Below, piece by piece: positions 1-64,000 of a stretch of 64,000 nucleotides of DNA. The stretch is from positions 704,001-768,000 of the forward strand of contig OZ253564.1 in the NCBI GenBank assembly GCA_965262915.1. Direction: 5' to 3'. Source of the DNA: Candidatus Spongiisociaceae bacterium (GTDB taxonomy: Bacteria > Actinomycetota > Acidimicrobiia > Spongiisociales > Spongiisociaceae). Positions within the stretch are counted from its first letter, which is position 1. Every line of letters begins with the position of its first letter. A model generated the notes under the pieces. That model saw nothing but the letters and a program-made list of their open reading frames with translations, made no database searches and was not told the DNA's origin. The position numbers were made by a program, and so were the translations under genes.

Positions 1-2603
1 CGGAGCCAGTGGGCGATGCGTGTGGGGAGGGTGTCGAAGTGGTCGAGTCTTCGGTCGATGGGTTCGAGGCCGGTGTTTTCGGTGATTTGTTGAGTGATGT
101 CGTGGTCGGTTCGGAGGTGGCTCCAGGTTTGGTCGGCGTTGATGCCCTTGAGTTGGAACGCTGATGAGGGTTCGCCGTCTTGGGTGATCTGGCAGGTGAA
201 GTGCCATTGGGGCATTCCGAGCAGATCCCCGCTTTCGATAGGCGTCGAACCGTAGTTTTCGTGGTCTTGCCGTAGGCGGGTACCGTGTTGTTGTCCGCCC
301 ATGGCTTTGGCCAGGATCTCGGCGTCTTTGGGGTTTCCCAGCTGCCCGACGAAGAGGTGGGTGCGGTTGGCGATGATGACATCTCGCATCTTGGCAGACA
401 GCACCGAGGGGCTCTGGTTGATGAAGTGGACCTTCGCTCCGAACTTTCTCAGTTCCTGGACGGTCACCTCGGCCTGTGCTTCCAGCACCGGCGCATAGCT
501 TTGAAATTCGTCGAGGAACAGATGGAAGGGACGGACGGGTTGGCCCGGTTGGTGGGTGAGGCTTCGTTCTTTGAACGCTGTGACCATTTCCCCCACGATG
601 AGTCTGGCGAGGAGGTTGTCGGTTTCTGATCGATCGTTATTGGTGACTGCCAAAAGGATCTGTCCTTGGTCGATGATGTCGCGCCACCGCAGGGTGCTCT
701 GGCTGGCGCCCAACAAGGCTTGGATGCGGTCTTGGGTTTTCCACTGCTCCAATGCGTTGAGAGTTGGCGTCAACGCGGCCGATGTGGAGCCTTTGTCACC
801 GACCCACTGCGGGAAGGTCTGGTGCCACCATCTCTGGTCCCGGAAAGGCAGTTTGGCTGTGGCCAGGTTCCTCCATGCTTCGTCCAGCAGCAGGTTCTCC
901 AGGCAGAAGATGTTGGCCTGGATTGGTGGGGGGAGCCGATAGTTGAGGTTGAGGAGGCATGCCAACGAGTTACGGATGATGGTGCCCGTTCGGGGTGCTT
1001 TGGCGTTCGGGCCGATGTAGGTGGGGAACAGCGCTCCCGGGAGCATGCCTCTGAGATTTTCGATCCGACCTTTGCGCATCTCTGGAGGCACGACGGTGAG
1101 GTCGAGCGGATTCCAGGCCGCCGAGACGGGTTCTCCCCGGATGTCGGTGGCTTGGAGATCGATCTCCAAGATCCTGTGACCGTGACGCGCTCCGAGTCGC
1201 CGTTTGATTTCGTGAACCGCGGTTCGGTGCGGGTCGAGGAACAGGAACCCCCGTCCGGTTTCCGCGAGAGCGATCACCCGGGACAGCGCGTGCCAGGTTT
1301 TTCCCGATCCAGTCGCTCCCACGGTCCAGTCCACCAACGGATCGGTGGGCCCACCCCAGGGGATGCCCACGAGCCGTTCGGTGCCGTTATCGTCGGAAAC
1401 CACCCCGATCGGCATCAACTCTCCGGGTGCCTGGGGAAGAAACGTTGGCAGCGCAGGAGGGTCGGGCAGTCGCTTCGAAGTGGTTGCTCTGCCGATGCCG
1501 GCGGGAGGTGGCGCCAAAAGTACTTTCAAAGCATGCCAATGGAAGGCGGGAACGTCCCGACTGACTGTGCCCCGTGTCCACATGTCGTCGAACCGCTTGT
1601 CGGAGACATTCTTCCGCACCGCCAGTCGGTTGTGGTCGGTCGCCCAAGAGGTGCCCAACACCCGGCAGATGCGATCCGCGACCTGCTGACACTCGGCGGC
1701 GTGACCCGGTCCCTTACGAGCTACCCGCAACAACACCCGCACACCCGCCACCAACGCCCGGGTGTCGTCCGATTCCCAGATCCGTCGGTCCGGGTCGGAC
1801 TCACCTAACGTTCTTAGCCGCTCCCGGCACGCCCGTTCCCGCTCGGACACAGACAAAGGCAACACGTCAATCTTCATCTGGACATCGACCGCCGGATGGT
1901 CCGCGATGACGTCGCCTATCGGTGCCATGGGATGATCAGGGCTCGTGAGCGCGGTGTGAAGCGGTCGGGACAACACCCGGGGTGCCAGGAACCGGCGCAC
2001 CACCGAACCTCCACCCTCTTCCACAGGCAGACTGTCCGAGACCTCCACTCTGGCGTCGTAGGGCCAGGGTTCGATCTTGTGCTCGGGCCACACCGAACTC
2101 ACAGCCCGTTCAACACTCCGTTTTATTTCCCGATCAACCGACACGACCCACACCAACCCGTCCCCCTCATGGGCGGCCCACAACACCCGAACCACCCGTC
2201 GAGAAGCGGTGTTCAGGTCGCCGGCGGTGCGCAACAGCCACCGCCAGAAATCCATGACAGGATCACCCTTCCCTCGTCTGAGGCTCGGTCCTGCACCAGC
2301 CCGCCGACGCTCACCACCCCGCACGGGCACCACCGCAATCACCTCCCGACCCTCCAGATGCCAGCCACCTCCAACATCAGCACGACCGCCCACCAACCAA
2401 CGCCGCACCCACCACACCACAGCGGCCACGCAGCCCACAACCACTACCACAGCAACCACTTGGACGAGACGGTCAAGGTTAACTACCAACCTAGGACCCG
2501 CCCACGTAGACCACAACAAAGGACCCACAAACAACGCCGCCAGGGCACCATTTGCGAGGAGACCACCCTTTACGTGTTTGGTTTCTTCCTTTTTCTGCCT
2601 CAT
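1..2603 (-). CDS. Type IV coupling protein-like (VirD4/TraD/HerA-FtsK superfamily) membrane ATPase; runs off the left edge
   Basis: Hand translation from ATG 2603 (MRQKKEETKH...): two N-terminal hydrophobic segments, Walker A GATGSGKT (~1300-1320), FLDPH, Walker B LFLDEFQ, ELRKFG and INQS motifs. Missing from the ORF track because there is no stop in the window. Confidence 0.8.
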   Translation of the reverse strand, partial: MRQKKEETKHVKGGLLANGALAALFVGPLLWSTWAGPRLVVNLDRLVQVVAVVVVVGCVAAVVWWVRRWLVGGRADVGGGWHLEGREVIAVVPVRGGERRRAGAGPSLRRGKGDPVMDFWRWLLRTAGDLNTASRRVVRVLWAAHEGDGLVWVVSVDREIKRSVERAVSSVWPEHKIEPWPYDARVEVSDSLPVEEGGGSVVRRFLAPRVLSRPLHTALTSPDHPMAPIGDVIADHPAVDVQMKIDVLPLSVSERERACRERLRTLGESDPDRRIWESDDTRALVAGVRVLLRVARKGPGHAAECQQVADRICRVLGTSWATDHNRLAVRKNVSDKRFDDMWTRGTVSRDVPAFHWHALKVLLAPPPAGIGRATTSKRLPDPPALPTFLPQAPGELMPIGVVSDDNGTERLVGIPWGGPTDPLVDWTVGATGSGKTWHALSRVIALAETGRGFLFLDPHRTAVHEIKRRLGARHGHRILEIDLQATDIRGEPVSAAWNPLDLTVVPPEMRKGRIENLRGMLPGALFPTYIGPNAKAPRTGTIIRNSLACLLNLNYRLPPPIQANIFCLENLLLDEAWRNLATAKLPFRDQRWWHQTFPQWVGDKGSTSAALTPTLNALEQWKTQDRIQALLGASQSTLRWRDIIDQGQILLAVTNNDRSETDNLLARLIVGEMVTAFKERSLTHQPGQPVRPFHLFLDEFQSYAPVLEAQAEVTVQELRKFGAKVHFINQSPSVLSAKMRDVIIANRTHLFVGQLGNPKDAEILAKAMGGQQHGTRLRQDHENYGSTPIESGDLLGMPQWHFTCQITQDGEPSSAFQLKGINADQTWSHLRTDHDITQQITENTGLEPIDRRLDHFDTLPTRIAHWL

Positions 2604-2862
2604 ACCCTCACCTTTCTGTAGTTAACGAGACATCCAAGAGATCTCAAGATATTTGCCCGTGGATGCCATTCATTGTATATATCTATATTGCTCCCTGATA
2701 GGCGACAGTCTCGAAAAACCGGGATTGACCTGACGTTTCCCTCGGATTCCCGATTCGTAAAGCTGAGTTGCGAAACGTCGTTTTATCGGCCATACTTATT
2801 GTTGTATGTATTTTTGTATGTATGGCATATGTTAGGCATACAGCGTCGGCTAGTGTGGCGGT

Positions 2863-3787
2863 ATGTCTTCGGAGTCGAAACCACGCTCAACTCCTCGCTG
2901 TTATCTGACCGCGGACGGGGAATGGCCAGACGGTCCCCTCGAGGACGGAGCCATACCCGAAGCCAGCCTCTCCCAGGCGATCACTTGGAGACTCAGAGAG
3001 GCCCTGGACCGCGATAGGGGAACCCGAGACGACGTAGCCGCCAAGGCCTGCCTTTCCCCTGCGACGATTTACAAGCTTCTCCGTGGAGCCTCATGGAGTC
3101 GTGTCCCTACCATCGCGCGGCTCGAACGGATCCTTCGGTACCCCGGTTGTGGGGTAACGAACACCTCCGCCCCCCTCCCCGTTTCTACATCGCCTCCGGT
3201 GAATGGCCCGACGGGCGACTAGACACGGAAGCCCCGCCTGAAGTCCGCCTCGCTCGGGCGGTTGTCCTAAGGCTCGAACAAGAACGCGGGAGCCGCCGCC
3301 TGGAGTATGTCGCCAGGGAAGCTGGCGTCAGTGTCCCAACCCTGAGAGACCTCTGCAACGGAACGTTTTGGGGTGATTTGGACACTATCGCCCGTCTCGA
3401 ACGGTTCCTCGAAATTCGACTATGGGGCGACGAACATCAGAAGCGGTCGAGTTTCCCCCCCGAGGCTACCTAGGTGTTGGAGTCTGGCCAGAGGGGCGGC
3501 TGAAAGGCGATGCTCCACCAGAAGCCCGCCTCGCTCAGGCAATGGTGCTCAGGCTCCACAGCGCCTGCAGCAAATCCTCACCCGAAAAGGTTGCCCAACA
3601 AGCCGAAATCCCCCTCAGAGTCGTCCAAGACCTCCTAGACGGCGCCATCTGGCCTGATTACGCGGTCGTCGTCCGTCTCGACACAGCTGGAATAGTGCTA
3701 TGGGGCAGCGAAAACCGCCAGGATGTCCGTAAACGCACAATCAAAGAAACGAAGCGAGAGGAATACCGCCTGAGCAGACGGCGGTAG
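2863..3787 (+). pseudogene. Protein of three tandem XRE-like HTH repeat units, split over three frames
   Basis: ORFs 2863, 3093 and 3422 each carry PRxY..G.WP(D/E)G.L...(P)E..L......RL, an HTH, and (units 2 and 3) LWG.E. Both junctions are -1 shifts next to C runs (~3141, ~3455). Confidence 0.65.
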
Positions 3788-4219
3788 TCCCACCCGCGAG
3801 TGAGGCAGCCCTACCTAAGGTGCTCGTGTCCGCGTGGCAACCGGCAGCCCGCCCCGGGCACAGATCCCTGCGGTCGGCTGCGCCGAGTTGTGGCAGCGCA
3901 TCCCCAGACCCCTGCCCAGGGCAGTTGGCACGCCTCGCCCGAGACTTCGAATCTGATGTGCGCTGGAGTATCACGTTCAAAGCAAACACCCGAGCCAAGG
4001 TCCTAACCCACCTCACCGACGCTTCTCTTGGCCTAACAAACCCGCGAGCGGACCTCTGTCGCCGTTACATGAACGCCCTCAGCATCAACCAGGCCCTTAT
4101 CCGGGTCGTCGAACCCGAACAGCTAACCAAGGAGGTCGTACTTCAAATCCAAATCGGCTAGAACAGAACCCAACAAGAAGAGACCAACGCGGAACCATCC
4201 GATACATCCCATCCCTGGA

Positions 4220-5030
<811 letters not shown>

Positions 5031-5397
5031 GATGGCTTAGTGGGAGATCCGCATCGACTCATCATCGGGGAAACCGACCCGAAACCTGCCTCGAGATCTG
5101 CTCCGGGCTCCACACAGTTGCCCAAGCGCCGATCCTTCAGGCGCCCGTGACACCTCCTCAACCAACAGACGTCAGAGCCCCGTGGGACGGCTATGCCATC
5201 CACAGCAGCGACCTCACCGCGAGAACGACCCCGGACGCAGTGGCGAACTCGTCGTTCACGGCAAGCAGCAAGCGGAAGGTGTCCACCTATCGATGGTGTC
5301 CCTGTTGACCGGTACATCGACGCCACGGCCCAGGAGTTAGGAGTCCAGTTCGACACAGCGACGGCCAACGCCCTGCGTATGCTTCAGCAGGATTGGT

Positions 5398-6835
5398 GGC
5401 TCTTCGGATTTCACGGGGGAGTGACCGCAGGGAGTAGGTCCCAGTCAGGTTTCCCCGCGTATAGAAGAGCCCGTATTCGGTAGTTCGCGAAGTTGGGTAA
5501 CCCGAAGGCTGCTCGTTTGATGCGTTTGATCAGGTTGTTGAGAGCTTCGGTGGCATCTGTTGGTCACCTTTGAGATGTGCCAGTTGGTGATCTGTGGGGT
5601 CCAGCGGGCGATGGTACGGCCCAGCTTGTTGATCTCCGGGGGGCAGGATTCGTTCTGGAGGTCGTCGGCGAGCCGGGTGGGTGTATCGGAGCGCGAGAGC
5701 GGGGCGGTCAACTTCGTAGATGCCGCGCACGGTTTCCTTAGCGTGCGGGGCACAGCGGACCTCCCCGTGGGGATCACCCGCGTCGAGGAGGCCCCGCAGC
5801 CGGACCTGGCCCCGGTCGCTGTATCTTCTTGTGGGCCGCGGTCAGGAGCCGGCGTATCCGATAGAGGGGGTCTCGGCTGCGGCCCCTGTGGCCGAGGGTT
5901 TCGTTGGGGACCCTTCTGCGTACCTCGTCGAGCCGCTGGTTAGCAAGGCGGATCACGTGGAAAGGGTCTGCGACCTGCGCAGCGTTGGGCAGGACCCGGT
6001 CGTAGGCCGTGCGGTATGCGCCGGACATGTCCAACACCGCCCAGCGGATCCCGTCGCGCCATCCCACCGGTTGCGACCGGAACCAGGCTTCAGCACTATT
6101 AGCTGTCTTACCACCGACTATGTCAATCAACTGGCGGTTCCCCACATCTACGACAGAAGTGCACCACTGCTTGGCCCGGAACCGGCCGCGCCGCCACAAC
6201 AACGTCTCATCGACCCCGACAGCCTCAACCTTGCCTACCCGGCTGGTGTCGGCTTCGAGCAGTGCTTCACCCCAGCGGCGGACCTCGTCGGCCACCGTAT
6301 GCCAATCACAGCCCAACTCTTTCGGCGACTTCGTCGACGGGGCGGCCCCGCCGGCCGACCCCGATGGTCGCCCATCTTGCTGCTCGGGATGTCAGCAACG
6401 CCCGCGGTGGGGCGATCGTGGCGTCTTGCTCGACGAACGAGCGGACCGCACACCCAGAGTCTGGGCACGTCCAGCGGCGTTTCCGCCACCTGAGACGAAC
6501 CGGCCTGCCGAACGCAGGCAGATCAACCAACACAGCTGTCCGATAGCCCTTAGACCACACCCGACCACCGCAGGCCTCACAGGTCGGGCGGGGCCTGCGG
6601 GAGCGGATCACCACCCCGATCGGTGTTTGCTCACCGGAGTCGTTGATGCCACACAGGTCAACGTCGCCTAGGCCTACCAGCTTCTCGCACATGCGCGCAG
6701 GGATCAGTTTCCACAGGGGTCCTCCTGGCTCGGATGTCATTGCTGAAGTCCGATTATGGAGGACCCCTCCTCACTTCTGGCGGATTCCGGCTCCCCCGAC
6801 AGGATCCCCTACTCCCCCCTAATTTCTGAAGAGCC
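5398..6835 (-). mobile_element. ISL3-family insertion sequence with 8-bp target duplication
   Basis: Imperfect terminal IRs GGCTCTTCGGATTTCACGGGGGAGT / GGCTCTTCAGAAATTAGGGGGGAGT; direct repeat GGATTGGT at 5390-5397 and 6836-6843. Confidence 0.92.
5445..6740 (-). pseudogene. ISL3 transposase (frameshifted)
   Basis: Zn finger CEACG...WRKRRWTC, VGVDE, AVLDMSGAY, VADPFHV and PPEINKLGRT are spread across ORFs 6306-6740, 5774-6316 and 5445-5777. Confidence 0.88.
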
Positions 6836-7003
6836 GGATTGGTTCCTGTTCTGGATGTGGGCCGTGGGCATCCTTTTGGGTGCCGTCGGCATCGCGACCG
6901 GCATCGTCCTGGCGGCCGTTACCTGATCCGAACCACGGACGGATCCGATGTCACGGCCCCTCAAGGCTGCTGCTCCCACGACTGCCGCGACATCGCGGAA
7001 TCG

Positions 7004-7426
7004 CTAGCGGGTCGTGGCCCCGGTCACATTATCCGGCCAGGGTTCCCCATCGCAGGGTCCGTCGTCCGTGTCGCTCGGCCCGCTCGGCTGGGTGGCCGGT
7101 CGCTCACAAGCGTACCGATCAGGAGCAGGAGCATGGTGATCAGGTAGTAATCCCAGCATGATCGGTACGGTCGTCAGCGCCGATATCGCCAGTCCGGCGG
7201 CCGCCCATTCGCGTCCCTCCGCTCCGTAGTCCGCACGGCGGAGTCCCAGCCAGGACAGGGAGGCCCCTAGCAGTATGAGGACGACGCACCAGGTGACGGC
7301 CTGGCCGGATATGAGGAACCCGGCGAGGTTCGACCAGGTCCATCCGTGGCTGAACCACCAGGTGATCTGTAACAGGGCGGCGGCCGTCGCCACGACGAAT
7401 CCGGCTACGGCTAGAGCATCGGGCAA
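7004..7426 (-). CDS. Hypothetical membrane protein (possible 3' frameshift)
   Basis: Three hydrophobic segments; a further hydrophobic stretch YYLITMLLLLIGTLV lies in another frame near 7140. Confidence 0.5.
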   Translation of the reverse strand: MPDALAVAGFVVATAAALLQITWWFSHGWTWSNLAGFLISGQAVTWCVVLILLGASLSWLGLRRADYGAEGREWAAAGLAISALTTVPIMLGLLPDHHAPAPDRYACERPATQPSGPSDTDDGPCDGEPWPDNVTGATTR

Positions 7427-7642
7427 CTGGGCGTACGCCCGTTCGGTCGGATGGCACTGTCAGGTAGCCATCACGCCTCCTCGGGGGGAATGCTTGGTAT
7501 ACAGTCCAATGTAAGGGGTGGGTGTGACAGTTCCCGGTGAGGGTGGTTCCGTCCGCTCCGGGGGGAAGCAACCCGGGGCCTTCACGCCGAGGGATCCGAC
7601 CGGCGATCGGCTCGGGCGAGAAGCGTCAGGGGCGAGCGCCGA

Positions 7643-8092
7643 TCACCCGGATACGTCCGACCATCCCTCGTGGCGGGCGATCATCTCCCGGAGGTAGGCG
7701 GGTACGGCCTTGGGCTGCATCGTCTCGTGGTCGACGATCACCTGCACTTGGCGTCCCTCGACCACCGTCTCGCCGCTTTCGGTGGTCAGGTACTCGAAGG
7801 TGATGGAGCTCCGTCCGATCCCCACGACCCGGGCGGTGGTGCTCACCACCTGTCCCATCCGGGCCGACCGCCGGTAGTCGATCTCGGTGCGGGCCAGCAC
7901 CACGTCGTCGCCGTTCGCCACCATGAAGTTCCACGGGCAGCCGACGGCGTCCATGTAGTCGGTGAAGGCGTCGTCCCAGTACACCAGGTAGGTGGGGTTG
8001 TAGACGATGCCCTGGGCGTCGCAGTCGGAGAACCGGAGCCTCCGGCTGTAGATGACCGGTTCGCGGCCGGGTGCGATGCTCGGATCGGTCAT
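7643..8092 (-). CDS. Acyl-CoA thioesterase, 4HBT/YbgC-FadM hotdog family (copy A)
   Basis: RFSDCDAQGIVYNPTYLVYWDDA motif; paralog of 15323-15760. Confidence 0.9.
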   Translation of the reverse strand: MTDPSIAPGREPVIYSRRLRFSDCDAQGIVYNPTYLVYWDDAFTDYMDAVGCPWNFMVANGDDVVLARTEIDYRRSARMGQVVSTTARVVGIGRSSITFEYLTTESGETVVEGRQVQVIVDHETMQPKAVPAYLREMIARHEGWSDVSG

Positions 8093-8158
8093 GCCGACAC
8101 ACGATAGAGCCTGCGGGGCATCGCCCCGTCCCGGATGATCGCCACCGGATGGACCCGG

Positions 8159-9103
8159 CTAGCCGGGAAGCTCGGGGGCCGGCAGGCGGGTGGGCGGGTC
8201 GTCGTGGCGGGGCAGCTTCACCGGGTTGCCCGCCATCTCGAGGGTCGAACCGTCAGGCAGCCCGACCTCCACCACCATATTGCGGGCCCGCACGCCCGGG
8301 TCCGACACCACCGCGGCGATGTCGTTGATCGGCCCGCACGGTATGCCCGCCGCCTCCAACCGGACCAGCCAGGCTTCGGCGATGTCTCCGGAGAGGGCCG
8401 CCTCGAGTTCGGCGCCCAGAGCCTCGGCGTGTTCGGTGCGGGCCTCGTTGGTGGCGAAGCGGGGGTCGTCCACCAGCTCGGGACGTCCAAGCGTCCCGCA
8501 CAATGCCGAGAACAGGCGGTCGTTCCCGGCGGCGACCACGAGGGGGCGGTCCGCAGCCTGATAGGCGGCGAAGGGCGTGATCGATGGGTGGCGGCTGCCG
8601 AGAGGTCCGGGGACCAGGCCGGTGGCCGAGTAGCGGGCGATGGCATTCTCGAGGATGGCCACCTGGCAGTCCAGCATGGCGATGTCCACCATCTGTCCCA
8701 TCCCGGTCCGTTCCCGCTCGTGCAGGGCGGCCAGGATCCCGACGGCGGCAAACAGGCCGGCCGCGATGTCCCCCACCGACGTGCCCACCCGGGTGGGAAG
8801 CCCCCCGGGATGGCCGGTGAGGCTCATCAGCCCGCCCATGGCCTGCACCACCATGTCGTAGGCGGGACGCTCCGAGTACGGGCCGGTATGGCCGAACCCG
8901 CTCACCGCCGCGTACACCAGCCCCGGCCAGCGGGCATGCAGCGTCTCCCACCCGTAACCCATCCGCTCCATAGCGCCGGGACGGAAGTTCTCCACCAGCA
9001 CGTCGGCCCCGTCGAGCAGCTCCTCGAACCTGACCCGGTCCTCCGGGTGGTCGAGGTCCAGCGCCACGGACGTCTTGCCCCGGTTCAAAGACTCGAAGTT
9101 CAC
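8159..9103 (-). pseudogene. CaiB/BaiF family III CoA-transferase, N-terminally truncated (copy A)
   Basis: NRGKTS, DVLVENFRPG and YDMVVQAMGGLMSLTG are present; it lacks the DLSRVLAGP N-terminus found in copy B. Confidence 0.85.
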
Positions 9104-9209
9104 CTTCTCCGATGGGAAGCGTTTCCTGATCGGAACGGACGACCCGGAAGGCCTGACCCGCGGCTTTCCTCTGAGTCGGTGCCGGAGCGGGTCGGCACCG
9201 GTCGGCCAG

Positions 9210-9515
9210 CCGCGGCTGGGTATGCGTGGTCCGTTGCTCTAACGAATCCAGCTTCAGGCGGAACCCGGTCGCCCCTTCGATGGTGATGACAACGCCGAGC
9301 GACTCGAGCTCCACCAGGGATTCTCGACGAGCGTCTTGACGAGCGTCTTGAGTTGCGAGGGCCGTATCGGCCTCGGATTTGACTCGTTCGCCGTGTGCGC
9401 GGCGTTCAACCGGACGTACCTTTGGGTTGCCGCCACCGCCTCCCCGAGCAAATTCCCGATCCTCCACATACCCGTGTACGAGTAGATGAGGCAGGGGGCC
9501 AGCTCCGCCAGGCAC
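9210..9515 (-). pseudogene. N-terminal fragment of an S8 subtilase of the AAA-ATPase/subtilase (IetAS-like) pair
   Basis: LPHLLVHG...RPVERRAHGERV...RLKLDSLE lies directly after the AAA C-terminus; no catalytic domain remains. Confidence 0.55.
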
Positions 9516-9858
9516 CGTCAATACGTTGTCGCTCCTGTAAGGCTTCAACCAACGTAGCGGTAGCGACTCGCTCCTCCCCTGATAGGAGGGAACGCTTCGC
9601 TGCCGTCTCGGCCGCCTTCACCAGTTCGGCATGGCTCATTCCGTCATCGTCTTGCCGGTCCCCGGAGGGCCTTCGAGCAGTATCCGGTGCGGGGGGGTGT
9701 CCCTGTCTTGTTGTCAAGCCGCTTGGGGTAGGTTTTTGGGGGTTTCGGGTTGGGTCTGGGGTGGTTGGTAGGGGGTTTGGGTTTTGAGCATGGCCAGGAT
9801 GATGTTGGGGCGTCGGCGGGCTACGTAGATGACGGCTGCGTTGATGCTCCTATGATTG

Positions 9859-11139
9859 TCAAATCGATGATGGTGGGGCGGGTTGGTGGGTTCGGAGCCA
9901 GTTCTGGTATCGGGTAGCGAGCTGGTGGTTGTGGTCTCGGCCGCGTTCGATTTCTGAGATGCGGGCAGGGTGGGTTCGGAGAGCGTGGGCGGCTTGGGTG
10001 ATGGTGATGCCGCCTTGTTGGCGTAGGGTGCGCAGCTTCGCGCAGTTCGGGGTTGGTGGCGGGTTAGTGATGAGTCGGTATATTTCTCGGGCGATGTGCC
10101 TCTTGAGGCAGCGGATGATCTCTTTTCGGTTCTTTCCTTCGGTCTGGCGTCGGGTTACGTAGTCTTTGGTGCGGGCGTCGTGGCGCATCCGGGTGGTAGC
10201 GATGCGCCACAGCGCACAGTTTGCTTGCCGGTCGCCGCCCCGGTTGAGACGATGCCGCATGGTCTGTCCCGATGATGCCTGGACGGGGCTGGTGCCGCAC
10301 AGCGCCGCAAAGGACCGTTCCGATTTCATACGCCCGGGTTTGTCGCCGACTGCGACCAACAAAGCGGCGGCTGTGTCAGGACCGACACCTTCTGCCGCCA
10401 GCAGCGCCGGGTTCGCCTTCGCGCAGAGGCCTCTGATCTCGGTGTCGAGTTCGCCGATCTCTGTGTCGAGGGTTTGGTATCGGCGGGCCAGATGCCGCAG
10501 GGCACGCTTCGCGTAGGCGGTGGTGGTGTGGTCTGTGCCGGGTCGGAACCGGGCGCAAACTCGGACCTGGGCTTTGAGATTCATGCCCTTTAGCTGTTGT
10601 TTGACCTGCTCAGGGCCGGTAACCACCAGAGAGTGGATCTGGTTGGCGGCCTGGGTGCGGGCTTTGACCGCGGAGCGGCGGGCCGTCCTCAGCATCCGCA
10701 GGCACTCGACCGGACCGTCACCGGACTTGGGAACTGCGGTTGCTTGGCCCGAGGCGGCCGACCGAGTTGCTGCCTCGGCGTCGACGCTGTCGGTCTTGCC
10801 GCCCTTCTGGCGGCGTAGCTGGCGGTTCGGCCGGTTCACCTCCACCACCTCGATGTCGGCCTCGGTCAGATAGCGGGCCAGCCCGGCGCCGTAACTACCG
10901 GTTCCTTCTACCCCGACCCGGACCAGATGTCCCTGCGATCCCAGCCAGGCGACCAACCGCTGATACCCAGCTCCCTCCGCTGCGAACGACTCTGACCCCA
11001 ACAGGCGACCAGCAGTATCCACCACCGCCGCTACATGGGTGTCACGATGGGTATCAACCCCACCGAACACATCAACCCGATTCCCCGACACGACCACCAC
11101 CTCCTCGAGGGCGCTACTCTTGTTGCGGGGTTCCGGCAA
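9859..11139 (-). CDS. IS110 recombinase with an extra C-terminal XRE-like HTH (true start probably ~11095)
   Basis: GVDTH, VGVEGTG, KTDSVDA, CGTSPVQASSG and RLNRGGDRQAN motifs; tail LRTLRQQGGITITQAAHALRTHPARISEIERG. Confidence 0.92.
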   Translation of the reverse strand: MPEPRNKSSALEEVVVVSGNRVDVFGGVDTHRDTHVAAVVDTAGRLLGSESFAAEGAGYQRLVAWLGSQGHLVRVGVEGTGSYGAGLARYLTEADIEVVEVNRPNRQLRRQKGGKTDSVDAEAATRSAASGQATAVPKSGDGPVECLRMLRTARRSAVKARTQAANQIHSLVVTGPEQVKQQLKGMNLKAQVRVCARFRPGTDHTTTAYAKRALRHLARRYQTLDTEIGELDTEIRGLCAKANPALLAAEGVGPDTAAALLVAVGDKPGRMKSERSFAALCGTSPVQASSGQTMRHRLNRGGDRQANCALWRIATTRMRHDARTKDYVTRRQTEGKNRKEIIRCLKRHIAREIYRLITNPPPTPNCAKLRTLRQQGGITITQAAHALRTHPARISEIERGRDHNHQLATRYQNWLRTHQPAPPSSI

Positions 11140-11362
11140 AAAGCGGTGGACAGTACACTCACGGTGCTGGGAAGCTAAAGCTCCTATTAGGTCACATCCG
11201 CTCGGAGCCGAAACCCCGCTCTTCCCTGGACCGGGGGACAGGCCGACAGATCAACGCAAAGGCAACGCAAGCGCACGCCAGTGTTCTTTTGAGTCAGACC
11301 CGCCCCCCGCTCCAAGGGGCCACCCCATCTTCGCAGGTGGCCCCCAAAGGAAAGAGCCATTC
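11140..11362 (-). ncRNA. Putative bridge RNA of IS110-A
   Basis: Non-coding left end holds AAAGAACAC (11281-11289) and TGCGTTG (11252-11258), matching the target, and ATAGGAGC (11180-11187) and TGAGTG (11156-11161), matching the donor junction. Confidence 0.85.
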
Positions 11363-11994
11363 CATTATGAGTGTGTTCTTTGCCTTGGGCTCGTTTGCGC
11401 AGGTAGCAGGCGCGGGCGTCGGGGTCGTGTTGGCTGGCGACGAACGCGGCGACGAACATGGCGTTGCCGACGCGGTGGTTGCCGCCTCGTGCCCGTCGGG
11501 TGTTGCTGGTGCGGCCCGATTGCCAGTTGACGGGGGCTAGTCCGGCGTAGGCGGCTAGGCGTGCGGGGTTGGCGAAACGGTGCGGGTCGCCGATCTCAGC
11601 GAGGGTTCTCGCTCCGGTGCGGGGCCCGAACCCGCACATGCTGTTGAGGACTTTTCCCAGCGGATGCTCCAAGAACGCCGCCCCGATGTCGGCTTCGAGC
11701 CGCTCGCGGCGGTCGATGATCCGGTCCAAGTCGGCAGCGAGATCGCTGATAGTTTCGCCCCATGTCGCTTCGGCCACCACCGTGACGGTCTGGGCGGCTA
11801 GAGCGGCCCAGATCTCGTCGGTGAGCTTTGCGGCTGTCCGCTTGGAACGTTTCGCCACCAGCGTCCGGACGCGGGCTTTGCCAGCGGCGCGCAGCGCCGA
11901 AGGTGTGGGCCACCTCCCCAGTGCTGCTCGCAGCCCGGACACCGACACCAGCCTGTCGCCTACGGCACGTTCCAGAGCCGGGGACACGGCTAAG

Positions 11995-13810
11995 CCTGAA
12001 TCCACCGACGGCCTCCCCGGGGGGTGGTCCGGGGTGCGGTTGGTGGGAGGTTGAGGGGTCGGGGTTGGTTGGTTTTGGGGGGGTTCTAGGGGCGTGGTGG
12101 GTATGGTTTAGTGGCTAGATGGTGTTGAAAGCTGGTTGGGGTTGTTTCAGGCGTGTATGGCTGGGGTTTAGGTGGTTGGTTATGGTTGTGGGGGGTGTGT
12201 GAGGCCGGGTTAGCAGAGCTGTGGCAGCGTCCGGAGGTTAGTGAGGGTGGTTAGGTAGGTGCCGGCCCAGGGCCATCGGGCGGGTAGACGCAGCAGGCGG
12301 CGTCCGCCGTGGTTGACGACCCGTCCAGGGACCCCGAACAGTCGGGTACGGATGGTACGTCCACAGACCAGCCGCCCTCTTGGGCGGGTTCCGCCCAAGA
12401 GGGCTATATGGCGGTAGAGGTTATGCGCCAGGGCGGCGCAGATCAGCCAGGCCGCGTTAGCTGCGAAGACGCCGGAAGGTAGGTGGGCGAGTCCCCCTGA
12501 GTCTTTGAGGTCGCGGATGGCGAGTTCGCATGTGGCGTGGCGGCGGTGGTACCGGTCGGCTTCGACCGCGGGCACCTGGCTGTGCGCCTCCCCAGGGTTG
12601 TCACCGATCTCTACCGCCGACAGTTCGGCCACTTCGGTGTCTTGTTCGCCTCGGCGGGGTTGGTGACCGGTGTCGTCTTGTACGGCCCGGGGTTGGTGGT
12701 GCCGGTCGGCTTCTGCCGCGGCTAGGTCCAGGTTGGTGACCAAGGTGTGGTACCGCCAGTCGGGGAACAGCTGGGCTTGGGAACCGACCAAGCGGGTGCG
12801 GCGCACCACGAGACGGACCCGGCGCCGCTGCGACCGTTTCTTGGGGTTGGTCATCTCCAGGACGGTTTCCCCCACTTGTGCTTCGCCGCCCCGGGGATAG
12901 ACGATGGGAGCCCAGGCGTCTTCGTCGATATGTGTGATCTGTGCCCTGACCTTGGCATTCACCTGGGTGGTGATCGACCATCCCACCCCGAGTTTGTCGA
13001 GGGCGGCCAACATGGCATAGGACCAGAACCCCGAATCGGCCCGCACGCTCACCGGGCCCCTGGCCCCGGCCCGTCGCACACGCCGGATCGTCTCCCCGAC
13101 GAAATGGACCACACCCCGCTGCGACCCTCCTGCACGCAGACGGGCACCGACCACCTCCCCCGTATCGGCTCGGAACGCCAACAGCGGGTGATAACCCAGC
13201 ACTTTGGTGTAACCGAAAGCCGCGCCTTGTTTGGTCTTGCCCGACACTTCACAGATCGTCGAGTCCAAATCAACGGTCACAGGTCCCTTACCGGGACCCG
13301 CGCCCGCCCGCCACGCCCGGCCCAGCGTCAAGGTCAACACCTTCTCCAACTGGCGTACATGACCCCAGGTGAACGAACGCAGGAAGGTTCCCACAGTGGA
13401 CGGGGCCATCACCGCATGGGGCAACACCCGATCGGTGGAACCCGCCCGGAGCCGACCCACATGATCAATATGGGAGGCGCCCACCAGCATCGCAGCTACC
13501 AACGTGCACACCTTACGACCCGGGTTCGCGCCACCCACCCGGCCCTCCAGCCGCACCGTCCGATCCACCACATCTTCCAACCCCAAACGGTCCATCAGCG
13601 TCCCGGCCGCCAACAGCCCAGCGTCGGCCACCAACGACTCATCATCGAAAACCACCTCATAGCGGTCGATATTCTGCAATACTCCACTCACAGGAAGTGC
13701 CTCCTGACTCCGGGCCAATACACTTGTTTCGTATGGCTATTGTCCCAGATCAGAGGCACTTTCCGCGTCTATCCACCCCCAACCACAGGATATCTACCGG
13801 TGGATTCAGG
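11995..13810 (-). mobile_element. IS1380-family insertion sequence with 5-bp TSD
   Basis: IRs CCTGAATCCACCG / CGGTGGATTCAGG; CTAAG duplicated at 11990-11994 and 13811-13815. Confidence 0.93.
12210..13718 (-). CDS. IS1380-family DDE transposase
   Basis: VDLDST, GYHPL, VRADSGF, E.AIRDLK and FAANAAWL motifs. Confidence 0.92.
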   Translation of the reverse strand: MARSQEALPVSGVLQNIDRYEVVFDDESLVADAGLLAAGTLMDRLGLEDVVDRTVRLEGRVGGANPGRKVCTLVAAMLVGASHIDHVGRLRAGSTDRVLPHAVMAPSTVGTFLRSFTWGHVRQLEKVLTLTLGRAWRAGAGPGKGPVTVDLDSTICEVSGKTKQGAAFGYTKVLGYHPLLAFRADTGEVVGARLRAGGSQRGVVHFVGETIRRVRRAGARGPVSVRADSGFWSYAMLAALDKLGVGWSITTQVNAKVRAQITHIDEDAWAPIVYPRGGEAQVGETVLEMTNPKKRSQRRRVRLVVRRTRLVGSQAQLFPDWRYHTLVTNLDLAAAEADRHHQPRAVQDDTGHQPRRGEQDTEVAELSAVEIGDNPGEAHSQVPAVEADRYHRRHATCELAIRDLKDSGGLAHLPSGVFAANAAWLICAALAHNLYRHIALLGGTRPRGRLVCGRTIRTRLFGVPGRVVNHGGRRLLRLPARWPWAGTYLTTLTNLRTLPQLC

Positions 13811-14309
13811 CTAAGAGGGCGTCTCTCAGGCGGTTCGCGGCCCGGGTCGCGTTCCCAGCCAGGTCAGTGTCCCGCCCGTTGAGTATCCGTAGACGGGCCA
13901 GGAGCTCGTCGGTAATAGTGGTCCACGTGAGCCGGTCCGCGTTGCGCCACGCGTAGTCGGCCAGCACCCCGGCGTCTTTGGGGTCGGTCTTGGCCGCTCC
14001 TGCGTAAAGATCCGCGGCTCGGCGCATCGCCAGGCCGGTGACATAAGCCACCGGTATCTGACACTCGGCGGCCACCCCCAAGGCCAGCACAGCCGCAGAC
14101 GAGGTCGTGTCAACCACCAGCGCCGCGCTGCCATGAGATGCTGCGTCGTCGATCAACCGGCGGATAGCCCCCTCGTCGTTGGGAACCGGACGGGCGAACA
14201 AAGCCTCGCCTCGAGCCGACAGCGCACAGGCATAATGTTTCCCCTTGGCGATATCAACACCGACGAACACCTCAGGGGCGGGCTGGGGACAATCTTGCAT
14301 CAGGAGAAT

Positions 14310-14538
14310 CCTTTCCGGTTCGGACGCATGCGACGCTGCCCGCAGGTACCAACGCCTCAACCACTTTACGAACCACCAGCCCCACAATCTCGGTGCATGT
14401 CCCCCTCAGAGGTCGCAGGCACCCAACCACGGCGGGTGGCAACACCCCCCAGGCCATCTCGGTGACAGGGGGACAGAGCCCTGCCCGCCGCGGCGAGCAA
14501 CCAGCCCCGATACTCACACACCAGAGCTACCCAACAAG
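14310..14538 (-). ncRNA. Putative bridge RNA of IS110-B
   Basis: AGGGCTC (14476-14482) equals the flank at 14548-14554; GGGACA (14398-14403) and GTAAAG (14364-14369) match the two element ends. Confidence 0.6.
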
Positions 14539-15322
14539 GTAAAGGGGGAGCCCTTCTCCATTGGAGCGTGGCGTTGACGCTGCTCACCAATCACCTCTTC
14601 GAGCCGTGCTCTCGCAGTTCCGCGCCGACCGCCAGGTCTCGCATCGACCTCTCCGAGAACGATGCAACTACAAGACCGCCGAGCTCGCCCCGAGGTTGGG
14701 CAATGGGTGTCACGACAGATCCGGCGAGTTCCTTCCGCCCGGAGTCGACCAACAGCTTCATCTCAGCAGCGAACTTGTGATGTCCCCTACGGGCCGCCTT
14801 GGCCGTAACTTGGAGTACGATCGAGTAAAATGTCTCGTCGTCTCGCGAGCCGTGAGACTTCACAAATGCTTTGATGTGATCAGTTGACGCGGCCACGAGG
14901 GTCCTCCGTACTTCGACTATAGAGTAAGGGCCATCGCTGACACGCACTCCAATCGGTGTTCGTACGATAGATGCCCTCGTCCTGCTGGAGGCTCTGCTCC
15001 TTGAGAGGATCGGGTTGTGGGAAGGCCAAACAGGTATTCACCGTAGGTCCGCGGAGTATGACAGTGCGCGTGGTGGTCGAGTAGCGAAAGGGGTGCGGTT
15101 CGCAGTGGTTGACCAGTGACCCACCGAATCGGCCTCGGTGGCGGCGCTTTCTCCCTATTCGCGACATTCGCGATTCGCGACCCTCCAATGATCTTGTGGG
15201 ACGGACTGCCGGGTGCCCGGGCGGGATCGCCCGGCCGCACTTGTCGTTCTGACGGAACAACCCTGGGTTAGGAGGCTAGGTCGACCTGACCCGCCGTCCG
15301 CTTACCCGGCCGGTTCGTCGGG

Positions 15323-15760
15323 TCATTCCTCCTGGTTGCCGATCATCTCCCGGAGATAGGTGGGCACTCGTTTGGGGCGCATGGTCTCGTGGTCGACGAT
15401 GACCTGCACCTGGCGTCCCTCCACCAGCGCCTCGCCCGTGTCGGCGTCGGTGGTCAGGTACTCGAAGACGATGGAACTGCGGCCGATCCCCACCACCCGG
15501 GGCACGGTACGGGCCACCTGCCCCATCCGGGCCGAGCGGCGGTAGTCGATCTCGGTCCGGGCCAGCGCCACGTCGTCCCCCTTGCACACCATGTAGTCCC
15601 AGGAACACCCCACGGCGTCCATGTAGTCGGTGAAGGCGTCGTCCCAGTAGACGAGATAGTTGGGGTTGTAGACGATTCCCTGGGTGTCGCAGTCGGAGAA
15701 GCGGATCCTGCGGTCGTAGACGACGGGTTCGGGGGCGGGCGCGGTCATCGGATCGATCAT
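15323..15760 (-). CDS. Acyl-CoA thioesterase, 4HBT/YbgC-FadM family (copy B)
   Basis: RFSDCDTQGIVYNPNYLVYWDDA; closely similar to 7643-8092. Confidence 0.9.
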   Translation of the reverse strand: MIDPMTAPAPEPVVYDRRIRFSDCDTQGIVYNPNYLVYWDDAFTDYMDAVGCSWDYMVCKGDDVALARTEIDYRRSARMGQVARTVPRVVGIGRSSIVFEYLTTDADTGEALVEGRQVQVIVDHETMRPKRVPTYLREMIGNQEE

Positions 15761-15771
15761 GTCAGGAGAAT

Positions 15772-15801
15772 AGGTGTCAGGTGTCAGGTGTCAGGTGTCA
15801 G
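15772..15801. repeat. Heptamer array (AGGTGTC)4, continuing after IS110-C at 17287-17293
   Basis: Read directly from the sequence. Confidence 0.9.
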
Positions 15802-17288
15802 ACACCCCAGGCGCGTAAATGTCAAGCTGCGGCTCGGTCGATGGTGGTTCGGTGTGCCCAGGCGGTGTGTTCGTTGTAGGGGGTTTGGTGTTTGAGGCAG
15901 CCGTGGAGGATGCCGACGAGTCGGTTGGCTAGGGCTCGGAGTGCTTGGTGGTGGAGGTCGCCGGCTGCTCGTTTCTGGTCGTAGAAGGCTCGGGCTCCTG
16001 GGCTTGGGGTTAGGGAACAGAACGCCCATTGGTCCAGGGCGTCGTAGAGACGCCGCTTTTCGGACGTGGCGGGCCAGGACAGCACGTTTGCGGCCCGACG
16101 CGATGGTGATGGGCGACGTTCCGGCGTAGTTCCTGGGGGACTTGGCGCTGGTGTAACGGTGGGGGTCGTCCCCGAACTCACCGAGCACCCGGGCGCCGAG
16201 CACGGTACCGAGTCCTGGCTGGGAATGGTAGATGACGGCGTCCGGGTGCTGCTCAAAACGGGTCTGGAGGGTTGCTTCGAGTTGGCTGATCTGGCGGTTG
16301 GCCTCCCCAATGATGCTCACCAGTGCCCCCGACAGTCGCTCCGAAGGCGTCCTCAACCGGCCCCGGTGCGGCGAGGTGAGCAGCTCGGAGGCCTTTCTGT
16401 ATTTTGCGGGCGACCGGATCGAGGTTGCGTTTCCGTCCGCCCCTTTTGAGCGCAGCTCGGATCTGGGGCAGTGTCAGGCGGGCGCCAAGGGCGGGGGTGG
16501 GTGCCCGACCCAGTACGGCCACAGCGTCGGAATGGGCCAGGTCCCCGAACGTTTCCAACGCTGCGGGATAGTACTCGCGCAGGGCGTTGCGGACCCCGTT
16601 GGTGTGACGAGTCCGAGCCCAGATCAGGTTCTGATGCGTTCTGGCCACGATCTTGATACCTTCTGATTCGGGGCTGTCACCGGCCACGGGACGGTGGTTG
16701 TGACGGTCGGTGCGTACCAGATCAGCTAACACCTTGGCATCACCGCGGTCTGATTTCGCTCCGCCCAGGCTGTGACGGTCCCGGTAGCGGGACACCGCCC
16801 TAGGGTTGATCGCATACACCACATAGCCCGCCGCGACCAGCGCACCGACCCACAGCCCACGGTCGGTCTCGATGCCTACCACTACCTCAGCTGCATCCGA
16901 TGTGTGCTCGGCGACCATCTGGTGGAACCTGGCTATACCTTGGATCCCTTCCGGTATACGGGCGAACCCCAGCCGGGTTCCCCCCTCGTCCAGCAGATAC
17001 ACATCGTGGTGGCCCTCAGCCCAGTCGTTACCCACAAAAATCATCTTCGCCTCCCTCGTGCGGATCGATCCTTGCCGAGCTGTAGAGGAAACGCCTGGCG
17101 GCGACCTAGCAGATCAGTGCTCTGTGGCACGCCACCCCCTCAGCGCTACAAGCGGCCCTCGCGAACCGGCCGGGGTACGCTCTGACACTAGGAATCAGCG
17201 TTCCGGGTGCCGTCAGTACTCACCGGCCGGCCAGCTCAACCACCACACCCTCCCAGACAAACCGGCAGAAGTGGTGGACCCCCATTAG
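15800..17288 (-). mobile_element. IS110-C inserted in a heptamer array; CT core; transposase 15822-17044 frameshifted
   Basis: Junctions GTCGACAC[CT]AATGG and GGGGTGT[CT]GACACC; circle junction TTGACA-17 nt-TCTAAT; MIFVGNDWAE, KSDRGDA and AGTSP motifs. Confidence 0.92.
17060..17280 (-). ncRNA. Putative bridge RNA of IS110-C
   Basis: Guides CGGCACC (17206-17212) and GTGTCAG (17182-17188) against target CGACAC[CT]GACAC. Confidence 0.8.
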
Positions 17289-17293
17289 GTGTC

Positions 17294-17406
17294 GACTGGC
17301 GAGACTGAAGGATTCTCGGTGCCGCTTATCTGTGTCGGTCACTCGCCCGTTCCGTTGGTGGCTGCAGAACCCATCATCAAGGACTGACACCTGGCACCTG
17401 GCACCT
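17294..17406. repeat. Conserved ~95-bp core followed by an inverted heptamer array (CTGRCAC)3
   Basis: Near-identical inverted copy at 39955-40046; diverged partial copy at ~19350-19405. Confidence 0.8.
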
Positions 17407-17444
17407 GTTTCGGGTATCGGTCGTGGGTGTGCGCAGTGCTGTGC

Positions 17445-17809
17445 TTAGCGACTGTTCAATCTTTCGCGTAAGGAGCGCTTGAGCCCGTTGAGCATCTTGC
17501 CGGCTTCGCTTGCTCGTCCTTGGACAGGTCTGATCTGTTTCTCTTCTACGATCCCAAGACGCTGCGCTAGGACAAGATAGGTCTCAGTCTCCGCCAACGA
17601 TCCACTGGCTATGCCGAGGAACTGCAGGTACTCCTTCAGGCTGTGGCGGTTGGCACCCTCCGCAATGTTGGCAGCTACCGATGTCGCCGAACGCCGCATC
17701 TGGCTGGTAATCCCGAACCTCTCCTCCCGCGGGACCGGGCGGAGAGCCGGTATGACATCTCAGCCAACTCGACCGACTTCTGCCATACGTCGAGATCGTG
17801 GTAACTCAT
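17445..17809 (-). pseudogene. Four-helix-bundle protein (23S rRNA IVP / Avd-like fold), one frameshift near 17735
   Basis: MSYHDLDVWQKSVELAEMSYRLSAR / PREERFGITSQMRRSATSVAANIAEG..YLQFLGIASGSLAETETYL; adding one base restores the frame. Confidence 0.88.
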
Positions 17810-17913
17810 CTATATCCCTTCGGTGCTGGCGATCCCAGGGCCGCACTTACCACAACTCCTGGTGGTATCTTTATATAACAACCGTATACATATGTAAAGA
17901 GCTAACTAAAATA

Positions 17914-17938
17914 CCTGACACCCAGCACCTGGCACCTA
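17914..17938. repeat. Short degenerate heptamer array overlapping the CoA-transferase stop codon
   Basis: Minus strand reads TAG-GTGCCAG-GTGCTGG-GTGTCAG. Confidence 0.75.
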
Positions 17939-19048
17939 GCGCGGGAGATCGGGAGCCGGTCGGCGGGTGGCGGGGTCGCCGTGAGACGGCAGCTTCACCG
18001 GGTTGCCCGCCATCTCCAGGACCGAGCCGTCCGGTAGCCCCACCCCCACGATCATGTTCCTGGCCCGCACTCCCGGATCGTCCACCACCGCGGCGATGTC
18101 GTTGATCGGCCCGCAAGGTATGCCCGCCTCGACCAGCCGGTCTAGCCAGGCGGCGGCGGTGTCGGTCGAGAGGGCCTCCTCCATCTCGGCGCCCAGCTCC
18201 ACGGCGTGCTCGGTGCGGGCCTCGTTGGTGGCGAACCGGGGATCGCCGGCCAGGTCGGGCCGCCCCAGCGTCTCGCACAGCCCCGTGAACAGGGTGTCGT
18301 TGCCGGCGGCGATCACCAGGGGACGGTCGGAGGCCCGGTAGGCGTCGAAGGGGGTTATCGAAGGGTGGCGGGCGCCCAGCGGGCCCGGAACCAGGCCGGT
18401 GGCCGAGTAGCGGGCGATGGCGTTCTCGAGGATGGCTACCTGGCAGTCGAGCATGGCGATGTCCACCATCTGTCCCAGCCCGGTCCGCTCCCGTTCGTGG
18501 AGAGCCGAGAGGATCCCGACGGCGGCGAACAGGCCGGCGGCGATGTCCCCCACCGAGGTGCCGACCCTCGTGGGAGGGCCCCCCGGATGGCCGGTCAGGC
18601 TCATCAGCCCGCCCATGGCCTGCACCACCATGTCGTAGGCGGGACGTTCGGAATAGGGGCCGGTCCGGCCGAACCCGCTCACCGCCGCGTACACCAGCCT
18701 CGGCCAGCGGGCGTGCAGGACCTCCCATCCGTAGCCCATCCGGTCGAGGGTTCCGGGGCGGAAGTTCTCCACCAGCACGTCGGCCCCGTCGAGGAGCTGC
18801 TCGAACTCCTTGCGGTCATCCGGGACCCCCAGGTCGAGCGCCGTGGCCGACTTGCCCCGGTTGAGCGACTCGAAGTACACGCTGCGACCCCCGTAGAAGG
18901 GCCCGAACCCCCGCGCGTCGTCCCCCCGACCGGGACGCTCCACCTTGATCACCCGCGCCCCGAGGTCGGAGAGCACCATGGTGGCGTACGGACCGGCCAG
19001 CACCCGGCTCAGGTCAACGATCGTTATGTCGGAGAGGGGCCCGTCCAT
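17936..19048 (-). CDS. CaiB/BaiF family III CoA-transferase (intact copy B)
   Basis: MDGPLSDITIVDLSRVLAGPYATMVLSDLGARVIKVERPG..NRGK..ENFRPG..VGDIAAG. Confidence 0.93.
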   Translation of the reverse strand: MDGPLSDITIVDLSRVLAGPYATMVLSDLGARVIKVERPGRGDDARGFGPFYGGRSVYFESLNRGKSATALDLGVPDDRKEFEQLLDGADVLVENFRPGTLDRMGYGWEVLHARWPRLVYAAVSGFGRTGPYSERPAYDMVVQAMGGLMSLTGHPGGPPTRVGTSVGDIAAGLFAAVGILSALHERERTGLGQMVDIAMLDCQVAILENAIARYSATGLVPGPLGARHPSITPFDAYRASDRPLVIAAGNDTLFTGLCETLGRPDLAGDPRFATNEARTEHAVELGAEMEEALSTDTAAAWLDRLVEAGIPCGPINDIAAVVDDPGVRARNMIVGVGLPDGSVLEMAGNPVKLPSHGDPATRRPAPDLPR

Positions 19049-19332
19049 CCCCGGTGACGGTAGCGGGCGGCCGGGCGCGAATGGCCGATGGCGGGGATCG
19101 GCGGCCACGTTCCACCGGGCGGTTCCGGGCGCGAGCACAGACGGGGGCGACGCCCAGGGAGCCTTCGACCGCGGCGACCCGCTCCGCGAAGGCCCCCGAC
19201 CCCCAGCCACCTCCTCGATGTGGCGGTCGTGGGCGGTCGACCCGGAGGCGTTCCCGGAAGTGTCGGCACCCCGCGGCCCGGCGCCAGGCGCCGGTTGATC
19301 TCCCCACCCGCGATACGTATATATATATAGGT

Positions 19333-19434
19333 CTCAGGTGTCAGTGGTGGCTGGTGGGTCTGAGGGGTTCTCGGTGTCTTTGAGTTGTGTCGTCACTTGC
19401 CGGTCCTGGCCCCTGGCACCTGGCACCTGGCACT
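19333..19434. repeat. Diverged core element ending in (CTGGCAC)n, next to the stop of 19439-19996
   Basis: CAGGTGTCAG..CTGAGGGGTTCTCGGTGTC..TGTGTCGTCACTTGCC..CTGGCCCCTGGCACCTGGCACCTGGCAC. Confidence 0.65.
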
Positions 19435-19438
19435 CGAT

Positions 19439-19996
19439 CTACCTGCCGGTAGTCACCGACCGCGGGCGGCTGGATGTGGCTTCTATGTAGCCCTCGACTC
19501 TGGAGACGCGTTCTTTGAAGCCGGCTACCTGGTCGCCGACCTCTCTGATGTTGCGGTCGTGGGTGGCGGCGTTGGTGTCGATCTTGTCGCCGATTTCCTT
19601 GAAGTCCTCCCGTGTATCACCGCGGAAGGTCTCGAATCGCTCGCGGTCCCCGGCCGCGGCGGCGGCGATGGTGTCGATCTTGGTCGTGTTGAGTGCGATG
19701 TTGCCGTTGGTCTCGGCGGCGTTGACGGCGATGGCGGTGGTGTTGGCGGCGATGGCAGCGGTGTTGGCGTCGAAGCGGTCCAGTACTTCGGTGCGGAAGT
19801 CCTTTACTTCGGTGCGGAAGTCTTTGAGTTCTTTGCGGTCGTCCTCGCGGTCCTTCCCTACTTGGTTGCTGAATTTCTCGATTGACTCGTCGAGGGTGCG
19901 CCGGAGATTGGCCTGGAGCCGCAGAGCGAGTCCCACGAAGGTGACCAGCATCACCAGCATGGGGATGAGCGCTTCCAGCATCTGGGTGGTGTTCAT
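19439..19996 (-). CDS. Membrane-anchored coiled-coil repeat protein (copy 1)
   Basis: N-terminal TM helix, heptad/11-residue repeats (FRTEV, IDANT/IAANT), C-terminal ERVSRVEGYIE. Confidence 0.8.
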   Translation of the reverse strand: MNTTQMLEALIPMLVMLVTFVGLALRLQANLRRTLDESIEKFSNQVGKDREDDRKELKDFRTEVKDFRTEVLDRFDANTAAIAANTTAIAVNAAETNGNIALNTTKIDTIAAAAAGDRERFETFRGDTREDFKEIGDKIDTNAATHDRNIREVGDQVAGFKERVSRVEGYIEATSSRPRSVTTGR

Positions 19997-20273
19997 GTGT
20001 CCGGACCTTACCTTTCGCCGATGTTGCCCCGGAAGGGGCTGGCCTCGTGTCGCTTCGGGGATGGTTGCCGCGGTGCGGCCAGTACCGATGCCCGGCGGTC
20101 GGAAACCCCGCAGGCATGGCAGTGGTAGGTGGCGTATGTTCGTAGTTGGTAATCTACTACATAGTTGGATGGTCGAGAAGGGGGTTACGAGTTATTCGGT
20201 GGTGTGTCGCAGCACGGGCTCTTGACGGCCTCCTGGTTAGAGGTACCGATAATCTGGTGCCCTCCCGGTCGCC

Positions 20274-20435
20274 ACTGGCACCTGGCACCTGGCACCTGGC
20301 ACCTGGCACCTGGCCACTGGCACCTGGCCTCTGGCACCTGGCCTCTGGCACCTGGCCTCTGGCACCTGGCCTCTGGCACCTGGCCTCTGGCACCTGGCCT
20401 CTGGCACCTGGCACCTGGCACCTGGCACCTGGCAC
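20274..20435. repeat. Long heptamer array (~23 units) with an internal 14-bp higher-order repeat
   Basis: (CTGGCAC)n, then alternating CTGGCAC-CTGGCCT, then (CTGGCAC)n. Confidence 0.95.
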
Positions 20436-20446
20436 TCCGGTCCGAT

Positions 20447-21160
20447 CTACCTGCCGGTGGTCACCGGCTGCGGGCGGCGGCTGGATGTGGCTTCTATGTA
20501 GCCCTCGACTCTGGAGACGCGTTCTTTGAAGCCGGCTACCTGGTCTCCGACCTCTCTGATGTTGCGGTCGTGGGTGGCGGCGTTGGTGCCGATCTTGTCG
20601 CCGAGTTCCTTGAAGTCCTCCCGTGTATCACCGCGGAAGGTCTCGAATCGCTCGCGGTCCCCGGCCGCGGCGGCGGCGATGGCGTCGATCTTGGCGTTGG
20701 TCTCGGCGGCGATGGCGTCGATCTTGGCGTTGGTCTTGGCGGCGTTGGCGTCGATCTTGGTCGTGTTGAGTGCGATGTTGCCGTTGGTCTCGGCGGCGTT
20801 GACGGCGATGGCGGTGGTGTTGGCGGCGATGGCCGCGGTGTTGGCGTCGATCTTGCGGTTGGTGGTCTCGAAGCGGTCCAATACCTCGGTGCGGAAGGCT
20901 TGGAGCTCTCTGCGGTCCTCCTCGCGGTTGGCCTGTGCTTCGGTGAGGTCTTTGTCGCGGTTGGCGCTTACTTCGGTGCGGAAGGCTTGGAGTTCTTCGC
21001 GGTCCTTCTCGCGGCCCTTCCGTACTTCGGTGCGGAATTTGTCGATTGACTCGTCGCCGCTGCGCCTGAGATTGGTCTGGAACCGCAGAGCCAGTCCCAC
21101 GAAGGCGGCCAGCATCACCAGCATGGGGATGAGCACTTCCAGCACCTGGGTGGTGTTCAT
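20447..21160 (-). CDS. Membrane-anchored coiled-coil repeat protein (copy 2, longer)
   Basis: MNTTQVLEVLIP...; both ends and the ~70-bp leader are near-identical to copy 1, with extra repeat modules inside. Confidence 0.8.
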   Translation of the reverse strand: MNTTQVLEVLIPMLVMLAAFVGLALRFQTNLRRSGDESIDKFRTEVRKGREKDREELQAFRTEVSANRDKDLTEAQANREEDRRELQAFRTEVLDRFETTNRKIDANTAAIAANTTAIAVNAAETNGNIALNTTKIDANAAKTNAKIDAIAAETNAKIDAIAAAAAGDRERFETFRGDTREDFKELGDKIGTNAATHDRNIREVGDQVAGFKERVSRVEGYIEATSSRRPQPVTTGR

Positions 21161-21235
21161 GTGTCCGGACCTTACCTTTCGCCGATGTTGCCCCGGAAAG
21201 GGCCATCCTCGTGTCGCTTCGGGGATGGTTGCGCC

Positions 21236-21283
21236 GGCACCTGGCACCTGGCACCTGGCACCTGGCACCTGGCACCTGGCACC
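21236..21283. repeat. Heptamer array (GGCACCT)6-7
   Basis: Read directly from the sequence. Confidence 0.92.
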
Positions 21284-22742
21284 CCCGTGTACCGGCGTTC
21301 CCCGCTCTTGTGGGGTGGTCGTGGGGTCGGGTCGTTCCGTGCGAGGCGCAGGCAGCCGTTCGCCGGACTCGAGCGCGCATGGGGGTTGTTCCTGTCACGG
21401 TCGTGTTGCACTATGTATATACCAAGCACCCGGGCGGTGTCGGACCGACGTCATTCGACTGCCCGAGGGATCACGAATTCTCGGTGCCGGACGGCCCCCA
21501 TCGGGCGGGCAGGACGCGCCCCGAGGCCCGGATGGGTGGTGGTGGGGGAGGGCCCGATGCAGGGGTGGGGGGTGGCGTTTTTCGCGATCTGGGGGTGTGA
21601 TCGGGGGGATGGGCGGGCAGGGGGGTCTCTGTCGCCTTTTCTTTCGTTGCGGGGCGGATCATGTCGGTGTATTCGTGGGGATCGTTAGGAACTCGGGAAC
21701 CTTTGGTTACGAACGCGGGAACTATTACAGGGGCTGTTTCTCCGGGTTCGGCGCCTGTCGAGTACGCGCTGAGGAAAATATCTGGCACGCGTTGAGCCGT
21801 GGAAGGGAGCCGGGTGCTGCTTGTGGCCGGAGTTCGGGATGAGATTCTCGGGGGAGTTCGTCGTCGGGGGTTTGCCGACCGGGGGGTGTGAGTTGCCGGT
21901 GCTGGCGGGCTACACGTCTATGTGTCTGCGTTCTTGTTCTTCGGTCGGGCAGGTGGACCGGATCGGCCTATCGGGCGGGCGGGTAACCGGCCATGTGATG
22001 GAACCGTGTCGTATATGGGCATGGCCGATCTGTCGGGGCGACCGTGGAACGTATAGTTGGTGATCCGGCGATGGCGGGGCGTGAGCCTGGCGGTGGCGGG
22101 GCGGGCGGTGCGGCGCCGGCGGATCCGGTCCCGAGGGTGGGTTCTGGAGAACGCAGCGGTGTCCGGTTCTGCTGTCGGGTTTGGGCAAAACGTTACGTGA
22201 CCAGGGGATTCGGCGTATCGGTCCGGGTGCTATCGCTCCCTCGCCGGTCGGGATCCGGTCGGGGTGGCCGGTGGTCGAGGATGTGATCGGTGGCCGGCGC
22301 CAGGTGGGAGCGGCGGCCGGTCGGGCTGCATGGGTCGCCGCCGGGCAACCGCCGGCGACCGTACTCTGGGGGCCGCGAAAAAAGGCTTAGACCAGGGAAC
22401 AGCGGAGTTCGCGAAGAACCGCGTACGCACGATTCGGGAAGTGCCATGTCCCGCGGGTTCCGCGCGGTTCGGGCGATCCTCCGGAACCGTCGATCGGCAC
22501 CGTAGATATCTGCGGGTCGGCATTTTCAAGGGGCCAAGTAGCTTGCGTTCGCGGGTTGGCATCGGTACCGTTAGACCCACATGGCTGATCAGGCCCGCAG
22601 CGAAGTTGCGTTGAGCGACGCTTCACATAACATGCGCGTGGGTGGGCGGCGTGTTATATTGGATGGCTAGCCGAGAAATTGGGTTGTAACCGATCCTTCT
22701 CGGCGGCCGACTAAGCCATATGAAAGAAGGAAGGGAGGGCAA

Positions 22743-25130
22743 ATGCCCCTGATAGCGAGGCAGCGTTCGCGGCTGGCTGTGCTGGCCGTGCTGGCCTTGG
22801 TGGGTTCACTTCTTGCCGTTTCTGCGGTGCCAGTCGCCGCTGAGGACGGGAAGGCGGACAACGAGGCCGTATATTCAGCATGTGCCGGTGCTGCGATGGC
22901 CGATGCCGGATTCACCGATATGGACGGCAGCTTTGCCGAGGCTGCAGCGAATTGCTTGGCCCACTACGGCATCACGACGGGAACCAGCGAGGGTGTATTC
23001 TCGCCGACTGATTCGATCACCCGGTTGCAGATGGCTCTGTTCCTGAGCCGGGCTGCTGGCCCGGCGGGGATCGAGTTGCTGGATCCCGCAAAGGATCAGG
23101 GCTTCGACGACATCGCCGGTTTGGCCGACTTCATTCAGGACGCCATCAACCAGGTGGCCGAGTTGGAGATCATGACGGGGACCGATGGTTCGTTCTCGCC
23201 CATGGCTGACGTGAACCGCGAGGACATGGCGACGTTCTTGGACGCATTCCTTGCCAATGCGATCTTGGGCCCGGGTGCAATCGGCGGTGGCATCAACGAC
23301 GATAAGTACTCAGGGGACAACGCGGACGTTGAGCCCGATGACAAGCAGTTCACCGACATCGATCGGGTACCGAGGGTGGCGTACGAAGCAATCCGCCGCC
23401 TCTATGAGGTTGGCGTGGCGCAGGGTACGACCGATACGACCTTCGGCCCGAGTGAGTTGGTGAACCGTGGGCAGATGGCAGTGTTCATCTCCCGGATGCT
23501 GGCTCACACCAATGCCCGTCCGGCCGGTCTGACTATCCAGGCCGAGGGCGATGCGACCGCGGACTCGGACAGCACCATCGCGGTCCATGTGTCTCTGCGC
23601 GGTGACGATCATCAGCCGGTGGCCGATGCGATCATTGATGCCTTCCGTACCTCCGCTCCGGCAGATGCGTTCAACGACGACGGTACCTGTGACGTGTCTT
23701 CCGACGGTGTCGCGCACGAAGGAGGCACGGACACGTGTCAGATTGACGCGAGCGACGAGATCACCGATCCGGACGGAAACCTGATCATTGATCCGCCAGG
23801 GACCTCCGCCGGTGCCGTGACGCTGTGGGTGTGGACCGGCAAGAGCGGCGACACCTACGACGATGACGAGACCACCAAGGCAACGATCGAACTCTCGTAC
23901 ACCAAGCCTGCCAGCATGGTCAGGGTGACCGACACCATGGACAAGCACGCCGTGGCCTTGAAGTTCGGCGATTCGATTACCTTCACCTTCCAAGTGGTTA
24001 ACGAGGACGGTAACGCGGTAACCGAGAAGGATGTCGCGATCAATGTCGTTTCCATGGAGCGGGCCGCGTCGCCTACGGCCGACACCACCGCGATGGCAAG
24101 GTTGGACATCGCCGACGGCAGCACCGGCTATGTGGCCCCGTTCCGTAGTCTCAACACGGAATACATGACGAACGCGGACGGTCAGGTGGAGGTCACCTTC
24201 GGCATTGATGACCTCCGTCCCATGTCGGGTGACGGAGGTGATCTCGGTCGGCTCGATCTGGATGTGACTCTCGACGCCAGCTCGACGTTGACGCTGAGTG
24301 ACATGACGGAACGCAAGGTCATCGACGACGGCGACGGCGACGTCGCTACCGACCCGGTGATCGAGTGGCGGGATACGCCGTCGGCGCCTACAAGCTTGGC
24401 GCTCGGCCTTCCGCAGAGCTATCACTTGGTGTCTACTGCAGGTAGCGGGGCGAGTAGCTCGGTTACGGCCACCCTCGTCAACCAGTACGGCGATCCGATC
24501 TCACGCGCCAAGGTGCGTTTCTACTCGGATGCCACTGAAACGGTAGGTAGTCCCCCTGTTTCATTGAATACATTGGCGGGAATGGCTGACGGATCAACGG
24601 GTCCGAAGCCTCGTAGCACCAACCGCAACGGTGTGGCCACCCAGTCGTACAGTCGAAGTGCGGCCGGCGTTGATGTAGAGACCATCAACGCTCAGTACGT
24701 CCAGGGTCCTTGCAACGATGAGGATTCCGACTGTCCCGATGGTCTCGCCACGGGTGTGACCGATGTAGCGGATATATCCGCCATGGCGGTTATGCATTAC
24801 TGGGGTGTATCGGCGCCGGCGGGTACACCGACTAACGCTCTGCCCATCGTGGTGAGGGATACCGATAGCAACACCATCGTGTTGTCGAATGGGACAAATA
24901 TCTACATCGTCAGCTACAAGTCGATCGATGCCTTCGAGGTGGTTAACACGGGCACAGCGACGGGCGTCTTGGCTACCGGCACTAGGACCATGGACACGTT
25001 CGTGAGCACTCTCAACGCTCTCAGCACTGCTCAGCTAGCTGAAAGCAGTACCACGTTGAATGTCACGCTGTCGGGCAGTCGCAAGGTACCGGGCAGGTTC
25101 GTCTTGGCCTTCAATATTGACGACACATAA
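22743..25130 (+). CDS. SLH-domain surface protein, candidate major S-layer protein
   Basis: Signal peptide; three SLH repeats (FSPTDSITRLQMA, VNREDMA, VNRGQMA); LAHTNARPAG hinge; Ig-like C-terminal part; strong RBS. Confidence 0.88.
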   Translation: MPLIARQRSRLAVLAVLALVGSLLAVSAVPVAAEDGKADNEAVYSACAGAAMADAGFTDMDGSFAEAAANCLAHYGITTGTSEGVFSPTDSITRLQMALFLSRAAGPAGIELLDPAKDQGFDDIAGLADFIQDAINQVAELEIMTGTDGSFSPMADVNREDMATFLDAFLANAILGPGAIGGGINDDKYSGDNADVEPDDKQFTDIDRVPRVAYEAIRRLYEVGVAQGTTDTTFGPSELVNRGQMAVFISRMLAHTNARPAGLTIQAEGDATADSDSTIAVHVSLRGDDHQPVADAIIDAFRTSAPADAFNDDGTCDVSSDGVAHEGGTDTCQIDASDEITDPDGNLIIDPPGTSAGAVTLWVWTGKSGDTYDDDETTKATIELSYTKPASMVRVTDTMDKHAVALKFGDSITFTFQVVNEDGNAVTEKDVAINVVSMERAASPTADTTAMARLDIADGSTGYVAPFRSLNTEYMTNADGQVEVTFGIDDLRPMSGDGGDLGRLDLDVTLDASSTLTLSDMTERKVIDDGDGDVATDPVIEWRDTPSAPTSLALGLPQSYHLVSTAGSGASSSVTATLVNQYGDPISRAKVRFYSDATETVGSPPVSLNTLAGMADGSTGPKPRSTNRNGVATQSYSRSAAGVDVETINAQYVQGPCNDEDSDCPDGLATGVTDVADISAMAVMHYWGVSAPAGTPTNALPIVVRDTDSNTIVLSNGTNIYIVSYKSIDAFEVVNTGTATGVLATGTRTMDTFVSTLNALSTAQLAESSTTLNVTLSGSRKVPGRFVLAFNIDDT

Positions 25131-25187
25131 CTTGGACTCTGGAGGGCGGGAGTCGCCGTAAGGCACTTGACGCCCGCCAGAACTAGG

Positions 25188-25220
25188 AGGAGGGTCCCGG
25201 TTAGATACCGGGACCCTCCT
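25188..25220 (+). terminator. 14-bp perfect stem-loop after the first SLH gene (terminator or mRNA stabiliser)
   Basis: AGGAGGGTCCCGGT-TAGAT-ACCGGGACCCTCCT; no U-tract. Confidence 0.65.
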
Positions 25221-25305
25221 CGCGTCTGGGGTGGTTGCGCCCAAACTGCCGCTGGTTGGGGCGGTTTGGCCACTAGACTCGGGGATGGATGAAAGGAGAG
25301 ATCTG

Positions 25306-27339
25306 ATGTCGCGGCGTTCATCGTTGATCGTGTTGGCTGTGTTGTCCTTGGTGGCCACGCTCCTGGCCGTCTCCGCGGTGCCGGCCGCTGGGGAGGACTA
25401 TCCGGCGACCTACTCGGCCTGTGTGGGCCCGGCCACCGAATCGGCCGGGTTCGAGGACGTACCGGAGGGGAGCGTTTCGGAGGCGGCGATCAACTGCATG
25501 GCGCACTACGGGATCATGCCTGGCGCTTCCGCCAATACTTTCTCACCGACGTTGGGTGTTACCCGCCAGGCGATGGCCCTGTTCCTCATCCGATCGGCGG
25601 GCCCGGCCGGCATCGACATCCCGAAAGCCAGGGACGAGGGATTCAGGGACATCGACGATCTTCCCCGCTCGGTCCGTGACGCCATCAACCAGTTGGTCGC
25701 GCTCGATATCACCAGGGGCACGACGTCCAAGACCTTCTCCCCCGATGATTTGGTGACCCGTCGCCAGATGGTCCAGTTCCTGGCCCGGTTTCTCGATGAG
25801 GCGCCGGTCGGGGAGGGCGGTGTGGATATCGAAGATGTGGACCCCGACGACGACCAGTTCGTCGATATCGACGACCTTCCCCACGGTCCTTACGACGCCA
25901 TCCGCAACCTGTTCGAGATGGGCGTTACCAACGGCACCTCACGAACCAGGTTCTCTCCCGACCGTACGGTGACCAGGGCCCAGATGGCCATGTTCATCTC
26001 CCGGATGCTGGCCCACACCAACGCCCGCCCGGCCGGGGTCACCATGCAGGCGCCCGACACGTCGGTGGCCGCCGGCGACACCGCCGAGGTGGTGATATCG
26101 GTGCGGAACTCCGACTTCGAAGCCGCGCAGGACGTGTTCGTGGATCTATTCCATGCTCCGTCCCGGCGTGTGGCCTTCGACTCCGGCGGACGGTGCTACG
26201 ACGACGTGACCGCCGCAGCCGGAGACCAGCCCTGCGTCATCGACTTTAGCGACACGACCACGGACAGTCTCGGCAACCTGGTCTACGATGTACTCGTCGA
26301 CGCGAGCCTGGTGTTGTGGGTGTGGACCGGGGATCGCAACGACCGGTTTGACGCCGACAGGACCCAGGCCGCGACGTTGGAGTTCAGCGCCGGCAAGGCC
26401 CCCGATAAGTTCAAGATCACCTACGACATACCCGAGGAGGCCATCAAGGTCCCCTTCGGGAGGTCGGTCACCGTCACCTTCCAGTTGGTGGACGAGGACG
26501 ACAACCCGGCGAGCGAGCGGGGCGCGGAGATACGAGTCCGCAGCATCGAGAAGAACGGGGGTAGGGTGGATCGTGACCGCAGCAGGACGCTTACCACCGA
26601 CTCGTCGGGCCAGGCGCAGCTACGCTTCCGCCAGACCGATCCGGACTCGCGCGACGGTGATCCCGACGCCACTCTCGACCTCACCGTGGAGAGAGCCGAC
26701 TACGATTGGGATCCGACGCCGAGGGTGCAGTGGTCCGATGAGGACGAAGAGGCCAGAACCCTGGTCGCCGAGCAATCAGTCGCCTATCACTACGCGTCAA
26801 ACGCGGGCCAGGGCGTCTATCACACGGTGACCGCCACCCTGTACGATCAGTACGGTGATCCGGTGCGATCACGGCAGAAGGTGTCCTTCAAGTCCAACGA
26901 TCCGGCCGGGTTGAGTTCCACGGGCCAGGGCGACGCCCAGAGTGTCTACCGCAAGTCGGTCAGCAGCCGGGGCGTAGCCAGAGTCGGCTACTGGCGTAGA
27001 TCGACCGACACTCTCAGGGAGATCATCGAAATCAGCATGCTGGTGGGCAGTCGCCTGATACAGGTCATTCCCCCCGTCGAGCACTACTGGGTCGGAGACC
27101 CCCGCGTCGGCGAGCCGACAAGGGGTCTGGTGTTGCATCACGACGAGGACCGGAACACGTTGGTCTTCGGTGCCGACGACGACCCCTACGTGATCACCTA
27201 CCACTCGAGCGACCAGTTCATCGGGCCGGACGGCAACGAGGTCTTCTCCACGTTCGCAAAGGAGATCGGTGTGGGTGACAATCTGACGGTTACAGTTGAC
27301 GGCTCGCGTGGGGCCCCCAACCGCTTAGTCCGGGGTTGA
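25306..27339 (+). CDS. SLH-domain surface protein paralog
   Basis: RBS GAAAGGAG and ATG 25306; signal peptide, 3 SLH, LAHTNARPAG, DQYGDPV. Confidence 0.88.
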   Translation: MSRRSSLIVLAVLSLVATLLAVSAVPAAGEDYPATYSACVGPATESAGFEDVPEGSVSEAAINCMAHYGIMPGASANTFSPTLGVTRQAMALFLIRSAGPAGIDIPKARDEGFRDIDDLPRSVRDAINQLVALDITRGTTSKTFSPDDLVTRRQMVQFLARFLDEAPVGEGGVDIEDVDPDDDQFVDIDDLPHGPYDAIRNLFEMGVTNGTSRTRFSPDRTVTRAQMAMFISRMLAHTNARPAGVTMQAPDTSVAAGDTAEVVISVRNSDFEAAQDVFVDLFHAPSRRVAFDSGGRCYDDVTAAAGDQPCVIDFSDTTTDSLGNLVYDVLVDASLVLWVWTGDRNDRFDADRTQAATLEFSAGKAPDKFKITYDIPEEAIKVPFGRSVTVTFQLVDEDDNPASERGAEIRVRSIEKNGGRVDRDRSRTLTTDSSGQAQLRFRQTDPDSRDGDPDATLDLTVERADYDWDPTPRVQWSDEDEEARTLVAEQSVAYHYASNAGQGVYHTVTATLYDQYGDPVRSRQKVSFKSNDPAGLSSTGQGDAQSVYRKSVSSRGVARVGYWRRSTDTLREIIEISMLVGSRLIQVIPPVEHYWVGDPRVGEPTRGLVLHHDEDRNTLVFGADDDPYVITYHSSDQFIGPDGNEVFSTFAKEIGVGDNLTVTVDGSRGAPNRLVRG

Positions 27340-29441
27340 TGTTCGGAGCGGCGAGGCTGGGCCGGGGGTGGGTGGCCCCGGCCCTCGTAGCCCTGGCAGC
27401 TTCATTGCTGATGGGACCAGCGGTTCCGGTGGCCGCCGGAGACGGGCAGGCGGATGCCTTGGCTACGTACTCGGCCTGCCCGGGCGCGGCAACCGGGTCG
27501 GTCGGTTTCGAGGACACGGCGGGCAATTGGGCGGAGGCTGCTATAGACTGCCTTGCCCACTACGGGATCACCGGGGGAGGCAGCTCCGCACGGTTCGATC
27601 CCGATGGCGACGTGACCCGCCGCCAGATGGCCCTCTTCCTGGCTGTTGCGGCGAGACCGGCCGGTATCACGTTACCGCAGCCCGCCCAGCAGGGATTCAC
27701 CGACCTCGGCGGGTTGGACGCCCATACCGTGGTCGCTATCCATCGGCTGGCAGAGTCGGGCATCATGACCGGTACCTCCACGATGACCTTCTCTCCGCAT
27801 GAGCCGGTCACCCGCCGCCAGATGGTTCACTTCCTGACCCGCTTCCTGCAGCTCGCGCCGGTGGGGCAGGGAGGGATCGACATCGACGATGTGGAGTCCG
27901 ACGACACCCGGTTCGAGGATATCGGGGACCTGCCGCGTGACACCTACGACGCCATCCTGGACCTGTTCGAGATGGGGATCGCCCGCGGTACGTCGATGAC
28001 CGGGTTCTCACCCGAGCAGCCGGTCACCCGCGCCCAGATGGCAATGTTCATCACCCGGGCCCTGGCCCACACCAACGCCCGCCCCGCCGGTATCACCATC
28101 CAGACCGGCCCCACCACGGTGCCCGTCGAGGCCATCGCCCCGCTGGCGATATCGGTGCGTGACGGCAACCATCGACCGCTGGTGGATGCCTCGGTCGACC
28201 TGATCCGCGCCTCGTCCTGGAGGGAGGCCTTCGAGAACGACGGAAAGTGCTCCGGCGAAGTGGAGGCGGAGGTCGGCCACCGGCCGTGCAGTATCGACCT
28301 CTCCGACCGGGTCACCGACCGGAACGGGAACCTGGCGCACGACCTGATCGTCTTCGAGGATCTGGTGCTGTGGGCCTGGACAGGAGATCAACATGACCGG
28401 TTCGACCTCGACGAAACCGATGCCGCGACGGTGGAGTTCACCACCATCAAGCCCGCCGCCGCCTTCCTGCTGACCGACGACATGCATCCCGACGCGGTCG
28501 CGGTCCCGTACGGCAGATGGGTGAAGTTCACGTTCGGGCTGGTGGACAACAACGGGCAGCCGGTTGCAGAGCAATGGGTGGCGATCCGGATCCGCGCCGA
28601 CCAGGAGCGGGACGGGATCGTCGAGCGGCGTATCAAGACCTACTACACCGACTCGTCGGGCGAGGTGGAGCTGAGCTACACCATCCGCGACCCCTACGCC
28701 GGCGAGAACGACGTCGACAGTTATCTCGACATCAACGTGCTGGAGTCCTCCGAGTTGGAGGTCACCGACCGGTCGGCCGTCCGGATCCTGAGAGAGGACG
28801 ACCAGGGAGTGGATAACCGGCTGCGGTGGTCGGACGACGCAGAGCAACCCAACGCCCTTGTGCTCGAGTTGCCCGTCGTATATCGCTCCGCCTCGGATAT
28901 CGGCCGGGGCGCTCCGAACACCGTCAGTGCCACGTTGGTGGATCAGTACGGCGATCCGGTACGCGGGGAGCGGATCCACTTCAAGTCGGACGACCCCGAC
29001 GGCCTGTACAAAGACACCGACGATCCCGCTCTGGCCATACGCCGCCACCGCAAGGAGACCGACCATCTGGGTGTTGCTACGGTCAGCTACCACCGGAAGA
29101 ACGACGGCTCGCGGATCGAGACCATCTCGGCGTTTTCCGAGGACGACGAGATACAAGCTCAGGCCGTGAGGCAGTACTGGGTCGAGGAAGCCCCCGAAGA
29201 TGAGCTCCTTCACCTCTACGAGGTGCTGCATCTCGACGAGGAACGGTACACGTTGGTGATCCGGCGCGGTGGCCTTGGTCCGTATACGGTCGCCTTCGAC
29301 TCGAACGACCGGTTCGACGTGGACGGGGACACGGAGAGGTTCGAAGCTTTCAAGAGGAGCCTGGAAGAGGGTGACAAGGTGACCGTCGAGGTCCGATCCC
29401 ACGACCCGGACGCCGTGAACTCCTTCACGAGGTATGAATAG
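27336..29441 (+). CDS. SLH-domain surface protein paralog
   Basis: Same architecture; the start overlaps the upstream stop. Confidence 0.88.
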   Translation: MMFGAARLGRGWVAPALVALAASLLMGPAVPVAAGDGQADALATYSACPGAATGSVGFEDTAGNWAEAAIDCLAHYGITGGGSSARFDPDGDVTRRQMALFLAVAARPAGITLPQPAQQGFTDLGGLDAHTVVAIHRLAESGIMTGTSTMTFSPHEPVTRRQMVHFLTRFLQLAPVGQGGIDIDDVESDDTRFEDIGDLPRDTYDAILDLFEMGIARGTSMTGFSPEQPVTRAQMAMFITRALAHTNARPAGITIQTGPTTVPVEAIAPLAISVRDGNHRPLVDASVDLIRASSWREAFENDGKCSGEVEAEVGHRPCSIDLSDRVTDRNGNLAHDLIVFEDLVLWAWTGDQHDRFDLDETDAATVEFTTIKPAAAFLLTDDMHPDAVAVPYGRWVKFTFGLVDNNGQPVAEQWVAIRIRADQERDGIVERRIKTYYTDSSGEVELSYTIRDPYAGENDVDSYLDINVLESSELEVTDRSAVRILREDDQGVDNRLRWSDDAEQPNALVLELPVVYRSASDIGRGAPNTVSATLVDQYGDPVRGERIHFKSDDPDGLYKDTDDPALAIRRHRKETDHLGVATVSYHRKNDGSRIETISAFSEDDEIQAQAVRQYWVEEAPEDELLHLYEVLHLDEERYTLVIRRGGLGPYTVAFDSNDRFDVDGDTERFEAFKRSLEEGDKVTVEVRSHDPDAVNSFTRYE

Positions 29442-29706
29442 CTCACGATTCTGTTACGAGTTATAGAAGAGGAGAGGGCATCGATGACATCGGGGGGGTG
29501 TCGGCACTTTCGGATCTCGCTTCGTCCGATACCCCCCGACCACTGCTCTCGTCGTTTCCCACCTGTGATATCGACGGCTGATTCGTAACGGCGTTCGGTA
29601 CGCTCCGAAAGCCTCTCGAATCCGGCCACCGGCTACCTGGCCGTTTGGATATGCCGTGTTTGTCACCGTGTGGGGCTTACTATGTCCCCCAGGCAAGCAA
29701 ACAGAA

Positions 29707-31785
29707 ATGGGGCTGGTGTTCCTCGAGGCGAACGTCCGTAGGAAGTGGATCGAGCCGATCCTCGTCGCGGTGGTAGGTTCACTTCTAGCTGTCGCGGCGG
29801 TTCCGGCCGCTGCAGTGGACGGGGTGGTGGACCACCCGGCCGAGTACTCGGCTTGTATCGGTCCGGCGGCGGAGTCTGCGGGGTTTCGGGACATGAAGCG
29901 GAACTTTGCAGAGTCGGCCGCCGACTGCCTCGCCTACTACGGGATAACGAAGGGAACCTCCACCGGGATATTCTCACCCGACGACGTAGTGCCCCGGTGG
30001 CAGATGGCCCTGTTCCTGGTACGGGCGGCCGGCCCGGCGGGAATCGTGGTCCCCAAGGCATCCGATCAGGGATTCACCGACCTCGAGCAGTTGGGACCCA
30101 GCACCCGTGACGCCATCAACCAATTGGCGGCACTGCGCATCATGGAGGGCACGTCGGCTTCGACTTTCGCTCCCTCTGCAATGGTGACCCGCCAGCAGAT
30201 GGCAGCGCTGCTGTCGCGATTCCTGAAGGCCGCACCCACGGGGCCGGGAGGATCGGACATCGATGACGTGAAACCCGATGACAATAACTTCCGTGACCTG
30301 GGCCCTGTCCCGTTCATCACGTCCGAGGATATCCGCCGCCTCTACGAGATGGGTGTGACCGGTGGCACTTCGAGCACTACCTTCTCGCCGGGGGCCCCGG
30401 TGAGTCGGGCTCAGATGGCGGTGTTCATCACCAGGATGCTGGCCCACACCAACGCGCGTCCCGCTGGTCTAACGATCCAGATAGCTGACCAGGACGTGTT
30501 CAAGAATTCCGATATCCGCTTGGCGATCTCGCTTCGCGACTCCGATCGGCGGCCCTTCGAAGGCAGGCTGATCGATATTTTCGACGCCACGGATCCCACC
30601 GAAGCGTTCGACCAGAACGGCGCCTGCACGGATCATGTCACTCCGGCGGTCGGTGGCGATGCCTGCACCATCGACGTGTCGGATATGAGCACCGACAATC
30701 TGGGCAATGTCGTGGTAGATGTGGAGATAGCTAACGTCAAACGGCTACGGATCTGGGTCTGGACAGACGAAAAAGGCGAGGTATTCGACGAGGATAGTGC
30801 GGAACCGCTCGTCCTGGATCTAACGCCCCGTAGTGGGGCTTCTGCCTTGGAGGTCTCCGATGACCTACCGCCCACCGCCAGGAAAGTGGAGTTCGGGGAT
30901 TCGGTCACCTTCACGTTCCGCATGATCGACGACGACGGTGATCCGGTCGCCCGTCAAGGCGTCAGCTTTACCGTCCAGGTTAACGAGTCCCGGGACAACG
31001 GCCGCAGTTTCGAGCGGACGACTATCACCAAGGAAACCGGTCCTTATGGAGGGACGCAGCTCACGTTCCGGTTCACGGATCCGTCTTCGAGCCCGGGTGA
31101 CATCGCCAAACTCGACCTTGATGTCCAGAACAGCGGCGGATTCAAGGTGACTGACAAGACGACCACTCAGATGGTGGACGACGACGGGACCAATGACGAT
31201 AGCTTGCTGGACTGGTCGGACGAGCGAAGGGAGCCCACGACCCTCAAGCTGACTCTTACCAAGGAATTCCGGACTGCTTCCGCGGACGGGGCAGGCGCGG
31301 GCACTACCGTACGGGCCGCACTCACCGATCAGTTCGGGGGCCCGGTGGCCCGCGAACAGATCGTCTTCACCTCCAACGACAGCAACGGAGTTCCCGACGG
31401 AGTCCGACGGACCAGTAACCCACAGGGGGTGGCCACGCTCAACTACCAGCGCGACGATTCAGGGAGGGGGATCGAGACGATAACTGGCAAATTCGGCCGG
31501 CTGGTCGGCACCGCCCGCCAGTACTGGGTGACGCCCATATCCGGCAGTGTCAACGGTTCGGGAAGCGTCCGCGTGGTGAACAGGGACACCAACACGATCG
31601 TCGTGGCCGGACGTAGCGTTGCTGAGATAATCGAGTACGACGACAACGACCGTTACCTGATCGATGACGATCCGGCAACCGTGGGCGTATTCGAAGCGCA
31701 TCTCAGCGTGGGTGACATCCTCACCTATGAGATCACCGACCCGAAAAAGAGCACCGTCAACTCCTTCAGCCTCACTAACCGCTGA
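29707..31785 (+). CDS. SLH-domain surface protein paralog (start uncertain)
   Basis: Signal peptide, 3 SLH, LAHTNARPAG, DQFGGPV. Confidence 0.86.
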   Translation: MGLVFLEANVRRKWIEPILVAVVGSLLAVAAVPAAAVDGVVDHPAEYSACIGPAAESAGFRDMKRNFAESAADCLAYYGITKGTSTGIFSPDDVVPRWQMALFLVRAAGPAGIVVPKASDQGFTDLEQLGPSTRDAINQLAALRIMEGTSASTFAPSAMVTRQQMAALLSRFLKAAPTGPGGSDIDDVKPDDNNFRDLGPVPFITSEDIRRLYEMGVTGGTSSTTFSPGAPVSRAQMAVFITRMLAHTNARPAGLTIQIADQDVFKNSDIRLAISLRDSDRRPFEGRLIDIFDATDPTEAFDQNGACTDHVTPAVGGDACTIDVSDMSTDNLGNVVVDVEIANVKRLRIWVWTDEKGEVFDEDSAEPLVLDLTPRSGASALEVSDDLPPTARKVEFGDSVTFTFRMIDDDGDPVARQGVSFTVQVNESRDNGRSFERTTITKETGPYGGTQLTFRFTDPSSSPGDIAKLDLDVQNSGGFKVTDKTTTQMVDDDGTNDDSLLDWSDERREPTTLKLTLTKEFRTASADGAGAGTTVRAALTDQFGGPVAREQIVFTSNDSNGVPDGVRRTSNPQGVATLNYQRDDSGRGIETITGKFGRLVGTARQYWVTPISGSVNGSGSVRVVNRDTNTIVVAGRSVAEIIEYDDNDRYLIDDDPATVGVFEAHLSVGDILTYEITDPKKSTVNSFSLTNR

Positions 31786-32054
31786 CCCTCCTCGACCACG
31801 AGAATGGACGTGACCACGCCACTCCATTCGCGTACCAAGGAGAAACTGCGGAGGAGGAGCCGCACTTCGTCGGTGTACGAATCAGGATCGAACATGAGCG
31901 ATCTTGCACCGGATGGCATCGAAGAGGGTTCTTCTCGGGACGGGTGGCGGAGCCACGCGCTCGTGGACCTTCCTCGCAGGCGCCGCTCCCGCCGTCCTGC
32001 TGTTTGCGATTCCGGCACGGGAGGACTCGCCTTGTGACTCCCCGACCGTGGTAC

Positions 32055-32236
32055 CCGAAGGCCTCTTCCTTCACAGCAACCGGCTGACGGGTCTCATACC
32101 GGCGGAACTCGGCGAACTCTCCAAGCTCTCCTTCCTGGATCTGGGCGGAAACTCGTTCATGGGATCGATACCACCGCAGTTGGGGAGGCTTCCGAGTTGA
32201 CTTATCTGGTCATCCATGGCACCGACCTGGCGGGCC
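32055..32236 (+). pseudogene. Leucine-rich-repeat gene fragment (plant-type LRR consensus)
   Basis: LFLHSNRLTGLIPAELGELSKLSFLDLGGNSFMGSIPPQLGRLPS, then LTYLVIHGTDLAG after a frameshift. Confidence 0.75.
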
Positions 32237-33766
32237 AACATCGCCAGGATCGAATCCGACGACGACAACTTCCAGGATCTCTACTCGGTGAAAGTCACCA
32301 CCTACCGGGCTATCCGCAAGCTCTACGAGTTGGGGGTGACCACCGGGACCTCGGCCTCCACTTTCTCGCCGGACGGACGGGTGAGCCGGGCCCAGATGGC
32401 GGTATTCATCGCCCGGATGCTGGCTCACACCAACGCCCGCCCGGCCGGCCTCACGGTCCAGATCGCGGGCACCGAGGTTTTCGAGAACTCTGATGTCCGC
32501 CTGTCGGTGACCCTGCGCGACCCGGGCCACCGGCCTTTCGAGGACAGGGAGGTGGACATCTTCACCGCTACCGACCCCGCCAAGGCCTTCGACCAGAACG
32601 GTGTGTGCACGGACCATGTCGCGCCCGCCCTGGGCAGCAGCGCCTGTGCCATCGACGTGTCGGACAAGACCACTGACAGCCTGGGCAACCTGGAGGCCGA
32701 CATCGCGGTGGGGGATGTCGAAGGTCTTCGCATCTGGGTGTGGACGGACGAGAGCGGCAAGCTGTTCGACGAGGACAGTGCGGAACCCGTGGTGGTCGAC
32801 ATCACGACCCGAAGCGGCGCTTCCGCTCTGGAAGTCTCCGATGACCTCCCGCCCACTGCCATGAAGGTGCAGTTCGGGGACTCGGTCACCTTCACCTTCC
32901 GGATGATCGATGACGATGGCGATCCTATAGCCCGCTCGGGTGTCAGCTTCACCGTCCAGGTCCGGGAGTCGCGGGACAACGGGCGCAGTTTCGAGCCGAC
33001 GACCATCAGCAAGCAGACCGGTCCGGACGGCGGGACCCAGCTCACTTTCCGGTTCACGGATCCATCGCCGGATCCGGGCGACATCGCCAAGCTCGATCTC
33101 GACATCCGGAACAGCAGCGGGTTCAAGGTCGAGGATGAAACCACCATCGGGATGGTGGAGGACGACAGGAGCCGTGACGATCCCTTCCTGGACTGGGCGG
33201 ACGGGCGGGCCGAGCCCACGACCCTGGAACTCAGCCTCACCAAGGAGTACCGGACCGCCTCGTCGGACGGCGCCGGTGCGGCTTCCACCGTTAGGGCCGG
33301 TCTCACCGATCAGTACGGTGGTCCGGTAGCCCGAGAGAACATCGTGTTCACATCCAACGACAGGAACGGGGTTCCGAGCGGGGTACGCCGCCTTACCAAC
33401 CGGCAGGGTGTCGCCAGCCTCAACTACCTGCGAGACTTCACCGGAAGGGGTGTAGAGACGATCACCGCCAGGTTCAAGCGCCTCAGCACCACAGCTCGCC
33501 AATACTGGATAGCGCCCATATCCGGCACTGCCGACGGGTCGGGCAGCGTCCGTGTCGTGGACACCGACAACAACACCATCGTCGTGGCCGACGGCAACGA
33601 CGCCTTCCTGATCGAGTACGACGGCAACGATCACTACCAGGTCGACGCCGAACCGGTCACCGTAGCCAACTTCGAAGCAAAACTGACTGTCGGCGACACC
33701 CTCGCCTACGAGATCGTCGGCCCCGGCGAGGCCGCCGTCAACAACTTCAACCTCACCGATCGGTAG
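32237..33766 (+). pseudogene. 5'-truncated SLH protein, close duplicate of 29707-31785
   Basis: Begins just before the third SLH; no signal peptide; long near-identical stretches shared with the upstream paralog. Confidence 0.82.
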
Positions 33767-33798
33767 GCCAGGTGCCAGACACCCCAGGAGCGTAAATG

Positions 33799-35034
33799 TC
33801 AAGCTGCGGCTCGGTCGATGGTGGTTCGGTGTGCCCATGCGGTGTGTTCGTTGTAGGGGGTTTGGTGTTTGAGGCAGCCGTGGAGGATGCCGACGAGTCG
33901 GTTGGCGAGGGCTCGGAGTGCTTGGTGGTGGAGGTCGTCGGCTGCTCGGCGTTTGTCGTAGAAGGCTCGGGCTCCTGGACTGTTCTTTAGGGAACAGAAC
34001 GCCCATTGGTCCAGGGCGTTGGGGAGACGCCGGTTACGGACCTGGCGAGCCAGGACAGCGTGCTTGCGGCCTGACGCCACTGTGATGGGCGACGTGCCGG
34101 CGTAGTTCGTGGGGGACTTGGCGCTGGTGTAACGGTCGGGGTCGTCCCCGAACTCACCGAGCGCCCGGGCGCCGAGCACAGTACCGAGTCCTGGCTGAGA
34201 CAGGTAGATGTCGGCGTCCGGGTGTTCTCTAAAACGGGTCTCGAGGGTTGCTTGGAGGTCTGCGATCTGGCGGTTGGTTTCCACAATGAGTTTCACCAGT
34301 GCCCCAACAGTCGCCCCGAAGGCGTCCGCGACCGGCCCCGGCGCGGTGAGATGGCGGGTACGGAGACCTTTCTGTATGCGGCGGGCAACCTTGTCGAGGT
34401 TGCGTCGCCGTCCGCCCCTCTGTAGCGCTGCTCGGATCTGGGGCAGTGTCAGGCGGGCGCCCAGGATTGGGGTGGGTGCCCGACCGAGTATGGCCACAGC
34501 GTCGCGATGGGCCAGGTCATCGAAGGTTTCCAGCGCTGCGGGATAGTACTCGCGCAGGGCGTTGCGGACTTGGTTGGTGTGACGCGTCCGAGCCCAGATC
34601 AGGTTCTGATGCGTTCTGGCCATGATCTTGATCGCGTCTGATTCGGGGCTGTCACCGGCCACCGAACGATGGTTGTGACGGTCGGTGCGTACCAAATCAG
34701 CTAACACCTTGGCATCACCGCGGTCTGATTTCGCTCCGCCCAGGCTGTGACGGTCCCGGTAGCGGGACACAGCCCTAGGATTGATCGCATACACCAAATA
34801 GCCCGCTGCGATGAGCGCACCCACCCACAGCCCACGATCGGTCTCGATCCCTACCACCACCTCAGCTGCATCCGATGCGTGTTCGGCGACCAACTGGTGG
34901 AAGCGGGCTATACCTTGGATCCCTTCCGGGAGACGGGCGAAACCCAGCCGGGTCCCATCCTCGTCCATCAGATACACATCATGGTGGCCCTCAGCCCAGT
35001 CGTTACCCACAAATATCATCCCTTCCTCCTTCAA
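33799..35034 (-). CDS. IS110 recombinase, open frame
   Basis: GNDWAE, GIETD, KSDRGDA, AGTSPITVASG and ALRALANRL motifs. Confidence 0.93.
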   Translation of the reverse strand: MKEEGMIFVGNDWAEGHHDVYLMDEDGTRLGFARLPEGIQGIARFHQLVAEHASDAAEVVVGIETDRGLWVGALIAAGYLVYAINPRAVSRYRDRHSLGGAKSDRGDAKVLADLVRTDRHNHRSVAGDSPESDAIKIMARTHQNLIWARTRHTNQVRNALREYYPAALETFDDLAHRDAVAILGRAPTPILGARLTLPQIRAALQRGGRRRNLDKVARRIQKGLRTRHLTAPGPVADAFGATVGALVKLIVETNRQIADLQATLETRFREHPDADIYLSQPGLGTVLGARALGEFGDDPDRYTSAKSPTNYAGTSPITVASGRKHAVLARQVRNRRLPNALDQWAFCSLKNSPGARAFYDKRRAADDLHHQALRALANRLVGILHGCLKHQTPYNEHTAWAHRTTIDRAAA

Positions 35035-35039
35035 CGGGG

Positions 35040-35255
35040 ATCGATCCTTGCCGAGCTGTAGAACACGCCTGGCGGCGACCTAATGGATCAGTGCTCTGTG
35101 GCACGCCACCCCATGAGCGCTACAAGCGGCCCTCGCGAACCGGCCGGGGTACGATCTGGCACTAGGAATCAGCGTTCCGGGTGCCACCAGTACTCACCGG
35201 CCAGCCAGCTCAACCACCACACCCTCCCAGACAAACCAGCAGAAGTGGTGGACCC
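35040..35255 (-). ncRNA. Putative bridge RNA of IS110-D
   Basis: Target guides TGGCACC (35180-35186) and GTGCCAG (35156-35162); donor guides TGGGGTG and CCATTAG match the element ends. Confidence 0.85.
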
Positions 35256-35396
35256 CCATTAGGTGTCAGGTGTCGGTTGCCAGGTGTCGGTTGCTGTTGA
35301 CGATCATCAAGTACGGTGGATTTCGCCCCGGATCCCTTGGAACCAACCCTCTAGTATGGAGGTCGTGCTTGTACCTGCGGCAGAAGGGGTGATGGA

Positions 35397-36857
35397 GTGA
35401 GGGCTGTGCGGGTTGCGGGGGCGCTGGTCATGGTGGTGTCTGTTCTGACGCCGGGAACCTGGGATGTGGTGGAGGCTCAGACGACGGTAGCTGGTTTGTG
35501 CGACGCGGGGTCGGTGGCACAGTTCAGTGATGTGGGTGCGGGTGATTATGGAGCGGAGTACACAAAGTGTATGAGAGCGTTGGGTTTGTCGCTTGGTAGA
35601 GGCGACGGGTCTTATGGGCCTGACTTGGAACTGACGCGGGCGCAGATGGCCTCGTTCTTGGTGCGGCTCTGGGAGGACGTGTTAAGGAAGCAGTGCCCGA
35701 AGGCTGTGGATGCGCCGTTCACTGATGTGGCTGGTAATACCCACGAGGAGAGTATTGGCTGCTTGTACGGTCTGGATATCACCAAGGGTACGACGGCGGT
35801 GACCTATGGGCCGGGTGAGAAACTGAAAGTTACCCAGATTTCACTGTTCCTGGTTCGTGTCTACGAAAAGGCCGGAAACCGCTGCGGCGTTGCGGGCGAT
35901 GGCCTTGAGCGGGCGGTGGCATGCCTGGCTACGTTGAGGGTTATACCGTCGGAGTCTGAAGGCAGCAGCCTCGGGTTCGTGACCAGAGACCAGATGGCCG
36001 TGTACATGGTCGGGTTGTGGCACAACATGGTCGGCCGGGGTCTACCGCCACGACCACCGGCAAGGCCGGCCGACGGCACCTACACCACCGTATCGGCCGG
36101 TCGGTATCACTCGTGCGGTCTACTCTCTGACGGGACCATCGAATGCTGGGGCAACAACGAATCAGATCAGCTGAACGCTCCCGATGGGCGGTACCTCTCC
36201 GTATCGGCCGGTGGGGACCATTCGTGCGGTGTGCGCTCTGACGGGGCTATCAGATGCTGGGGTGACAACGATGATGGCAAGTTGAGTGTGCCTGCAGGGG
36301 AGTACAGTTCCGTATCGGCTGGCGGGGACCATTCGTGCGGTCTGGGTTCTGACGGGAGTATTGAATGCTGGGGCAGCAACGACTCCGGCCAGGTGAACGC
36401 CCCCCGCGGTGAGTACCTCTCCGTATCGGCCGGGGGGGACCATACCTGCGGTCTACGCTCTCACGGTCGCGTCAGATGCTGGGGTGACAACGATGACGGC
36501 CAGGTGAGAGACCCAGCAGGGGAGTTCATTTCCGTATCGGCCGGCAGGTTCCATTCGTGCGGTGTGCGCCCTGACGGGAGCGTCGAATGCTGGGGCAGCA
36601 ACGAATTCGGTCAGGCGACCCCTCCCGGTGGGCGGTACCTCTCCGTATCGGCCGGTGGAGACCATACCTGCGGTGTGCGCACCAACCACCTGATCAGATG
36701 CTGGGGCAACAACAAGTTCGGCCAACTAAACGCACCCGACGTGCGCTTCAACGCTGTCTCGGCCGGCAGGTTCCATACCTGCGGTGTGCGCACCAACCGC
36801 GCCATCACATGTTGGGGCAACAACCGCTTCGGCGAGGTGGACACACCCGGCGGGTAG
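35397..36857 (+). CDS. SLH + RCC1-like repeat surface protein
   Basis: SLH (LTRAQMASFL), then seven VSAG..H(S/T)CG......CWG.N repeats. Confidence 0.88.
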   Translation: MRAVRVAGALVMVVSVLTPGTWDVVEAQTTVAGLCDAGSVAQFSDVGAGDYGAEYTKCMRALGLSLGRGDGSYGPDLELTRAQMASFLVRLWEDVLRKQCPKAVDAPFTDVAGNTHEESIGCLYGLDITKGTTAVTYGPGEKLKVTQISLFLVRVYEKAGNRCGVAGDGLERAVACLATLRVIPSESEGSSLGFVTRDQMAVYMVGLWHNMVGRGLPPRPPARPADGTYTTVSAGRYHSCGLLSDGTIECWGNNESDQLNAPDGRYLSVSAGGDHSCGVRSDGAIRCWGDNDDGKLSVPAGEYSSVSAGGDHSCGLGSDGSIECWGSNDSGQVNAPRGEYLSVSAGGDHTCGLRSHGRVRCWGDNDDGQVRDPAGEFISVSAGRFHSCGVRPDGSVECWGSNEFGQATPPGGRYLSVSAGGDHTCGVRTNHLIRCWGNNKFGQLNAPDVRFNAVSAGRFHTCGVRTNRAITCWGNNRFGEVDTPGG

Positions 36858-37049
36858 TCCACCGCCTAATCGTATTTCCTCTGGTGAACCGCCACAGGTT
36901 CTTCGGAGAGTGTGGTGATACCCAAGAGCGTCCACTAGATGATCAGTTCCAAGGTTTTAGTGGTCGTATGCGATCAGGGAGCGGGCCGGGCCTGGTTGTT
37001 GGGTGGTTTGGTTGTGCCAGATGACCGCGGTGAGGACGCCTACCGCCAT

Positions 37050-37374
37050 CTGCCCATTCGGCCAGCGAGATGAGAACCACGAACAGGACCAGTATTCCTT
37101 CGATCTGATCCGCGAGGTGCAAGCTGTCGGTGGACCGGTCGGAGCTAGCTTCGGGCTTGGCGTCACCCTTGATCGGTTTGTGGATAGCGTCTATTTCGAC
37201 CGCTCGGAGCGGAACCGAGGAATCCAACCGGCCGACCTGGTCGCATTCATTATCAATCGGCACATCAGAATCCAGGACAGTCCCGGTGACAAGCGCTCGG
37301 ACTGCGCTGTGTGCAGCCTGGTGGACGACCATATCAAGTATTGGATCAAGACCTACCGGATACCTTGGCCGTAG
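37050..37374 (+). pseudogene. C-terminal fragment of a DUF3800-like protein
   Basis: DSVYFDRSERNRGIQPADLVAF matches the family's S....IQ.AD motif; the N-terminal DES motif is absent. Confidence 0.6.
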
Positions 37375-37384
37375 AAGTAGGGCT

Positions 37385-37470
37385 AGACGTCAACCGGGGC
37401 AGCCCCTTCGTGGGGCCGCCCCGGCGCTGGTTGGACCGATGCACCTCGGTGACCCAAAGCGACTTACAGC
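37385..37470 (+). ncRNA. Candidate structured RNA downstream of the DUF3800-like gene
   Basis: Hairpin CCGGGGC-A-GCCCC-TTCGT-GGGGC-C-GCCCCGG, followed by further short stems. Confidence 0.4.
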
Positions 37471-37556
37471 CTGAAAACTATCGTACAGCACTGCTGTGAC
37501 GATGTCGACAGCCCCCGGTCTGCTCTCACGCGGGCCGTATGTGAACGGCCGGAGGC

Positions 37557-37703
37557 TCGGGCAGCGTCCGTGTCGTGGACACCGACAACAACACCATCGT
37601 CGTGGTCAGCGGCAACGCCGCCTTCCTGATCGAGGACTGGCACCTGGCACCTGGCACCTGGCACCTGGCACCTGGCCGCCTAGCACCTGGCGCCTAGCAC
37701 CTG
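37557..37703 (+). repeat. ~78-bp copy of an SLH-gene 3' segment fused to a heptamer array
   Basis: 37557-37634 matches 33538-33616; (CTGGCAC)n starts at 37637. Confidence 0.8.
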
Positions 37704-38079
37704 TTGCGGGGTGTCAGGTACCAGTGGTGACTGTGATGGCGATCACCGAAGTAGCCGAACTCGCCCAAGCCGTCGCCGCACGATCCAGCCGACACCTCCC
37801 GGCGATCGTCCAAAAAAATGGGGCGACACCCGGTATTTACGACGACGCCCTCGGCGCCTTCGCCTTCCCGGGGAAAAGGCAGGCCCAGGAGCAGGAGACC
37901 CAACAGCGCAGGCGGGGCGGCCTCGGCCTCGGCTGGTGAACAGCCCGATCCCGGCCATCCTTGTCCACGCCGGTCGGGGCCCTTGATGGAAGAGGTCTCG
38001 CAGGCCGCTATCCGCTTTCCATGCCTATCGAGATATACATCGGCCTTGACTTCTGAAGTAGTTCAGGTATTGTTGGGGT

Positions 38080-38535
38080 ATGGAAGCAGTCGAGCGGACG
38101 TTTTCGGAGTTCTTACGGCAGCCCAACGATGTGGTGGCCGAGTTGGTTGAGCGCGATGTGCTACTGCGGCGGCGCAACGCGCCCACGCTCCGCTTGAGCC
38201 GGGCAGACCGCGACGAAGACCGCTCAAAAACAATCGAGGCTCTTGCCCGACTGTTGTGCAACCTTGCGACGCACAGCCCTGTTGTGCTGGGCGCGGCGGT
38301 GGGCGACGCCTTCGCTTGGACACTGTTCCTTCCCAGGCCGGATCGGGAGGTCTTCGTCGAGGAGTTGACACGGATGCTGCTCGGCGCGGCCGCGGTGGAC
38401 AATTATTCTCCGGTGACACAACTGGTACGCGAATGGAAAGCTACCGCTGAGATCCATGCCGATCCCAGACTCGCCCGTCGGCTCAGCAAGCCGCTGGAAG
38501 CGAGCGGGGACACCGTCCCAGCCCCCGCCGGCTGA
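38080..38535 (+). CDS. Putative antitoxin (Phd-like N-terminus)
   Basis: FSEFLRQPNDV..DVLLRRRNA..W..FLP..EWKATAE; lies upstream of a small toxin-like gene. Confidence 0.6.
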   Translation: MEAVERTFSEFLRQPNDVVAELVERDVLLRRRNAPTLRLSRADRDEDRSKTIEALARLLCNLATHSPVVLGAAVGDAFAWTLFLPRPDREVFVEELTRMLLGAAAVDNYSPVTQLVREWKATAEIHADPRLARRLSKPLEASGDTVPAPAG

Positions 38536-38540
38536 GGACG

Positions 38541-38886
38541 ATGCCGAAACGGCGAGAACGAGTTGCCCCACCGCCGTCGGCTAACGGTTGGGACTTGCGC
38601 TACGCGAACAGCGGCGCGGTCAAGGGATGGGAACAGATCTGCGCTGCGGCCCCGACGAACACGCGGACAGCCTGGGAGAGGACCACCCACGACCCGCGTC
38701 GGCGAGACCACCGCCAGCATCCGCTGAGAGGCTCGTTGGGTCGACGATCGGTGAACGGAACCGAGATGGAGCAGTGGCAGTACGAGGTCACCGCGGGCGG
38801 GCGGATCTGGTACTGCATCGAAGACAAGAACCAAGACGGTATGGATCACTGACGCACAAGTGGGCCACCCTAAGGCAACCGAGTAG
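38541..38886 (+). CDS. Putative RelE-like toxin (frameshift near 38830)
   Basis: RQHPLRG..QWQYEVTAGGRIWY, continuing KTVWITDAQVGHPKATE-stop in the next frame. Confidence 0.55.
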
Positions 38887-39287
38887 CCGCACCGTTCGCC
38901 GAACCCACCGTTGTTAGGGGTCACCCGAACCAGCGGCTGCTGCCAGGACTCCGACCGGAGAGGTCGACGGGCAGCCTGTTCGATGGTTCGTGGCGACGTT
39001 GCTCCTTGACGAGTTGGGGCTGTCGAGGCCCTGACCGTTTCCGGCAGAAACCGGCCCGAATCGGGGCCGAACCGCGCTCCGAGCGCTAACTAACGTAACC
39101 CAAAGGCCCAACAGCCGATTTACGGCCCGGGAGAACAACGCCATGGCCTGGAAAGCCTGACCGTCCCAGTTTTGTACGGGTTCCCTATTGGATAGCCGGT
39201 CTCTGAGCTGTTCGCTTGGTGTGTGGGGTCCGGGTCGGGTCTGGCATCGGCTTCCGGTGGGGGGAGTAGGTGTCGTAATCGGGGTCA

Positions 39288-39372
39288 TGTCGCGATGTTC
39301 GATCTGGACATCCGGAACGGGGGCGGGTTCAAGGTCAAGGATGGAACCGCCATCGGGATGGTGGAGGGCGAC
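39288..39372 (+). repeat. Diverged ~85-bp copy of an internal SLH-gene segment
   Basis: Matches ~33080-33168 (DLDIRN.GGFKV.D.T.IGMVE). Confidence 0.7.
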
Positions 39373-39389
39373 AGAACTTCGTTCACCCT

Positions 39390-39850
39390 TCAACCCGCCT
39401 TGACAGCCCCGTCCGGTGCCAGCTCACACAGAGCGATTCCCAGCGTCAGATGATCATGAGTCCGCTGATCGTCCGCACTTGCCACACGAGTCCGGGCGGT
39501 TTCGAGAAGTTGTGCCGTGGCCCTCTCCGGTAACTTCTCCTGGGCGCAAGCGAGCAGAAGTTCAGGCAGCAGCAAGTCGAAGTCAAAGTCGACGCGCTCC
39601 AACTCCAGCAAGAAATCACAGCAGTCACGACTGCTCGGGCCCCACCATGCTTCGTGCGGCTCGCACCAGCGAAGGATGGACGCGTGTATCAGCCCATCGA
39701 AATACGACCGCAGAGCCCTCCGTAGATCGAACTGCGTCCAGTACGGAGAGCCACGCGGCCTCGCCCGAATGCGAGCGGTCTGAATGGCCGATCCGACTGC
39801 GCAGAGAGCCTCGCGGCTACCCAGGCTTTGTCCGAAGTAAGAATGTGGCC
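39390..39850 (-). pseudogene. C-terminal fragment of an unidentified protein
   Basis: Protein-like composition (RSYFDGLIHASILRW..LLPELLLA); no plausible start before the repeat block. Confidence 0.4.
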
Positions 39851-39929
39851 GGAGTTCCGGATCGGAGCGCCCCAGCAGAGTTCTCCCGGCCGGAGGCACC
39901 GAGGGGACGGACAGGTCACCAACCTGTAA

Positions 39930-40226
39930 CAGGTGTCAGGTGTCAGGTGTCGGGTGTCAGTCCTTGATGATGGGTTCTGTGGCCAGCTACGGAACGGGCG
40001 AGTGGCCGACACAGATAAGGGCACCGAGAATCCTTCAGTCCCGCCAAACAGGTGCTAGGTGCCAGTACTTGATGATCGTCAACAGCACCCGACACCCGAC
40101 CCGACACCCGACACCTGGCACCTGACACCCGAGACCTGACACCCGACACCTAAAACCTGGCCCCCGGCACCTGGCACCCGATACCTGACACCTGGCACCT
40201 GACACCTGGCACCCGATACCTGACAC
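39930..40226. repeat. Composite element: (AGGTGTC)4, conserved core, short spacer, ~20 degenerate inverted heptamers ending at a stop codon
   Basis: Core is the reverse complement of 17294-17390; spacer GTACTTGATGATCGTCAACAGCA recurs inverted at ~35292-35314. Confidence 0.88.
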
Positions 40227-42047
40227 CTACTGTGCGGCGAAGTTGCGACCTCGGAGCAGGTAGCCGGCTACCTGGGCCCGGGAGTTGGAATCCCACGGGC
40301 AGAACTTCAGCGGGTCGGCCGAGCAACTGCCGGTGATCCCGGCTGCGTACGACGAGTCGATGTTCGGGGCGTGGACGGTCCGGGCGGTGTCGACGAACCC
40401 CACCGGCTCCGCCGCGGGTAGGGCGAACGCCCGCTTGAGCAAGGTGGCCATCTGCGCCCGGGTCACCTCCGTCTCGGGGCAGTACTTATCGGGATCCTCC
40501 GTGCACCCGAGCGTAACGTTCAGATCCGCAAGACGCTCGACGTAGGGTGCCCACCACACCTTGGGATCCACATCGGTGAAGCGCACCGAGGACACCGGAT
40601 CGGGATCCATCCCGTCGAGCACGCGTACGAACCACACCGCGGCTTCCCAACGGAGGAGCGGTCCACCCGGGCACAAGAGACCCTCGCTGCATCCGGTGTC
40701 TTCGAACACCCCCTCCCCGTAGAGGATACGCACAGCCCTCGTGTGCTCTCCTGCCGAGTCGAGATCCGAAAAGCTGTCCGTGTCGGTCGAATCCGGTTCC
40801 CCGCCGTTGTTGTCGCCGCCGTTGTTGTTGTTGTTGCCTCCGGCGTCGGTGCCTCCGGTGTTGGTGCCTCGGGTGTTGGTGCCTCCGCCTCCGTTGTTGG
40901 TGCTGCCTCCGTTGTTGGTGCTGCCGCCGTTGGTGTTGCCGGGGTTCTGTTCCGTGACATCGATACTTACCTCAACGGTGTCGCTTGCCAGCATGGGATC
41001 GGTGGCCTTGACCGTGACCATGTATCCGCCCGTGTCCAGGGGATGCCCGTTGGTCCTTATCTGGCCGGTATCGGGCTTTATCCGGAACGTATCGGTATCG
41101 CCGCCCTCCAGGCTGTAGGTCAGGGGGTCGTTGTCCGGATCCGAGGCTGTCACGGGGGCTCCGACAGGGCTGTCCATCCTCGCGTTCTTCGAGACCGCCC
41201 GATCGACTGACTCGGTGCCGAAATCAGGCGGCGAGTTCGACCCGTTTACGGGGTTGCCGGGTACGCGGTCCTCCGAGACAGTATGGGCACACGCCGGCTG
41301 GTAGTCGAGATTGTCATAGAAGACTTCGGGCCGCAGATAGTGCCCTGCATCTTCCGCCCTGGGTGTATAGCTGTCCGTGTAGCGTGCGACGATCGTCCAA
41401 GGGCCATCCGGGCGAACCGAGCGAGCCCACGTCCATTGCTCCCTGGTTGCGCCGGCGGGATCGTGCAGAGTAGCGGTCAACGTCACGCCCACGAGCGGAT
41501 ACAACGACTGTACCGACACCGATGGGAGCAACTCCTGGTGCGGGCGGCTCAGATCGTTGGCCGGGATTCTGAGTCCCAGGACTCCGAGGAAGGCCTTGGC
41601 GTCGGAATCGTTGTCGCGCCAGAGGCCCTCGATACCGATGACCTCGCACTGTTCGGCGTCGTTGTCGTTCCGTACGTTGATCCTGGCGTAGGCGGATGTC
41701 TCTCCGGCCGGGATGACGATCTTACGGTCATACAAGGTGTTGCCGATCGACGGCAGCGAGCTTCCGTTCGAGCCGGTGATGGTGAAGTCCGCTTGGCTGC
41801 CTTCCGTTGCCGTTCCGCGGATCGCCAGGTACACGTGCCTGTCGACCTCGTCGGGTTGGCCGTCGCCAAAAGAGAAGATCAGCTTCGCGCGACGGCCCTC
41901 ACGGAAGTCGGAGGCATCGACAAACATGTGGATATCCGGATCTTCGCCGTTGTTCTGGGCCGAGGCGGGAACCATCAGAAACAGGACGCCCGCGACAAGA
42001 GGGACGAATGCAACACTCGCCGCCTTCAGCAGACGCCCTAACTTCAT
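40227..42047 (-). CDS. Secreted Calx-beta-like/cadherin-like protein with a Gly/Asn linker and C-terminal SLH domains
   Basis: Signal peptide; ASDPDNDPLTYSL cadherin-like motif; GGSTNN linker; VTRAQMATLL. Confidence 0.82.
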   Translation of the reverse strand: MKLGRLLKAASVAFVPLVAGVLFLMVPASAQNNGEDPDIHMFVDASDFREGRRAKLIFSFGDGQPDEVDRHVYLAIRGTATEGSQADFTITGSNGSSLPSIGNTLYDRKIVIPAGETSAYARINVRNDNDAEQCEVIGIEGLWRDNDSDAKAFLGVLGLRIPANDLSRPHQELLPSVSVQSLYPLVGVTLTATLHDPAGATREQWTWARSVRPDGPWTIVARYTDSYTPRAEDAGHYLRPEVFYDNLDYQPACAHTVSEDRVPGNPVNGSNSPPDFGTESVDRAVSKNARMDSPVGAPVTASDPDNDPLTYSLEGGDTDTFRIKPDTGQIRTNGHPLDTGGYMVTVKATDPMLASDTVEVSIDVTEQNPGNTNGGSTNNGGSTNNGGGGTNTRGTNTGGTDAGGNNNNNGGDNNGGEPDSTDTDSFSDLDSAGEHTRAVRILYGEGVFEDTGCSEGLLCPGGPLLRWEAAVWFVRVLDGMDPDPVSSVRFTDVDPKVWWAPYVERLADLNVTLGCTEDPDKYCPETEVTRAQMATLLKRAFALPAAEPVGFVDTARTVHAPNIDSSYAAGITGSCSADPLKFCPWDSNSRAQVAGYLLRGRNFAAQ

Positions 42048-43098
42048 CTCGAGATACCTCCGCCCGCTGTCCTATGACGGTGGAAGGTCAGGTGACGCGA
42101 GTGCAACAGCAGTCGGTGACCCGGTCCAGCCACCTCAAACCGGCGATCGAGACACTCCAATTCCTCCCTATTGCACAAGGCTAACGGTAGGAAAACCTCC
42201 GGTATACAGGGGAAATTAGTCGGTACCACCCCCGTTGTCCATTGGGGTTGACCGAGCGATACCCGATGCAGGACATAACAACTGCGCCTACGTGCGCCGG
42301 TTGTCCCGGCGTTGCCATCGATGTTGCGCTTGCATTCTCTTTCCACCGAGCAACCTCAGATCGAACCGTTACGAGGGTGGTTCTTCAACCCCTGTCAAGC
42401 AGGTTCCGGTCCGCCGACATCTGGCCGGATGCCGAGGTGTCGGCTCGCAGCCTCGCCGGATTCCTCTTCGGGAGCACCTCGGGACCCCGGGCCGGCTACC
42501 TAGCCTATGAGGGTTTGACCCGTAGTCGAGCACGGCGAGCCGTTGCCAGGCGGCCGGTGACGGCCGGCCGGCCCACCGGGCGGAGTGCGCCGGTACCTGA
42601 GAGTTCCGAGGCCTTTCCCAGGCACGCCGACCGGTCGAGGACCGTAGGGCGCCGGAAGCGTGGTCGTTGTTCTCTACGGGCGCCGGATCCGGCCTTTCCC
42701 GGCGGGCCGATCCACGATCTCCGGCCCGAACCTCGGGATCGGATATGGAGACCAAGACGGCTGTGGCCCGCTGATGCGGCGCCGTCACGGATGTCGCTGT
42801 CAGAACTCCGGGTTCACCGGCACCCGTTCCACCTGTCCTATCCACCCACTTCCGAACCATGGAGGCGAGTTTGCGATGTGTAGGGGTTGATGTGTGTCAT
42901 ACGGGTGTGTTATAACTACATCATGGGAGCGAAAGGTGTGGAAGGCAAACGGCTCCGCTATCGCGACTTCATGTCAGGGCTGCAGGTGTGCGGTCCACGG
43001 CCCCGGAACATCGGCAGGGGCCAGGCTCTGACGGCGGGTGATGAACGGTTGTCGCAACGTGTACCGTTGGAACTGATGGTTTAGCAAGGGGAGTCACT

Positions 43099-43308
43099 GT
43101 GACCACCGTCACCGAAGCTCTGGTCGACGCCAAGAACGAAGCCCGCCAGGCAGAGACGCGAACCGAAATCGCCGACGCCCTGCTAAAGGTGCTCGAAGGG
43201 CAGCGCCAGTCGGACCGTGCCGCGTTCCGACTGTGCATGTGGATGATCACGTCGGTGTTCACCGCCGCCGCGTCGGCGGCGGGTCTCGTAATCGCAGTTC
43301 TCCGATGA
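43099..43308 (+). CDS. Small protein with a C-terminal TM helix
   Basis: RBS AAGGGGAG; helical N-terminus and hydrophobic tail. Confidence 0.5.
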   Translation: MTTVTEALVDAKNEARQAETRTEIADALLKVLEGQRQSDRAAFRLCMWMITSVFTAAASAAGLVIAVLR

Positions 43309-43633
43309 CCCGTCGGCCTTAGCCCAAGAGCCCGCGCAGAACCCCGCGTCAATCGGCGTCCGCGACTACAACCCCTTACTAATTATCATTGCTGCAATTA
43401 CAGTTCTTGACCCCTATTCGCAATCAAGATGCTCGAATGTTTCTCTCGAATTGCCCATGTGCGCATCCCCGGCCTGAACGTACCTGGCGGCGGGGAGCTA
43501 CCCGATACAGCATCGGTCGGACGGTACCCGATGTACGCCTATACAACCGGCCTGCACTACCCTTCCCCCGATGAGGTACGGGCCGCCTTCGGTGGCCAGT
43601 GTCGGTGTCGAGGGATCGGATGAAGAGGCCGGA

Positions 43634-45742
43634 ATGGGCCGGATCATGACAGGAATCTGCAGGCGTTGGAGCGCGGTGTTGGCCATGGTGATGGTCGCTC
43701 CGTTGCTGGCCCTGGCATCGGGCCCGGCCGTGGCCGTCGACGGGAAAGCCGACAACCTGGCCTCCTACACGGCATGCGTGGCTGACGCGATCGCCTCGGC
43801 GGGCTTCGTCGACACGCTGGGGCACTTCGCCGAGGAGGCGATCGACTGCCTGGGGTACTACGGGATCACCTTGGGCACCACGCCGGAACGGTTCTCGCCC
43901 AACCAGCCGATCACCCGATGGCAGATGGCCCTGTTCCTGGTCCGGGCGGCGGTGCCGGCCGGGGTCGAGCTGCCGGAGCCTTCCGATCAGGGTTTCGAGG
44001 ATCTGGATCGCATGGCGCCCTTCATCCGGGATGCGATCAACCAGGTGGCGGCTATGGGTATCACGCGGGGGACGTCGCCCACCACCTTCTCCCCGACGTT
44101 GCGCATGGACCGCCGTTCCATGGCCTTGTTCATCTACCGCTTCCTCCGCATGGCCCCGCCGGGACCCGGCGGAGCCGACGCCAGCCTGATCATCCCCGAC
44201 GACACCGTGTTCGAGGACCTGAGCGGTCAGTCGGAGGACGCCGTGACCGCCATCCGGGTCATATACGAGATGGGGGTCACCACCGGCACCACCGCCACCA
44301 CCTTCTCGCCCAACCGGAGGGTGACCCGGGCACAGATGGCATTGTTCTTCACGAGGGCCTTGGCCCACACCAATGCCCGTCCCGTCGGGGTGACCATCCA
44401 GAGCGACGCGGACCTGGTCTCCGCCGGGGACACGCTCGATGTCCACATCTCCATACGGAACAAGTCCTTCGGTACCCGGGCCGGGGCGCTGGTCGATGTT
44501 TTCTCCACCCCTGCGGATGACCCCTACTCGTCGTTCGGCCCGGACGGGGCCTGCCTGCTGGGGGTCGAGGTGGCCTTCGGGGGCCGGGTGTGCATGATCG
44601 ACCGGTCCGACCAGCGTCTCAACGAGTCCGGCAACCTGCTCGTGATCCTCGAGCCGACCGACAACATGCTGCTGTGGGCCTGGGCGGGTTCGGTGGAAGA
44701 GGAGTTCCGGGTCAACAGCACCACGTCCGGATCTATCGATATCCAGGTCCTCAAGCCGGCCGCGGCCGTGAGGGTCCGCGACGATATGAGGCTTACGGCC
44801 ACCAGATTGAAGCTGGGCGACACGGTGGAGGTGGCGTTCCAGCTGGTGGACGACGACGGCAGGCCCGTCAGCGAGGCCGGTGTCGGGATCCAGATCGTGA
44901 CCACCTACGAGACGAACGGGGTCACCGACCGGACGAAGATCGCCACCTACCGGACCGACAGCGAGGGACTGGTGTTGGTTCCCTTCCGGGCGACGGATCC
45001 CGACAGAGCAGCGAGCAACGACTCGGTGACCCTGGACATCGACGTGGTGACGCAGGCGCTCGGGGTGGTGGACCAGACCACGCTGGGTGTGGTCGCGGAC
45101 GACGCCGACGACCGGGACGACGATGTGTTCACCTGGTCCGAGGAAGCCGCGGTGGCCTCCACGCTCAGGGTGAGGCAGTCGGTCGCCTATCACGAGATAC
45201 CCGAGTCGGGTCCCGGTCCGGTCCAGTTGGTGCGGGCCATCCTCACCGACCAGTACGGCGATCAGGTGACCGACGCCCGGATTGACTTCTCGTCGGACGA
45301 CCTGCTCGGCTTGGGAACGGGTCCGGTGAGCAAGAACACCGACAGTTCCGGTGTGGCTGCGTTGCGCTACCGGCGGGACGTCTCGACACCCTCGTCCGAG
45401 CTCATCTCCGCCGAGACCTCCGACGGCAACGTGGACGCCCGGCCCATCTACCACTACTGGGCGGAACCCCAGCCCGACAGGAGCTCGGCCCTGGGGATCC
45501 CTGTCCTGTTGGGCGATGTGCGCAACAACGTGATCCTGTACGACGCCTTCTCGCCCAAGCTGCTCCGCTACGACGCCAACGACCGCTTCGCCATCCGAGA
45601 CATAGTCGTCACCATGTCCGCCTTCGAGGAAGCCTTGGCCTCCGGCGACTACAAGCGCCTCAGCTACAGCCGCTACTCCACCGAGCCCGGGAAGACCAGC
45701 TCCTTCGAGTTGACCAATACCAGGATCTTCGACGAGGCGTGA
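43634..45742 (+). CDS. SLH-domain surface protein paralog
   Basis: Signal peptide, 3 SLH, LAHTNARPVG, DQYGDQV. Confidence 0.88.
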   Translation: MGRIMTGICRRWSAVLAMVMVAPLLALASGPAVAVDGKADNLASYTACVADAIASAGFVDTLGHFAEEAIDCLGYYGITLGTTPERFSPNQPITRWQMALFLVRAAVPAGVELPEPSDQGFEDLDRMAPFIRDAINQVAAMGITRGTSPTTFSPTLRMDRRSMALFIYRFLRMAPPGPGGADASLIIPDDTVFEDLSGQSEDAVTAIRVIYEMGVTTGTTATTFSPNRRVTRAQMALFFTRALAHTNARPVGVTIQSDADLVSAGDTLDVHISIRNKSFGTRAGALVDVFSTPADDPYSSFGPDGACLLGVEVAFGGRVCMIDRSDQRLNESGNLLVILEPTDNMLLWAWAGSVEEEFRVNSTTSGSIDIQVLKPAAAVRVRDDMRLTATRLKLGDTVEVAFQLVDDDGRPVSEAGVGIQIVTTYETNGVTDRTKIATYRTDSEGLVLVPFRATDPDRAASNDSVTLDIDVVTQALGVVDQTTLGVVADDADDRDDDVFTWSEEAAVASTLRVRQSVAYHEIPESGPGPVQLVRAILTDQYGDQVTDARIDFSSDDLLGLGTGPVSKNTDSSGVAALRYRRDVSTPSSELISAETSDGNVDARPIYHYWAEPQPDRSSALGIPVLLGDVRNNVILYDAFSPKLLRYDANDRFAIRDIVVTMSAFEEALASGDYKRLSYSRYSTEPGKTSSFELTNTRIFDEA

Positions 45743-45744
45743 TC

Positions 45745-45786
45745 GTGTCAGGTGTCAGGTGTCAGGAGTCAGGTGTCAGGTGCTAG
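45745..45786. repeat. Heptamer array (GTGTCAG)~6, starting 2 nt after a stop codon
   Basis: TGA-TC-GTGTCAG-GTGTCAG-GTGTCAG-GAGTCAG-GTGTCAG-GTGCTAG. Confidence 0.9.
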
Positions 45787-45851
45787 TGAAGGGTATAGAA
45801 CTCTAACAACTGTTAGTCTCCATTATTGACACTGACCACTGACCACGGATG

Positions 45852-46958
45852 TCACTCCAGCTTGTCGAGCAGCCTTTCGAGCCGGCTCACGCTGAAACCG
45901 GACGGGCTATTGCCTACCCGGTTGCCGTCCTTGTCGAGCAGCCAGACCTGGGAGTTACGGGATCCATAGTGCTCATGGACGGTGTCGGACTCGTCCCACA
46001 GATTGGTGAACGTCAGACCCTTGGAGTTCACGAAACTCTCTGCGGCACTGAGGGAGTTGTAATCCTTGGGGTTGATGCCTATCACGGTGACTCTGTGAGC
46101 GTTGTCTCGAGCAAACTGCTCGACTTCCGGGGCTTCTCCCCGGCAGTACGGTCACCAGGAAGCCCAGAACCAGAACAGCACCGCCTTGTCGCGCGTGAAG
46201 AGGGACCGGAGGTTCACGGTCTCGCCGCTGGAGATGTCGGTGAGGTCGACATCGGGAACGTCGGCGCTGAGTTCGGTCATCGCGGGTTCGGTCATCTGCT
46301 CCTTCTGTTTGAGCAGTGCCCGGTGGAGGAAGGTGGCCATCTGGGCTCGGGTGACGGAGTCGTCGGGGCAGTAGCTCAGGGGGTCGGTCTTGCATCCGGT
46401 CGTGATACCCGCCGCGGCAAGGGCGTCGATGTTGGCTTCGTGGGTGTTGCCTGCGGTGTCGGTGAACCCGGCCGGGGAGGCGCTTTCGAGGTCGAAGGCG
46501 TGGACGAAGAAGGTGGCCATCTGGGCTCGGGTGACGGAGTCGTCGGGGCAGTAGCGGAGGGGGCCGGTCTTGCATCCGGCGGTTATGTCGCGGTCGGCGA
46601 GTTCCTCCGCGTAGGGGGACCACCAGTCGGAGGCGTCCACATCGGCGAACCGGGAGGTGGTGGAGGTGGTGACCTCGCCGCCGAGGACCCGGATGAGCCA
46701 CACCGCCATCACCCAGCGGTCGATCGGATCGTCGGGGCAGAAGAGGCCGTCCCCGCATTCGGTGTCGTCGAACACGCCCATCTCGGCGAGGGCTTTGATA
46801 GCCGGCTCGTGGGTGCCGCCCGAACTCACATCGGAGAACCCGTCGGCGCCGGCGGCCGGTAGCGAGGTGAGCATCGAAGCCAGCAACGCCGCGATGACCA
46901 GTGCCGATAGGGCGCCCCGGCGGCACCGGAGGGATGCGGTGCGCTCATATGCCGTCAT
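45852..46958 (-). CDS. Putative selenoprotein: SLH x3 + TlpA/thioredoxin-like domain (W-U-P-Y-C)
   Basis: FWASW-TGA(46152-46154)-PYCRGEAPEVEQF continues in frame into ORF 45852-46085. Confidence 0.82.
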
Positions 46959-47126
46959 GATGCTTCTCCCATTCGGGCCAGGCCTTCATGTTAGTTCTCC
47001 GGATGGCCCTGCTGTCGGGTATCGCCCACGGTCCTCACTCCCGGAGGAGAAATGGGCTAGCCGTGTGGACGATGGCGGAGGGTTTCGGACCGGTTCCAGG
47101 CGACCCTCCACATGGGCAGTTGGTCG

Positions 47127-48251
47127 TCACGAGGCGGATGCCTCCAACGCCGCCAGCAACCTCTCGATCAGGCCTGCGTCGAAGAAGGGAGGACCGCTCA
47201 CCGGGTTGCCTTGCGCGTCGAGGATGCGGTACGTCACCCGGTCGCCTTGCTCGTTGAGCAGCCGGAACTCGGACCAGTACCTGATTCCGTAGTGGTTTAT
47301 TAGCCCAGGGGGACGGTCCCGCAGGATGGGGAAGGTTAGCCCGTGGGTGGTCGCGAAGTCGCCGACCTCTTCGAAAGTGCCCAGGTAGTTGACTGCTATG
47401 ACCCTGACCCTGTCTGAGTTGTCACGAGCGAACTGCTCGACGGCCGGCGCATGCGCCTGGCACTTCGGTCAGAAAGGTGATAGGAACCACAGGAGGAGAG
47501 GCTTGTCGCCGGTTACGAACGAGCGGAAGTTCACGGTCTCGCCGGTGGAGATGTCGACCAGGTCTACGTCGGGGACGTCGTCGGAGATGGTGACCGGTTC
47601 GGGTTCGCCCATCTGTTCCTTCTGTGCGAGCAGGGCCCGGTGGAGGAAGGTGGCCATCTGGGCGCGGGTGACGGGCTGGTCGGGGCAGTAGCGGAGCGGA
47701 TCGGTCTCGCATCCCGCCGTGATGCCGGCTTCGGCCAAGGCGTCGATGTTGGCCCCATGCGTGTTGCCCTCGGTGTCGGTGAACCCGGCCGGGGAGGCGC
47801 TTTCGAGGTCGAAGGCGTGGACGAAGAAGGTGGCCATCTGGGCTCGGGTGACCGAGTCGTCGGGGCAGTAGCGGAGCGGGTCGGTCTCGCACCCGGTGGT
47901 GATGTCGCGGTCGGCGAGTTCCTCCGCGTAGGGCGACCACCATTCGGAGGCGTCCACGTCGGCGAAGCGAGACGTACCGGTGGTGGTGGGCTCGTCGCCC
48001 AGGACCCGGATGAGCCATACGGCCATCACCCACCGGTCGATGGGATCGTCGGGGCAGAAGAGGCCGTCCCCGCATTCGGTGTCCGCGAATACGCCCCGGT
48101 CGGCGAGGTCGTTGATGGCCGGCTCGTGTACTCCACCGGAACCGACGTCGGAGAAACCCTCCGCGCCGGCGGCCGGGAGTGGGGTGGCAGCAGCCGCGGC
48201 CAGCGTCGCCGCGACCAGCGCAGCCCGCCAGCGTCTGCGGCGCAGGGTCAC
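47127..48251 (-). CDS. Putative selenoprotein: SLH x3 + TlpA/thioredoxin-like domain (F-U-P-K-C)
   Basis: WFLSPF-TGA(47469-47471)-PKCQAHAPAVEQF; the frame stays open to the TGA at 47127. Confidence 0.82.
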
Positions 48252-48318
48252 GCCCTATCCGCTGGAGAAGGCGGCACTGGGGTTTCCACGGCGGTGCTCC
48301 TCCCTAGGGGACCGGATG

Positions 48319-49332
48319 TCACAGTAGCTCGTCCAGGAGGCGTTCGACCAGGGTCTTGTGGAAAGGCGCGGTGCGGTCCGTCAGCCGGTTGCCGAACGGA
48401 TCCAGTAGCAGGAAGTCCGATGTGCTCTCCATGTTGTAGTGGTCCCACGCCTCGCGGGACTCGCTCCAGAGCGCGGTGAAGGTGACGCCCTTGGAGGCCA
48501 CGAATTCCTGGGCGATTTCCAGCGTGCCGATGCCCCCGACGCCGACGACGGTCAGTCGGTGGGAGTTGTCTCGAGCGAACTGCTCGATGGCCGGGGCCTC
48601 TTCCCGGCACGTCTCTCAGAAGGGGGACCAGAACCAGAACAGGAGCGGTTTCTCCCCCTTCACCACCGACCGCAGGCTGACCAATGCACCCGTAGCCGCG
48701 TCGAACATGTCGACGTTGGGAACATCGTCGGAGATCTCCAAGGCGATGGGCGCCTCGGTCGTGGTCGGAGCGGCTGTGGTGGTCGTGGCCGGGGCTTCGG
48801 TGGTGGTGGTCGGTGCCTCGGTGGTTTCGGTGGTCGTGGGTACGGTTTCGGCTGCCGCCGGGTCCTCGGCCGGGGTGGTGTCCGCGACCGTGATCTCGGT
48901 CGTAGCCGGGGTGGTTTCGGTGACCGCCGCGCTGGTCACGGTGGTCGCCTGGGTGGTGCCAGATGCGGTGGAGGCGGTAGCGGTCTCTGCTGTCTCCTCC
49001 CCGGCGGTGGTTGTGGTGGTGTCCGCGACCGCGTTCGTAGTGGTCTGTCCGGATGCCTTCTCCGACGGGGGAGTGGTCTCCTCGACGCTGGGCCGGGTGG
49101 TCGGTACGGTTGACGTGGCGACCGTCTCCGTCGCGACGGCTGCCGGCGGCGAGGCGGTGGTTGCTGAGGCGGTGGTTTCCGGAAGTTCTACGCCTACCGA
49201 GCTATCCCCGCTGCCGCACCCCGCGATCAGCAGGGCCGTCGACACCACAGCGATGACCGATCCGGCCGATCGACGGTCGAGTCGTCGGGTGTGTGACTGA
49301 CGTACTTCGTTCGACCCCAAGACCCGGGCCAT
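48319..49332 (-). CDS. Putative seleno-lipoprotein: lipobox + Thr-rich linker + TlpA-like domain (F-U-E-T-C); start uncertain
   Basis: LLIAGC lipobox; FWSPF-TGA(48616-48618)-ETCREEAPAIEQF in frame with ORF 48319-48501. Confidence 0.82.
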
Positions 49333-49729
49333 TGGGCCTGGCGCGCTGTTACGTTCGCGACCCTTTCGTCCCATGGCACAACGGCGCGGGCCATTGCGAA
49401 CCTGACGGGCACCGCTTGCCACCCACCTTCTTGCTGTCACCGTCTAAGCATAAAGGCTGTCGAGAGTTCGGGATCGGCTGTTGAGTCCGCTGTTCACGAG
49501 GCACCGACAATCGGGAGCGACGCGTCGTTACTTACTGCGGTTCAATCGCCATCACATCAACACCTCGAGCAAGTATCACGCCCCTGTTAGGCGAGACCGC
49601 GGCCGGTCGCCAACTGGGAGGCGCACCTCGTGAGAGCCGGCCCGGAGGGTGGCAGGCGACTCACGAGCCAGCCCAACCAATGCCCTACCGGACGCTTAGG
49701 ACCTCCAAGCCACAGCGAGCAGTCTCCAC

Positions 49730-52700
49730 CTAGAGGTTGGCGGCTGAGTCACCCACAGTTGACGTTCCGGGGTCAGATCCACCTGCGTCTTGGGTTATCG
49801 TGATCGTGGTGTGGGGTGTGGTGGATACCACGGTGATGGTGTAGCCACGGATGGTGACACTTTCTCCATCGGTCAGGATTGGGAACCCTTTGATGTGTCC
49901 GGTACCTGGATCACCAGCCACCTTCACGGGGAGTTCGCCTGTGGCGATGGCGGCGTCCACCGTGTAGATGAGTACACCTTCTGCGGGTAGTGCAGGGAGG
50001 AGAGTCTCGTTTCCCTCAGGGGTTCGGTATTCTGTACCTGTGTCATAACCCAGGTTACGTCTGTTTTCGATGACAATCACTTCAGTGTCAGACAAGGGAA
50101 CAGCCACCATGCCTATCCCTGCCCCGGGGTCAGCGACGGGACTCAGGGTGACGGTCACCTCAGATTCGGTCACACAGAGAATCTGGGCGGTGTCGAGCCA
50201 GCCCAGCTGCCAGCGGCTCCATGCCAGCATTTCAAGAGCCTCCAGCGAGTTTGCGTAGCCGGTGGATCGCGATCCGTCCGGATGTTGTCATACATGAGCA
50301 ACTCGGGGGTCACCTTGGGAAGATACCGGGAAGTTGACCCGCATGCCCATGAGACCGAATCTGGCGTGAGCCCAGGTCCGGCCACGGGGTGTGTACTCCG
50401 CTCGGTGGCGGCGTAAGTCGTAGGGCCCGAGGTCCAGTAGCCCGAGATTGTGGACCAGTTCGTGGGCGCCTACCCGTCCTTGGTGGTACGTCGGACCTGA
50501 TGGGAATGCGTTCATGCGGAGAGTTGAGACAGTGCCTTCATCGGTCTGGACTGATCCAAGAGCGTTGCCTCCACTGAAGTGGGCGCTGGGCATGAGAACT
50601 ATCAGGGCGTCGATGCCCGTGAAGTCGAAGTCGGGATCCGCCAACCGTACAGCTTCCCTATCTACCTCATGTCTCAGTTCAGGGATTCCATAAGGGCTGG
50701 TGTAGATGTGGTCCCGGTAGTTGAACTCTGCCCTTAGCCACCGGTCCAGAGACACGAACTCCAAGTCGAGCTTGCCGTAGCTGGAGGTCTCCAGATACTT
50801 CTCCATGTAGCGAAGCACCGATTCTGCCTCATGTGCCACCGATGTGGTTGCTTGAGCGTCTGGGAAGTCCACGAAGAGCACCGCTACCCGTACAGTCCCG
50901 GTTGAGGGCACCGCCCGGCCGGGCAGGGGGAACCCGGCTGTCGTACCCTCCACGCCCTTCGGACGGCACATCCGGGGGTCCGGACCCTGGGTCCATGGAG
51001 CTTGTTGCACGGCAGCCGGAAACGAGACAACCGGGTCTCGACCCCAGCAGGTGACGGTTCCGTTGGTGCGGATTCCACACGAGTGGGCTCCTTCGGCGGT
51101 AACTGCTGTGAACTCCCCTTGGGGGGCGTCGGTCTGACTATCGGAGTTTCCTCCCCAGCAGACGACTGTCCAGTCGTTGCGGACTCCACACGAATGCTCA
51201 AACCCGGCAGCAACCGAGCTGAACTGCCCCTCGGGAGCGTCCGCCTGATTCTCCCAGTTGCCACCCCAGCAGGCAACCGTCCCATCGGTGCGGACTCCAC
51301 ACGAATGCCCGTATCCCGCGGACACCGTGCTGAACTGCCCCTCGGGAGCGTCTGCCCGACCGGCCCAGTTCGAACCCCAGCAGGTGACCGTCCCATCGGT
51401 GCGGACTCCACACGAATGCCCGTATCCGGCAGCAACCGTGCTGAATTGCCCCTCGGGAGCGTCCGCCCGACCGGCCCAGTTCGAACCCCAGCAGGCAACC
51501 GTCCCATCGGTGCGGACTCCACACGAATGCCCGTATCCGGCAGCAACCGTGCTGAATTGCCCCTCGGGAGCGTCCGCCCGGCCCCACCAGTTCTCTCCCC
51601 AGCAGGCAGCCGTCCCATCGGTGCGGACCCCACACGAATGAGCGAACCCGACGGTCAAACCTAGAAACGTTCCGTCTGGTGGGTCGACACGCCCCCCTCC
51701 TCCATAACCCCAGCAGGCAACGGTCCCATCGGCACGGACTCCACACGAATGCCCACCCCCCGTCGAAACAGCGCTGAACTTTCCTTGCGGAGCCTCCGGT
51801 CGACCATCGGTGTTCTCTCCCCAGCAGGCCACCGTCCCATCGCTGCGAACCCCACACGAATGGAACTCTCCCGCCGATACGGCACTGAACTTTCCTTCGG
51901 GTGGGTCAGATCGACCATCGGTGTTCTCTCCCCAGCAGGCCACCGTCCCATCGCTGCGAACCGCACATGAATGGGTTTCCCCCGCCGATACAGCGCTGAA
52001 CTTCCCCCAGGGAGCGTCTGCCCGGCCCCACCAGTTCTCTCCCCAGCAGGCCACCGTCCCATCGCTGCGAACTCCACACGAATACCCACTCCCGGCGGAC
52101 ACCGCTGCGAACTTGCCCTCGGGAGCGTCAACCCGACCGTCCGAGTTCGCACCCCAGCAGACAACCGTCCAATCGGTACGGATCCCACACGAATGAGCGT
52201 CCCCCGCCGATACAGCGCTGAACCTCCCCTCGGGGGCGTCCACCTGATCCCCCCAGTTCGCACCCCAGCAGACAACCGTCCCCTCAGTACGGATCCCACA
52301 CGAATACCCATACCCGGCGGACACCGCGCTGAACTCCCCCTCCGGAGCGTCAGCCTGATCCCCCCAGTTCGTACCCCAGCAGACAACCGTCCAATCGGTA
52401 CGGATCCCACACGAATGCCCATTCCCGGCGGACACCGCTCTGAACTCTCCCTGCGGCGCGGCAGCCTGACCGTCCCAGTTCCCACCCCAGCAGACAACCG
52501 TCCAATCAGTACGGATCCCACACGAAAAACCATTGCCACTGGAAACCGTTGCGAACCCCCCATCCTGGGGTGGTTGGTCAGGCCGAACCGAACCGAACCG
52601 CAGAGCACGGCTCAAGAACGTTGCCATCTGACCACGAGTGGTTTCCCGCCGGGGACAGTACCGAGCCGGGCTAGTCGAACACCCCGCCGTCACACCCACA

Positions 52701-53253
52701 GCCGCCAGGACATCGATATTCGACGCGTGAACATTGTCTTCGATATCCACGAACCCACTCGACGAACCCTCACCAAGACCGAAAGCACGAACCAGAAACG
52801 ACGCCATCTGATCCCGCGTGACAGTCTCCGATGGACAGAACCGCAACGGCCCGGTAGCGCAACCCGCAGTAATACCCAACTCAGCAAGACGCTCCACATG
52901 AGGCACCCACCACTCGCCCGCATCCACATCCGCAAACCGTGACACCCCCACCTCATCCGGGTCGCCCCCATCGATCACCCGAACCAGCCACACCGCCATA
53001 ACCCACCGCCGGACCGGGTCAGTCGGACAGAACACCCCCGGGCGGCACTCCGTCCCCGCCAGAACACCCTCAGCCGCCAAAGCCTCCACAGAACCCCGAT
53101 GAGGCCCAGCCTCATCAATATCCGAAAACCCCGACCAGAAGCAGCCGCAGCAGGCACAGAAACCCCCACCCCCAACACAACCCCAACAACAGCCGCCACA
53201 ACCCCCGACACCACCCACCGACTTCCAGCAACAAAACGAGCCCACACCATCAC
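49730..53253 (-). pseudogene. SLH + ~14 RCC1-like repeats + M6-like metalloprotease domain (frameshifts near both ends)
   Basis: Signal peptide in ORF 52975-53253; body in ORF 50288-53290 with VLFVDFPD and HELVHNLGL; tail WSRWQLGWLD..IENR in ORF 49730-50230. Confidence 0.8.
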
Positions 53254-53345
53254 CGCGTAAACCGTACCGAAGATCGTGAGCAGCGTCCATGAGTCGCCCC
53301 CGTGCCTCCCTCGGAGATGAACCGAATCGCGTTCGTCGGAGAGTG

Positions 53346-53580
53346 TGATGGTGCCCGGGTTTGTTACCGCACCGGGTCTACCGGAGTGAAGTTCCCCCGG
53401 TGGCCGGACACTCCCGCAAAGTGGTGTCGGTTCTTGTTGGTGTATGGGGGGCCTTGAGTGGCTCTTCGGAAGTGAGCTGCGTCTATGACGAGCGTATGTT
53501 CTTCAGTCAGTTGTTGGGTGAGCCAGTGTTGATATCGAGTAGCGAGATGGTGGGCGTCGTGGAGGCCTCGTTTATCGACA
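53346..53580. mobile_element. IS debris: IS3-like terminal sequences plus an IS110-A-like C-terminal fragment
   Basis: TGATGGTGCCCGGGTTT and TGAAGTTCCCCCGGTGGCCGGACAC; minus-strand HLATRYQHWL resembles QLATRYQNWL of IS110-A. Confidence 0.45.
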
Positions 53581-53867
53581 AGACAGCCAACCACACCTTG
53601 CGGCGGGACGATGAAGCAAGAAGGAGTCGGGCCTGGTACGAGGTCATTGCGGTGCCTCCCACATGCCGCTCAGGGATCTCTCGGGTCCCTACCAGTGGCC
53701 TGGATCATGGGGAGCAGGAACCAGCCACATGGTCCGGGGCAGCCGCGTTCGGTGGGGTGTCAGTGGGTCCGGCGCCGCAGAGCATCGCCGCGTACGCCAT
53801 CCGGACCAGCGGGAGGTGGCGGATTGCTGCTCCGCGACCTACCGGGACAGGTATAGGGTGCTTCATC

Positions 53868-55271
53868 ATGCGACCGGTGCTTACGGCTGAGCAGTCCCGC
53901 CGCCAGGATGCCGTCGCCCGGGTGGATCCGCGCACCTTGCTGGACCGGGCCGGCCTAGCAGTGGCGATGCAGGCGGTGAGGTTGGGAGCCGGCTACGGGT
54001 CCCGGGTGGCGGTGCTGGCCGGTCCGGGCAACAACGGGGGGGACGGTTACGTGGCCGGCCGCTACCTGGCCGGGCGGGGGGCGATGGTCGATGTCTACCC
54101 GCTCACCGCACCCAGGACCGGTCCTGCCCGGTGGGCGTACCGGCTGGCGCAGAACGAAGGGGTGGCAGTCCGGGAATGGCACGACCCGCGACCGGCTGAC
54201 CTGGTGATCGACGCCCTGTTCGGAGCAGGCTTCCGGGGAACGTTGCCCGACCTCTCCGCCTGGCAGGGAATCCCGGCATGTCTGGCCGTCGACGTTCCTT
54301 CCGGGCTGGACGCCACCACCGGTGAGGCAGGAGACGGCGTCCTGTCCGCCGATGCGACCGTGACGTTCCACGGATACCGGGTGGGTCACCTGGTCGGTTC
54401 CGGTCCCGACGTGTGCGGCGAGGTGACGGTGGCGGACATCGGTCTGCCCGACGTGGAGCCCGAGATGTGGCTCTGCGAAGAGGTGGACGCCCCACTCCCG
54501 GTGCGGGCCCGGACCGCCCACAAGTGGTCGGCCGGATCGGTACTCGTGGTCGGCGGTTCCGACGGTCTCGACGGAGCGGCCACCCTGACCGCCCGGGCGG
54601 CGTTGCGGGCCGGGGCGGGCGCGGTGATGATCGCCTGCCCGCCGACGGTCGAGGAGAAGGTGCGCTCGCCGGAGATCATGACCAGGGCCATCGGCACATC
54701 CCGGTCGTTGTCGCTTGGCGATGTCCCCCAATTACTCGAACTAGCCGGCCGCTTCGACGTGGTGATCATCGGACCCGGCCTCGGTTCGGCCGATGATCTG
54801 GGCGGTTTCGTCCGCGGGGTTCTCCGAGGCTGGAACGGTCCTATGGTGGCCGACGCTGACGCCCTCAACGCCCTGGACGGGCCGGAGGACCTCGTGAGGG
54901 AAGGTGAGACGATCATCACCCCCCACGCCGGCGAGTTCTTTCGCCTGACCGGACGGACCGCGGCCTACCAGGAGGCCATGCGGCTCGCCGAAAACTCGGG
55001 CGTGACCGTCCTGCTGAAGGGCGCCCCAACCTTCGTCATGGGAGCGCAGCGCTGGGTGGTCAACTCCGGAGGGCCCGAGCTGGCCACCATCGGGACCGGA
55101 GACGTGCTGGCAGGAATGATCGGAGCCTTCCGGGCCGTAGGTCTGGACGGTCCCACGGCGGCCCGCTCCGCGGCGTACTGGCACGGGCGGGCCGCCGCCG
55201 ACCTGCAACGCACCCGCACGGTGACCGCCGACCAACTGGTCGATCACCTCGCGCTGACCACACGCCGCTGA
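53868..55271 (+). CDS. nnr: Bifunctional NAD(P)HX epimerase/dehydratase (YjeF)
   Basis: GPGNNGGDG, VIDALFGAG, AVDVPSG, GPGLG, DADAL, TPHAGE and ATIGTGDVLAG motifs. Confidence 0.95.
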   Translation: MRPVLTAEQSRRQDAVARVDPRTLLDRAGLAVAMQAVRLGAGYGSRVAVLAGPGNNGGDGYVAGRYLAGRGAMVDVYPLTAPRTGPARWAYRLAQNEGVAVREWHDPRPADLVIDALFGAGFRGTLPDLSAWQGIPACLAVDVPSGLDATTGEAGDGVLSADATVTFHGYRVGHLVGSGPDVCGEVTVADIGLPDVEPEMWLCEEVDAPLPVRARTAHKWSAGSVLVVGGSDGLDGAATLTARAALRAGAGAVMIACPPTVEEKVRSPEIMTRAIGTSRSLSLGDVPQLLELAGRFDVVIIGPGLGSADDLGGFVRGVLRGWNGPMVADADALNALDGPEDLVREGETIITPHAGEFFRLTGRTAAYQEAMRLAENSGVTVLLKGAPTFVMGAQRWVVNSGGPELATIGTGDVLAGMIGAFRAVGLDGPTAARSAAYWHGRAAADLQRTRTVTADQLVDHLALTTRR

Positions 55272-55746
55272 CCAACCCTGGCCACGCACCGTTGACCAAC
55301 TGTGACCTAACCGTTCACTGACTGTGCCTAAGCGCCGCCGTTGACCGGTACTCCCGGTATCCGGGACCACCCCATAGCAGGTACCGGACCCTCCAAGTCG
55401 CGAAAATCGCCCCGGCGCCGCTGACCCTGACGGGCCCTCCCTCCCCCGCCGCCACCACCTGAGACGGACCGGGCGAACGCGGGGCCGGAGCGTGGGCTCC
55501 GCAGCTCTCCGAGTATGCCCGGACCTTCCGGTCACCGTCTGCCTGAGGGCGGGCAAGGCCCATCGGCTCGGAGACCGGAACTCCGTTGATGATCGCCGCT
55601 TCCGGACCTGCGGCGATGTTTGTGCTCACGACACCTTCAATATGCCTGATGGCTGTGACAGTGACAACCCCCACGTTCCCTGGCCCGCGGGGGATTCGCC
55701 GCGCGGCAGTCATGCCGGGCGATCCCGCCTACCGGAGAGACCGCTG

Positions 55747-56040
55747 TCAGGCGATGCGGGTCATCCGCTTGATGACGACGCTTTCCAAGCGGTCCTCGAT
55801 GGCGGCGAGACCGTCCGCGATGTGGGGCTCGGCGAGGTGGGCATCGAGATCGGCTTCCCTCCGCCAGAGAGCCACGAAATAGAAGACGGTGGGATCGTCG
55901 TTGACCGCATGCAGCCGGTAGTCGAGGCAACCCTCCTCCTCACGGGTGGGCACCACCATGGCCATGAGGGCTTCGCGAACGGTCGCCTCCGATCCGGGCA
56001 CGACCCTTACCTGGGCGACGGCGGTGAGAGGCTCGGTCAT
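55747..56040 (-). CDS. ABM-domain protein (putative quinol monooxygenase)
   Basis: PTREEEGCLDYRLH..F..W...DLDAHL..PH. Confidence 0.85.
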   Translation of the reverse strand: MTEPLTAVAQVRVVPGSEATVREALMAMVVPTREEEGCLDYRLHAVNDDPTVFYFVALWRREADLDAHLAEPHIADGLAAIEDRLESVVIKRMTRIA

Positions 56041-56073
56041 GGGCGCAACTCTACCGCCCTGAGCAAACCGCTC

Positions 56074-56367
56074 TCAGGCGATGCGGGTCATCCTCTTGAT
56101 GTCGATACCCTCGATCCGATCCTCGACGCGGGCGATTGCGTCACGGACGTGGGCCGATTCCAGGTGGATGTCCAGATCCTCCCCGCTCCGCCACTGCTCC
56201 ACGAAGTAGAACAGCCCCGGGTCGTCATCGACCACATGCAGCTTGTACTCGATGCAGCCCTCCTCGTTGAGGGTGGGCGGGACGATGGCCGCCAACGCGT
56301 CGCGCACAGCGTCCTCCGCCCCCGGCGCGGCCCGGATCCAGGCAACAACGGTTAGTACGTCGGTCAT
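56074..56367 (-). CDS. ABM-domain protein, tandem paralog
   Basis: PTLNEEGCIEYKLH..FVEQW..DLDIHL; same KRMTRIA C-terminus as its neighbour. Confidence 0.85.
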   Translation of the reverse strand: MTDVLTVVAWIRAAPGAEDAVRDALAAIVPPTLNEEGCIEYKLHVVDDDPGLFYFVEQWRSGEDLDIHLESAHVRDAIARVEDRIEGIDIKRMTRIA

Positions 56368-56979
56368 GGGCGTAACTGTAGTGGCCCGAGGCGAAGCCGG
56401 TACCGCTTCGGCGTAAGTAGGCCGTACGTGAAACCCGGCCCAACAGGGCCGGGTGGGTAAACGTTCTCGGCGCTCTAGCACCGAGAACTAGCGCTTCCTC
56501 ATCCGCTAGCAGGTTGCCCATCCAGTGGCTGGATCTGCGGGTCGATCACCAACCGACCGGGTGCCGGGATTCCCCAGCAGCTTTGGGGAACTGAAGAACC
56601 CGACAATCCGTTCGCCGGCTGAAACAACCAGACCCGGGAGAACCAGCCACCAACACCGTGGGCCGAGCGGTCTCAGAACCACCGCCCAGCACGAACCGGC
56701 TACGACCATCACGATTCTCACCCCACCGTTTACGGCCGCTTGTGGACGCGTTCTCCTGTTATGCGAGGTAGATAGCGGTTTGTGAGGAAGCTAATCTTGG
56801 CCGGTGTCACTACAAGTGTCCTAGCGGTCAGCTTTACTATGCGTGCTCGGCTCAGATGTAATACGGTGATGGACGCCGCGCTGTTAGATCCTGGTCGGTG
56901 GCCACGAGCTTCGAGCGCTGAGATCGATTCCTGCAACCCGGTTAACACAGCCGGACAGGGCAGGTGTCCAGCCTATGGG

Positions 56980-57165
56980 GGAACTCCATCTTCGGGCGGG
57001 CGGTCATCTGGCCACCGAGAGCAGCCCGTGCGGCGGCTTCGGCGTCTACGGTGTCGGTCTTGCCCCGGAGGCGGCGTAGCTGGGCGGTTTGGGCGCATGA
57101 CCTCTACCACCTCGACACCGGCTGCGCTCAGATGACGAGCCAGGCTGGCAGCGCAGTCAAAGTCT
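56980..57165 (-). mobile_element. IS110 transposase fragment (IS110-A type)
   Basis: LARHLSAAGVEVVEVMRPNR, then GKTDTVDAEAAARA after a frameshift. Confidence 0.7.
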
Positions 57166-57343
57166 GCGCTGCGGCGTCGACCGCGATGTAGTAACGCCGG
57201 AATGCTGCCCGGCCCCCCCGGCCGGGGTTCCCGAATGGGTCGCGACGGCGAGATGTACACGGCTGCTCACAAGTCAGGAAGGAGACGGACCGCGCCGGTG
57301 CTGGTTGGGGCTAGCAACCGCGTCGTACGGGGTGGTATTGTTC

Positions 57344-57604
57344 ATGTATAGGGAGGATGATGTGATGGGTACCGAGCTAGTTGGTCGAGAAACACCCTCT
57401 CCTGTTGTGACGATGTCCGAGGTTCAGGCGTGGTCGGCTCAAGGCAGGCGTAGACTCGCGGAGCGCGGTATCTACACCAGGGATCTCGGGAAACGGCTTC
57501 AGTGGAAACGCACCCGCGGGATCGATACATCCGCCGAAGAACGGTTCGTACGCTATCTTGATTCGGTTAGTGACGAAACAGGCGTAGCCGAACCTAGCGA
57601 TTGA
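57344..57604 (+). CDS. Small hypothetical protein, possible antitoxin
   Basis: Its stop overlaps the start of the next gene. Confidence 0.45.
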   Translation: MYREDDVMGTELVGRETPSPVVTMSEVQAWSAQGRRRLAERGIYTRDLGKRLQWKRTRGIDTSAEERFVRYLDSVSDETGVAEPSD

Positions 57605-58184
57605 AGAGCCGCACAACCGCGCGGGACCTGCTGCTAAGGGCCGGCGGGGTATCACCTGGTAGCTTAGAGTACATAGCGCTCTACGCGGCAGCATTCGATA
57701 GCCTAACCGACTCCCCACTCGTACTAGTCGGTGGCGCGGCGCAGCCTCCCTTTATACCGGTATCGAGCGCCTTACCGATATAGATATGGTGGGGTGGGTC
57801 ACCCCGACGGACGCCGCAGCACTGGCATCTGCTGGATTCACGCGGGAGGGACGCCACTGGGTTTATGGAGAAACGACTCCAGAACTCCTAGTAGAAGTAC
57901 CAGAGACGACCCTGTTGGGCCACGATGAGCCCCTGTTATTCCGAACACCGTCCGGTGTAACCGTACGGGTCATCTCGCTTGACGACCTCATGCTGGACCG
58001 CCTCATGCAAGCCACAGATGGGACAGTCGTTACTTGGGAGGAAGCCCTATCGCTTGGTATAGCAGCGAAACACCGCATTAACTGGACGGTGCTACAAGCT
58101 AGATGCGACGCAGCGGCAGACGAAGACGCGTTCCTTCAGAGATTACCTGACGTGTTGAACCGGATCATCGATGACGTAGGCTAG
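57601..58184 (+). pseudogene. Nucleotidyltransferase-fold protein (one frameshift near 57742)
   Basis: VLVGGAA, then SLYTG..TDIDMV..GFTREGRHW..SLDDLMLDRL. Confidence 0.6.
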
Positions 58185-58400
58185 CGTCGCTGTGGGGTCC
58201 AGACCTCTCCCGTATTCGTAGGCATCCGACCGCCCAGCGCAGCGTTCGGAGTCCTGGATAGGAGACTTCTCAGACAGCACCATCATCGCCGCGATGGTGC
58301 ACCGGCTCGTTCGCAGAAGCGTCGTGTTTACCACTGCGGCAACCCATACCTGGGCTTCGAGCTTGCCCGCTCGAAGGACCCTGGTCCGGGAAGCTGTGGG

Positions 58401-59150
58401 TTACCAGTCGTCCCCGGCGATGCATGACCGAGCAATTTCCGGCGGGGGTGTGCCGGAGTCGGGAAAACGGTCCGTAGGGATGGTATGCAGCTCGCACACC
58501 CCGACCTCGATGCTCGCCAACGTGGTGGCGTGCTCGGGGGCAGCCGGTCGGTGACCTCCCGCGCCGGGCGCGTCCCATAAGGCCCGGTCGTCCATTCCCA
58601 GGCACGTCAATGAAGCGTCATCGTGTACGTGCCGGGTTCCTTGTAGATGACCGCGCAGTCGTCGTCCTGGGGGTACACGGCATCCTCCTTGGCATGCACG
58701 ACAGGTCGGGAGTCCACGAAACGGATACCGGGCGCGGACACGCCCTTGTTTCCCACCCAACCCCGGTCGAGGCTCGCCTCCGCCGCCGCTATGTCGGCGT
58801 CCTCGGTCCAACAGGTGTGGGTGCTGCCGTTGCCGAGGTCGATCTCCATCCTGTCGACGGGAACAGCACGATGGCGGGCTCCCTGGCGGACGACCTTGTC
58901 CTCAAGCGGCGCGTCCACGGTCGGCCAGATAATGGGATACGTGACGGGATGGGATACGTGACGGGACTCCCAACAGGTTCGGCACCTTCCACGGTTTCGG
59001 CCTGACAGCCCGCCCAACTAGCGGACGGGAAGGGCGACTTGCCGGGTAGGCACAAATCTGGAATGTTCAGCAACCACACATATGTCGGGGCTCCGACCCA
59101 CAGGTACTCGCGTGGGGGATTCGTGCCGATGACCGGATCGAACGTCAACC
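58401..59150 (-). pseudogene. Degraded, probably secreted protein
   Basis: Protein-like segments in three frames; a 17-bp tandem duplication TGGGATACGTGACGGGA at 58933-58966 shifts the frame. Confidence 0.45.
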
Positions 59151-59479
59151 AGTTCGGACCGGGTACATCCGGTGCCGGTCCCCGAGCGTACCAGCGGGCA
59201 CCTAGACCTATGCCCTAACCCGACGGGTTGTCCAGGTCGCCCTGATAGCTGAGGTCTCCGAGATGCGCGTCACTGATCGGCCCGGCAGCCGTAACAGACG
59301 CGGCCGTCACCGGCGAGTTCGATCGGTTCTGGCAGGCGGGTCATCAGGTCCTTGTTCCACCGTGCCATGTCACACGCTCCTTCGGTTAGAGCAAAGGGGT
59401 TGACCCGCTAGCAGCTGGGAATCGGTGTGAAGCCGAGCCCGGTGAACTGCCGGAGGTGTCATTCGTCGGGTGGTTTCGG

Positions 59480-59866
59480 GCCGGTTTTGAGGGCTACGAG
59501 ACCGAAGCGGCATCCCTTTGACGAGCTGTTGGGCTCCGACGCCTCGAACTTGTGCTGCTTGACATCGATCAGGTCCAACCGTCCCGACCAGCACTGCTGC
59601 GTTCTGCCCGCCGGGCCCGGGTCGTGGGTGTTCGGGGCAAGGGAAGAACCCAGCGCACAGTGTTCCTGTCCGTCGACGCCCGCCGTGCCCTGGCCGGCTA
59701 CCTGGAGGTGGAACGACCGTTCGACGCCACCGACGAGTCCACCGCGTTGTTCCTGTCCGCTGTTTCGGTGAGCAGCCGCCCCCCGACGGGCGGCTCTCCG
59801 GGCGCAGTGTCAACACCGTCCTCGAACGTATCGGCCGGCTCCACGACGCGGAACACACCGAACCCG
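59480..59866 (+). pseudogene. Tyrosine recombinase (XerC/D-like) internal fragment
   Basis: LLDIDQV..VRGKGRTQRTVFL..ALAGYL..ALFLS..RLSGRSVNTVLERIG; stops before the HxxR motif. Confidence 0.7.
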
Positions 59867-59869
59867 TAC

Positions 59870-61033
59870 GGTTCAACCTACGCGTGGTGGAGGGAACACA
59901 ACCCGGAAGCTGGGCAGTTCCCCGCGGATCGGAACCTGTCCCGTTATGACCTGTTCAAGATGTTCACCCTGGTCCGGAGCGAGGATCCCCGCTGGGCGGC
60001 GGTGGACACCAGGGTGGGCCGGGGTGTCATCTGTCGTTTCGACCGGACGACCAAGTCTTTTTACAAGCGCTGCAGCAGGGAAGGGACCAAGCCCGGATAT
60101 CCCCGTTTCAAGCCCCGACACCGGTGGAGGAGCATCGAGATAGTGAACGCCGGGGCCCAGATGCTCGTACCGCCGGGTCCCGGGGGTCGATGGTGGCGTC
60201 TGCGGGTCAAGGGAGTCCCCGCAGCCAGGTTCTGCGATGGCAACGGACGGCTGGCCGCCGCTCTCGATGCTGGCACGGTGGTGGAGCTGTGGGTGGTGCG
60301 CACCCCGTTGCGGGTGGAGTTGCATGTGGTGGTCGGACACGACGCGGATACCACTGTGGTGTCCGCTCCTCTGAACCCGGTGGGGATAGACAAGGGCCTG
60401 TCGACGCGGATGGCACTGTCCGACGGGCGGTACGTACCGGCGCGGACCATCGACAATCAGGTTGTCCGCCGGTACCAGCGTCGCCTGGCGCGAGCACAAC
60501 GGGGATCTCGGTCCCGGGCCAAGAAGCGGGCTGCTGTGGCCAGGGTCCGGCGCAGGGAAACCGAGAGAGCCCGGGCGGCGGACTTCCGCCTGGCCCACGA
60601 CCTCGTTACTTCCTTCGACGGCGTCGCCGTCGAGGACCTCAACATCGCGGGACTGCTCCGCTCCCGCAGATACTCCAAGAAGATGTCGGAACAGCGGTGG
60701 GGTACCTTCGACCTCGTACTGGGACACAAAGCCGAGAAAGCTGGTGTCCCGTATGTGAAGGTGAGCCCTTCCCATACCAGCACAGATTGCTCCCGATGCG
60801 GGCATCGCCAGCCGATGCCGCTCGGAACCAGAGTCTATCGGTGCGGGAGTTGCCGTCTCAGCCTGTGCAGGGACGTCAACGCCGCCAGGAACATATGCGC
60901 CCGGGCCTTCCCACAGGTCCGGGGTCGGGAGGGGCCACCACCTGACGCGGCGCGCTATACAAACAACCACCGTGAGACCGACTCGCCCCCTAGGGCAGGG
61001 ACGCAAGTGGTCGCCGCAGAACAGTATGCCTGA
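59870..61033 (+). CDS. tnpB: IS200/IS605 TnpB RNA-guided nuclease, N-terminus missing
   Basis: PGYPRFK, RuvC I VGIDKG, RuvC II VEDLNI, Zn finger CSRC/CGSC, RuvC III RDVNAARNI. Confidence 0.88.
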   Translation, partial: GSTYAWWREHNPEAGQFPADRNLSRYDLFKMFTLVRSEDPRWAAVDTRVGRGVICRFDRTTKSFYKRCSREGTKPGYPRFKPRHRWRSIEIVNAGAQMLVPPGPGGRWWRLRVKGVPAARFCDGNGRLAAALDAGTVVELWVVRTPLRVELHVVVGHDADTTVVSAPLNPVGIDKGLSTRMALSDGRYVPARTIDNQVVRRYQRRLARAQRGSRSRAKKRAAVARVRRRETERARAADFRLAHDLVTSFDGVAVEDLNIAGLLRSRRYSKKMSEQRWGTFDLVLGHKAEKAGVPYVKVSPSHTSTDCSRCGHRQPMPLGTRVYRCGSCRLSLCRDVNAARNICARAFPQVRGREGPPPDAARYTNNHRETDSPPRAGTQVVAAEQYA

Positions 61034-61494
61034 GCAGCCTGCATGGGCACTCAGTATAAAGGTCCCCTCGGCGTTTCACGCAGTTGCCCTCATTCCGTAG
61101 GAGTTGCATTGTCCCAGGTCACGGCGCTTTTGGCGGAATCTGGAGTGTCATGTTGTTTCAGTGGTGGTCGCGGAGTTGCAGTCGAAAAGGTATACCATTT
61201 GTGACACCAGTTGAAGGCGTGGGGCTGAGGGTCAACTGTCCCTTGGTGGGTCACCCTGGCGTTTCCCGTAGGAATGCTGCGGTTGTCCCAGCTTTGGCAG
61301 TCTTGGCTCGACCCGCCGGGTGGAGGCCCGCACCGTCACACACCTGTATTTGCTCGCCATGGTCTGACCATTGGATGGTACTGCCGAACTGCCTGCGACA
61401 TGAGATGCTTCCACGGTGGGCGGTCTCGGCCCGGTTGTTGCTGCGAGTTTGCTCGCTTCAACACGGTGCTGTCGGCTGCTGTGTGATATCCAGG

Positions 61495-62575
61495 TTATGG
61501 CAGGGGTGTGGAGTCGTCCTGCAGATACGTTGCCCATGCTGCCATGAGTTGGCGGCGTCGGTCGAATAGATCTGTGCGTAGGTATGCGGCTTCGACCTGG
61601 TTGCGGTTCTGGTGGGCCAGTGCAGCCTCGGCGACTGATCTGGGTGTGTCTGTGCATTCCTCTACCCAGACGCGAAAACTCGAACGGAAGCCGTGGGGCA
61701 CGCAGGAGATCCCGAGCCGGTGGAGTATTGCCCCGACGGTACTCTTGCCGATCTGACCGCCGCGCGCGCCTGGGAAGATCAGCCCGCTGCTGTTTCGGTA
61801 CTGGTGAGCTTCGTGCAGGATTGCAATGGCGCGTGTCGCCAGTGGCACACGGTGTTCCCGGCTCTTTTTCGTCCTCTTGGCCGGAATCGTCCAAGTCGCC
61901 TTCTCGAAGTCTATTTCGAGCCATTGCGCGAGCCTGGCTTCTGTGGGTCTCGTTGCGGTGAGTATCTGGTATTCGAGTAGCAGGATGCTGGTCGGGTAGG
62001 CACTCGACCAGCGTACCTGCTGGAGGGCTGCCGCGACCTGATCATGGGGCAGCGCCGGGTGATGCCGAGACCCACTGCTGTGCTTGGGCAGCGCGGCGGT
62101 GATGGCCTCCCCGGCCGGGTTGTCGGGCCGATGCCCCGCGGCTATCGCCCACAGCATTATCGCCGAGATTTCCCGTTTCACTGTCTGAGCAGTGGGGTTC
62201 TTTTCGTGCCATATTGGAGTTAGGAGGCCCATGACGTCAGCGGTGGTGATTCGGTCTACCCGTTTGCTGCCCAGCGTCGGGTACGCGTAGTTCTTGAGGG
62301 TGGATCTCCACCTGTGTTCCGTCTTGCTACCGGGTTTCCAGCCTTTGGAGTACAGCTGGATAACTTTCTCGGCCGCCTCAGCGAAGGTCGGCACCCCGCC
62401 GCCCCGGGGATCTTGTCCCTGTTCTGCCAGCCGACGATTGTTGAATGCCTTTCGTCGGGCTTCGGAGAGTTTGACCAATGGATAGCTTCCGAGGCCGATG
62501 TTGGTGAGGCGGCCGCCAATCCGGATTCGCTGAATCCACGACTTTCGTACTCCAACGTTTCGCCCATTAGCGTGC
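61495..62575 (-). CDS. P4-like tyrosine integrase, extreme N-terminus degenerate
   Basis: KSWIQRIRIGG..IGLGSYP arm-binding motif; catalytic R (TATRP), HGFR, LAH and Y present; in-frame TAG near 62582. Confidence 0.85.
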
Positions 62576-62922
62576 CCGACCTACTGTGCGTATCCGATAG
62601 AGAGTGCCCGCCCCTAGGCATATTCTACCCGAAAGGACGCTGCTGTGTAGCGTTCCTGCCATGCGTTGAACTCGACGACCTGCACGCAGAAGCGGGTACG
62701 TCAGGTACGGGGTTAAGCCTGGCAGAAGACATCGGCGTTGGTAACTCCCCTCGTCGCGACTGGGCTGTGCGAGACTACTGGATGTCGTCTGGAGACGAGG
62801 GTCAGGCCCGGCTAAGCCGTTCGATTCTCAGTCAGCGAGAAGAGGAGACAGATTCCGGCTGAGGAGGTGACAGACTCCCGGGACCCCTACCATTACCCCT
62901 GGTCAGGGGTGGTCGCGAAGAC

Positions 62923-64000
62923 CCCGCCCTCGACGCGGTGCTGTTCCTAGCCCACCGCAGGTCGATGGTCGACATCATCCAGGCCGTCGGACGGGTCATG
63001 CGAACCGCCGCGGGGAAAGAACGCGGTTACATCATCCTGCCCGAAGGGAAAACCCGTATCGACGACGCCGTTCTGCGCAGCCCAAGGTTCAAGCCGGTCT
63101 GGGACGTGATCCGGGCGTTACGAGCCCACGACAAACGGATGGACGTGTGCGTCAACACCGCCGACAAAGGCGGCAAACCACCCATAAACGTTATAGGCGG
63201 CGCCGACGGCGACGACACCGACAACACGGATGACGGTAGGGGGTTGGACACTGCCACCGTTGTGCAGATGACCCTCCCCATGAACTCCGAAATCGCGTCG
63301 GCGCTGGTCGAAATCTGCGGGGACCGCACGTATTGGGCGACTTGGGGAGACGACGTAGGAGAAGTCACCCGAACCGTCTCAGCCCGCATCAGCCGACTCA
63401 TCGGATCCCGGCCGCACACTGCGGAAGCGTTCGGACGGTTCCTCACAGAGATGCGTCAGACGATCAACGAACACCTACAAGAAGCCGACCTCGTCGACAT
63501 GTTGGCCTGCCACATAGTCACGCTGCCCGTGTTCAACGCCCTGTTCGGCTCCGCCGCGTTCGCTTCCCTCAACCCGGTTGTTGCTGCGTTGAACCAGATG
63601 GTGGACACGCTGGACCGGGACCACATCCGAGCCGACACCGCCCGCCTCGACCGCCTATACGACAGCGTGACCGAACGGGTCCGCCAGGTCACCGACCCCG
63701 AAGGCCGCCTCAAAATCCTGCTCGAACTGTACGAATCGTTCTTCGCGAAAGGCATGAAACGGGAAACCGACCGGCTCGGCGTCGCCTACACCCCCATCGA
63801 GCTGGTGGACTATGTTCTCCGATCAGCCGACCGGCTCTCCCAGCACCACTTCGGCAAGGGCCTATCAGACCCCGACGTTCATGTGTTGGACCCGTTCACC
63901 GGAACCGGCACCTTCATCAACCGGCTACTCACCATCAACGACAGCAACGGCCGGCCGCTTATCACAGACGAAGACCTGGACCGCAAATACACAGCCGAGA
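62923..64000 (+). pseudogene. Type ISP restriction-modification enzyme (helicase C-terminus + methyltransferase), 5'-truncated; runs off the window
   Basis: Hand translation: PALDAVLFL..VDIIQAVGRVMR..GYIILP..RLGVAYTPIELVD..VLDPFTGTGTF. Confidence 0.85.

Follow-up and report, generated by a model that had tools for sequence, protein, structure and literature searches.

In Pseudomonas putida H, the inverted repeats of IS1384 are reported to serve as integration sites for IS1383 (Muller et al. 2001). The element described here (IS110-A) is likewise a member of the IS110 family with a specific target inside another insertion sequence, and the integration of IS1383 into IS1384 looks directly parallel to a sister subfamily of IS110-A that resides in an ISL3-type terminal repeat, IS1384 being itself a member of the ISL3 family. 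Unlike that of IS1383, however, the target of IS110-A is the coding region of an element from its own family (IS110-B). Known IS110 and IS1111 elements aim at repeats and other mobile elements, which constitute safe multi-copy sites (available text of PMC11208160 and PMC11187229). [quoted passage not shown] In the IS621 element of E. coli, as in IS110-A, the guide RNA is encoded upstream of the recombinase gene and has one loop for the target and one for the donor (PMC11208160 and PMC11208158, as far as accessible); IS621 has been characterised at the bench, whereas IS110-A is described here from its sequence. A search of open full text, including the accessible portions of PMC11208160, PMC11208158, PMC11187229 and 10.64898/2026.08.14.744561, found no published IS110 element whose target lies in the reading frame of a second IS110 recombinase; the search covered open-access main texts, and natural targets may also be listed in supplementary tables.

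The analysed window is a 64,000-nucleotide stretch of contig OZ253564.1 from a Candidatus Spongiisociaceae bacterium; coordinates below are window positions, and all features lie on the minus strand. IS110-A occupies 9842..11373 and is represented in the genome by three copies that are 99-100% identical and have identical ends. Its length is 1532 bp with CA at each end or, equivalently, 1530 bp plus a 2-nt overlap held in common. Read in the sense of the element, the left junction is GGCAAAGAACA|CACTCATAATGG at 11373/11374 and the right junction is ATAGGAGCATCA|ACGCAGCC at 9842/9841. A non-coding stretch of 234 nt separates the left end from the longest ORF, compared with only 17 nt past the stop codon, so that the long non-coding region is upstream of the gene, which is the layout of the IS110 group and the reverse of that in the IS1111 group (PMC11187229, available text).

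The recombinase ORF (9859..11139) extends over 426 codons from a TTG and is intact in all three copies, although alignment of sister elements suggests that the true start is likely a GTG about 16 codons in. The protein is recognised by the NCBIfam model NF033542 (IS110 family RNA-guided transposase; 206.7 bits, cut-off 140), and it combines an N-terminal RuvC-like DEDD domain (Pfam PF01548, DEDD_Tnp_IS110, 5.3e-26, aa 27-172) with a C-terminal Tnp domain (PF02371, Transposase_20, 9.5e-20, aa 246-328). The same domain pair is present in IS621, and the IS110-A protein aligns to the IS621 transposase 8wt6. In this alignment GVD, VEGTG and KTDSVDA of IS110-A are opposite GID, IEATG and KTDTVDA of IS621, and we take the respective residues to be the catalytic D, E, D and D. 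The segment ASSGQTMR is opposite ESGSSVR of IS621, in the region of the catalytic serine, which is numbered S241 in the accessible text of PMC11208158. Unlike IS621, the IS110-A recombinase carries an extra C-terminal helix-turn-helix of XRE type (HTH_31/HTH_3 in Pfam, aa 368-402). IS110-A is an intact IS110-family element that probably is active or was recently active.

The interrupted element, IS110-B, is a decayed IS110-type recombinase gene whose 3' coding part is split by IS110-A. Its 5' piece (13809..14547, upper boundary approximate) includes the left end and the DEDD domain (PF01548, 4e-38), with limits set by homology to an uninterrupted relative in genome G002 and to other fragments. 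The middle coding piece (11374..11993) contains the Tnp domain (PF02371, 4.6e-22; NF033542), is 82.5% identical to the G002 relative, and stops at ...KRAQGKEH, where IS110-A starts; the truncated reading frame runs directly into the IS110-A left end as an ORF at 11187-12005. The 3' piece (9690..9841, lower boundary approximate) begins with NAAVIYVARRRPNIILAMLKTQ, continues into the right end, and was recognised by BLAST through a match of 96.7% over 152 nt to the second interrupted copy and a further match to G002. Between the 5' and middle pieces, which are contiguous in G002, IS110-B is also interrupted by an IS1380-family element (11994..13808; NCBIfam NF033539, 307.5 bits; Pfam DDE_Tnp_1_4), with boundaries taken from the limits of IS110-B homology.

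The left non-coding end of IS110-A (11140..11373) encodes the presumed bridge RNA, whose 5' hairpin and two loops, the first binding the target and the second the donor, were delineated from the fold and a consensus structure. The predicted fold has an energy of -108.4 kcal/mol (z -3.8), and none of 200 shuffled sequences was equally stable; in the consensus of 11 relatives the stems are conserved and the loop strands between them are hypervariable. RNAalifold applied to whole left ends paired the first bases of the element with the right donor guide, and this pairing was discounted because the transcript should begin downstream of the -10 box. A cmscan of positions 9500-14800 against Rfam at E<=1 found no family for the IS110-A left end; the sole match in this interval was Ms_IGR-7 at 13692-13809.

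In the target-binding loop, the 5' strand holds the left target guide AAAGAACAC (11281..11289), which equals target positions 1-9, and the 3' strand holds the right target guide TGCGTTG (11252..11258), which is the reverse complement of positions 9-15. The right guide was placed by family alignment, directly 5' of the conserved GATCTGTCGG; when it is extended by two bases, to ATCAACGCA, it matches the right junction at 9/9 positions. A second TGCGTTG (11263..11269) is located in the apical stem-loop of the same loop and represents a duplication absent from relatives. In the donor-binding loop, the left guide ATAGGAGC (11180..11187) recurs close to the right end of IS110-A (..CATAGGAGCATCA), and this correspondence is kept in all relatives, including the L034 variant ATAGAAGC, which is altered in both places. 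The right donor guide is TGAGTG with the following T (11155..11161, TGAGTG itself being at 11156-11161), the reverse complement of ACACTCA, which agrees with the left junction at 7/7 positions. The guide strings named in the original prediction were all found where it had placed them.

Together the two target guides cover the rebuilt target AAAGAACACAACGCA at 15/15 positions, in agreement with the predicted coverage of 15 nt without mismatch. The 15-mer encodes K-E-H-N-A, as proposed, and uninterrupted relatives read ...GKEHNAAV.... Such relatives occur in 4 of the 401 genomes of the order and carry GGCAAAGAACACAACGCC or a near variant within ORFs that read ...RKRAQGKEHNAAV..., and IS110-B-like genes in related genera retain 14/15 of the site. 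As in IS621 (accessible text of PMC11208160 and PMC11208158), the left guide has top-strand sense and the right guide is complementary, and the right-guide strands also match the last bases of the incoming partner, which resembles the IS621 handshake arrangement. In contrast to IS621, the target is not a REP sequence but 15 nt of coding DNA within a different IS110 gene, the two guides share 1 nt of the target instead of the 2-nt core, and the core is not CT. A 2-nt CA overlap is present in all three copies, the empty-site joints described below were scored as 'both 2', and three core placements fit. Because the parses CA/CA, AC/TC and CA/AT all yield one target and one circle junction, sequence alone does not fix the 2-nt core; the [CA] core originally proposed is compatible with the sequence, but the AC/TC and CA/AT parses fit equally. 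The register was also sought by comparison of subfamilies, from the empty ends of ISL3 elements and from the IS621 rules; all members could not be accommodated by one register, and a 1-nt shift is seen between subfamilies.

The ends of IS110-A carry sequence elements that may form a promoter when joined. A -10-like box CATAAT (11364..11369) was read 4 nt inside the left end and a -35 box TTGACA (9857..9862) near the right end, and joining of the ends gives TTGACA-17 nt-CATAAT, a predicted circle-junction promoter; in the integrated element no -35 box precedes CATAAT at a distance of 17 nt. IS621 likewise has a promoter whose two halves meet at the circle junction (PMC11208160, accessible text). 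By analogy with IS621 (PMC11208160, PMC11208158), the excised circle would form this promoter and express the bridge RNA, the donor loop would hold the joined element ends, and the DEDD/Ser recombinase would swap strands at the 2-nt core.

Two of the three IS110-A copies are inserted at the identical nucleotide of two diverged IS110-B copies. Junctions and orientation are the same at both loci, as would be expected if a single insertion had been followed by duplication of the composite, in which case the recurrence would be no evidence of targeting. However, the IS110-B flanks of the two loci differ at 79 of 769 aligned bases (10.3%), whereas the IS110-A inserts differ at 14 of 1532 (0.9%; Fisher p 1.3e-25 for flank versus insert), and the two loci are therefore regarded as independent insertions. 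Duplication of the composite would need gene conversion limited exactly to the insert. Only 2 bases distinguish the third copy from the window copy, although it is found at another location, which also argues against the duplication and indicates that IS110-A moved recently. In addition, four public runs, each consisting of contigs, were examined, and contigs in two of them (X3 and X9) join position 9841 to 11372, skipping 1530 bases with two letters that fit either side; these joints have sides of 30 and 26 letters and were mapped at 90% likeness. The empty forms point to interleaved occupied and empty IS110-B copies, and together these observations make duplication of the composite extremely unlikely. 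The same runs contain many internal skips inside IS110-A, which likely derive from other family members at 90% likeness; the internal skips and any parts lacking coverage were excluded as evidence.

The occupancy of matching sites in the genome is consistent with guide-directed insertion. Counting of the 15-mer, as suggested in the original prediction, showed both perfect sites to be occupied, each in IS110-B, with none left empty, and no empty site with 0 or 1 mismatch to the guides was found in this genome. Sites with two mismatches, which are internal, are filled in 0 of 6 cases, and those with three in 1 of 42 (41 empty); IS110-A is also absent from a third IS110-B relative, which is diverged (AAACGCCACAACGCC). 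The third IS110-A copy has landed in unique DNA between genes, where the guides match over 12 contiguous nt and the three mismatches are distal. The original prediction depended on copies with this guide not sitting mostly in non-IS sequence, and within this genome one of the three is at a non-IS site. IS110-A has inserted recurrently, in independent events, at one position of another mobile element (2/2 cognate sites), in a sample limited to three copies and two cognate sites. Because IS110-B is decayed, the insertions seen in it may also be those that happened to survive.

The genome contains 34 left ends of this type with 10 guide pairs, and the guides follow the flanks. In nine cognate element-site pairs, representing eight guide types, agreement between a guide and its own flank extends to 12-15 of 15 positions (mean 13.6), compared with a mean of 5.9 and a maximum of 10 in 70 non-cognate pairs, and the sole 15/15 match among the cognate pairs is that of IS110-A in IS110-B. 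The nine columns of the left guide vary jointly with the left flank across the eight guide types. This covariation, together with an expectation from base composition of ~0.002 occurrences of the 15-mer in this genome, places the guide-target match beyond chance. Of the 17 copies with the commonest guide type, 16 lie in a terminal repeat immediately downstream of an ISL3 transposase gene and share the orientation of that gene, and other subfamilies adjoin IS1182-like, IS630-like and IS21-like genes; sister subfamilies land mostly in terminal, non-coding parts of other elements. Natural reprogramming of seekRNA or bridge RNA guides has been described (PMC11187229), and natural guides have been binned against target motifs (PMC11208160). 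The close relatives found here similarly differ mainly in the guide strands, with corresponding differences in their sites; unlike the reprogramming published in the accessible text of these papers, the series is found within one genome and includes a switch from an ISL3 terminal repeat to an IS110 coding sequence.

The original prediction left room for a guide whose best genomic match merely happens to lie in IS110-B, having evolved for another target, perhaps in another host or on a plasmid. Such an origin would agree with the copy at a non-IS site and with the searches beyond this genome. The IS110-A junction pattern was found among 29 genomes of the family only in the present one (G000), and a longer pattern of the guide pair gave 0 hits in metagenome contigs. 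The guide pair alone had 6 hits in species-representative genomes of unrelated phyla, which were judged to be chance occurrences because the conserved scaffold around the guides was absent; neither the species-representative genomes nor the metagenome contigs yielded another element with this guide pair, and the junction was likewise not found in other species-representative genomes. At the DNA level, 20 of 41 relatives had matches, none above 81% identity outside G000 (weak matches in G028 were left out of all claims). Against an incidental match, the guides fit at 15/15 a sequence expected 0.002 times in the genome, the non-IS site fits less well with its 12 contiguous bases, and related genera retain 14/15 of the site in their IS110-B-like genes. 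Given the two same-site insertions, the perfect guide match, the lack of empty near-perfect sites and the sister subfamilies aimed in or beside other insertion sequences, a merely coincidental best match is very unlikely, and the same observations favour the element-on-element targeting proposed originally. It is thus probable that the IS110-A bridge RNA specifies AAAGAACACAACGCA, which in this genome is confined to the 3' coding region of IS110-B-type recombinase genes.

As to why such a site is used, another insertion sequence may serve as a landing site that is present in several copies, can be spared and spreads horizontally, by a logic that can be likened to that of elements aiming at REP sequences, attC sites or transposon terminal repeats, and the loss of IS110-B function would then be a by-product. 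The insertion removes the last ~45 codons of IS110-B, so the inactivation of a competing recombinase put forward in the original prediction is a real consequence, but selection for that inactivation is hypothetical. Selected targeting of a competitor, in which the guide is kept since disruption of IS110-B benefits IS110-A or the host, would amount to warfare between RNA-guided elements; it could account for a site in coding sequence rather than in a terminal repeat, for removal of the conserved C-terminal helix (…GK|EHNAAV…ARRR…) and for the hits in both IS110-B copies with a cognate site. However, the two elements have no evident resource in common, as their proteins are 34% identical over 86 aa and their ends differ, and both hit IS110-B copies bear further lesions, namely an IS1380-family insertion in one and a 5' truncation in the other. 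The preference of the sister subfamilies for non-coding termini also speaks against selected disruption, and safe-haven targeting covers the same data without an extra assumption. Compared with the safe-haven habit known from IS110 and IS1111 elements, a role in killing the competitor is the less likely explanation, and we consider it unlikely. IS110-A in IS110-B is a clear natural case of this known habit and reveals no new mechanism.

A broader proposal, that the choice of a co-oriented coding site is adaptive, either through removal of a rival or through use of IS110-B transcription for the IS110-A RNA and recombinase while its own promoter is split, is unlikely; if true, the guide evolution of this clade would be a record of conflict or parasitism among insertion sequences. 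Use of the transcription of the host element would fit the run-on of the truncated IS110-B frame into the IS110-A left end and the co-oriented position of the ISL3-aimed sisters. The locus adds a documented case of an RNA-guided element inside the recombinase gene of another, which has implications for the ways in which insertion sequences share out a crowded genome or compete over it. Bridge-RNA elements are under development as programmable recombinases, and natural series of retargeted guides reveal which positions tolerate change and by what routes new targets are reached. The present genome supplies such a series, with its 10 guide pairs carried on nearly identical scaffolds.

The element-on-element targeting put forward in the original prediction is well supported, being borne out by a 15/15 guide match, by covariation of guides and flanks, and by two IS110-B insertions at the same base. 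The intact element IS110-A spans 9842-11373 on the minus strand (1532 bp), and its longest open reading frame (9859-11139, minus strand; 426 codons) encodes a recombinase with the Pfam domains DEDD_Tnp_IS110 (5.3e-26) and Transposase_20 (9.5e-20) that scores 206.7 bits with the NCBIfam model 'IS110 family RNA-guided transposase' (cut-off 140). In an alignment to the solved transposase of IS621, the E. coli reference element, its GVD, VEGTG, KTDSVDA and SSG motifs face their counterparts. An XRE-type helix-turn-helix at the C-terminus (aa 368-402; 9859-10040, minus strand; HTH_31 5e-06, HTH_3 1.7e-05) lies outside the NCBIfam match (aa 26-359) and is kept across sister subfamilies, as seen in a DNA alignment of right ends.

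The 234 nt from the left end to the reading frame are non-coding and fold (-108.4 kcal/mol, z -3.8, none of 200 shuffles equally stable) into a 5' hairpin followed by two internal loops enclosed by stems; the Rfam scan returned no family for this left end. In element sense, the junctions are GGCAAAGAACA followed by CACTCATAATGG and ATAGGAGCATCA followed by ACGCAGCC. All strings originally named are present in the left end, on the minus strand: the left target guide AAAGAACAC (11281-11289), the right target guide TGCGTTG (11252-11258), the left donor guide ATAGGAGC (11180-11187) and the right donor guide TGAGTG (11156-11161). Positions 1-9 of the rebuilt site AAAGAACACAACGCA equal AAAGAACAC and positions 9-15 are the complement of TGCGTTG, giving 15/15 matches. 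This anatomy is that of IS621, in which, according to PMC11208160, the left guide has top-strand sense, the right guide is complementary to it and the pairings include the core. The right-guide strand in DNA sense, ATCAACGCA, matches the right junction (the element's last bases plus target) at 9/9 positions, and the right donor strand ACACTCA matches the left junction at 7/7; these strands resemble the handshake guides of IS621, where, once the top strands have been exchanged, bases adjoining the right guides pair with the incoming partner (PMC11208158). A second TGCGTTG (11263-11269, minus strand), located in the target loop's apical stem-loop, comes with a 4-nt insertion that relatives lack and may be a trace of the origin of the new guide.

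Both flanks of IS110-A are pieces of IS110-B, a second IS110-type gene on the same strand; the two proteins share only 34% identity over 86 aa. The Tnp-domain piece (11374-11993, minus strand; PF02371, 4.6e-22) ends in ...KRAQGKEH, the 3' piece (~9690-9841, minus strand) continues with NAAVIYVARRR..., and the DEDD piece (~13809-14547, minus strand; PF01548, 4e-38) is separated from the rest by an IS1380-family element (~11994-13808). When 401 genomes of the order were searched for the 21-nt empty site, with at most two mismatches, four contained it, each time within an IS110-type frame ...GKEHNAAV... (GKKHNAAV in the most distant), and the same-genus empty copy is ~80-82% identical to IS110-B over the full length. 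Contigs from two of the four public runs compared (X3 and X9) join 9841 straight to 11372, where two letters could belong to either side; as the sides are only 30 and 26 letters long at a likeness threshold of 90%, these joints are supporting evidence only. The target reconstruction is sound. X9 contigs contain both the occupied and the empty site, and the X3 contigs listed contain the empty site plus pieces inside IS110-A; therefore, either the site is polymorphic or those samples contain multiple IS110-B copies.

Two minor observations concern this neighbourhood. Ms_IGR-7, an Rfam family ('Actinobacteria sRNA'), has a match at 13692-13809 on the plus strand (54.1 bits; gathering score 45). 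As these positions are the final ~118 nt of the IS1380-family element inside IS110-B, the Rfam family may describe the end of an insertion sequence. A short reading frame 3' of IS110-B (9406-9717, minus strand), ending in ...AELVKAAETAAKRSLLSGEERVATATLVEALQERQ, by eye resembles the C-terminus of an AAA-ATPase-like gene (L002:319-1296) beside the third IS110-A copy.

By base composition, the A-rich 15-mer would be expected ~0.002 times in 5.06 Mb at 64% G+C, and covariation is a stronger argument against chance. Many IS110-A relatives with 72-83% identity are found in the same genome, and in 22 copies aligned at their ends the left-end scaffold is almost invariant except for two short strands, 9 nt 5' of UGGC and 6-7 nt 5' of GAUCUGUCGG, that change in step with the left and right flanks. 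In a consensus structure of 11 relatives, both strands fall in one internal loop, the target loop, which has a conserved 14-bp stem at its base and a 3-bp stem at its apex. Nine cognate guide-flank pairs, taken from the types in this genome and three relatives from other genomes, agree at 12-15 of 15 positions, on average 13.6, against a mean of 5.9 and a maximum of 10 in 70 non-cognate pairs. A pattern scan of the genome yielded 34 left ends with the same RNA scaffold and 10 distinct guide pairs (examples at C1:274408, 541975, 642094, 962732, 2009260 and 4997541), nearly all in agreement with their own flanks, which amounts to a natural retargeting series inside one genome.

IS110-A itself is present in three copies with intact reading frames and identical left ends. 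The window copy and that at 1730356-1731887 occupy the same base of IS110-B-type genes; their host flanks differ at 79/769 positions and the inserts at 14/1532 (Fisher p 1.3e-25), so these are independent insertions, or at the least ones that happened long after the two host copies had diverged. The third copy (1292073-1293604), two bases different from the window copy, lies in unique intergenic DNA ~200 nt upstream of the AAA-ATPase-like gene, at GAAGAACACAACGAG, with 12 contiguous matches and three mismatches at outer positions. As for the count of the 15-mer that had been suggested, the genome has no empty site with 0 or 1 mismatch, six with 2 and 41 with 3; a third IS110-B relative (79% identical), just outside the window, has the unoccupied site AAACGCCACAACGCC. 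Occupancy therefore tracks guide complementarity, with IS110-B as the only perfect target. The third copy has, 270 nt away, a ~200-nt repeat (95-98% identity; C1:1293880-1294090) that recurs at 14 or more further sites, among them 698751-698952, and that also interrupts the third IS110-B relative. The guide pair was absent from the other species-representative genomes and metagenome contigs searched, and among 29 genomes of the family the IS110-B::IS110-A junction occurs in this one alone. Sixteen public runs share half or more of the words sampled from the stretch, and contigs from three of the four compared (X1, X2 and X9, the last with only 28 flank letters) span at least one IS110-A junction; the source sample may be among these three. 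The unpublished genome G028 underlies no claim.

Sister subfamilies likewise land at other insertion sequences. The commonest guide type, ACTGAAATC / TCATCG, accounts for 17 left ends, 16 of them within a terminal repeat, between ...CCCACTGAAATC and ..GATGAGCC, a few tens of nucleotides beyond the stop codon of a DDE_Tnp_ISL3 gene (3.4e-39), with which the copies are co-oriented. The 12-mer CCCACTGAAATC has 32 sites on C1 of the genome (e.g. L006:2950-3000), of which 15 run into an IS110 left end and 17 are empty; the empty ends read ATCCGA(T/A)GAGC in 16 cases and ATCGATGAGCC in one, a form that would suit the ISL3-aimed guides with the canonical 2-nt overlap. Further subfamilies closely follow an IS1182-like gene, neighbour an IS630-like gene or lie immediately upstream of an IS21-like gene. 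One copy with the ISL3-aimed guide (L017, C1:3663631-3665083) fits its site badly: the left flank is CAAAGAACCC and the right flank ACCGCCGT, with an IS1182-like gene on one side and an IS630-like gene on the other. It represents either an off-target event or a rearrangement.

The proposal that targeting inactivates a competing recombinase holds for the truncation of IS110-B, which is real; disabling as its purpose found no support, and both hit copies carry further lesions. A simpler account is the habit, already known for these elements, of landing at sites that are repeated, dispensable and mobile. Insertion in or just behind another transposase gene, in the same orientation, could give the integrated copy transcription, or guide evolution could record inter-element conflict; both appear unlikely. 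Insertion of the IS110-family element IS1383 in the inverted repeats of IS1384, and of IS1111 elements in Tn21 repeats or attC sites, has long been known, as judged from the reference lists of PMC11208160 and PMC11187229. The IS110-A observation and the targeting are real; the kind is already known and this case is new.

With its ends joined, IS110-A would read ...TTGACAATCATAGGAGCATCACTCATAATGG..., in which a promoter, TTGACA-17-CATAAT, is predicted from sequence; it would exist on the circle only, the integrated element having no -35 at the right distance. The same arrangement across the circle junction is described in PMC11208160. The CA/CA core originally proposed is one of three parses that fit the same target and circle equally well; the others pair target AC with donor TC, and target CA with donor AT. 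By the register of the RNA alignment, the last base of the left guide is the shared C in IS110-A plus three further types; in the ISL3-aimed type, again with three more, the guide stops one base short of that C.

Follow-up and report, generated by a model that had tools for sequence, protein, structure and literature searches.

The bridge-RNA mechanism of IS110-type elements was published in 2024, together with natural guide reprogramming (available text of PMC11208160 and PMC11187229). [quoted passage not shown] Its left guide reads the left target in the same sense and its right guide spells the right target in reverse complement, the core is CT, a promoter is rebuilt across the junction of right end (RE) and left end (LE), and the targets are dispersed genomic repeats. 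The insertion sequence described here appears to be alike in these respects, with a predicted left-end RNA fold and a putative rebuilt promoter. It differs from IS621 in that its protein is a distant relative (E 2.7e-7), its right guide reads CT and five further bases where the same source gives four non-core bases for IS621, and the second core base is apparently unread by its left guide (compare PMC11208160). Furthermore, its target is a tandem heptamer microsatellite instead of a REP palindrome, and this makes each target guide complementary to its partner.

ISPpu9 and ISPpu10 of Pseudomonas putida are likewise multi-copy IS110-family elements that use one family of dispersed intergenic repeats, inserting in REP or in a conserved intergenic sequence (PMC12288879, bioRxiv 10.64898/2026.03.19.712850). 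Their targets, as far as the available text of these sources goes, are palindromic or structured single sites, whereas the target here is a direct tandem repeat with many possible registers at each locus, and sublineages are split by unit variant. The IS1111 group with its seekRNA also uses an RNA-guided DEDD transposase, and natural guide reprogramming has been reported among close IS1111 relatives (available text of PMC11187229). According to the same text, inverted repeats lie subterminally in IS1111 elements, and the transposase gene is followed by a non-coding region in which the guides come in reversed order; the element described here has an upstream non-coding region (about 241-242 nt) and a right end of about 20 nt, the layout of the IS110 type. 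The known mechanism is unchanged, and the unusual feature is the target, tandem microsatellites. A literature search found no IS110 element that targets a microsatellite; the supplementary natural-target tables of PMC11208160 lay outside that search and may hold cases.

The window analysed here is a 64,000-nt stretch of Candidatus Spongiisociaceae bacterium (GCA_965262915.1, contig OZ253564.1, positions 704,001-768,000, forward strand). We found that the 5.06 Mb genome contains one IS110-family element in 11 full-length copies plus fragments, and that IS110-C and IS110-D in the window are two of these copies. Reading of the junctions placed CT at both borders of 11 of the 11 full-length copies. 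The initial annotation had described C and D as minus-strand IS110 elements in heptamer flanks with bridge-RNA-type guides, which junctions and guide positions confirm; it had also called them siblings, but they are not close ones: the two are 89.5-89.7% identical and each belongs to a separate sublineage. The initial annotation further proposed that the microsatellite is used as a safe-harbour target, which might be so; both window copies are intergenic, but each lies ahead of a gene start, at distances of 40 and 136 bp. We consider it very likely that C and D represent an IS110-group insertion sequence and that bridge-RNA-guided recombination is the way in which it moves, and the observations that establish its parts are the protein family, the covariation of the RNA fold, the guide-flank matches, the 2-nt core and the insertion polymorphism of D. 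The features of copy C are as follows.

15800..17286, minus strand: whole element IS110-C, 1487 bp counting one CT core; degenerate; junctions read
17287..17294, minus strand: left target CGACAC plus CT core (core 17287-17288), left junction CGACAC/CT/AATGGGGG
Core 15800-15801, minus strand: right junction GGGGTGT/CT/GACACCTGACAC, read directly
15774..15801 (genome 719774-719801), minus strand: right-flank array of four CTGACAC units, the first CT being the right-junction core
15822..17044, minus strand: transposase pseudogene, disrupted by two +1 frameshifts, one near 16330 and one near 16060
17205..17212, minus strand: left target guide CGGCACC(C), CGGCACCC, on the 5' side of the target-binding loop
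17182..17188, minus strand: right target guide GTGTCAG (reverse complement CTGACAC), agreeing with the right flank at 7/7 positions
17106..17141, minus strand: donor-binding loop core GAGGGGGTGGC ... TCTGCTAG, its 3' side mismatching the element's own left end
15820..15825, minus strand: right-end TTGACA box, sequence read

Copy C is dead, with two frameshifts and a donor-guide segment unlike its own end (reverse complement of the 3' guide CTAGCAG, left end CTAATGG). Matches of the D protein to C in tblastn are spread over three frames. Copy D is intact and has the following features.

33777..35260, minus strand: whole element IS110-D, 1484 bp counting one CT core; intact
35261..35290, minus strand: left flank made up of the CT core and degenerate heptamers (CCGACACCTGGCAACCGACACCTGACAC), sequence read
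Core 35261-35262, minus strand: left junction TGACAC/CT/AATGGGGG, read directly
Core 33777-33778, minus strand: right junction GGGGTGT/CT/GGCACCTGG, read directly
33765..33776, minus strand: right flank GGCACCTGGCCT; the SLH gene 32216-33766 has its stop codon 10 bp away
33799..35019, minus strand: transposase gene, 406 aa from ATG, its TGA stop overlapping the TTGACA box
35179..35186, minus strand: left target guide TGGCACC(C), TGGCACCC, from guide-flank comparison
35156..35162, minus strand: right target guide GTGCCAG (reverse complement CTGGCAC), agreeing with the right flank at 7/7 positions
35214..35251, minus strand: bridge-RNA 5' stem-loop (helix 2), 3/4 pairs with compensatory changes
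35139..35205, minus strand: target-binding stem-loop with outer stem, internal loop and apical hairpin GGAA...TTCC (helices 3 and 4)
35080..35115, minus strand: donor-binding loop core CATGGGGTGGC ... TCCATTAG, from guide-end comparison
33797..33802, minus strand: right-end TTGACA box, with T/CT/AAT 17 nt on, formed only when right end and left end are joined

The D protein contains Pfam domain PF01548 (E 1.8e-34, positions 1-155 of 155) and, C-terminally, PF02371 (E 1.6e-9), and it scores 183.3 bits against NCBIfam NF033542, 'IS110 family RNA-guided transposase' (cut-off 140). Both domains align to the IS621 transposase chain 8wt6_A (E 2.7e-7), and the D, D, D and S-G positions coincide. Specifically, the first D and the D..D pair fall together with those of IS621, while the E is displaced by two columns in the HMMER alignment and is therefore not rigorously placed; the S-G of the query is aligned with that of IS621 (YESG), and its serine is presumably the catalytic residue. 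These similarities identify the protein as an IS110-family RNA-guided transposase. The left end of D (35020-35260) is a non-coding region of about 241-242 nt upstream of the gene and the right end extends about 20 nt past the stop, which is not the IS1111 layout with its downstream non-coding region. By eye, AATGGGGGTC and CCTGGGGTGT at the two ends do not form an inverted repeat. The closest relatives of the recombinase and RNA pair are in Acidimicrobiia, and the pair, as an Actinomycetota relative of IS621 reading CT and five bases on the right, could be a comparison system.

The left end had been proposed to encode a bridge RNA, and it folds into a 5' stem-loop and an internal-loop hairpin whose stems covary. 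Across 49 sequences the fold has 33 pairs, 97.5% paired, 16 of them with compensatory changes, which in the 5' stem-loop and both target-loop stems occur in 13 of 22 pairs. None of 500 shuffles reached any of these measures, and slid controls were 29-50% paired. Within the donor loop, the inner hairpin GTGC/GCAC is almost invariant and apical insertions vary in length; its outer stem was not recovered by RNAalifold on three or on 49 sequences, and a fold restricted to the donor columns gave no structure. An Rfam scan of 15000-36000 with E up to 1 found no family at the left ends; its sole match was Ms_AS-4, antisense within the transposase genes. Self-pairing of the target loop reaches -13.5 kcal/mol in D (rank 1 of 49 family members), -10.8 to -11.7 kcal/mol in other heptamer copies, only -8.1 kcal/mol in C and -9.4 to -11.2 kcal/mol in eight non-heptamer relatives. 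We rejected self-complementary target loops as a special class, D being the top of a continuum that overlaps non-heptamer relatives.

If the element is guided by its RNA, then each guide should agree with the flank of its own copy. The initial annotation had noted that the two bases by which the C and D guides differ (C or T on the left, T or C on the right) are the two by which their flanks differ, and this is correct. The mismatch it had reported as shared is also present in both copies: in C, the left guide agrees with the flank CGACAC plus C except for one G opposite the A/T pair of the target. In 6 of the 7 heptamer copies the left guide has this G at a position where the top strand of the target has A, which needs a G:T pair, and a left-guide G facing C or T may allow one guide to take heptamer variants with G as well as those with A. 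We examined 91 elements, 11 from this genome and 80 loci from other Actinomycetota, of which 61 were parsed and 55 are unique. Self-match was far above the cross-element background. The left guide agrees with its own flank at per-position rates of 0.64-0.98 (55 unique elements) and with the flanks of other elements at 0.23-0.35, rising to 0.69 next to the core and 0.98 at the invariant core C; for the right guide the rates are 0.74-1.0 and 0.30-0.60 (43 unique). On average, the left guide agrees with its own flank at 4.6 of 6 positions and with other flanks at 2.05 (55 unique), and the right guide at 4.5 of 5 and 1.98, respectively (43 unique). In both the source genome and the relatives, one side of the target loop reads the left flank in the same sense and the other the reverse complement of the right flank. 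At its last base the left guide agrees with the core T at a rate of 0.42 against a background of 0.42, and therefore the second core base seems unread on the left side.

Within the source genome, the right guide equals its own right flank at 7/7 positions in 7 of 7 heptamer-class copies, including the unique CTAGCAC of copy E8, and at 6/7 positions in copies E1, E10 and E11; the left guide agrees at 4-6 of 6 positions. Two congener elements (L092 and L093) match perfectly, and in two others (L094 and L095) the right flanks disagree with the guides. Poor fits comprise 4 of 55 left guides (at most 2/6) and 2 of 43 right guides (at most 2/5).

Heptamers are abundant in this genome, with 77 arrays of at least three units and about 300 junction-type sites, and because one guide side complements the other, a match on one side partly implies a match on the other. 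Both facts could let guides and low-complexity repeat flanks coincide by chance in a GC-rich genome. Against this, matching is confined to loop nucleotides 4-10 and absent at 1-3, copies whose targets are not repeat-like, namely AGGCTC/CT/ATCA, ATGCTC/CT/ATG and CACCCTC/CT/AGCCC, match equally well at the same loop positions, and cross-element matching stays at background. The agreement also holds variant by variant: three sublineages carry right guides for CTGGCAC, CTGACAC and CTAGCAC, which differ by single bases, and 7 of 7 full-length heptamer insertions lie in the unit spelled by their own right guide. By our arithmetic, such agreement over seven copies has a chance of about 7e-5 if sites were picked at random among those that are free, 211, 88 and 7 for the respective units. 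We therefore give chance next to no weight. The proposal that the guide has been retuned to variants of the microsatellite is supported by these sublineages, which offer a clean case of natural bridge-RNA reprogramming at single-base resolution within one genome. Two further sublineages target other dispersed repeats. Our data add tandem microsatellites to the palindromic REP-type repeats known as targets of IS110 elements.

The donor loop was compared with the element's own ends. In D, CATGGGGTGGC fits the right end TGGGGTG.C and the reverse complement of TCCATTAG, CTAATGG, is the left end; the same donor guides, CCATTAG for CTAATGG and TGGGGTG.C for the right end TGGGGTGTC, are present in D and seven other copies of this genome. 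The donor 3' guide follows changes of the left end in relatives (helix 1; alignment columns 6/229 and 7/228), and it has three mismatches to the own left end in C, E1 and E2. Across the joined RE-LE, both C and D have the candidate promoter that had been pointed out for them (TTGACA, 17 nt, T/CT/AAT), and 46 of 46 parsed junctions, under a pattern that demanded TTGACA, have TTGACA, 17 or 18 nt and TCTAAT. The usual -10 box has A at position 2, which TCTAAT is without. At the level of sequence, this supports a junction promoter. An integrated-state promoter built from heptamer flank and left end was rejected, as by eye no spacing sets CTGACA 16-18 nt from CCTAAT.

We infer that the element may be transcribed, form circles and be active at present, and the steps may be as follows. 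[quoted passage not shown] The 5' side of the target loop (TGGCACC) would read, in the same sense, the six bases left of CT and the core C, and the 3' side (GTGYCAG) the reverse complement of CT and five bases rightward, while the donor loop would pair likewise with the element's own joined ends. The DEDD/serine recombinase would then swap strands at CT for a scarless landing, and single-base changes of the right guide would create sublineages that land in CTGGCAC, CTGACAC or CTAGCAC units.

Copies and flanks could instead have spread together by segmental duplication or by homologous recombination between arrays, in which case guide and flank agree through shared ancestry. Copies E10 and E11 do lie within a duplicated 4-kb segment (95% identity) and are therefore not independent insertions, the right end of E2 appears rearranged, and arrays could support recombination. 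However, beyond the few heptamers the sequence differs at every heptamer-class copy, members of one sublineage are 95-99% identical yet sit at unrelated loci, and empty paralogous sites GAAGGCTCCTATCAAGTCAC are present for the E10/E11 target. Moreover, D is polymorphic: in metagenome runs X1 and X2, from two studies, contigs lack exactly 1484 bp at the CT core, joining 33776 to 35261 with two ambiguous letters and 3-4 differences across the adjoining 540 nt. This check covered X1-X4 out of 24 runs, each present as assembled contigs, and the lack of the joint in X3 and X4 is uninformative, as are three RNA runs, holding 0.04-0.08 of words, on expression or habitat. We regard spread by duplication or recombination as very unlikely, and guided insertion as the better account of these copies.

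A further possibility is that the arrays were no pre-existing landing pad and that element and microsatellite expanded together, for example through repeated insertion and excision or through end recombination that seeds arrays. Three-unit CTGRCAC windows number 205 in the source genome, 4, 5 and 8 in three of seven congeners and 0 in 17 genomes of other genera, and copies are frequently at the edges of arrays. Yet only CT is duplicated on insertion, about 60 array clusters are without an element, and many other heptamer microsatellites, such as CCGGCAA, CTGACCA, CCGACCA and CTGGCCC, are matched by no guide. Two congeners (G001 and G002) have arrays and no heptamer-inserted copy among their parsed loci, a weak point because G001 is fragmented. 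Overall we judge such joint expansion to be improbable as a replacement for insertion into existing arrays. One hint that arrays were present before insertion is that X1 and X2 have the D site without the element.

A broader reading, which we hold only tentatively and think somewhat doubtful as a whole, is that one IS110 lineage has split the microsatellite by single-base guide changes, has co-expanded with the arrays and has a self-masking loop. Since the target is a direct repeat with a 7-nt period, each target guide is complementary to the other, and the free RNA is therefore predicted to zip its target loop shut; if true, the zipped loop would be a built-in mask for the recombinase or the target to open. 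In another congener (G007), three left junctions lie beside heptamer-like sequence on contigs that end ahead of the guide. The right guide CTAGCTC is carried by a congener, and on this reading the right guides suggest a stepwise path from a REP-like ancestral target, CTAGCCC, to the heptamer variants.

The family of elements to which IS110-C and IS110-D belong is part of the published bridge-RNA system, and what sets it apart is an unusual class of target together with a tidy record, inside one genome, of guide retuning. The source genome is a single contig (5.06 Mb, 64.4% G+C; window G000:C1:704001-768000), and the two elements are 89.5% identical.

Window 15800-17286, minus strand: IS110-C (C, copy E4), starting AATGGGGGTCCACC and finishing CCTGGGGTGT, CT at each side.
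Window 33777-35260, minus strand: IS110-D (D, copy E5), starting AATGGGGGTCCACC and finishing CCTGGGGTGT, CT at each side.

The 406-aa protein of D matches Pfam DEDD_Tnp_IS110 (E 1.8e-34) and Transposase_20, scores 183 bits against NCBIfam NF033542, 'IS110 family RNA-guided transposase' (cut-off 140), and aligns through both domains with the IS621 transposase structure 8wt6_A (E 2.7e-7). D is an intact copy and is polymorphic in nature. C has decayed: two +1 frameshifts, at about 16330 and 16060, spread its transposase gene over three frames. Rfam RF02464 (Ms_AS-4, an Actinobacteria sRNA; gathering score 50) is matched at window 16141-16222 (+, 88.6 bits) and 34117-34198 (+, 87.6 bits), in antisense orientation to the C-terminal region of each transposase gene; these matches may represent antisense RNA of IS110-family genes or just conserved coding sequence.

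A blastn search of the genome gave 11 full-length copies (E1-E11) and approximately eight fragments. The full-length copies form five sublineages, all 11 have CT on both sides, and the transposase frame is open for at least 426 codons in nine, being broken in E2 and C. E10 and E11 both lie inside a duplicated 4-kb segment and were therefore counted as one event. In these copies the 5' side of the target-binding loop (left guide) reads in the same sense as the left flank, and the 3' side (right guide) corresponds to the right flank in reverse complement.

Sublineages of full-length copies, with left guide; left flank; right guide (reverse complement); right flank.
E3 and E5 (D), 99.4% identity: TGGCACC; TG(G/A)CAC+C; CTGGCAC; CTGGCAC
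E4 (C), E6, E7 and E9, 95-98% identity: (C/T)GGCACC; (C/T/G)GACAC+C; CTGACAC; CTGACAC
E8, single copy: TGGCACC; TGACAC+C; CTAGCAC; CTAGCAC
E1, E10 and E11, 98.5-99.3% identity: CCAGGCTCCT; (C/G)AAGGCTCCT; CTATCAG; CTATCA(C/A)
E2, single copy: GAATGCTCCT; GGATGCTCCT; CTATGTT; CTATGGT

The initial annotation stated that the guides of C and D differ where their targets differ. This is confirmed, since guides and flanks in this genome agree as tabulated, and the same agreement is seen for a third heptamer variant and in two unrelated classes of target. Free heptamer sites of the three kinds number 211, 88 and 7; by our own arithmetic, which assumes a random draw from these free sites, the probability that all seven insertions would lie in the unit spelled by the guide is approximately 7e-5.

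We next consider relatives. A search for related loci returned 80, the closest in Acidimicrobiia MAGs (79-81% amino-acid identity), followed by Rhodococcus, Nocardia, Mycobacterium and others. With the 11 copies of this genome these made 91 elements, of which anchored patterns parsed 61 (55 unique). At loop nucleotides 4-10 the left guide matched its own flank at 0.64-0.98 (55 unique elements), compared with 0.23-0.35 for the flanks of other elements (where the position beside the core gave 0.69 and the invariant C of the core 0.98). Matching was at background for nucleotides 1-3 and for the final one; since the latter matched at 0.42 vs 0.42, the left side apparently does not read the second base of the core. 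Right guides matched their own flanks at 1.0, 0.95, 0.93, 0.88 and 0.74 from +1 to +5, against a background of 0.60-0.30 (43 unique elements). Fits were poor in 4 of 55 elements on the left and 2 of 43 on the right, and also in two congener copies (L094 and L095). Congener G007 has three left junctions of this element family (L124-L126), which lie at (A/C/G)AGAC-CT, the hyphen marking the core, beside heptamer-like sequence; its contigs break inside the element, before the guides.

The left end was aligned over 49 distinct sequences (9 from this genome, 40 from relatives). It begins with CT-AATGGG (CT being the core), a variable hairpin, an outer stem finishing GAG(C/T)AC and an 11-nt loop side; a 4-bp apical hairpin, a 12-nt loop side finishing AG-A-N-CGT and the closing stem follow, and then a second unit, ATGGG(G/A)TG(G/T)CGTGCC, a hairpin and GAGCACTGATCCATTAGG. 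Pairing was tested on a structure that we supplied, with 500 shuffles and sliding of partners as controls. We found 97.5% of 1613 cells paired and compensatory changes in 16 of 33 pairs; none of the 500 shuffles attained any of five measures, and slid partners gave 29-50% pairing. RNAalifold did not recover the outer stem of the second (donor-binding) unit, and the left end matches no Rfam family. The 3' donor guide tracks changes in the left end, CTAATGG to CTAATGA going with CCATTAG to TCATTAG. Together, the IS110-family protein matches, the left-end fold and the guide-flank agreement support the proposal that these loops are bridge-RNA guides. C (window 17106-17141), E1 and E2 share a variant donor-binding loop, GAGGGGGTGGC...TCTGCTAG, whose 3' side has three mismatches to their own left ends. 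E10 carries the 5' half only, which suggests gene conversion among copies.

One word forms both the left and the right half of the target, so the two target guides are complementary to each other. The minimum-energy fold of D closes its target loop with six pairs, and holding it open costs 13.5 kcal/mol, the highest of 49 elements; C costs 8.1 and several relatives with non-heptamer targets 9-11 kcal/mol. Self-closure as a consequence of a tandem target is best treated as a lead from predicted folds rather than a finding.

Mobility was assessed with contigs of four metagenome runs mapped to window 33300-35800. In two runs from different studies, one contig each joins 33776 to 35261, skipping 1484 nt, with two letters fitting either side and 3-4 differences in the adjoining 540 nt. 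Depth is low (2.0 and 4.1), with short sides of 53 and 59 letters, so that there is good but not overwhelming support for a D locus that lacks the element and is cut precisely at its core. Two empty paralogues of the E10/E11 target are also present in this genome. Joining right end to left end would give GGGGTGT-CT-AATGGGGG and place TCTAAT 17 nt from a TTGACA that overlaps the transposase stop codon, forming a putative promoter; spacing was 17 or 18 nt in all 46 parsed junctions, for which the pattern itself required TTGACA.

Arrays of C(C/T)G(A/G)C(A/G)C with at least three units number 77 in the genome. Eleven lie in the window, which is 1.3% of the genome (15774, 17384, 19413, 20275, 20401, 21234, 37637, 39933, 40101, 40185 and 45745). 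Three-unit CTGRCAC windows number 205 here; of seven congeners, three have 4, 5 and 8 of them, and there were none among the 17 genomes of other genera searched; such arrays are thus rare or not found across these 24 relatives. The genome carries many further heptamer microsatellites that no guide matches; kinds seen genome-wide are CTGGCAC, CTGACAC, CCGACAC, CCGGCAA, CTGACCA, CCGACCA and CTGGCCC. Dispersed repeats as targets are a known habit of the family, as described in PMC11208160. We found no report of an IS110-family element with a tandem microsatellite target in the literature searched.

Other repeats also serve as targets. A near-palindromic repeat, GCACCCTC-CT-AG..., which is also the target of the closest MAG copies, hosts fragments of other sublineages, and the E2 class is inserted at the start of another dispersed repeat (32 sites genome-wide, one at window ~9844). 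The latter begins ATGCTCCTATGGTTGTCAAATCG, usually after GGCTC(A/T)TCG, and may represent either the terminus of a different mobile element or a shared 5' region. In E2 (genome 290128-291612, locus L082) the left-target word ATGCTC occurs a second time, in place of the last three right-end bases; a solo right-end fragment (genome 4804556-4804822) has the same form, and a congener copy of this sublineage (L093) has normal ends and perfectly matching guides.

Sequences beside the arrays recur as well. An approximately 70-nt repeat (GTCCTTGATGATGGGTTCTG...CGGCACCG and its reverse complement) adjoins them at several loci, and the motif GTACTTGATGATCGTCAACAGCA comes before arrays at D, E9 and three other loci; for this reason the arrays may be parts of larger composite repeats.

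Window 17310-17385; genome 743933, 1873870, 2278238, 350661 and 86329: loci of the ~70-nt repeat or motif.

A paralogous CoA-transferase/thioesterase pair (window 7654-8458, vs 15316-15746 and 17936-18235 at C) lies 7.7 kb away with a 70-nt spacer that holds neither heptamers nor an IS; therefore the C locus gained its arrays, 70-nt repeat and IS. At window 19465-21237, ~1-kb units are duplicated in tandem (88-97% identity) with CTGGCAC arrays at their borders, and their ORFs have no Pfam match.

C lies between the CoA-transferase gene and the thioesterase gene, whose ATG is 40 bp downstream; D lies 10 bp past an SLH/Big_1 gene, with an SLH-RCC1 gene starting 136 bp downstream. Since both are intergenic, the suggestion that such sites act as a 'safe harbour' is plausible from their placement, and it is equally possible that the insertions affect the downstream genes. 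Between C and D is a tandem cluster of five genes for SLH-domain surface proteins (window 22743-33766) with Big_1 matches, one under the Pfam cut-off and one gene without a match. The adjoining gene (window 35397-36857) specifies an SLH protein whose RCC1 repeats are encoded by 111-nt tandem repeats at 36081-36857, and another 111-nt array, of 12 copies, lies at window 51042-52562.

What the first reader, a model, noticed from the sequence alone, without database searches (positions are those of the whole stretch)
45852..49332. Three tandem exported thioredoxin-fold selenoprotein candidates (UxxC): two SLH-anchored, one lipoprotein
Seen: three adjacent paralogous TlpA-like domains each have TGA exactly at the first Cys position of CxxC (UPYC, UPKC, UETC). 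Each frame stays open for a further ~100 homologous residues while the flanking codons diverge. Established: TGA aligned with a redox Cys is the hallmark of selenocysteine. Inference: a surface-displayed selenium redox cluster beside Cys-containing SLH proteins. I do not know of a described SLH-selenothioredoxin fusion, and standard gene callers would split these genes.
Basis: partly seen in the sequence, partly recalled or inferred. Interest (0 to 1): 0.86.

Follow-up and report, generated by a model that had tools for sequence, protein, structure and literature searches.

The report
Wall-anchored selenocysteine thioredoxin-fold proteins
Three neighbouring genes for exported thioredoxin-like enzymes, two tied to the cell wall and one to the membrane, almost certainly use selenocysteine instead of the first active-site cysteine; this enzyme type is already known with selenium, but the wall-anchored form has not been described.

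Summary
Three minus-strand genes (A 46958-45855, B 48251-47130, C 49332-48322) each have an in-frame TGA at the first Cys of the CxxC motif of a TlpA/ResA/DsbE-like thioredoxin fold. Each frame stays open for 98-113 homologous residues after it.

The selenocysteine reading is strongly supported:
- The genome has tRNA-Sec, selA, selB and a Sec-containing selD.
- 42 of 43 strong matches in relatives carry the TGA, and 50 of 54 across the class do.
- dN/dS downstream of the TGA is about 0.3.
- A hairpin, CGAGC-[A/G]GUU[C/U]-GCUCG, starts 28 nt after the TGA in all 73 TGA forms examined. It shows two compensatory pair changes and a fixed rare Ala codon (GCT 41/41). Its loop and spacing match the hairpin after selD's own UGA.
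- The hairpin is missing from 4 of 4 distant Cys forms. It remains as a fossil in one recent Cys convert.

A and B have a signal peptide and three SLH repeats. C has a lipobox and a Thr/Pro-rich stalk. Public gene calls truncate these genes at the TGA.

UxxC TlpA-like selenoproteins have been listed since 2005, so this is a new variant (SLH and RCC1 fusions, tandem paralogues) of a known kind. The substrate and the redox direction are inferred, not shown.

The parts
45855..46958 (-). Gene A, 368 codons. It has a signal-peptide-like N-terminus (..LPAAGA/DG), three SLH repeats that each hold a Cys pair, a short linker, and a TlpA/DsbE-like thioredoxin fold with active site U-P-Y-C. The final stop is TGA at 45852-45854.
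   Evidence: (SLH 52.2 bits, AhpC-TSA 61.7, Redoxin 55.7)
46152..46154 (-). In-frame TGA of gene A, read as selenocysteine (residue 269).
46107..46123 (-). Proposed SECIS core of gene A: UCGAGC-AGUUU-GCUCGA. It starts 28 nt after the UGA and overlaps codons V-E-Q-F-A-R.
46127..46143 (-). First GC-rich hairpin of gene A (CCGGGG-AGAAG-CCCCGG). Its register varies between homologues and its role is uncertain.
47130..48251 (-). Gene B, 374 codons. It has a signal-peptide-like N-terminus, three SLH repeats and a thioredoxin fold with U-P-K-C. The final stop is TGA at 47127-47129.
47469..47471 (-). In-frame TGA of gene B, read as selenocysteine (residue 261).
47424..47440 (-). Proposed SECIS core of gene B: U-CGAGC-AGUUC-GCUCG-U.
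48322..49332 (-). Gene C, 337 codons counted from ATG 49332 (the frame is open back to GTG 49440, so the start is uncertain). It has a lipobox LLIAG-C (Cys codon 49216-49218), a Thr/Pro/Ala-rich linker of about 160 residues, and a thioredoxin fold with U-E-T-C. The final stop is TGA at 48319-48321.
48616..48618 (-). In-frame TGA of gene C, read as selenocysteine.
48571..48587 (-). Proposed SECIS core of gene C: UCGAGC-AGUUC-GCUCGA.

Best explanation
The three genes encode genuine selenoproteins.

Decoding. During translation, SelB carrying Sec-tRNA(Sec) is recruited by a small mRNA hairpin, CGAGC-[A/G]GUU[C/U]-GCUCG. The hairpin begins 28 nt after the UGA and lies inside the coding sequence for the conserved motif E-Q-F-A-R. 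The UGA at the first active-site position is therefore read as selenocysteine and not as stop. This is shown by comparative evidence, not by chemistry.

Location. The products leave the cytoplasm. This is inferred from signal-peptide-like N-termini, a lipobox and SLH domains. A and B are held on the cell wall by three SLH repeats. C is held on the membrane by a lipid anchor and a long Thr/Pro-rich stalk.

Activity. Each carries a TlpA/ResA/DsbE-like thioredoxin fold whose U-x-x-C centre cycles between selenol/thiol and selenenylsulfide. Each therefore catalyses thiol-disulfide exchange outside the cell (inferred from fold and motif).

My committed guess for the role, at about 0.4, is reduction or isomerisation (proof-reading and repair) of disulfides in the very Cys-rich SLH/RCC1 wall proteins encoded around them. 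In this reading the stalked lipoprotein paralogue passes redox equivalents between a membrane partner (one CcdA and one DsbB homologue exist in the genome) and the wall-anchored paralogues. Selenium would give fast exchange and resistance to irreversible over-oxidation in an oxic exterior; that rationale is recalled from general selenium chemistry and comes from no call.
For: Sec machinery:
- tRNA-Sec (anticodon tca) at C1:4818892-4818982 scores 77 bits against a cut-off of 47.
- selA scores 433.7, selB 333.2 and selD 390.3, all over their cut-offs. selD has its own in-frame TGA at PGAG-U-ACK.

Conservation of the TGA:
- In 41 related genomes, 42 of the 43 matches with E <= 5.6e-21 contain exactly one TGA. 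All 7 other genomes of the genus and all 8 genomes of a second genus have such a gene.
- 41 of 42 family members fetched have TGA at the first Cys position. The other has TGC.
- Across the class, 37 of 401 genomes (17 of 177 genera) match at E <= 1e-25. Of the 54 matches listed, 50 have one TGA.

TGA is otherwise a stop here. Gene A ends in TGA 99 residues after U, where its orthologues end in TAG or TAA 100-107 residues after U.

Selection downstream of the TGA, leaving out the 16 hairpin codons:
- Median dN/dS is 0.316 for type A (115 usable of 120 pairs) and 0.290 for type C (91 of 91).
- Upstream values are 0.264 and 0.137.

SECIS:
- In 73 TGA forms, the 6-pair hairpin is paired in 97.3% of cells and the 5 core pairs have no unpaired cell.
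- Pair 33-47 is CG in 66 sequences and UA in 7. Pair 35-45 is AU in 72 and CG in 1.
- The Ala codon inside the stem is GCT in 41 of 41, against 41 of 345 Ala codons (12%) elsewhere in these domains. The Glu codon is GAG in 41 of 41.
- dS in the 16 codons after the TGA is lowered: 0.62 against 1.31 for type A, and 0.34 against 0.97 for type C.
- selD of the same genome has GCGCA-GGUUC-UGCGC starting 27 nt after its UGA, which is the same loop and spacing.
- Four of 4 distant Cys forms pair at only 1-3 of the 6 positions and lack EQFAR. One close Cys form (TGC) keeps 6 of 6, a fossil of recent conversion.

Fold:
- The AlphaFold model has pLDDT 96.6, with U37 between strand 27-32 and helix 38-53.
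- The best solved matches are M. tuberculosis DsbE (1lu4) and DsbF (3ios), then ResA, Etrx1/2 and SdbA.

Anchors:
- SLH is found in 22 of 35 full-length family proteins and RCC1 repeats in 4 of 35.
- A pyruvyl-transferase (CsaB-type, PF04230) gene is present at 93.5 bits.

Possible partners: one DsbD_TM/CcdA homologue and one DsbB homologue.

Pairing of paralogues: type A and type C lie within 2 kb of each other in 9 of the 16 genomes of the two genera. This is my count from the coordinates.
Against: - Nothing here shows selenium in the protein.
- The hairpin is short (5-6 bp). Single-sequence folds of the 60 nt after the TGA are not clearly better than shuffles (z = -2.16, +0.20 and -1.70).
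- No Rfam family matched at E <= 1.
- Four of the six hairpin pairs barely vary, so the covariation rests on two pairs and probably on few independent events. The sequences are kin, so the pair counts overstate independence.
- Part of the nucleotide conservation could come from selection on the peptide EQFAR itself.
- Export was judged by eye; no signal-peptide predictor was available.
- The role and the redox direction are unsupported by any test. The closest solved relatives (Mtb DsbE and DsbF) are described as oxidants, from my recollection of the literature and not from a call, which points the other way from my guess.
- CcdA and DsbB are both distant on the chromosome.
- The nearly invariant Ser where the thioredoxin-fold cis-Pro is expected (position judged) shows that the active site is not a textbook TlpA site.
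Confidence: 0.88

Rival explanations
1. The TGAs are ordinary stops or inactivating mutations. On this reading the genes are pseudogenes, or they encode only truncated SLH or stalk proteins, and the downstream open frames are relics.
For: Public gene calls treat them this way. All 10 database hits of comparable length are SLH-only proteins of 248-272 aa that end at the TGA. A 77-aa C-terminal fragment is called separately. TGA is also the normal stop of all three genes.
Against: The TGA is kept at the same codon in 73 sequences from many genera. dN/dS downstream is about 0.3. A stop there would cut a thioredoxin fold between strand 1 and helix 1. Complete Sec machinery is present.
Confidence: 0.03
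2. The UGA is read through, but not as selenocysteine. Alternatives are a genome-wide reassignment or near-cognate insertion of Trp or Cys.
For: Another TGA in the window (50288-50290, in the SLH-RCC1-peptidase gene) aligns with Trp in its closest homologue.
Against: ARAGORN finds only one tRNA with anticodon tca, and it is tRNA-Sec. TGA ends genes where orthologues end in TAG or TAA. The recoded position aligns with Cys, never Trp, in Cys forms and in solved structures. The hairpin shared with selD argues for SelB-dependent decoding. The peptidase TGA has no such hairpin context and looks like a nonsense mutation.
Confidence: 0.03
3. They are genuine selenoproteins, but they act as extracytoplasmic oxidases that introduce disulfides into the Cys-rich wall proteins, as reported for M. 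tuberculosis DsbE and DsbF. They would be re-oxidised by DsbB or directly by oxygen or peroxide, and would not act as reductases or isomerases.
For: The best sequence and fold matches are Mtb DsbE (1lu4, E 1.3e-12) and DsbF (3ios, 5.5e-12). A DsbB homologue exists. Neighbouring wall proteins are very rich in paired Cys. The wall anchor places A and B away from membrane CcdA.
Against: Most of the TlpA/ResA/CcmG/Etrx superfamily is reductive, and a CcdA homologue exists. No VKOR was found. No redox potential or partner was tested. That DsbE and DsbF are oxidases is recalled and was not checked in a paper here.
Confidence: 0.3
4. They are genuine selenoproteins whose U-x-x-C site mainly serves defence: it would detoxify peroxide or electrophiles, or bind metals or metalloids (Cu, Hg) at the cell surface, and would not act on protein disulfides.
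For: The best Pfam hit is AhpC/TSA (61.7 bits). The Pro expected in the cis-Pro loop, which contacts protein substrates in thioredoxins, is replaced by a nearly invariant Ser.
Against: The active-site geometry and motif are of the thioredoxin CxxC type, not the peroxiredoxin type. No metal-handling or peroxide-related genes were seen next to them.
Confidence: 0.12

Closest known systems
'Thiol-disulfide isomerase-like protein' selenoprotein family (UxxC; CDD cd02966, TlpA-like). It was first reported from the Sargasso Sea metagenome (PMC1088965) and is listed in the 2022 and 2026 reviews (PMC9312934, PMC13188914).
   Same: A thioredoxin-fold TlpA-like domain with Sec at the first position of UxxC, and a bacterial in-frame SECIS with a G in a small apical loop (tables and passages read).
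   Different: I could not compare sequences with the listed representatives, so identity of the family is unproven. None of the passages I read mentions SLH or RCC1 fusion, a lipoprotein form or tandem paralogues.
Mycobacterium tuberculosis DsbE (MPT53, PDB 1lu4) and DsbF (PDB 3ios)
   Same: Closest solved relatives by sequence (E 1.3e-12 and 5.5e-12) and by fold (TM 0.77-0.83). They share the secreted actinobacterial context and the motif W-C-P-x-C followed by ..EAP...
   Different: They have Cys, not Sec; only 30% identity; no SLH anchor. They keep the Pro of the cis-Pro loop, where this family has Ser (alignment, columns).
Surface-exposed thioredoxin-family lipoproteins Etrx1/Etrx2 of Streptococcus pneumoniae (PDB 4hqs, 2yp6) and ResA of Bacillus subtilis
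   Same: Membrane-tethered extracytoplasmic TlpA-like folds (Foldseek E 1e-9 to 1e-11). They are the natural analogue of gene C.
   Different: They have Cys, not Sec, and no long Thr/Pro stalk. Their CcdA dependence is recalled and was not tested here.
NCBIfam selenoprotein models NF041054 (ResA-like WAxxUGC motif-containing protein) and NF053656 (TUGYCR motif thioredoxin fold)
   Same: Sec-containing members of the same superfamily.
   Different: Scores are far below the cut-offs (34 against 300 bits, and 22.2 against 100), and the motifs differ. The family therefore has no dedicated model in that library.

Membership tests
Bacterial selenoprotein (SelB/SECIS-dependent UGA decoding) | In-frame UGA at a position occupied by Cys in homologues | tested here: met
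   TGC or TGT occupies the same codon in 5 Cys forms, and the first Cys of CPxC does so in 1lu4 and 3ios.
Bacterial selenoprotein (SelB/SECIS-dependent UGA decoding) | tRNA-Sec, SelA, SelB and SelD encoded in the genome | tested here: met
   All are over the curated cut-offs.
Bacterial selenoprotein (SelB/SECIS-dependent UGA decoding) | A stem-loop shortly downstream of the UGA with a G in a small apical loop (criterion as worded in PMC1088965) | tested here: met
   The hairpin has loop [A/G]GUU[C/U] beginning about 34 nt after the UGA, shows 2 compensatory pairs, and has the same loop and spacing as selD's hairpin.
Bacterial selenoprotein (SelB/SECIS-dependent UGA decoding) | Purifying selection on the sequence after the UGA | tested here: met
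   Median dN/dS is 0.316 and 0.290.
Bacterial selenoprotein (SelB/SECIS-dependent UGA decoding) | Selenium actually incorporated | not testable with these tools
   Needs 75Se labelling or mass spectrometry.
TlpA/ResA/DsbE-like extracytoplasmic thioredoxin fold (Pfam Redoxin/AhpC-TSA, cd02966) | Family profile matched over the cut-off | tested here: met
   AhpC-TSA and Redoxin are matched in 35 of 35 members.
TlpA/ResA/DsbE-like extracytoplasmic thioredoxin fold (Pfam Redoxin/AhpC-TSA, cd02966) | Thioredoxin fold with CxxC at the N-terminus of helix 1, resembling solved members | tested here: met
   pLDDT is 96.6, and TM is 0.77-0.83 to 1lu4, 3ios and ResA.
TlpA/ResA/DsbE-like extracytoplasmic thioredoxin fold (Pfam Redoxin/AhpC-TSA, cd02966) | Conserved cis-Pro loop opposite the active site | tested here: inconclusive
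   One search shows Ser nearly invariant just before strand 105-109, where DsbF has Pro. The position was judged from alignments only; model coordinates were not inspected.
TlpA/ResA/DsbE-like extracytoplasmic thioredoxin fold (Pfam Redoxin/AhpC-TSA, cd02966) | Membership of a named equivalog (ResA, DsbE/CcmG, TlpA, StoA) | tested here: not met
   The best scores are 41.1 against 170 (ResA), 38.3 against 123 (DsbE) and 24.2 against 230 (TlpA).
SLH-anchored cell-wall protein | SLH repeats present, and a pyruvyl transferase for the wall polymer in the genome | tested here: met
   SLH scores 52.2 and 47.4 bits against a cut-off of 20.8. Three repeats are visible in the sequence. PF04230 scores 93.5 bits.
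Bacterial lipoprotein (gene C) | Lipobox L-[AS]-[GA]-C after a hydrophobic signal segment | tested here: met
   The sequence reads ..VVSTALLIAG-C. Similar boxes occur in the type C orthologues. Lgt and Lsp were not searched for.

The most novel reading that the evidence does not exclude
A two-tier extracellular selenium redox relay. A membrane-tethered selenoprotein on a long flexible stalk (type C) would shuttle redox equivalents between a membrane partner (CcdA or DsbB) and wall-anchored SLH or RCC1-fused selenoproteins (types A and B). These in turn would keep a disulfide-rich wall proteome correctly folded and repaired. If so, this would be the first cell-wall-anchored selenoenzyme system, and it would be conserved as a Sec-dominant family across many Acidimicrobiia genera.
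Probability: 0.2. Interest if true: 0.7.

Novelty: new variant of a known kind. Interest (0 to 1): 0.5.

Why it matters
- **Annotation.** Public records call these genes 'S-layer homology domain-containing protein' and cut them at the TGA. A whole family is therefore mis-annotated: 37 of 401 genomes of the class, with 50 of 54 listed matches carrying TGA.
- **SECIS.** The family offers an unusually clean natural SECIS. It is a short hairpin with a fixed [A/G]GUU[C/U] loop shared with selD, present in every Sec form and lost in distant Cys forms. It could be used to find further selenoproteins in this class and to study SelB specificity.
- **Biology.** If the products are on the wall, they put selenium chemistry outside the cell on an SLH anchor. 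I found no report of this in the papers searched. It would bear on how Cys-rich surface layers are maintained in oxic water.

Tried and rejected
- **Hairpin 1.** I first took the GC-rich hairpin 9-27 nt after the TGA to be the SECIS. I rejected it as the core element. It pairs in only 69.9% of cells and 59.7%, its register shifts between subfamilies, and two type C orthologues lack it. It may still help.
- **Genome-wide pattern scan.** A scan for TGA followed by a 5-bp stem with an [AG]GTT[ACT] loop gave 21 hits. These were selD, the four family copies and 16 that look like noise. It is therefore not a general selenoprotein finder, and two other UxxC candidates in the genome do not fit it.
- **Rfam.** No match at E <= 1.
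- **Peptidase TGA.** The TGA inside the neighbouring SLH-RCC1-peptidase gene was considered as a fourth Sec site and rejected. It aligns with Trp or Leu in homologues that have no stop.
- **Sequencing runs.** No RNA holder was listed, so nothing can be said about expression. Contigs of other studies were laid. Pieces span the TGA of A (X7, 45852-46346), of B (X7, 47196-47663; X8, 47287-47579) and of C (X20, 48581-48731). None of the 40 difference rows shown falls on a TGA, but 164 rows were not shown, so this is only weak support.
- **NCBIfam.** No family passed its cut-off.
- **VKOR.** Not found (genome 96% complete).
- **Literature.** 'selenocysteine' with 'S-layer homology' gave 3 papers, of which 2 were listed, and neither title concerns such a fusion. 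'sponge', 'Acidimicrobiia' and 'selenocysteine' gave 1 paper, seen in the listing only. A six-term search on surface-exposed, lipoprotein and selenoprotein listed 10 of 30 papers, none relevant by title. I read only found passages of PMC1088965, PMC13188914 and PMC9312934, not the whole texts.
- **Rows dropped.** Three of the 39 class-level loci (L104, L105, L109) gave no match to my search expression and were not examined. One row (L101, plus strand) was a chance match and was left out. L061 and L062 (other UxxC candidates) were left out of the family alignments.
- **Unpublished genomes.** G028 and G039 were flagged as unpublished. They contribute only to the remark that distant same-order homologues (28-34% identity) have no TGA, and they are not in any alignment.


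Full report
**What is there.** On the minus strand of 45852-49440 lie three paralogous genes.

| Gene | Span | Layout |
|---|---|---|
| A | 46958-45855 | Arg-rich then hydrophobic N-terminus ending ..LPAAGA/DG; three SLH repeats, each with an inserted Cys pair; a 137-residue thioredoxin-fold domain |
| B | 48251-47130 | Same layout as A |
| C | 49332-48322 (start uncertain, frame open to 49440) | Lipobox (LLIAG-C); about 160 residues rich in Thr, Pro and Ala; the same thioredoxin-fold domain |

Pfam finds AhpC-TSA, Redoxin and Thioredoxin in all three and SLH in A and B. In each gene a TGA (46152-46154, 47469-47471, 48616-48618) sits where the first Cys of CxxC is expected (W-U-PYC, F-U-PKC, F-U-ETC). 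The frame then continues for 99, 113 and 98 residues.

**Is TGA selenocysteine? The machinery.** The window lies in a single 5.06-Mb contig with 64% G+C. That genome has the following:
- One tRNA with anticodon tca, which is tRNA-Sec (77 bits, cut-off 47).
- selA (433.7 bits) next to selB (333.2 bits).
- selD (390.3 bits), which itself reads PGAG-U-ACK through a TGA.

TGA is otherwise a stop. Gene A ends in TGA where its orthologues end in TAG or TAA. Another TGA in the neighbouring peptidase gene aligns with Trp or Leu in stop-free homologues and looks like a plain nonsense change.

**Comparative evidence.**
- In 41 related genomes, 42 of the 43 matches at E <= 5.6e-21 have exactly one TGA. 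Every genome of the window's genus (7 of 7 others) and of a second genus (8 of 8) has at least one such gene.
- Reading the fetched loci, 41 of 42 family members have TGA at the first Cys codon. The exception has TGC.
- With a profile of the domain, 37 of 401 genomes of the class (17 of 177 genera) match at E <= 1e-25. Of the 54 matches listed, 50 carry one TGA and 4 carry none.
- Record titles of close relatives read Acidimicrobiia and Candidatus Spongiisociaceae.
- Downstream of the TGA, leaving out the 16 hairpin codons, median dN/dS is 0.316 for type A (115 usable of 120 pairs) and 0.290 for type C (91 of 91). This is similar to the region upstream (0.264 and 0.137). The pairs are not independent, but the region is plainly under purifying selection.

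**The SECIS.** Two hairpins follow the TGA.

The first hairpin (nt 9-27 after the TGA) is GC-rich. It changes register between subfamilies and is absent from two type C orthologues. It pairs in 69.9% and 59.7% of cells in the two registers I tested.

The second hairpin is the convincing one: [U]CGAGC-[A/G]GUU[C/U]-GCUCG[A], starting 28 nt after the TGA and overlapping codons (V/I)-E-Q-F-A-R.
- In 73 TGA forms it pairs in 97.3% of cells, and the five core pairs have no unpaired cell.
- Pair 33-47 is C-G in 66 sequences and U-A in 7. Pair 35-45 is A-U in 72 and C-G in 1.
- Synonymous sites are frozen. The Ala codon in the stem is GCT in 41 of 41, although GCT makes up only 41 of 345 Ala codons elsewhere in these domains. 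Glu is GAG in 41 of 41.
- dS in the 16 codons after the TGA is about half that of the rest.
- selD in the same genome has GCGCA-GGUUC-UGCGC beginning 27 nt after its UGA, which is the same loop at the same distance.
- The hairpin tracks the TGA. All 32 class-level TGA forms have it. The 4 distant Cys forms pair at only 1-3 of 6 positions and lack EQFAR. The one close Cys form keeps a perfect fossil hairpin.

There are caveats. The stem is short. Single-sequence fold z-scores are unimpressive. Rfam has no match. The covariation rests on two pairs.

**The protein.** The AlphaFold model of the domain of gene A is confident (pLDDT 96.6). It places U37 between strand 27-32 and helix 38-53, the canonical thioredoxin position.
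- The best sequence and fold matches are M. tuberculosis DsbE (1lu4) and DsbF (3ios). ResA, the pneumococcal surface lipoproteins Etrx1/2 and SdbA follow.
- No NCBIfam equivalog is reached, and the two Sec-specific ResA-like models score far below their cut-offs.
- A nearly invariant Ser stands where the cis-Pro is expected. This is alignment-based only.
- Among 35 full-length family proteins, 22 carry SLH and 4 carry RCC1 repeats. Type C proteins are stalked lipoproteins.
- A CsaB-type pyruvyl transferase is present, as are one CcdA homologue and one DsbB homologue. No VKOR was found.
- The surrounding genes are SLH wall proteins with many paired Cys.
- Types A and C lie within 2 kb of each other in 9 of the 16 genomes of the two genera (coordinates).

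**Mechanism.**
- Shown by comparison: UGA is decoded, and the decoded product is under selection.
- Inferred: SelB binds the NGUUY hairpin. The products are exported and anchored to wall (A, B) or membrane (C). The U-x-x-C centre performs thiol-disulfide exchange through a selenenylsulfide.
- Guessed, at about 0.4: they reduce or isomerise disulfides of the Cys-rich wall proteome, with the stalked lipoprotein as a link to a membrane partner. An oxidase role (about 0.3) or a defence/metal role (about 0.1) is not excluded.

**Relation to what is known.** UxxC selenoproteins of the TlpA-like family (cd02966, 'thiol-disulfide isomerase-like protein') were reported from the Sargasso Sea in 2005. 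[quoted passage not shown] The kind is therefore known. I could not compare sequences with those representatives, and supplements were closed. I found no paper describing an SLH-anchored or RCC1-fused selenoprotein. Public protein records truncate these genes at the TGA.

**Verdict.** This is a real, well-supported set of selenoprotein genes. It is a new architectural variant of a known selenoprotein kind, it has a cleanly defined SECIS, and it is mis-annotated in public data. Its function outside the cell is plausible but untested.

Noticed in passing
window 50288-50290 (minus strand), within ORF 53290-49730: The 1186-codon SLH / RCC1-repeat / HExxH peptidase gene is interrupted by a TGA. That TGA aligns with Trp (closest homologue) or Leu in stop-free homologues of relatives. 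It is probably a nonsense mutation or an assembly error, not Sec. A second homologue in the same genome (C1:634810-635844) has an internal TAG.
   Followed up: yes
G000:C1:2313140-2313544 (locus L043): A fourth family copy in the same genome (SPY-U-PTC, perfect hairpin) has only 66 codons upstream of the TGA. Only the tail of the last SLH repeat remains, so it appears to be 5'-truncated.
   Followed up: partly
G000:C1:1226498 and C1:2053581 (loci L061, L062): Two further thioredoxin-fold candidates in this genome have TGA at WAEW-U-PAC-RRELP. They have different downstream hairpins, so they are probably another selenoprotein family.
   Followed up: partly
locus L060 (G006:C1:1770631-1771035): A Cys (TGC) member 56% identical to gene A keeps the complete UCGAGC-AGUUC-GCUCGA hairpin. 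This is a recent Sec-to-Cys conversion with a fossil SECIS.
   Followed up: yes
genes A, B, C and orthologues (alignment A4, column of S104 in gene A's domain): A nearly invariant Ser stands where the thioredoxin-fold cis-Pro is expected. The outlier L039 and M. tuberculosis DsbF keep Pro there. This is judged from alignments only.
   Followed up: partly
window 46314-46841 and 47630-48160 (SLH regions of A and B); also 53290-50288, 43571-45742: The SLH repeats here each carry an inserted Cys pair (for example TECGDGLFCPDD, AGCKTGPLRYCPDD). The neighbouring RCC1-repeat proteins have two Cys per repeat. The wall proteome is therefore unusually Cys-rich.
   Followed up: no
loci L044, L047, L057, L059: In relatives the same Sec-thioredoxin domain is fused to the C-terminus of large RCC1-repeat proteins (up to 1015 codons), with or without SLH.
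   Followed up: partly
window 33799-35034 (-) and 59552-61033 (+): An IS110-family transposase and an IS605 OrfB/TnpB-like (Cas12f1-like TNB domain) gene flank the SLH-rich region.
   Followed up: no
window 40227-42047 (-): A protein with a cadherin domain plus SLH lies in the same neighbourhood of wall proteins.
   Followed up: no
G000:C1:4560939-4561865: selD of this genome is itself a selenoprotein (PGAG-U-ACK), with the hairpin GCGCA-GGUUC-UGCGC starting 27 nt after its UGA.
   Followed up: yes
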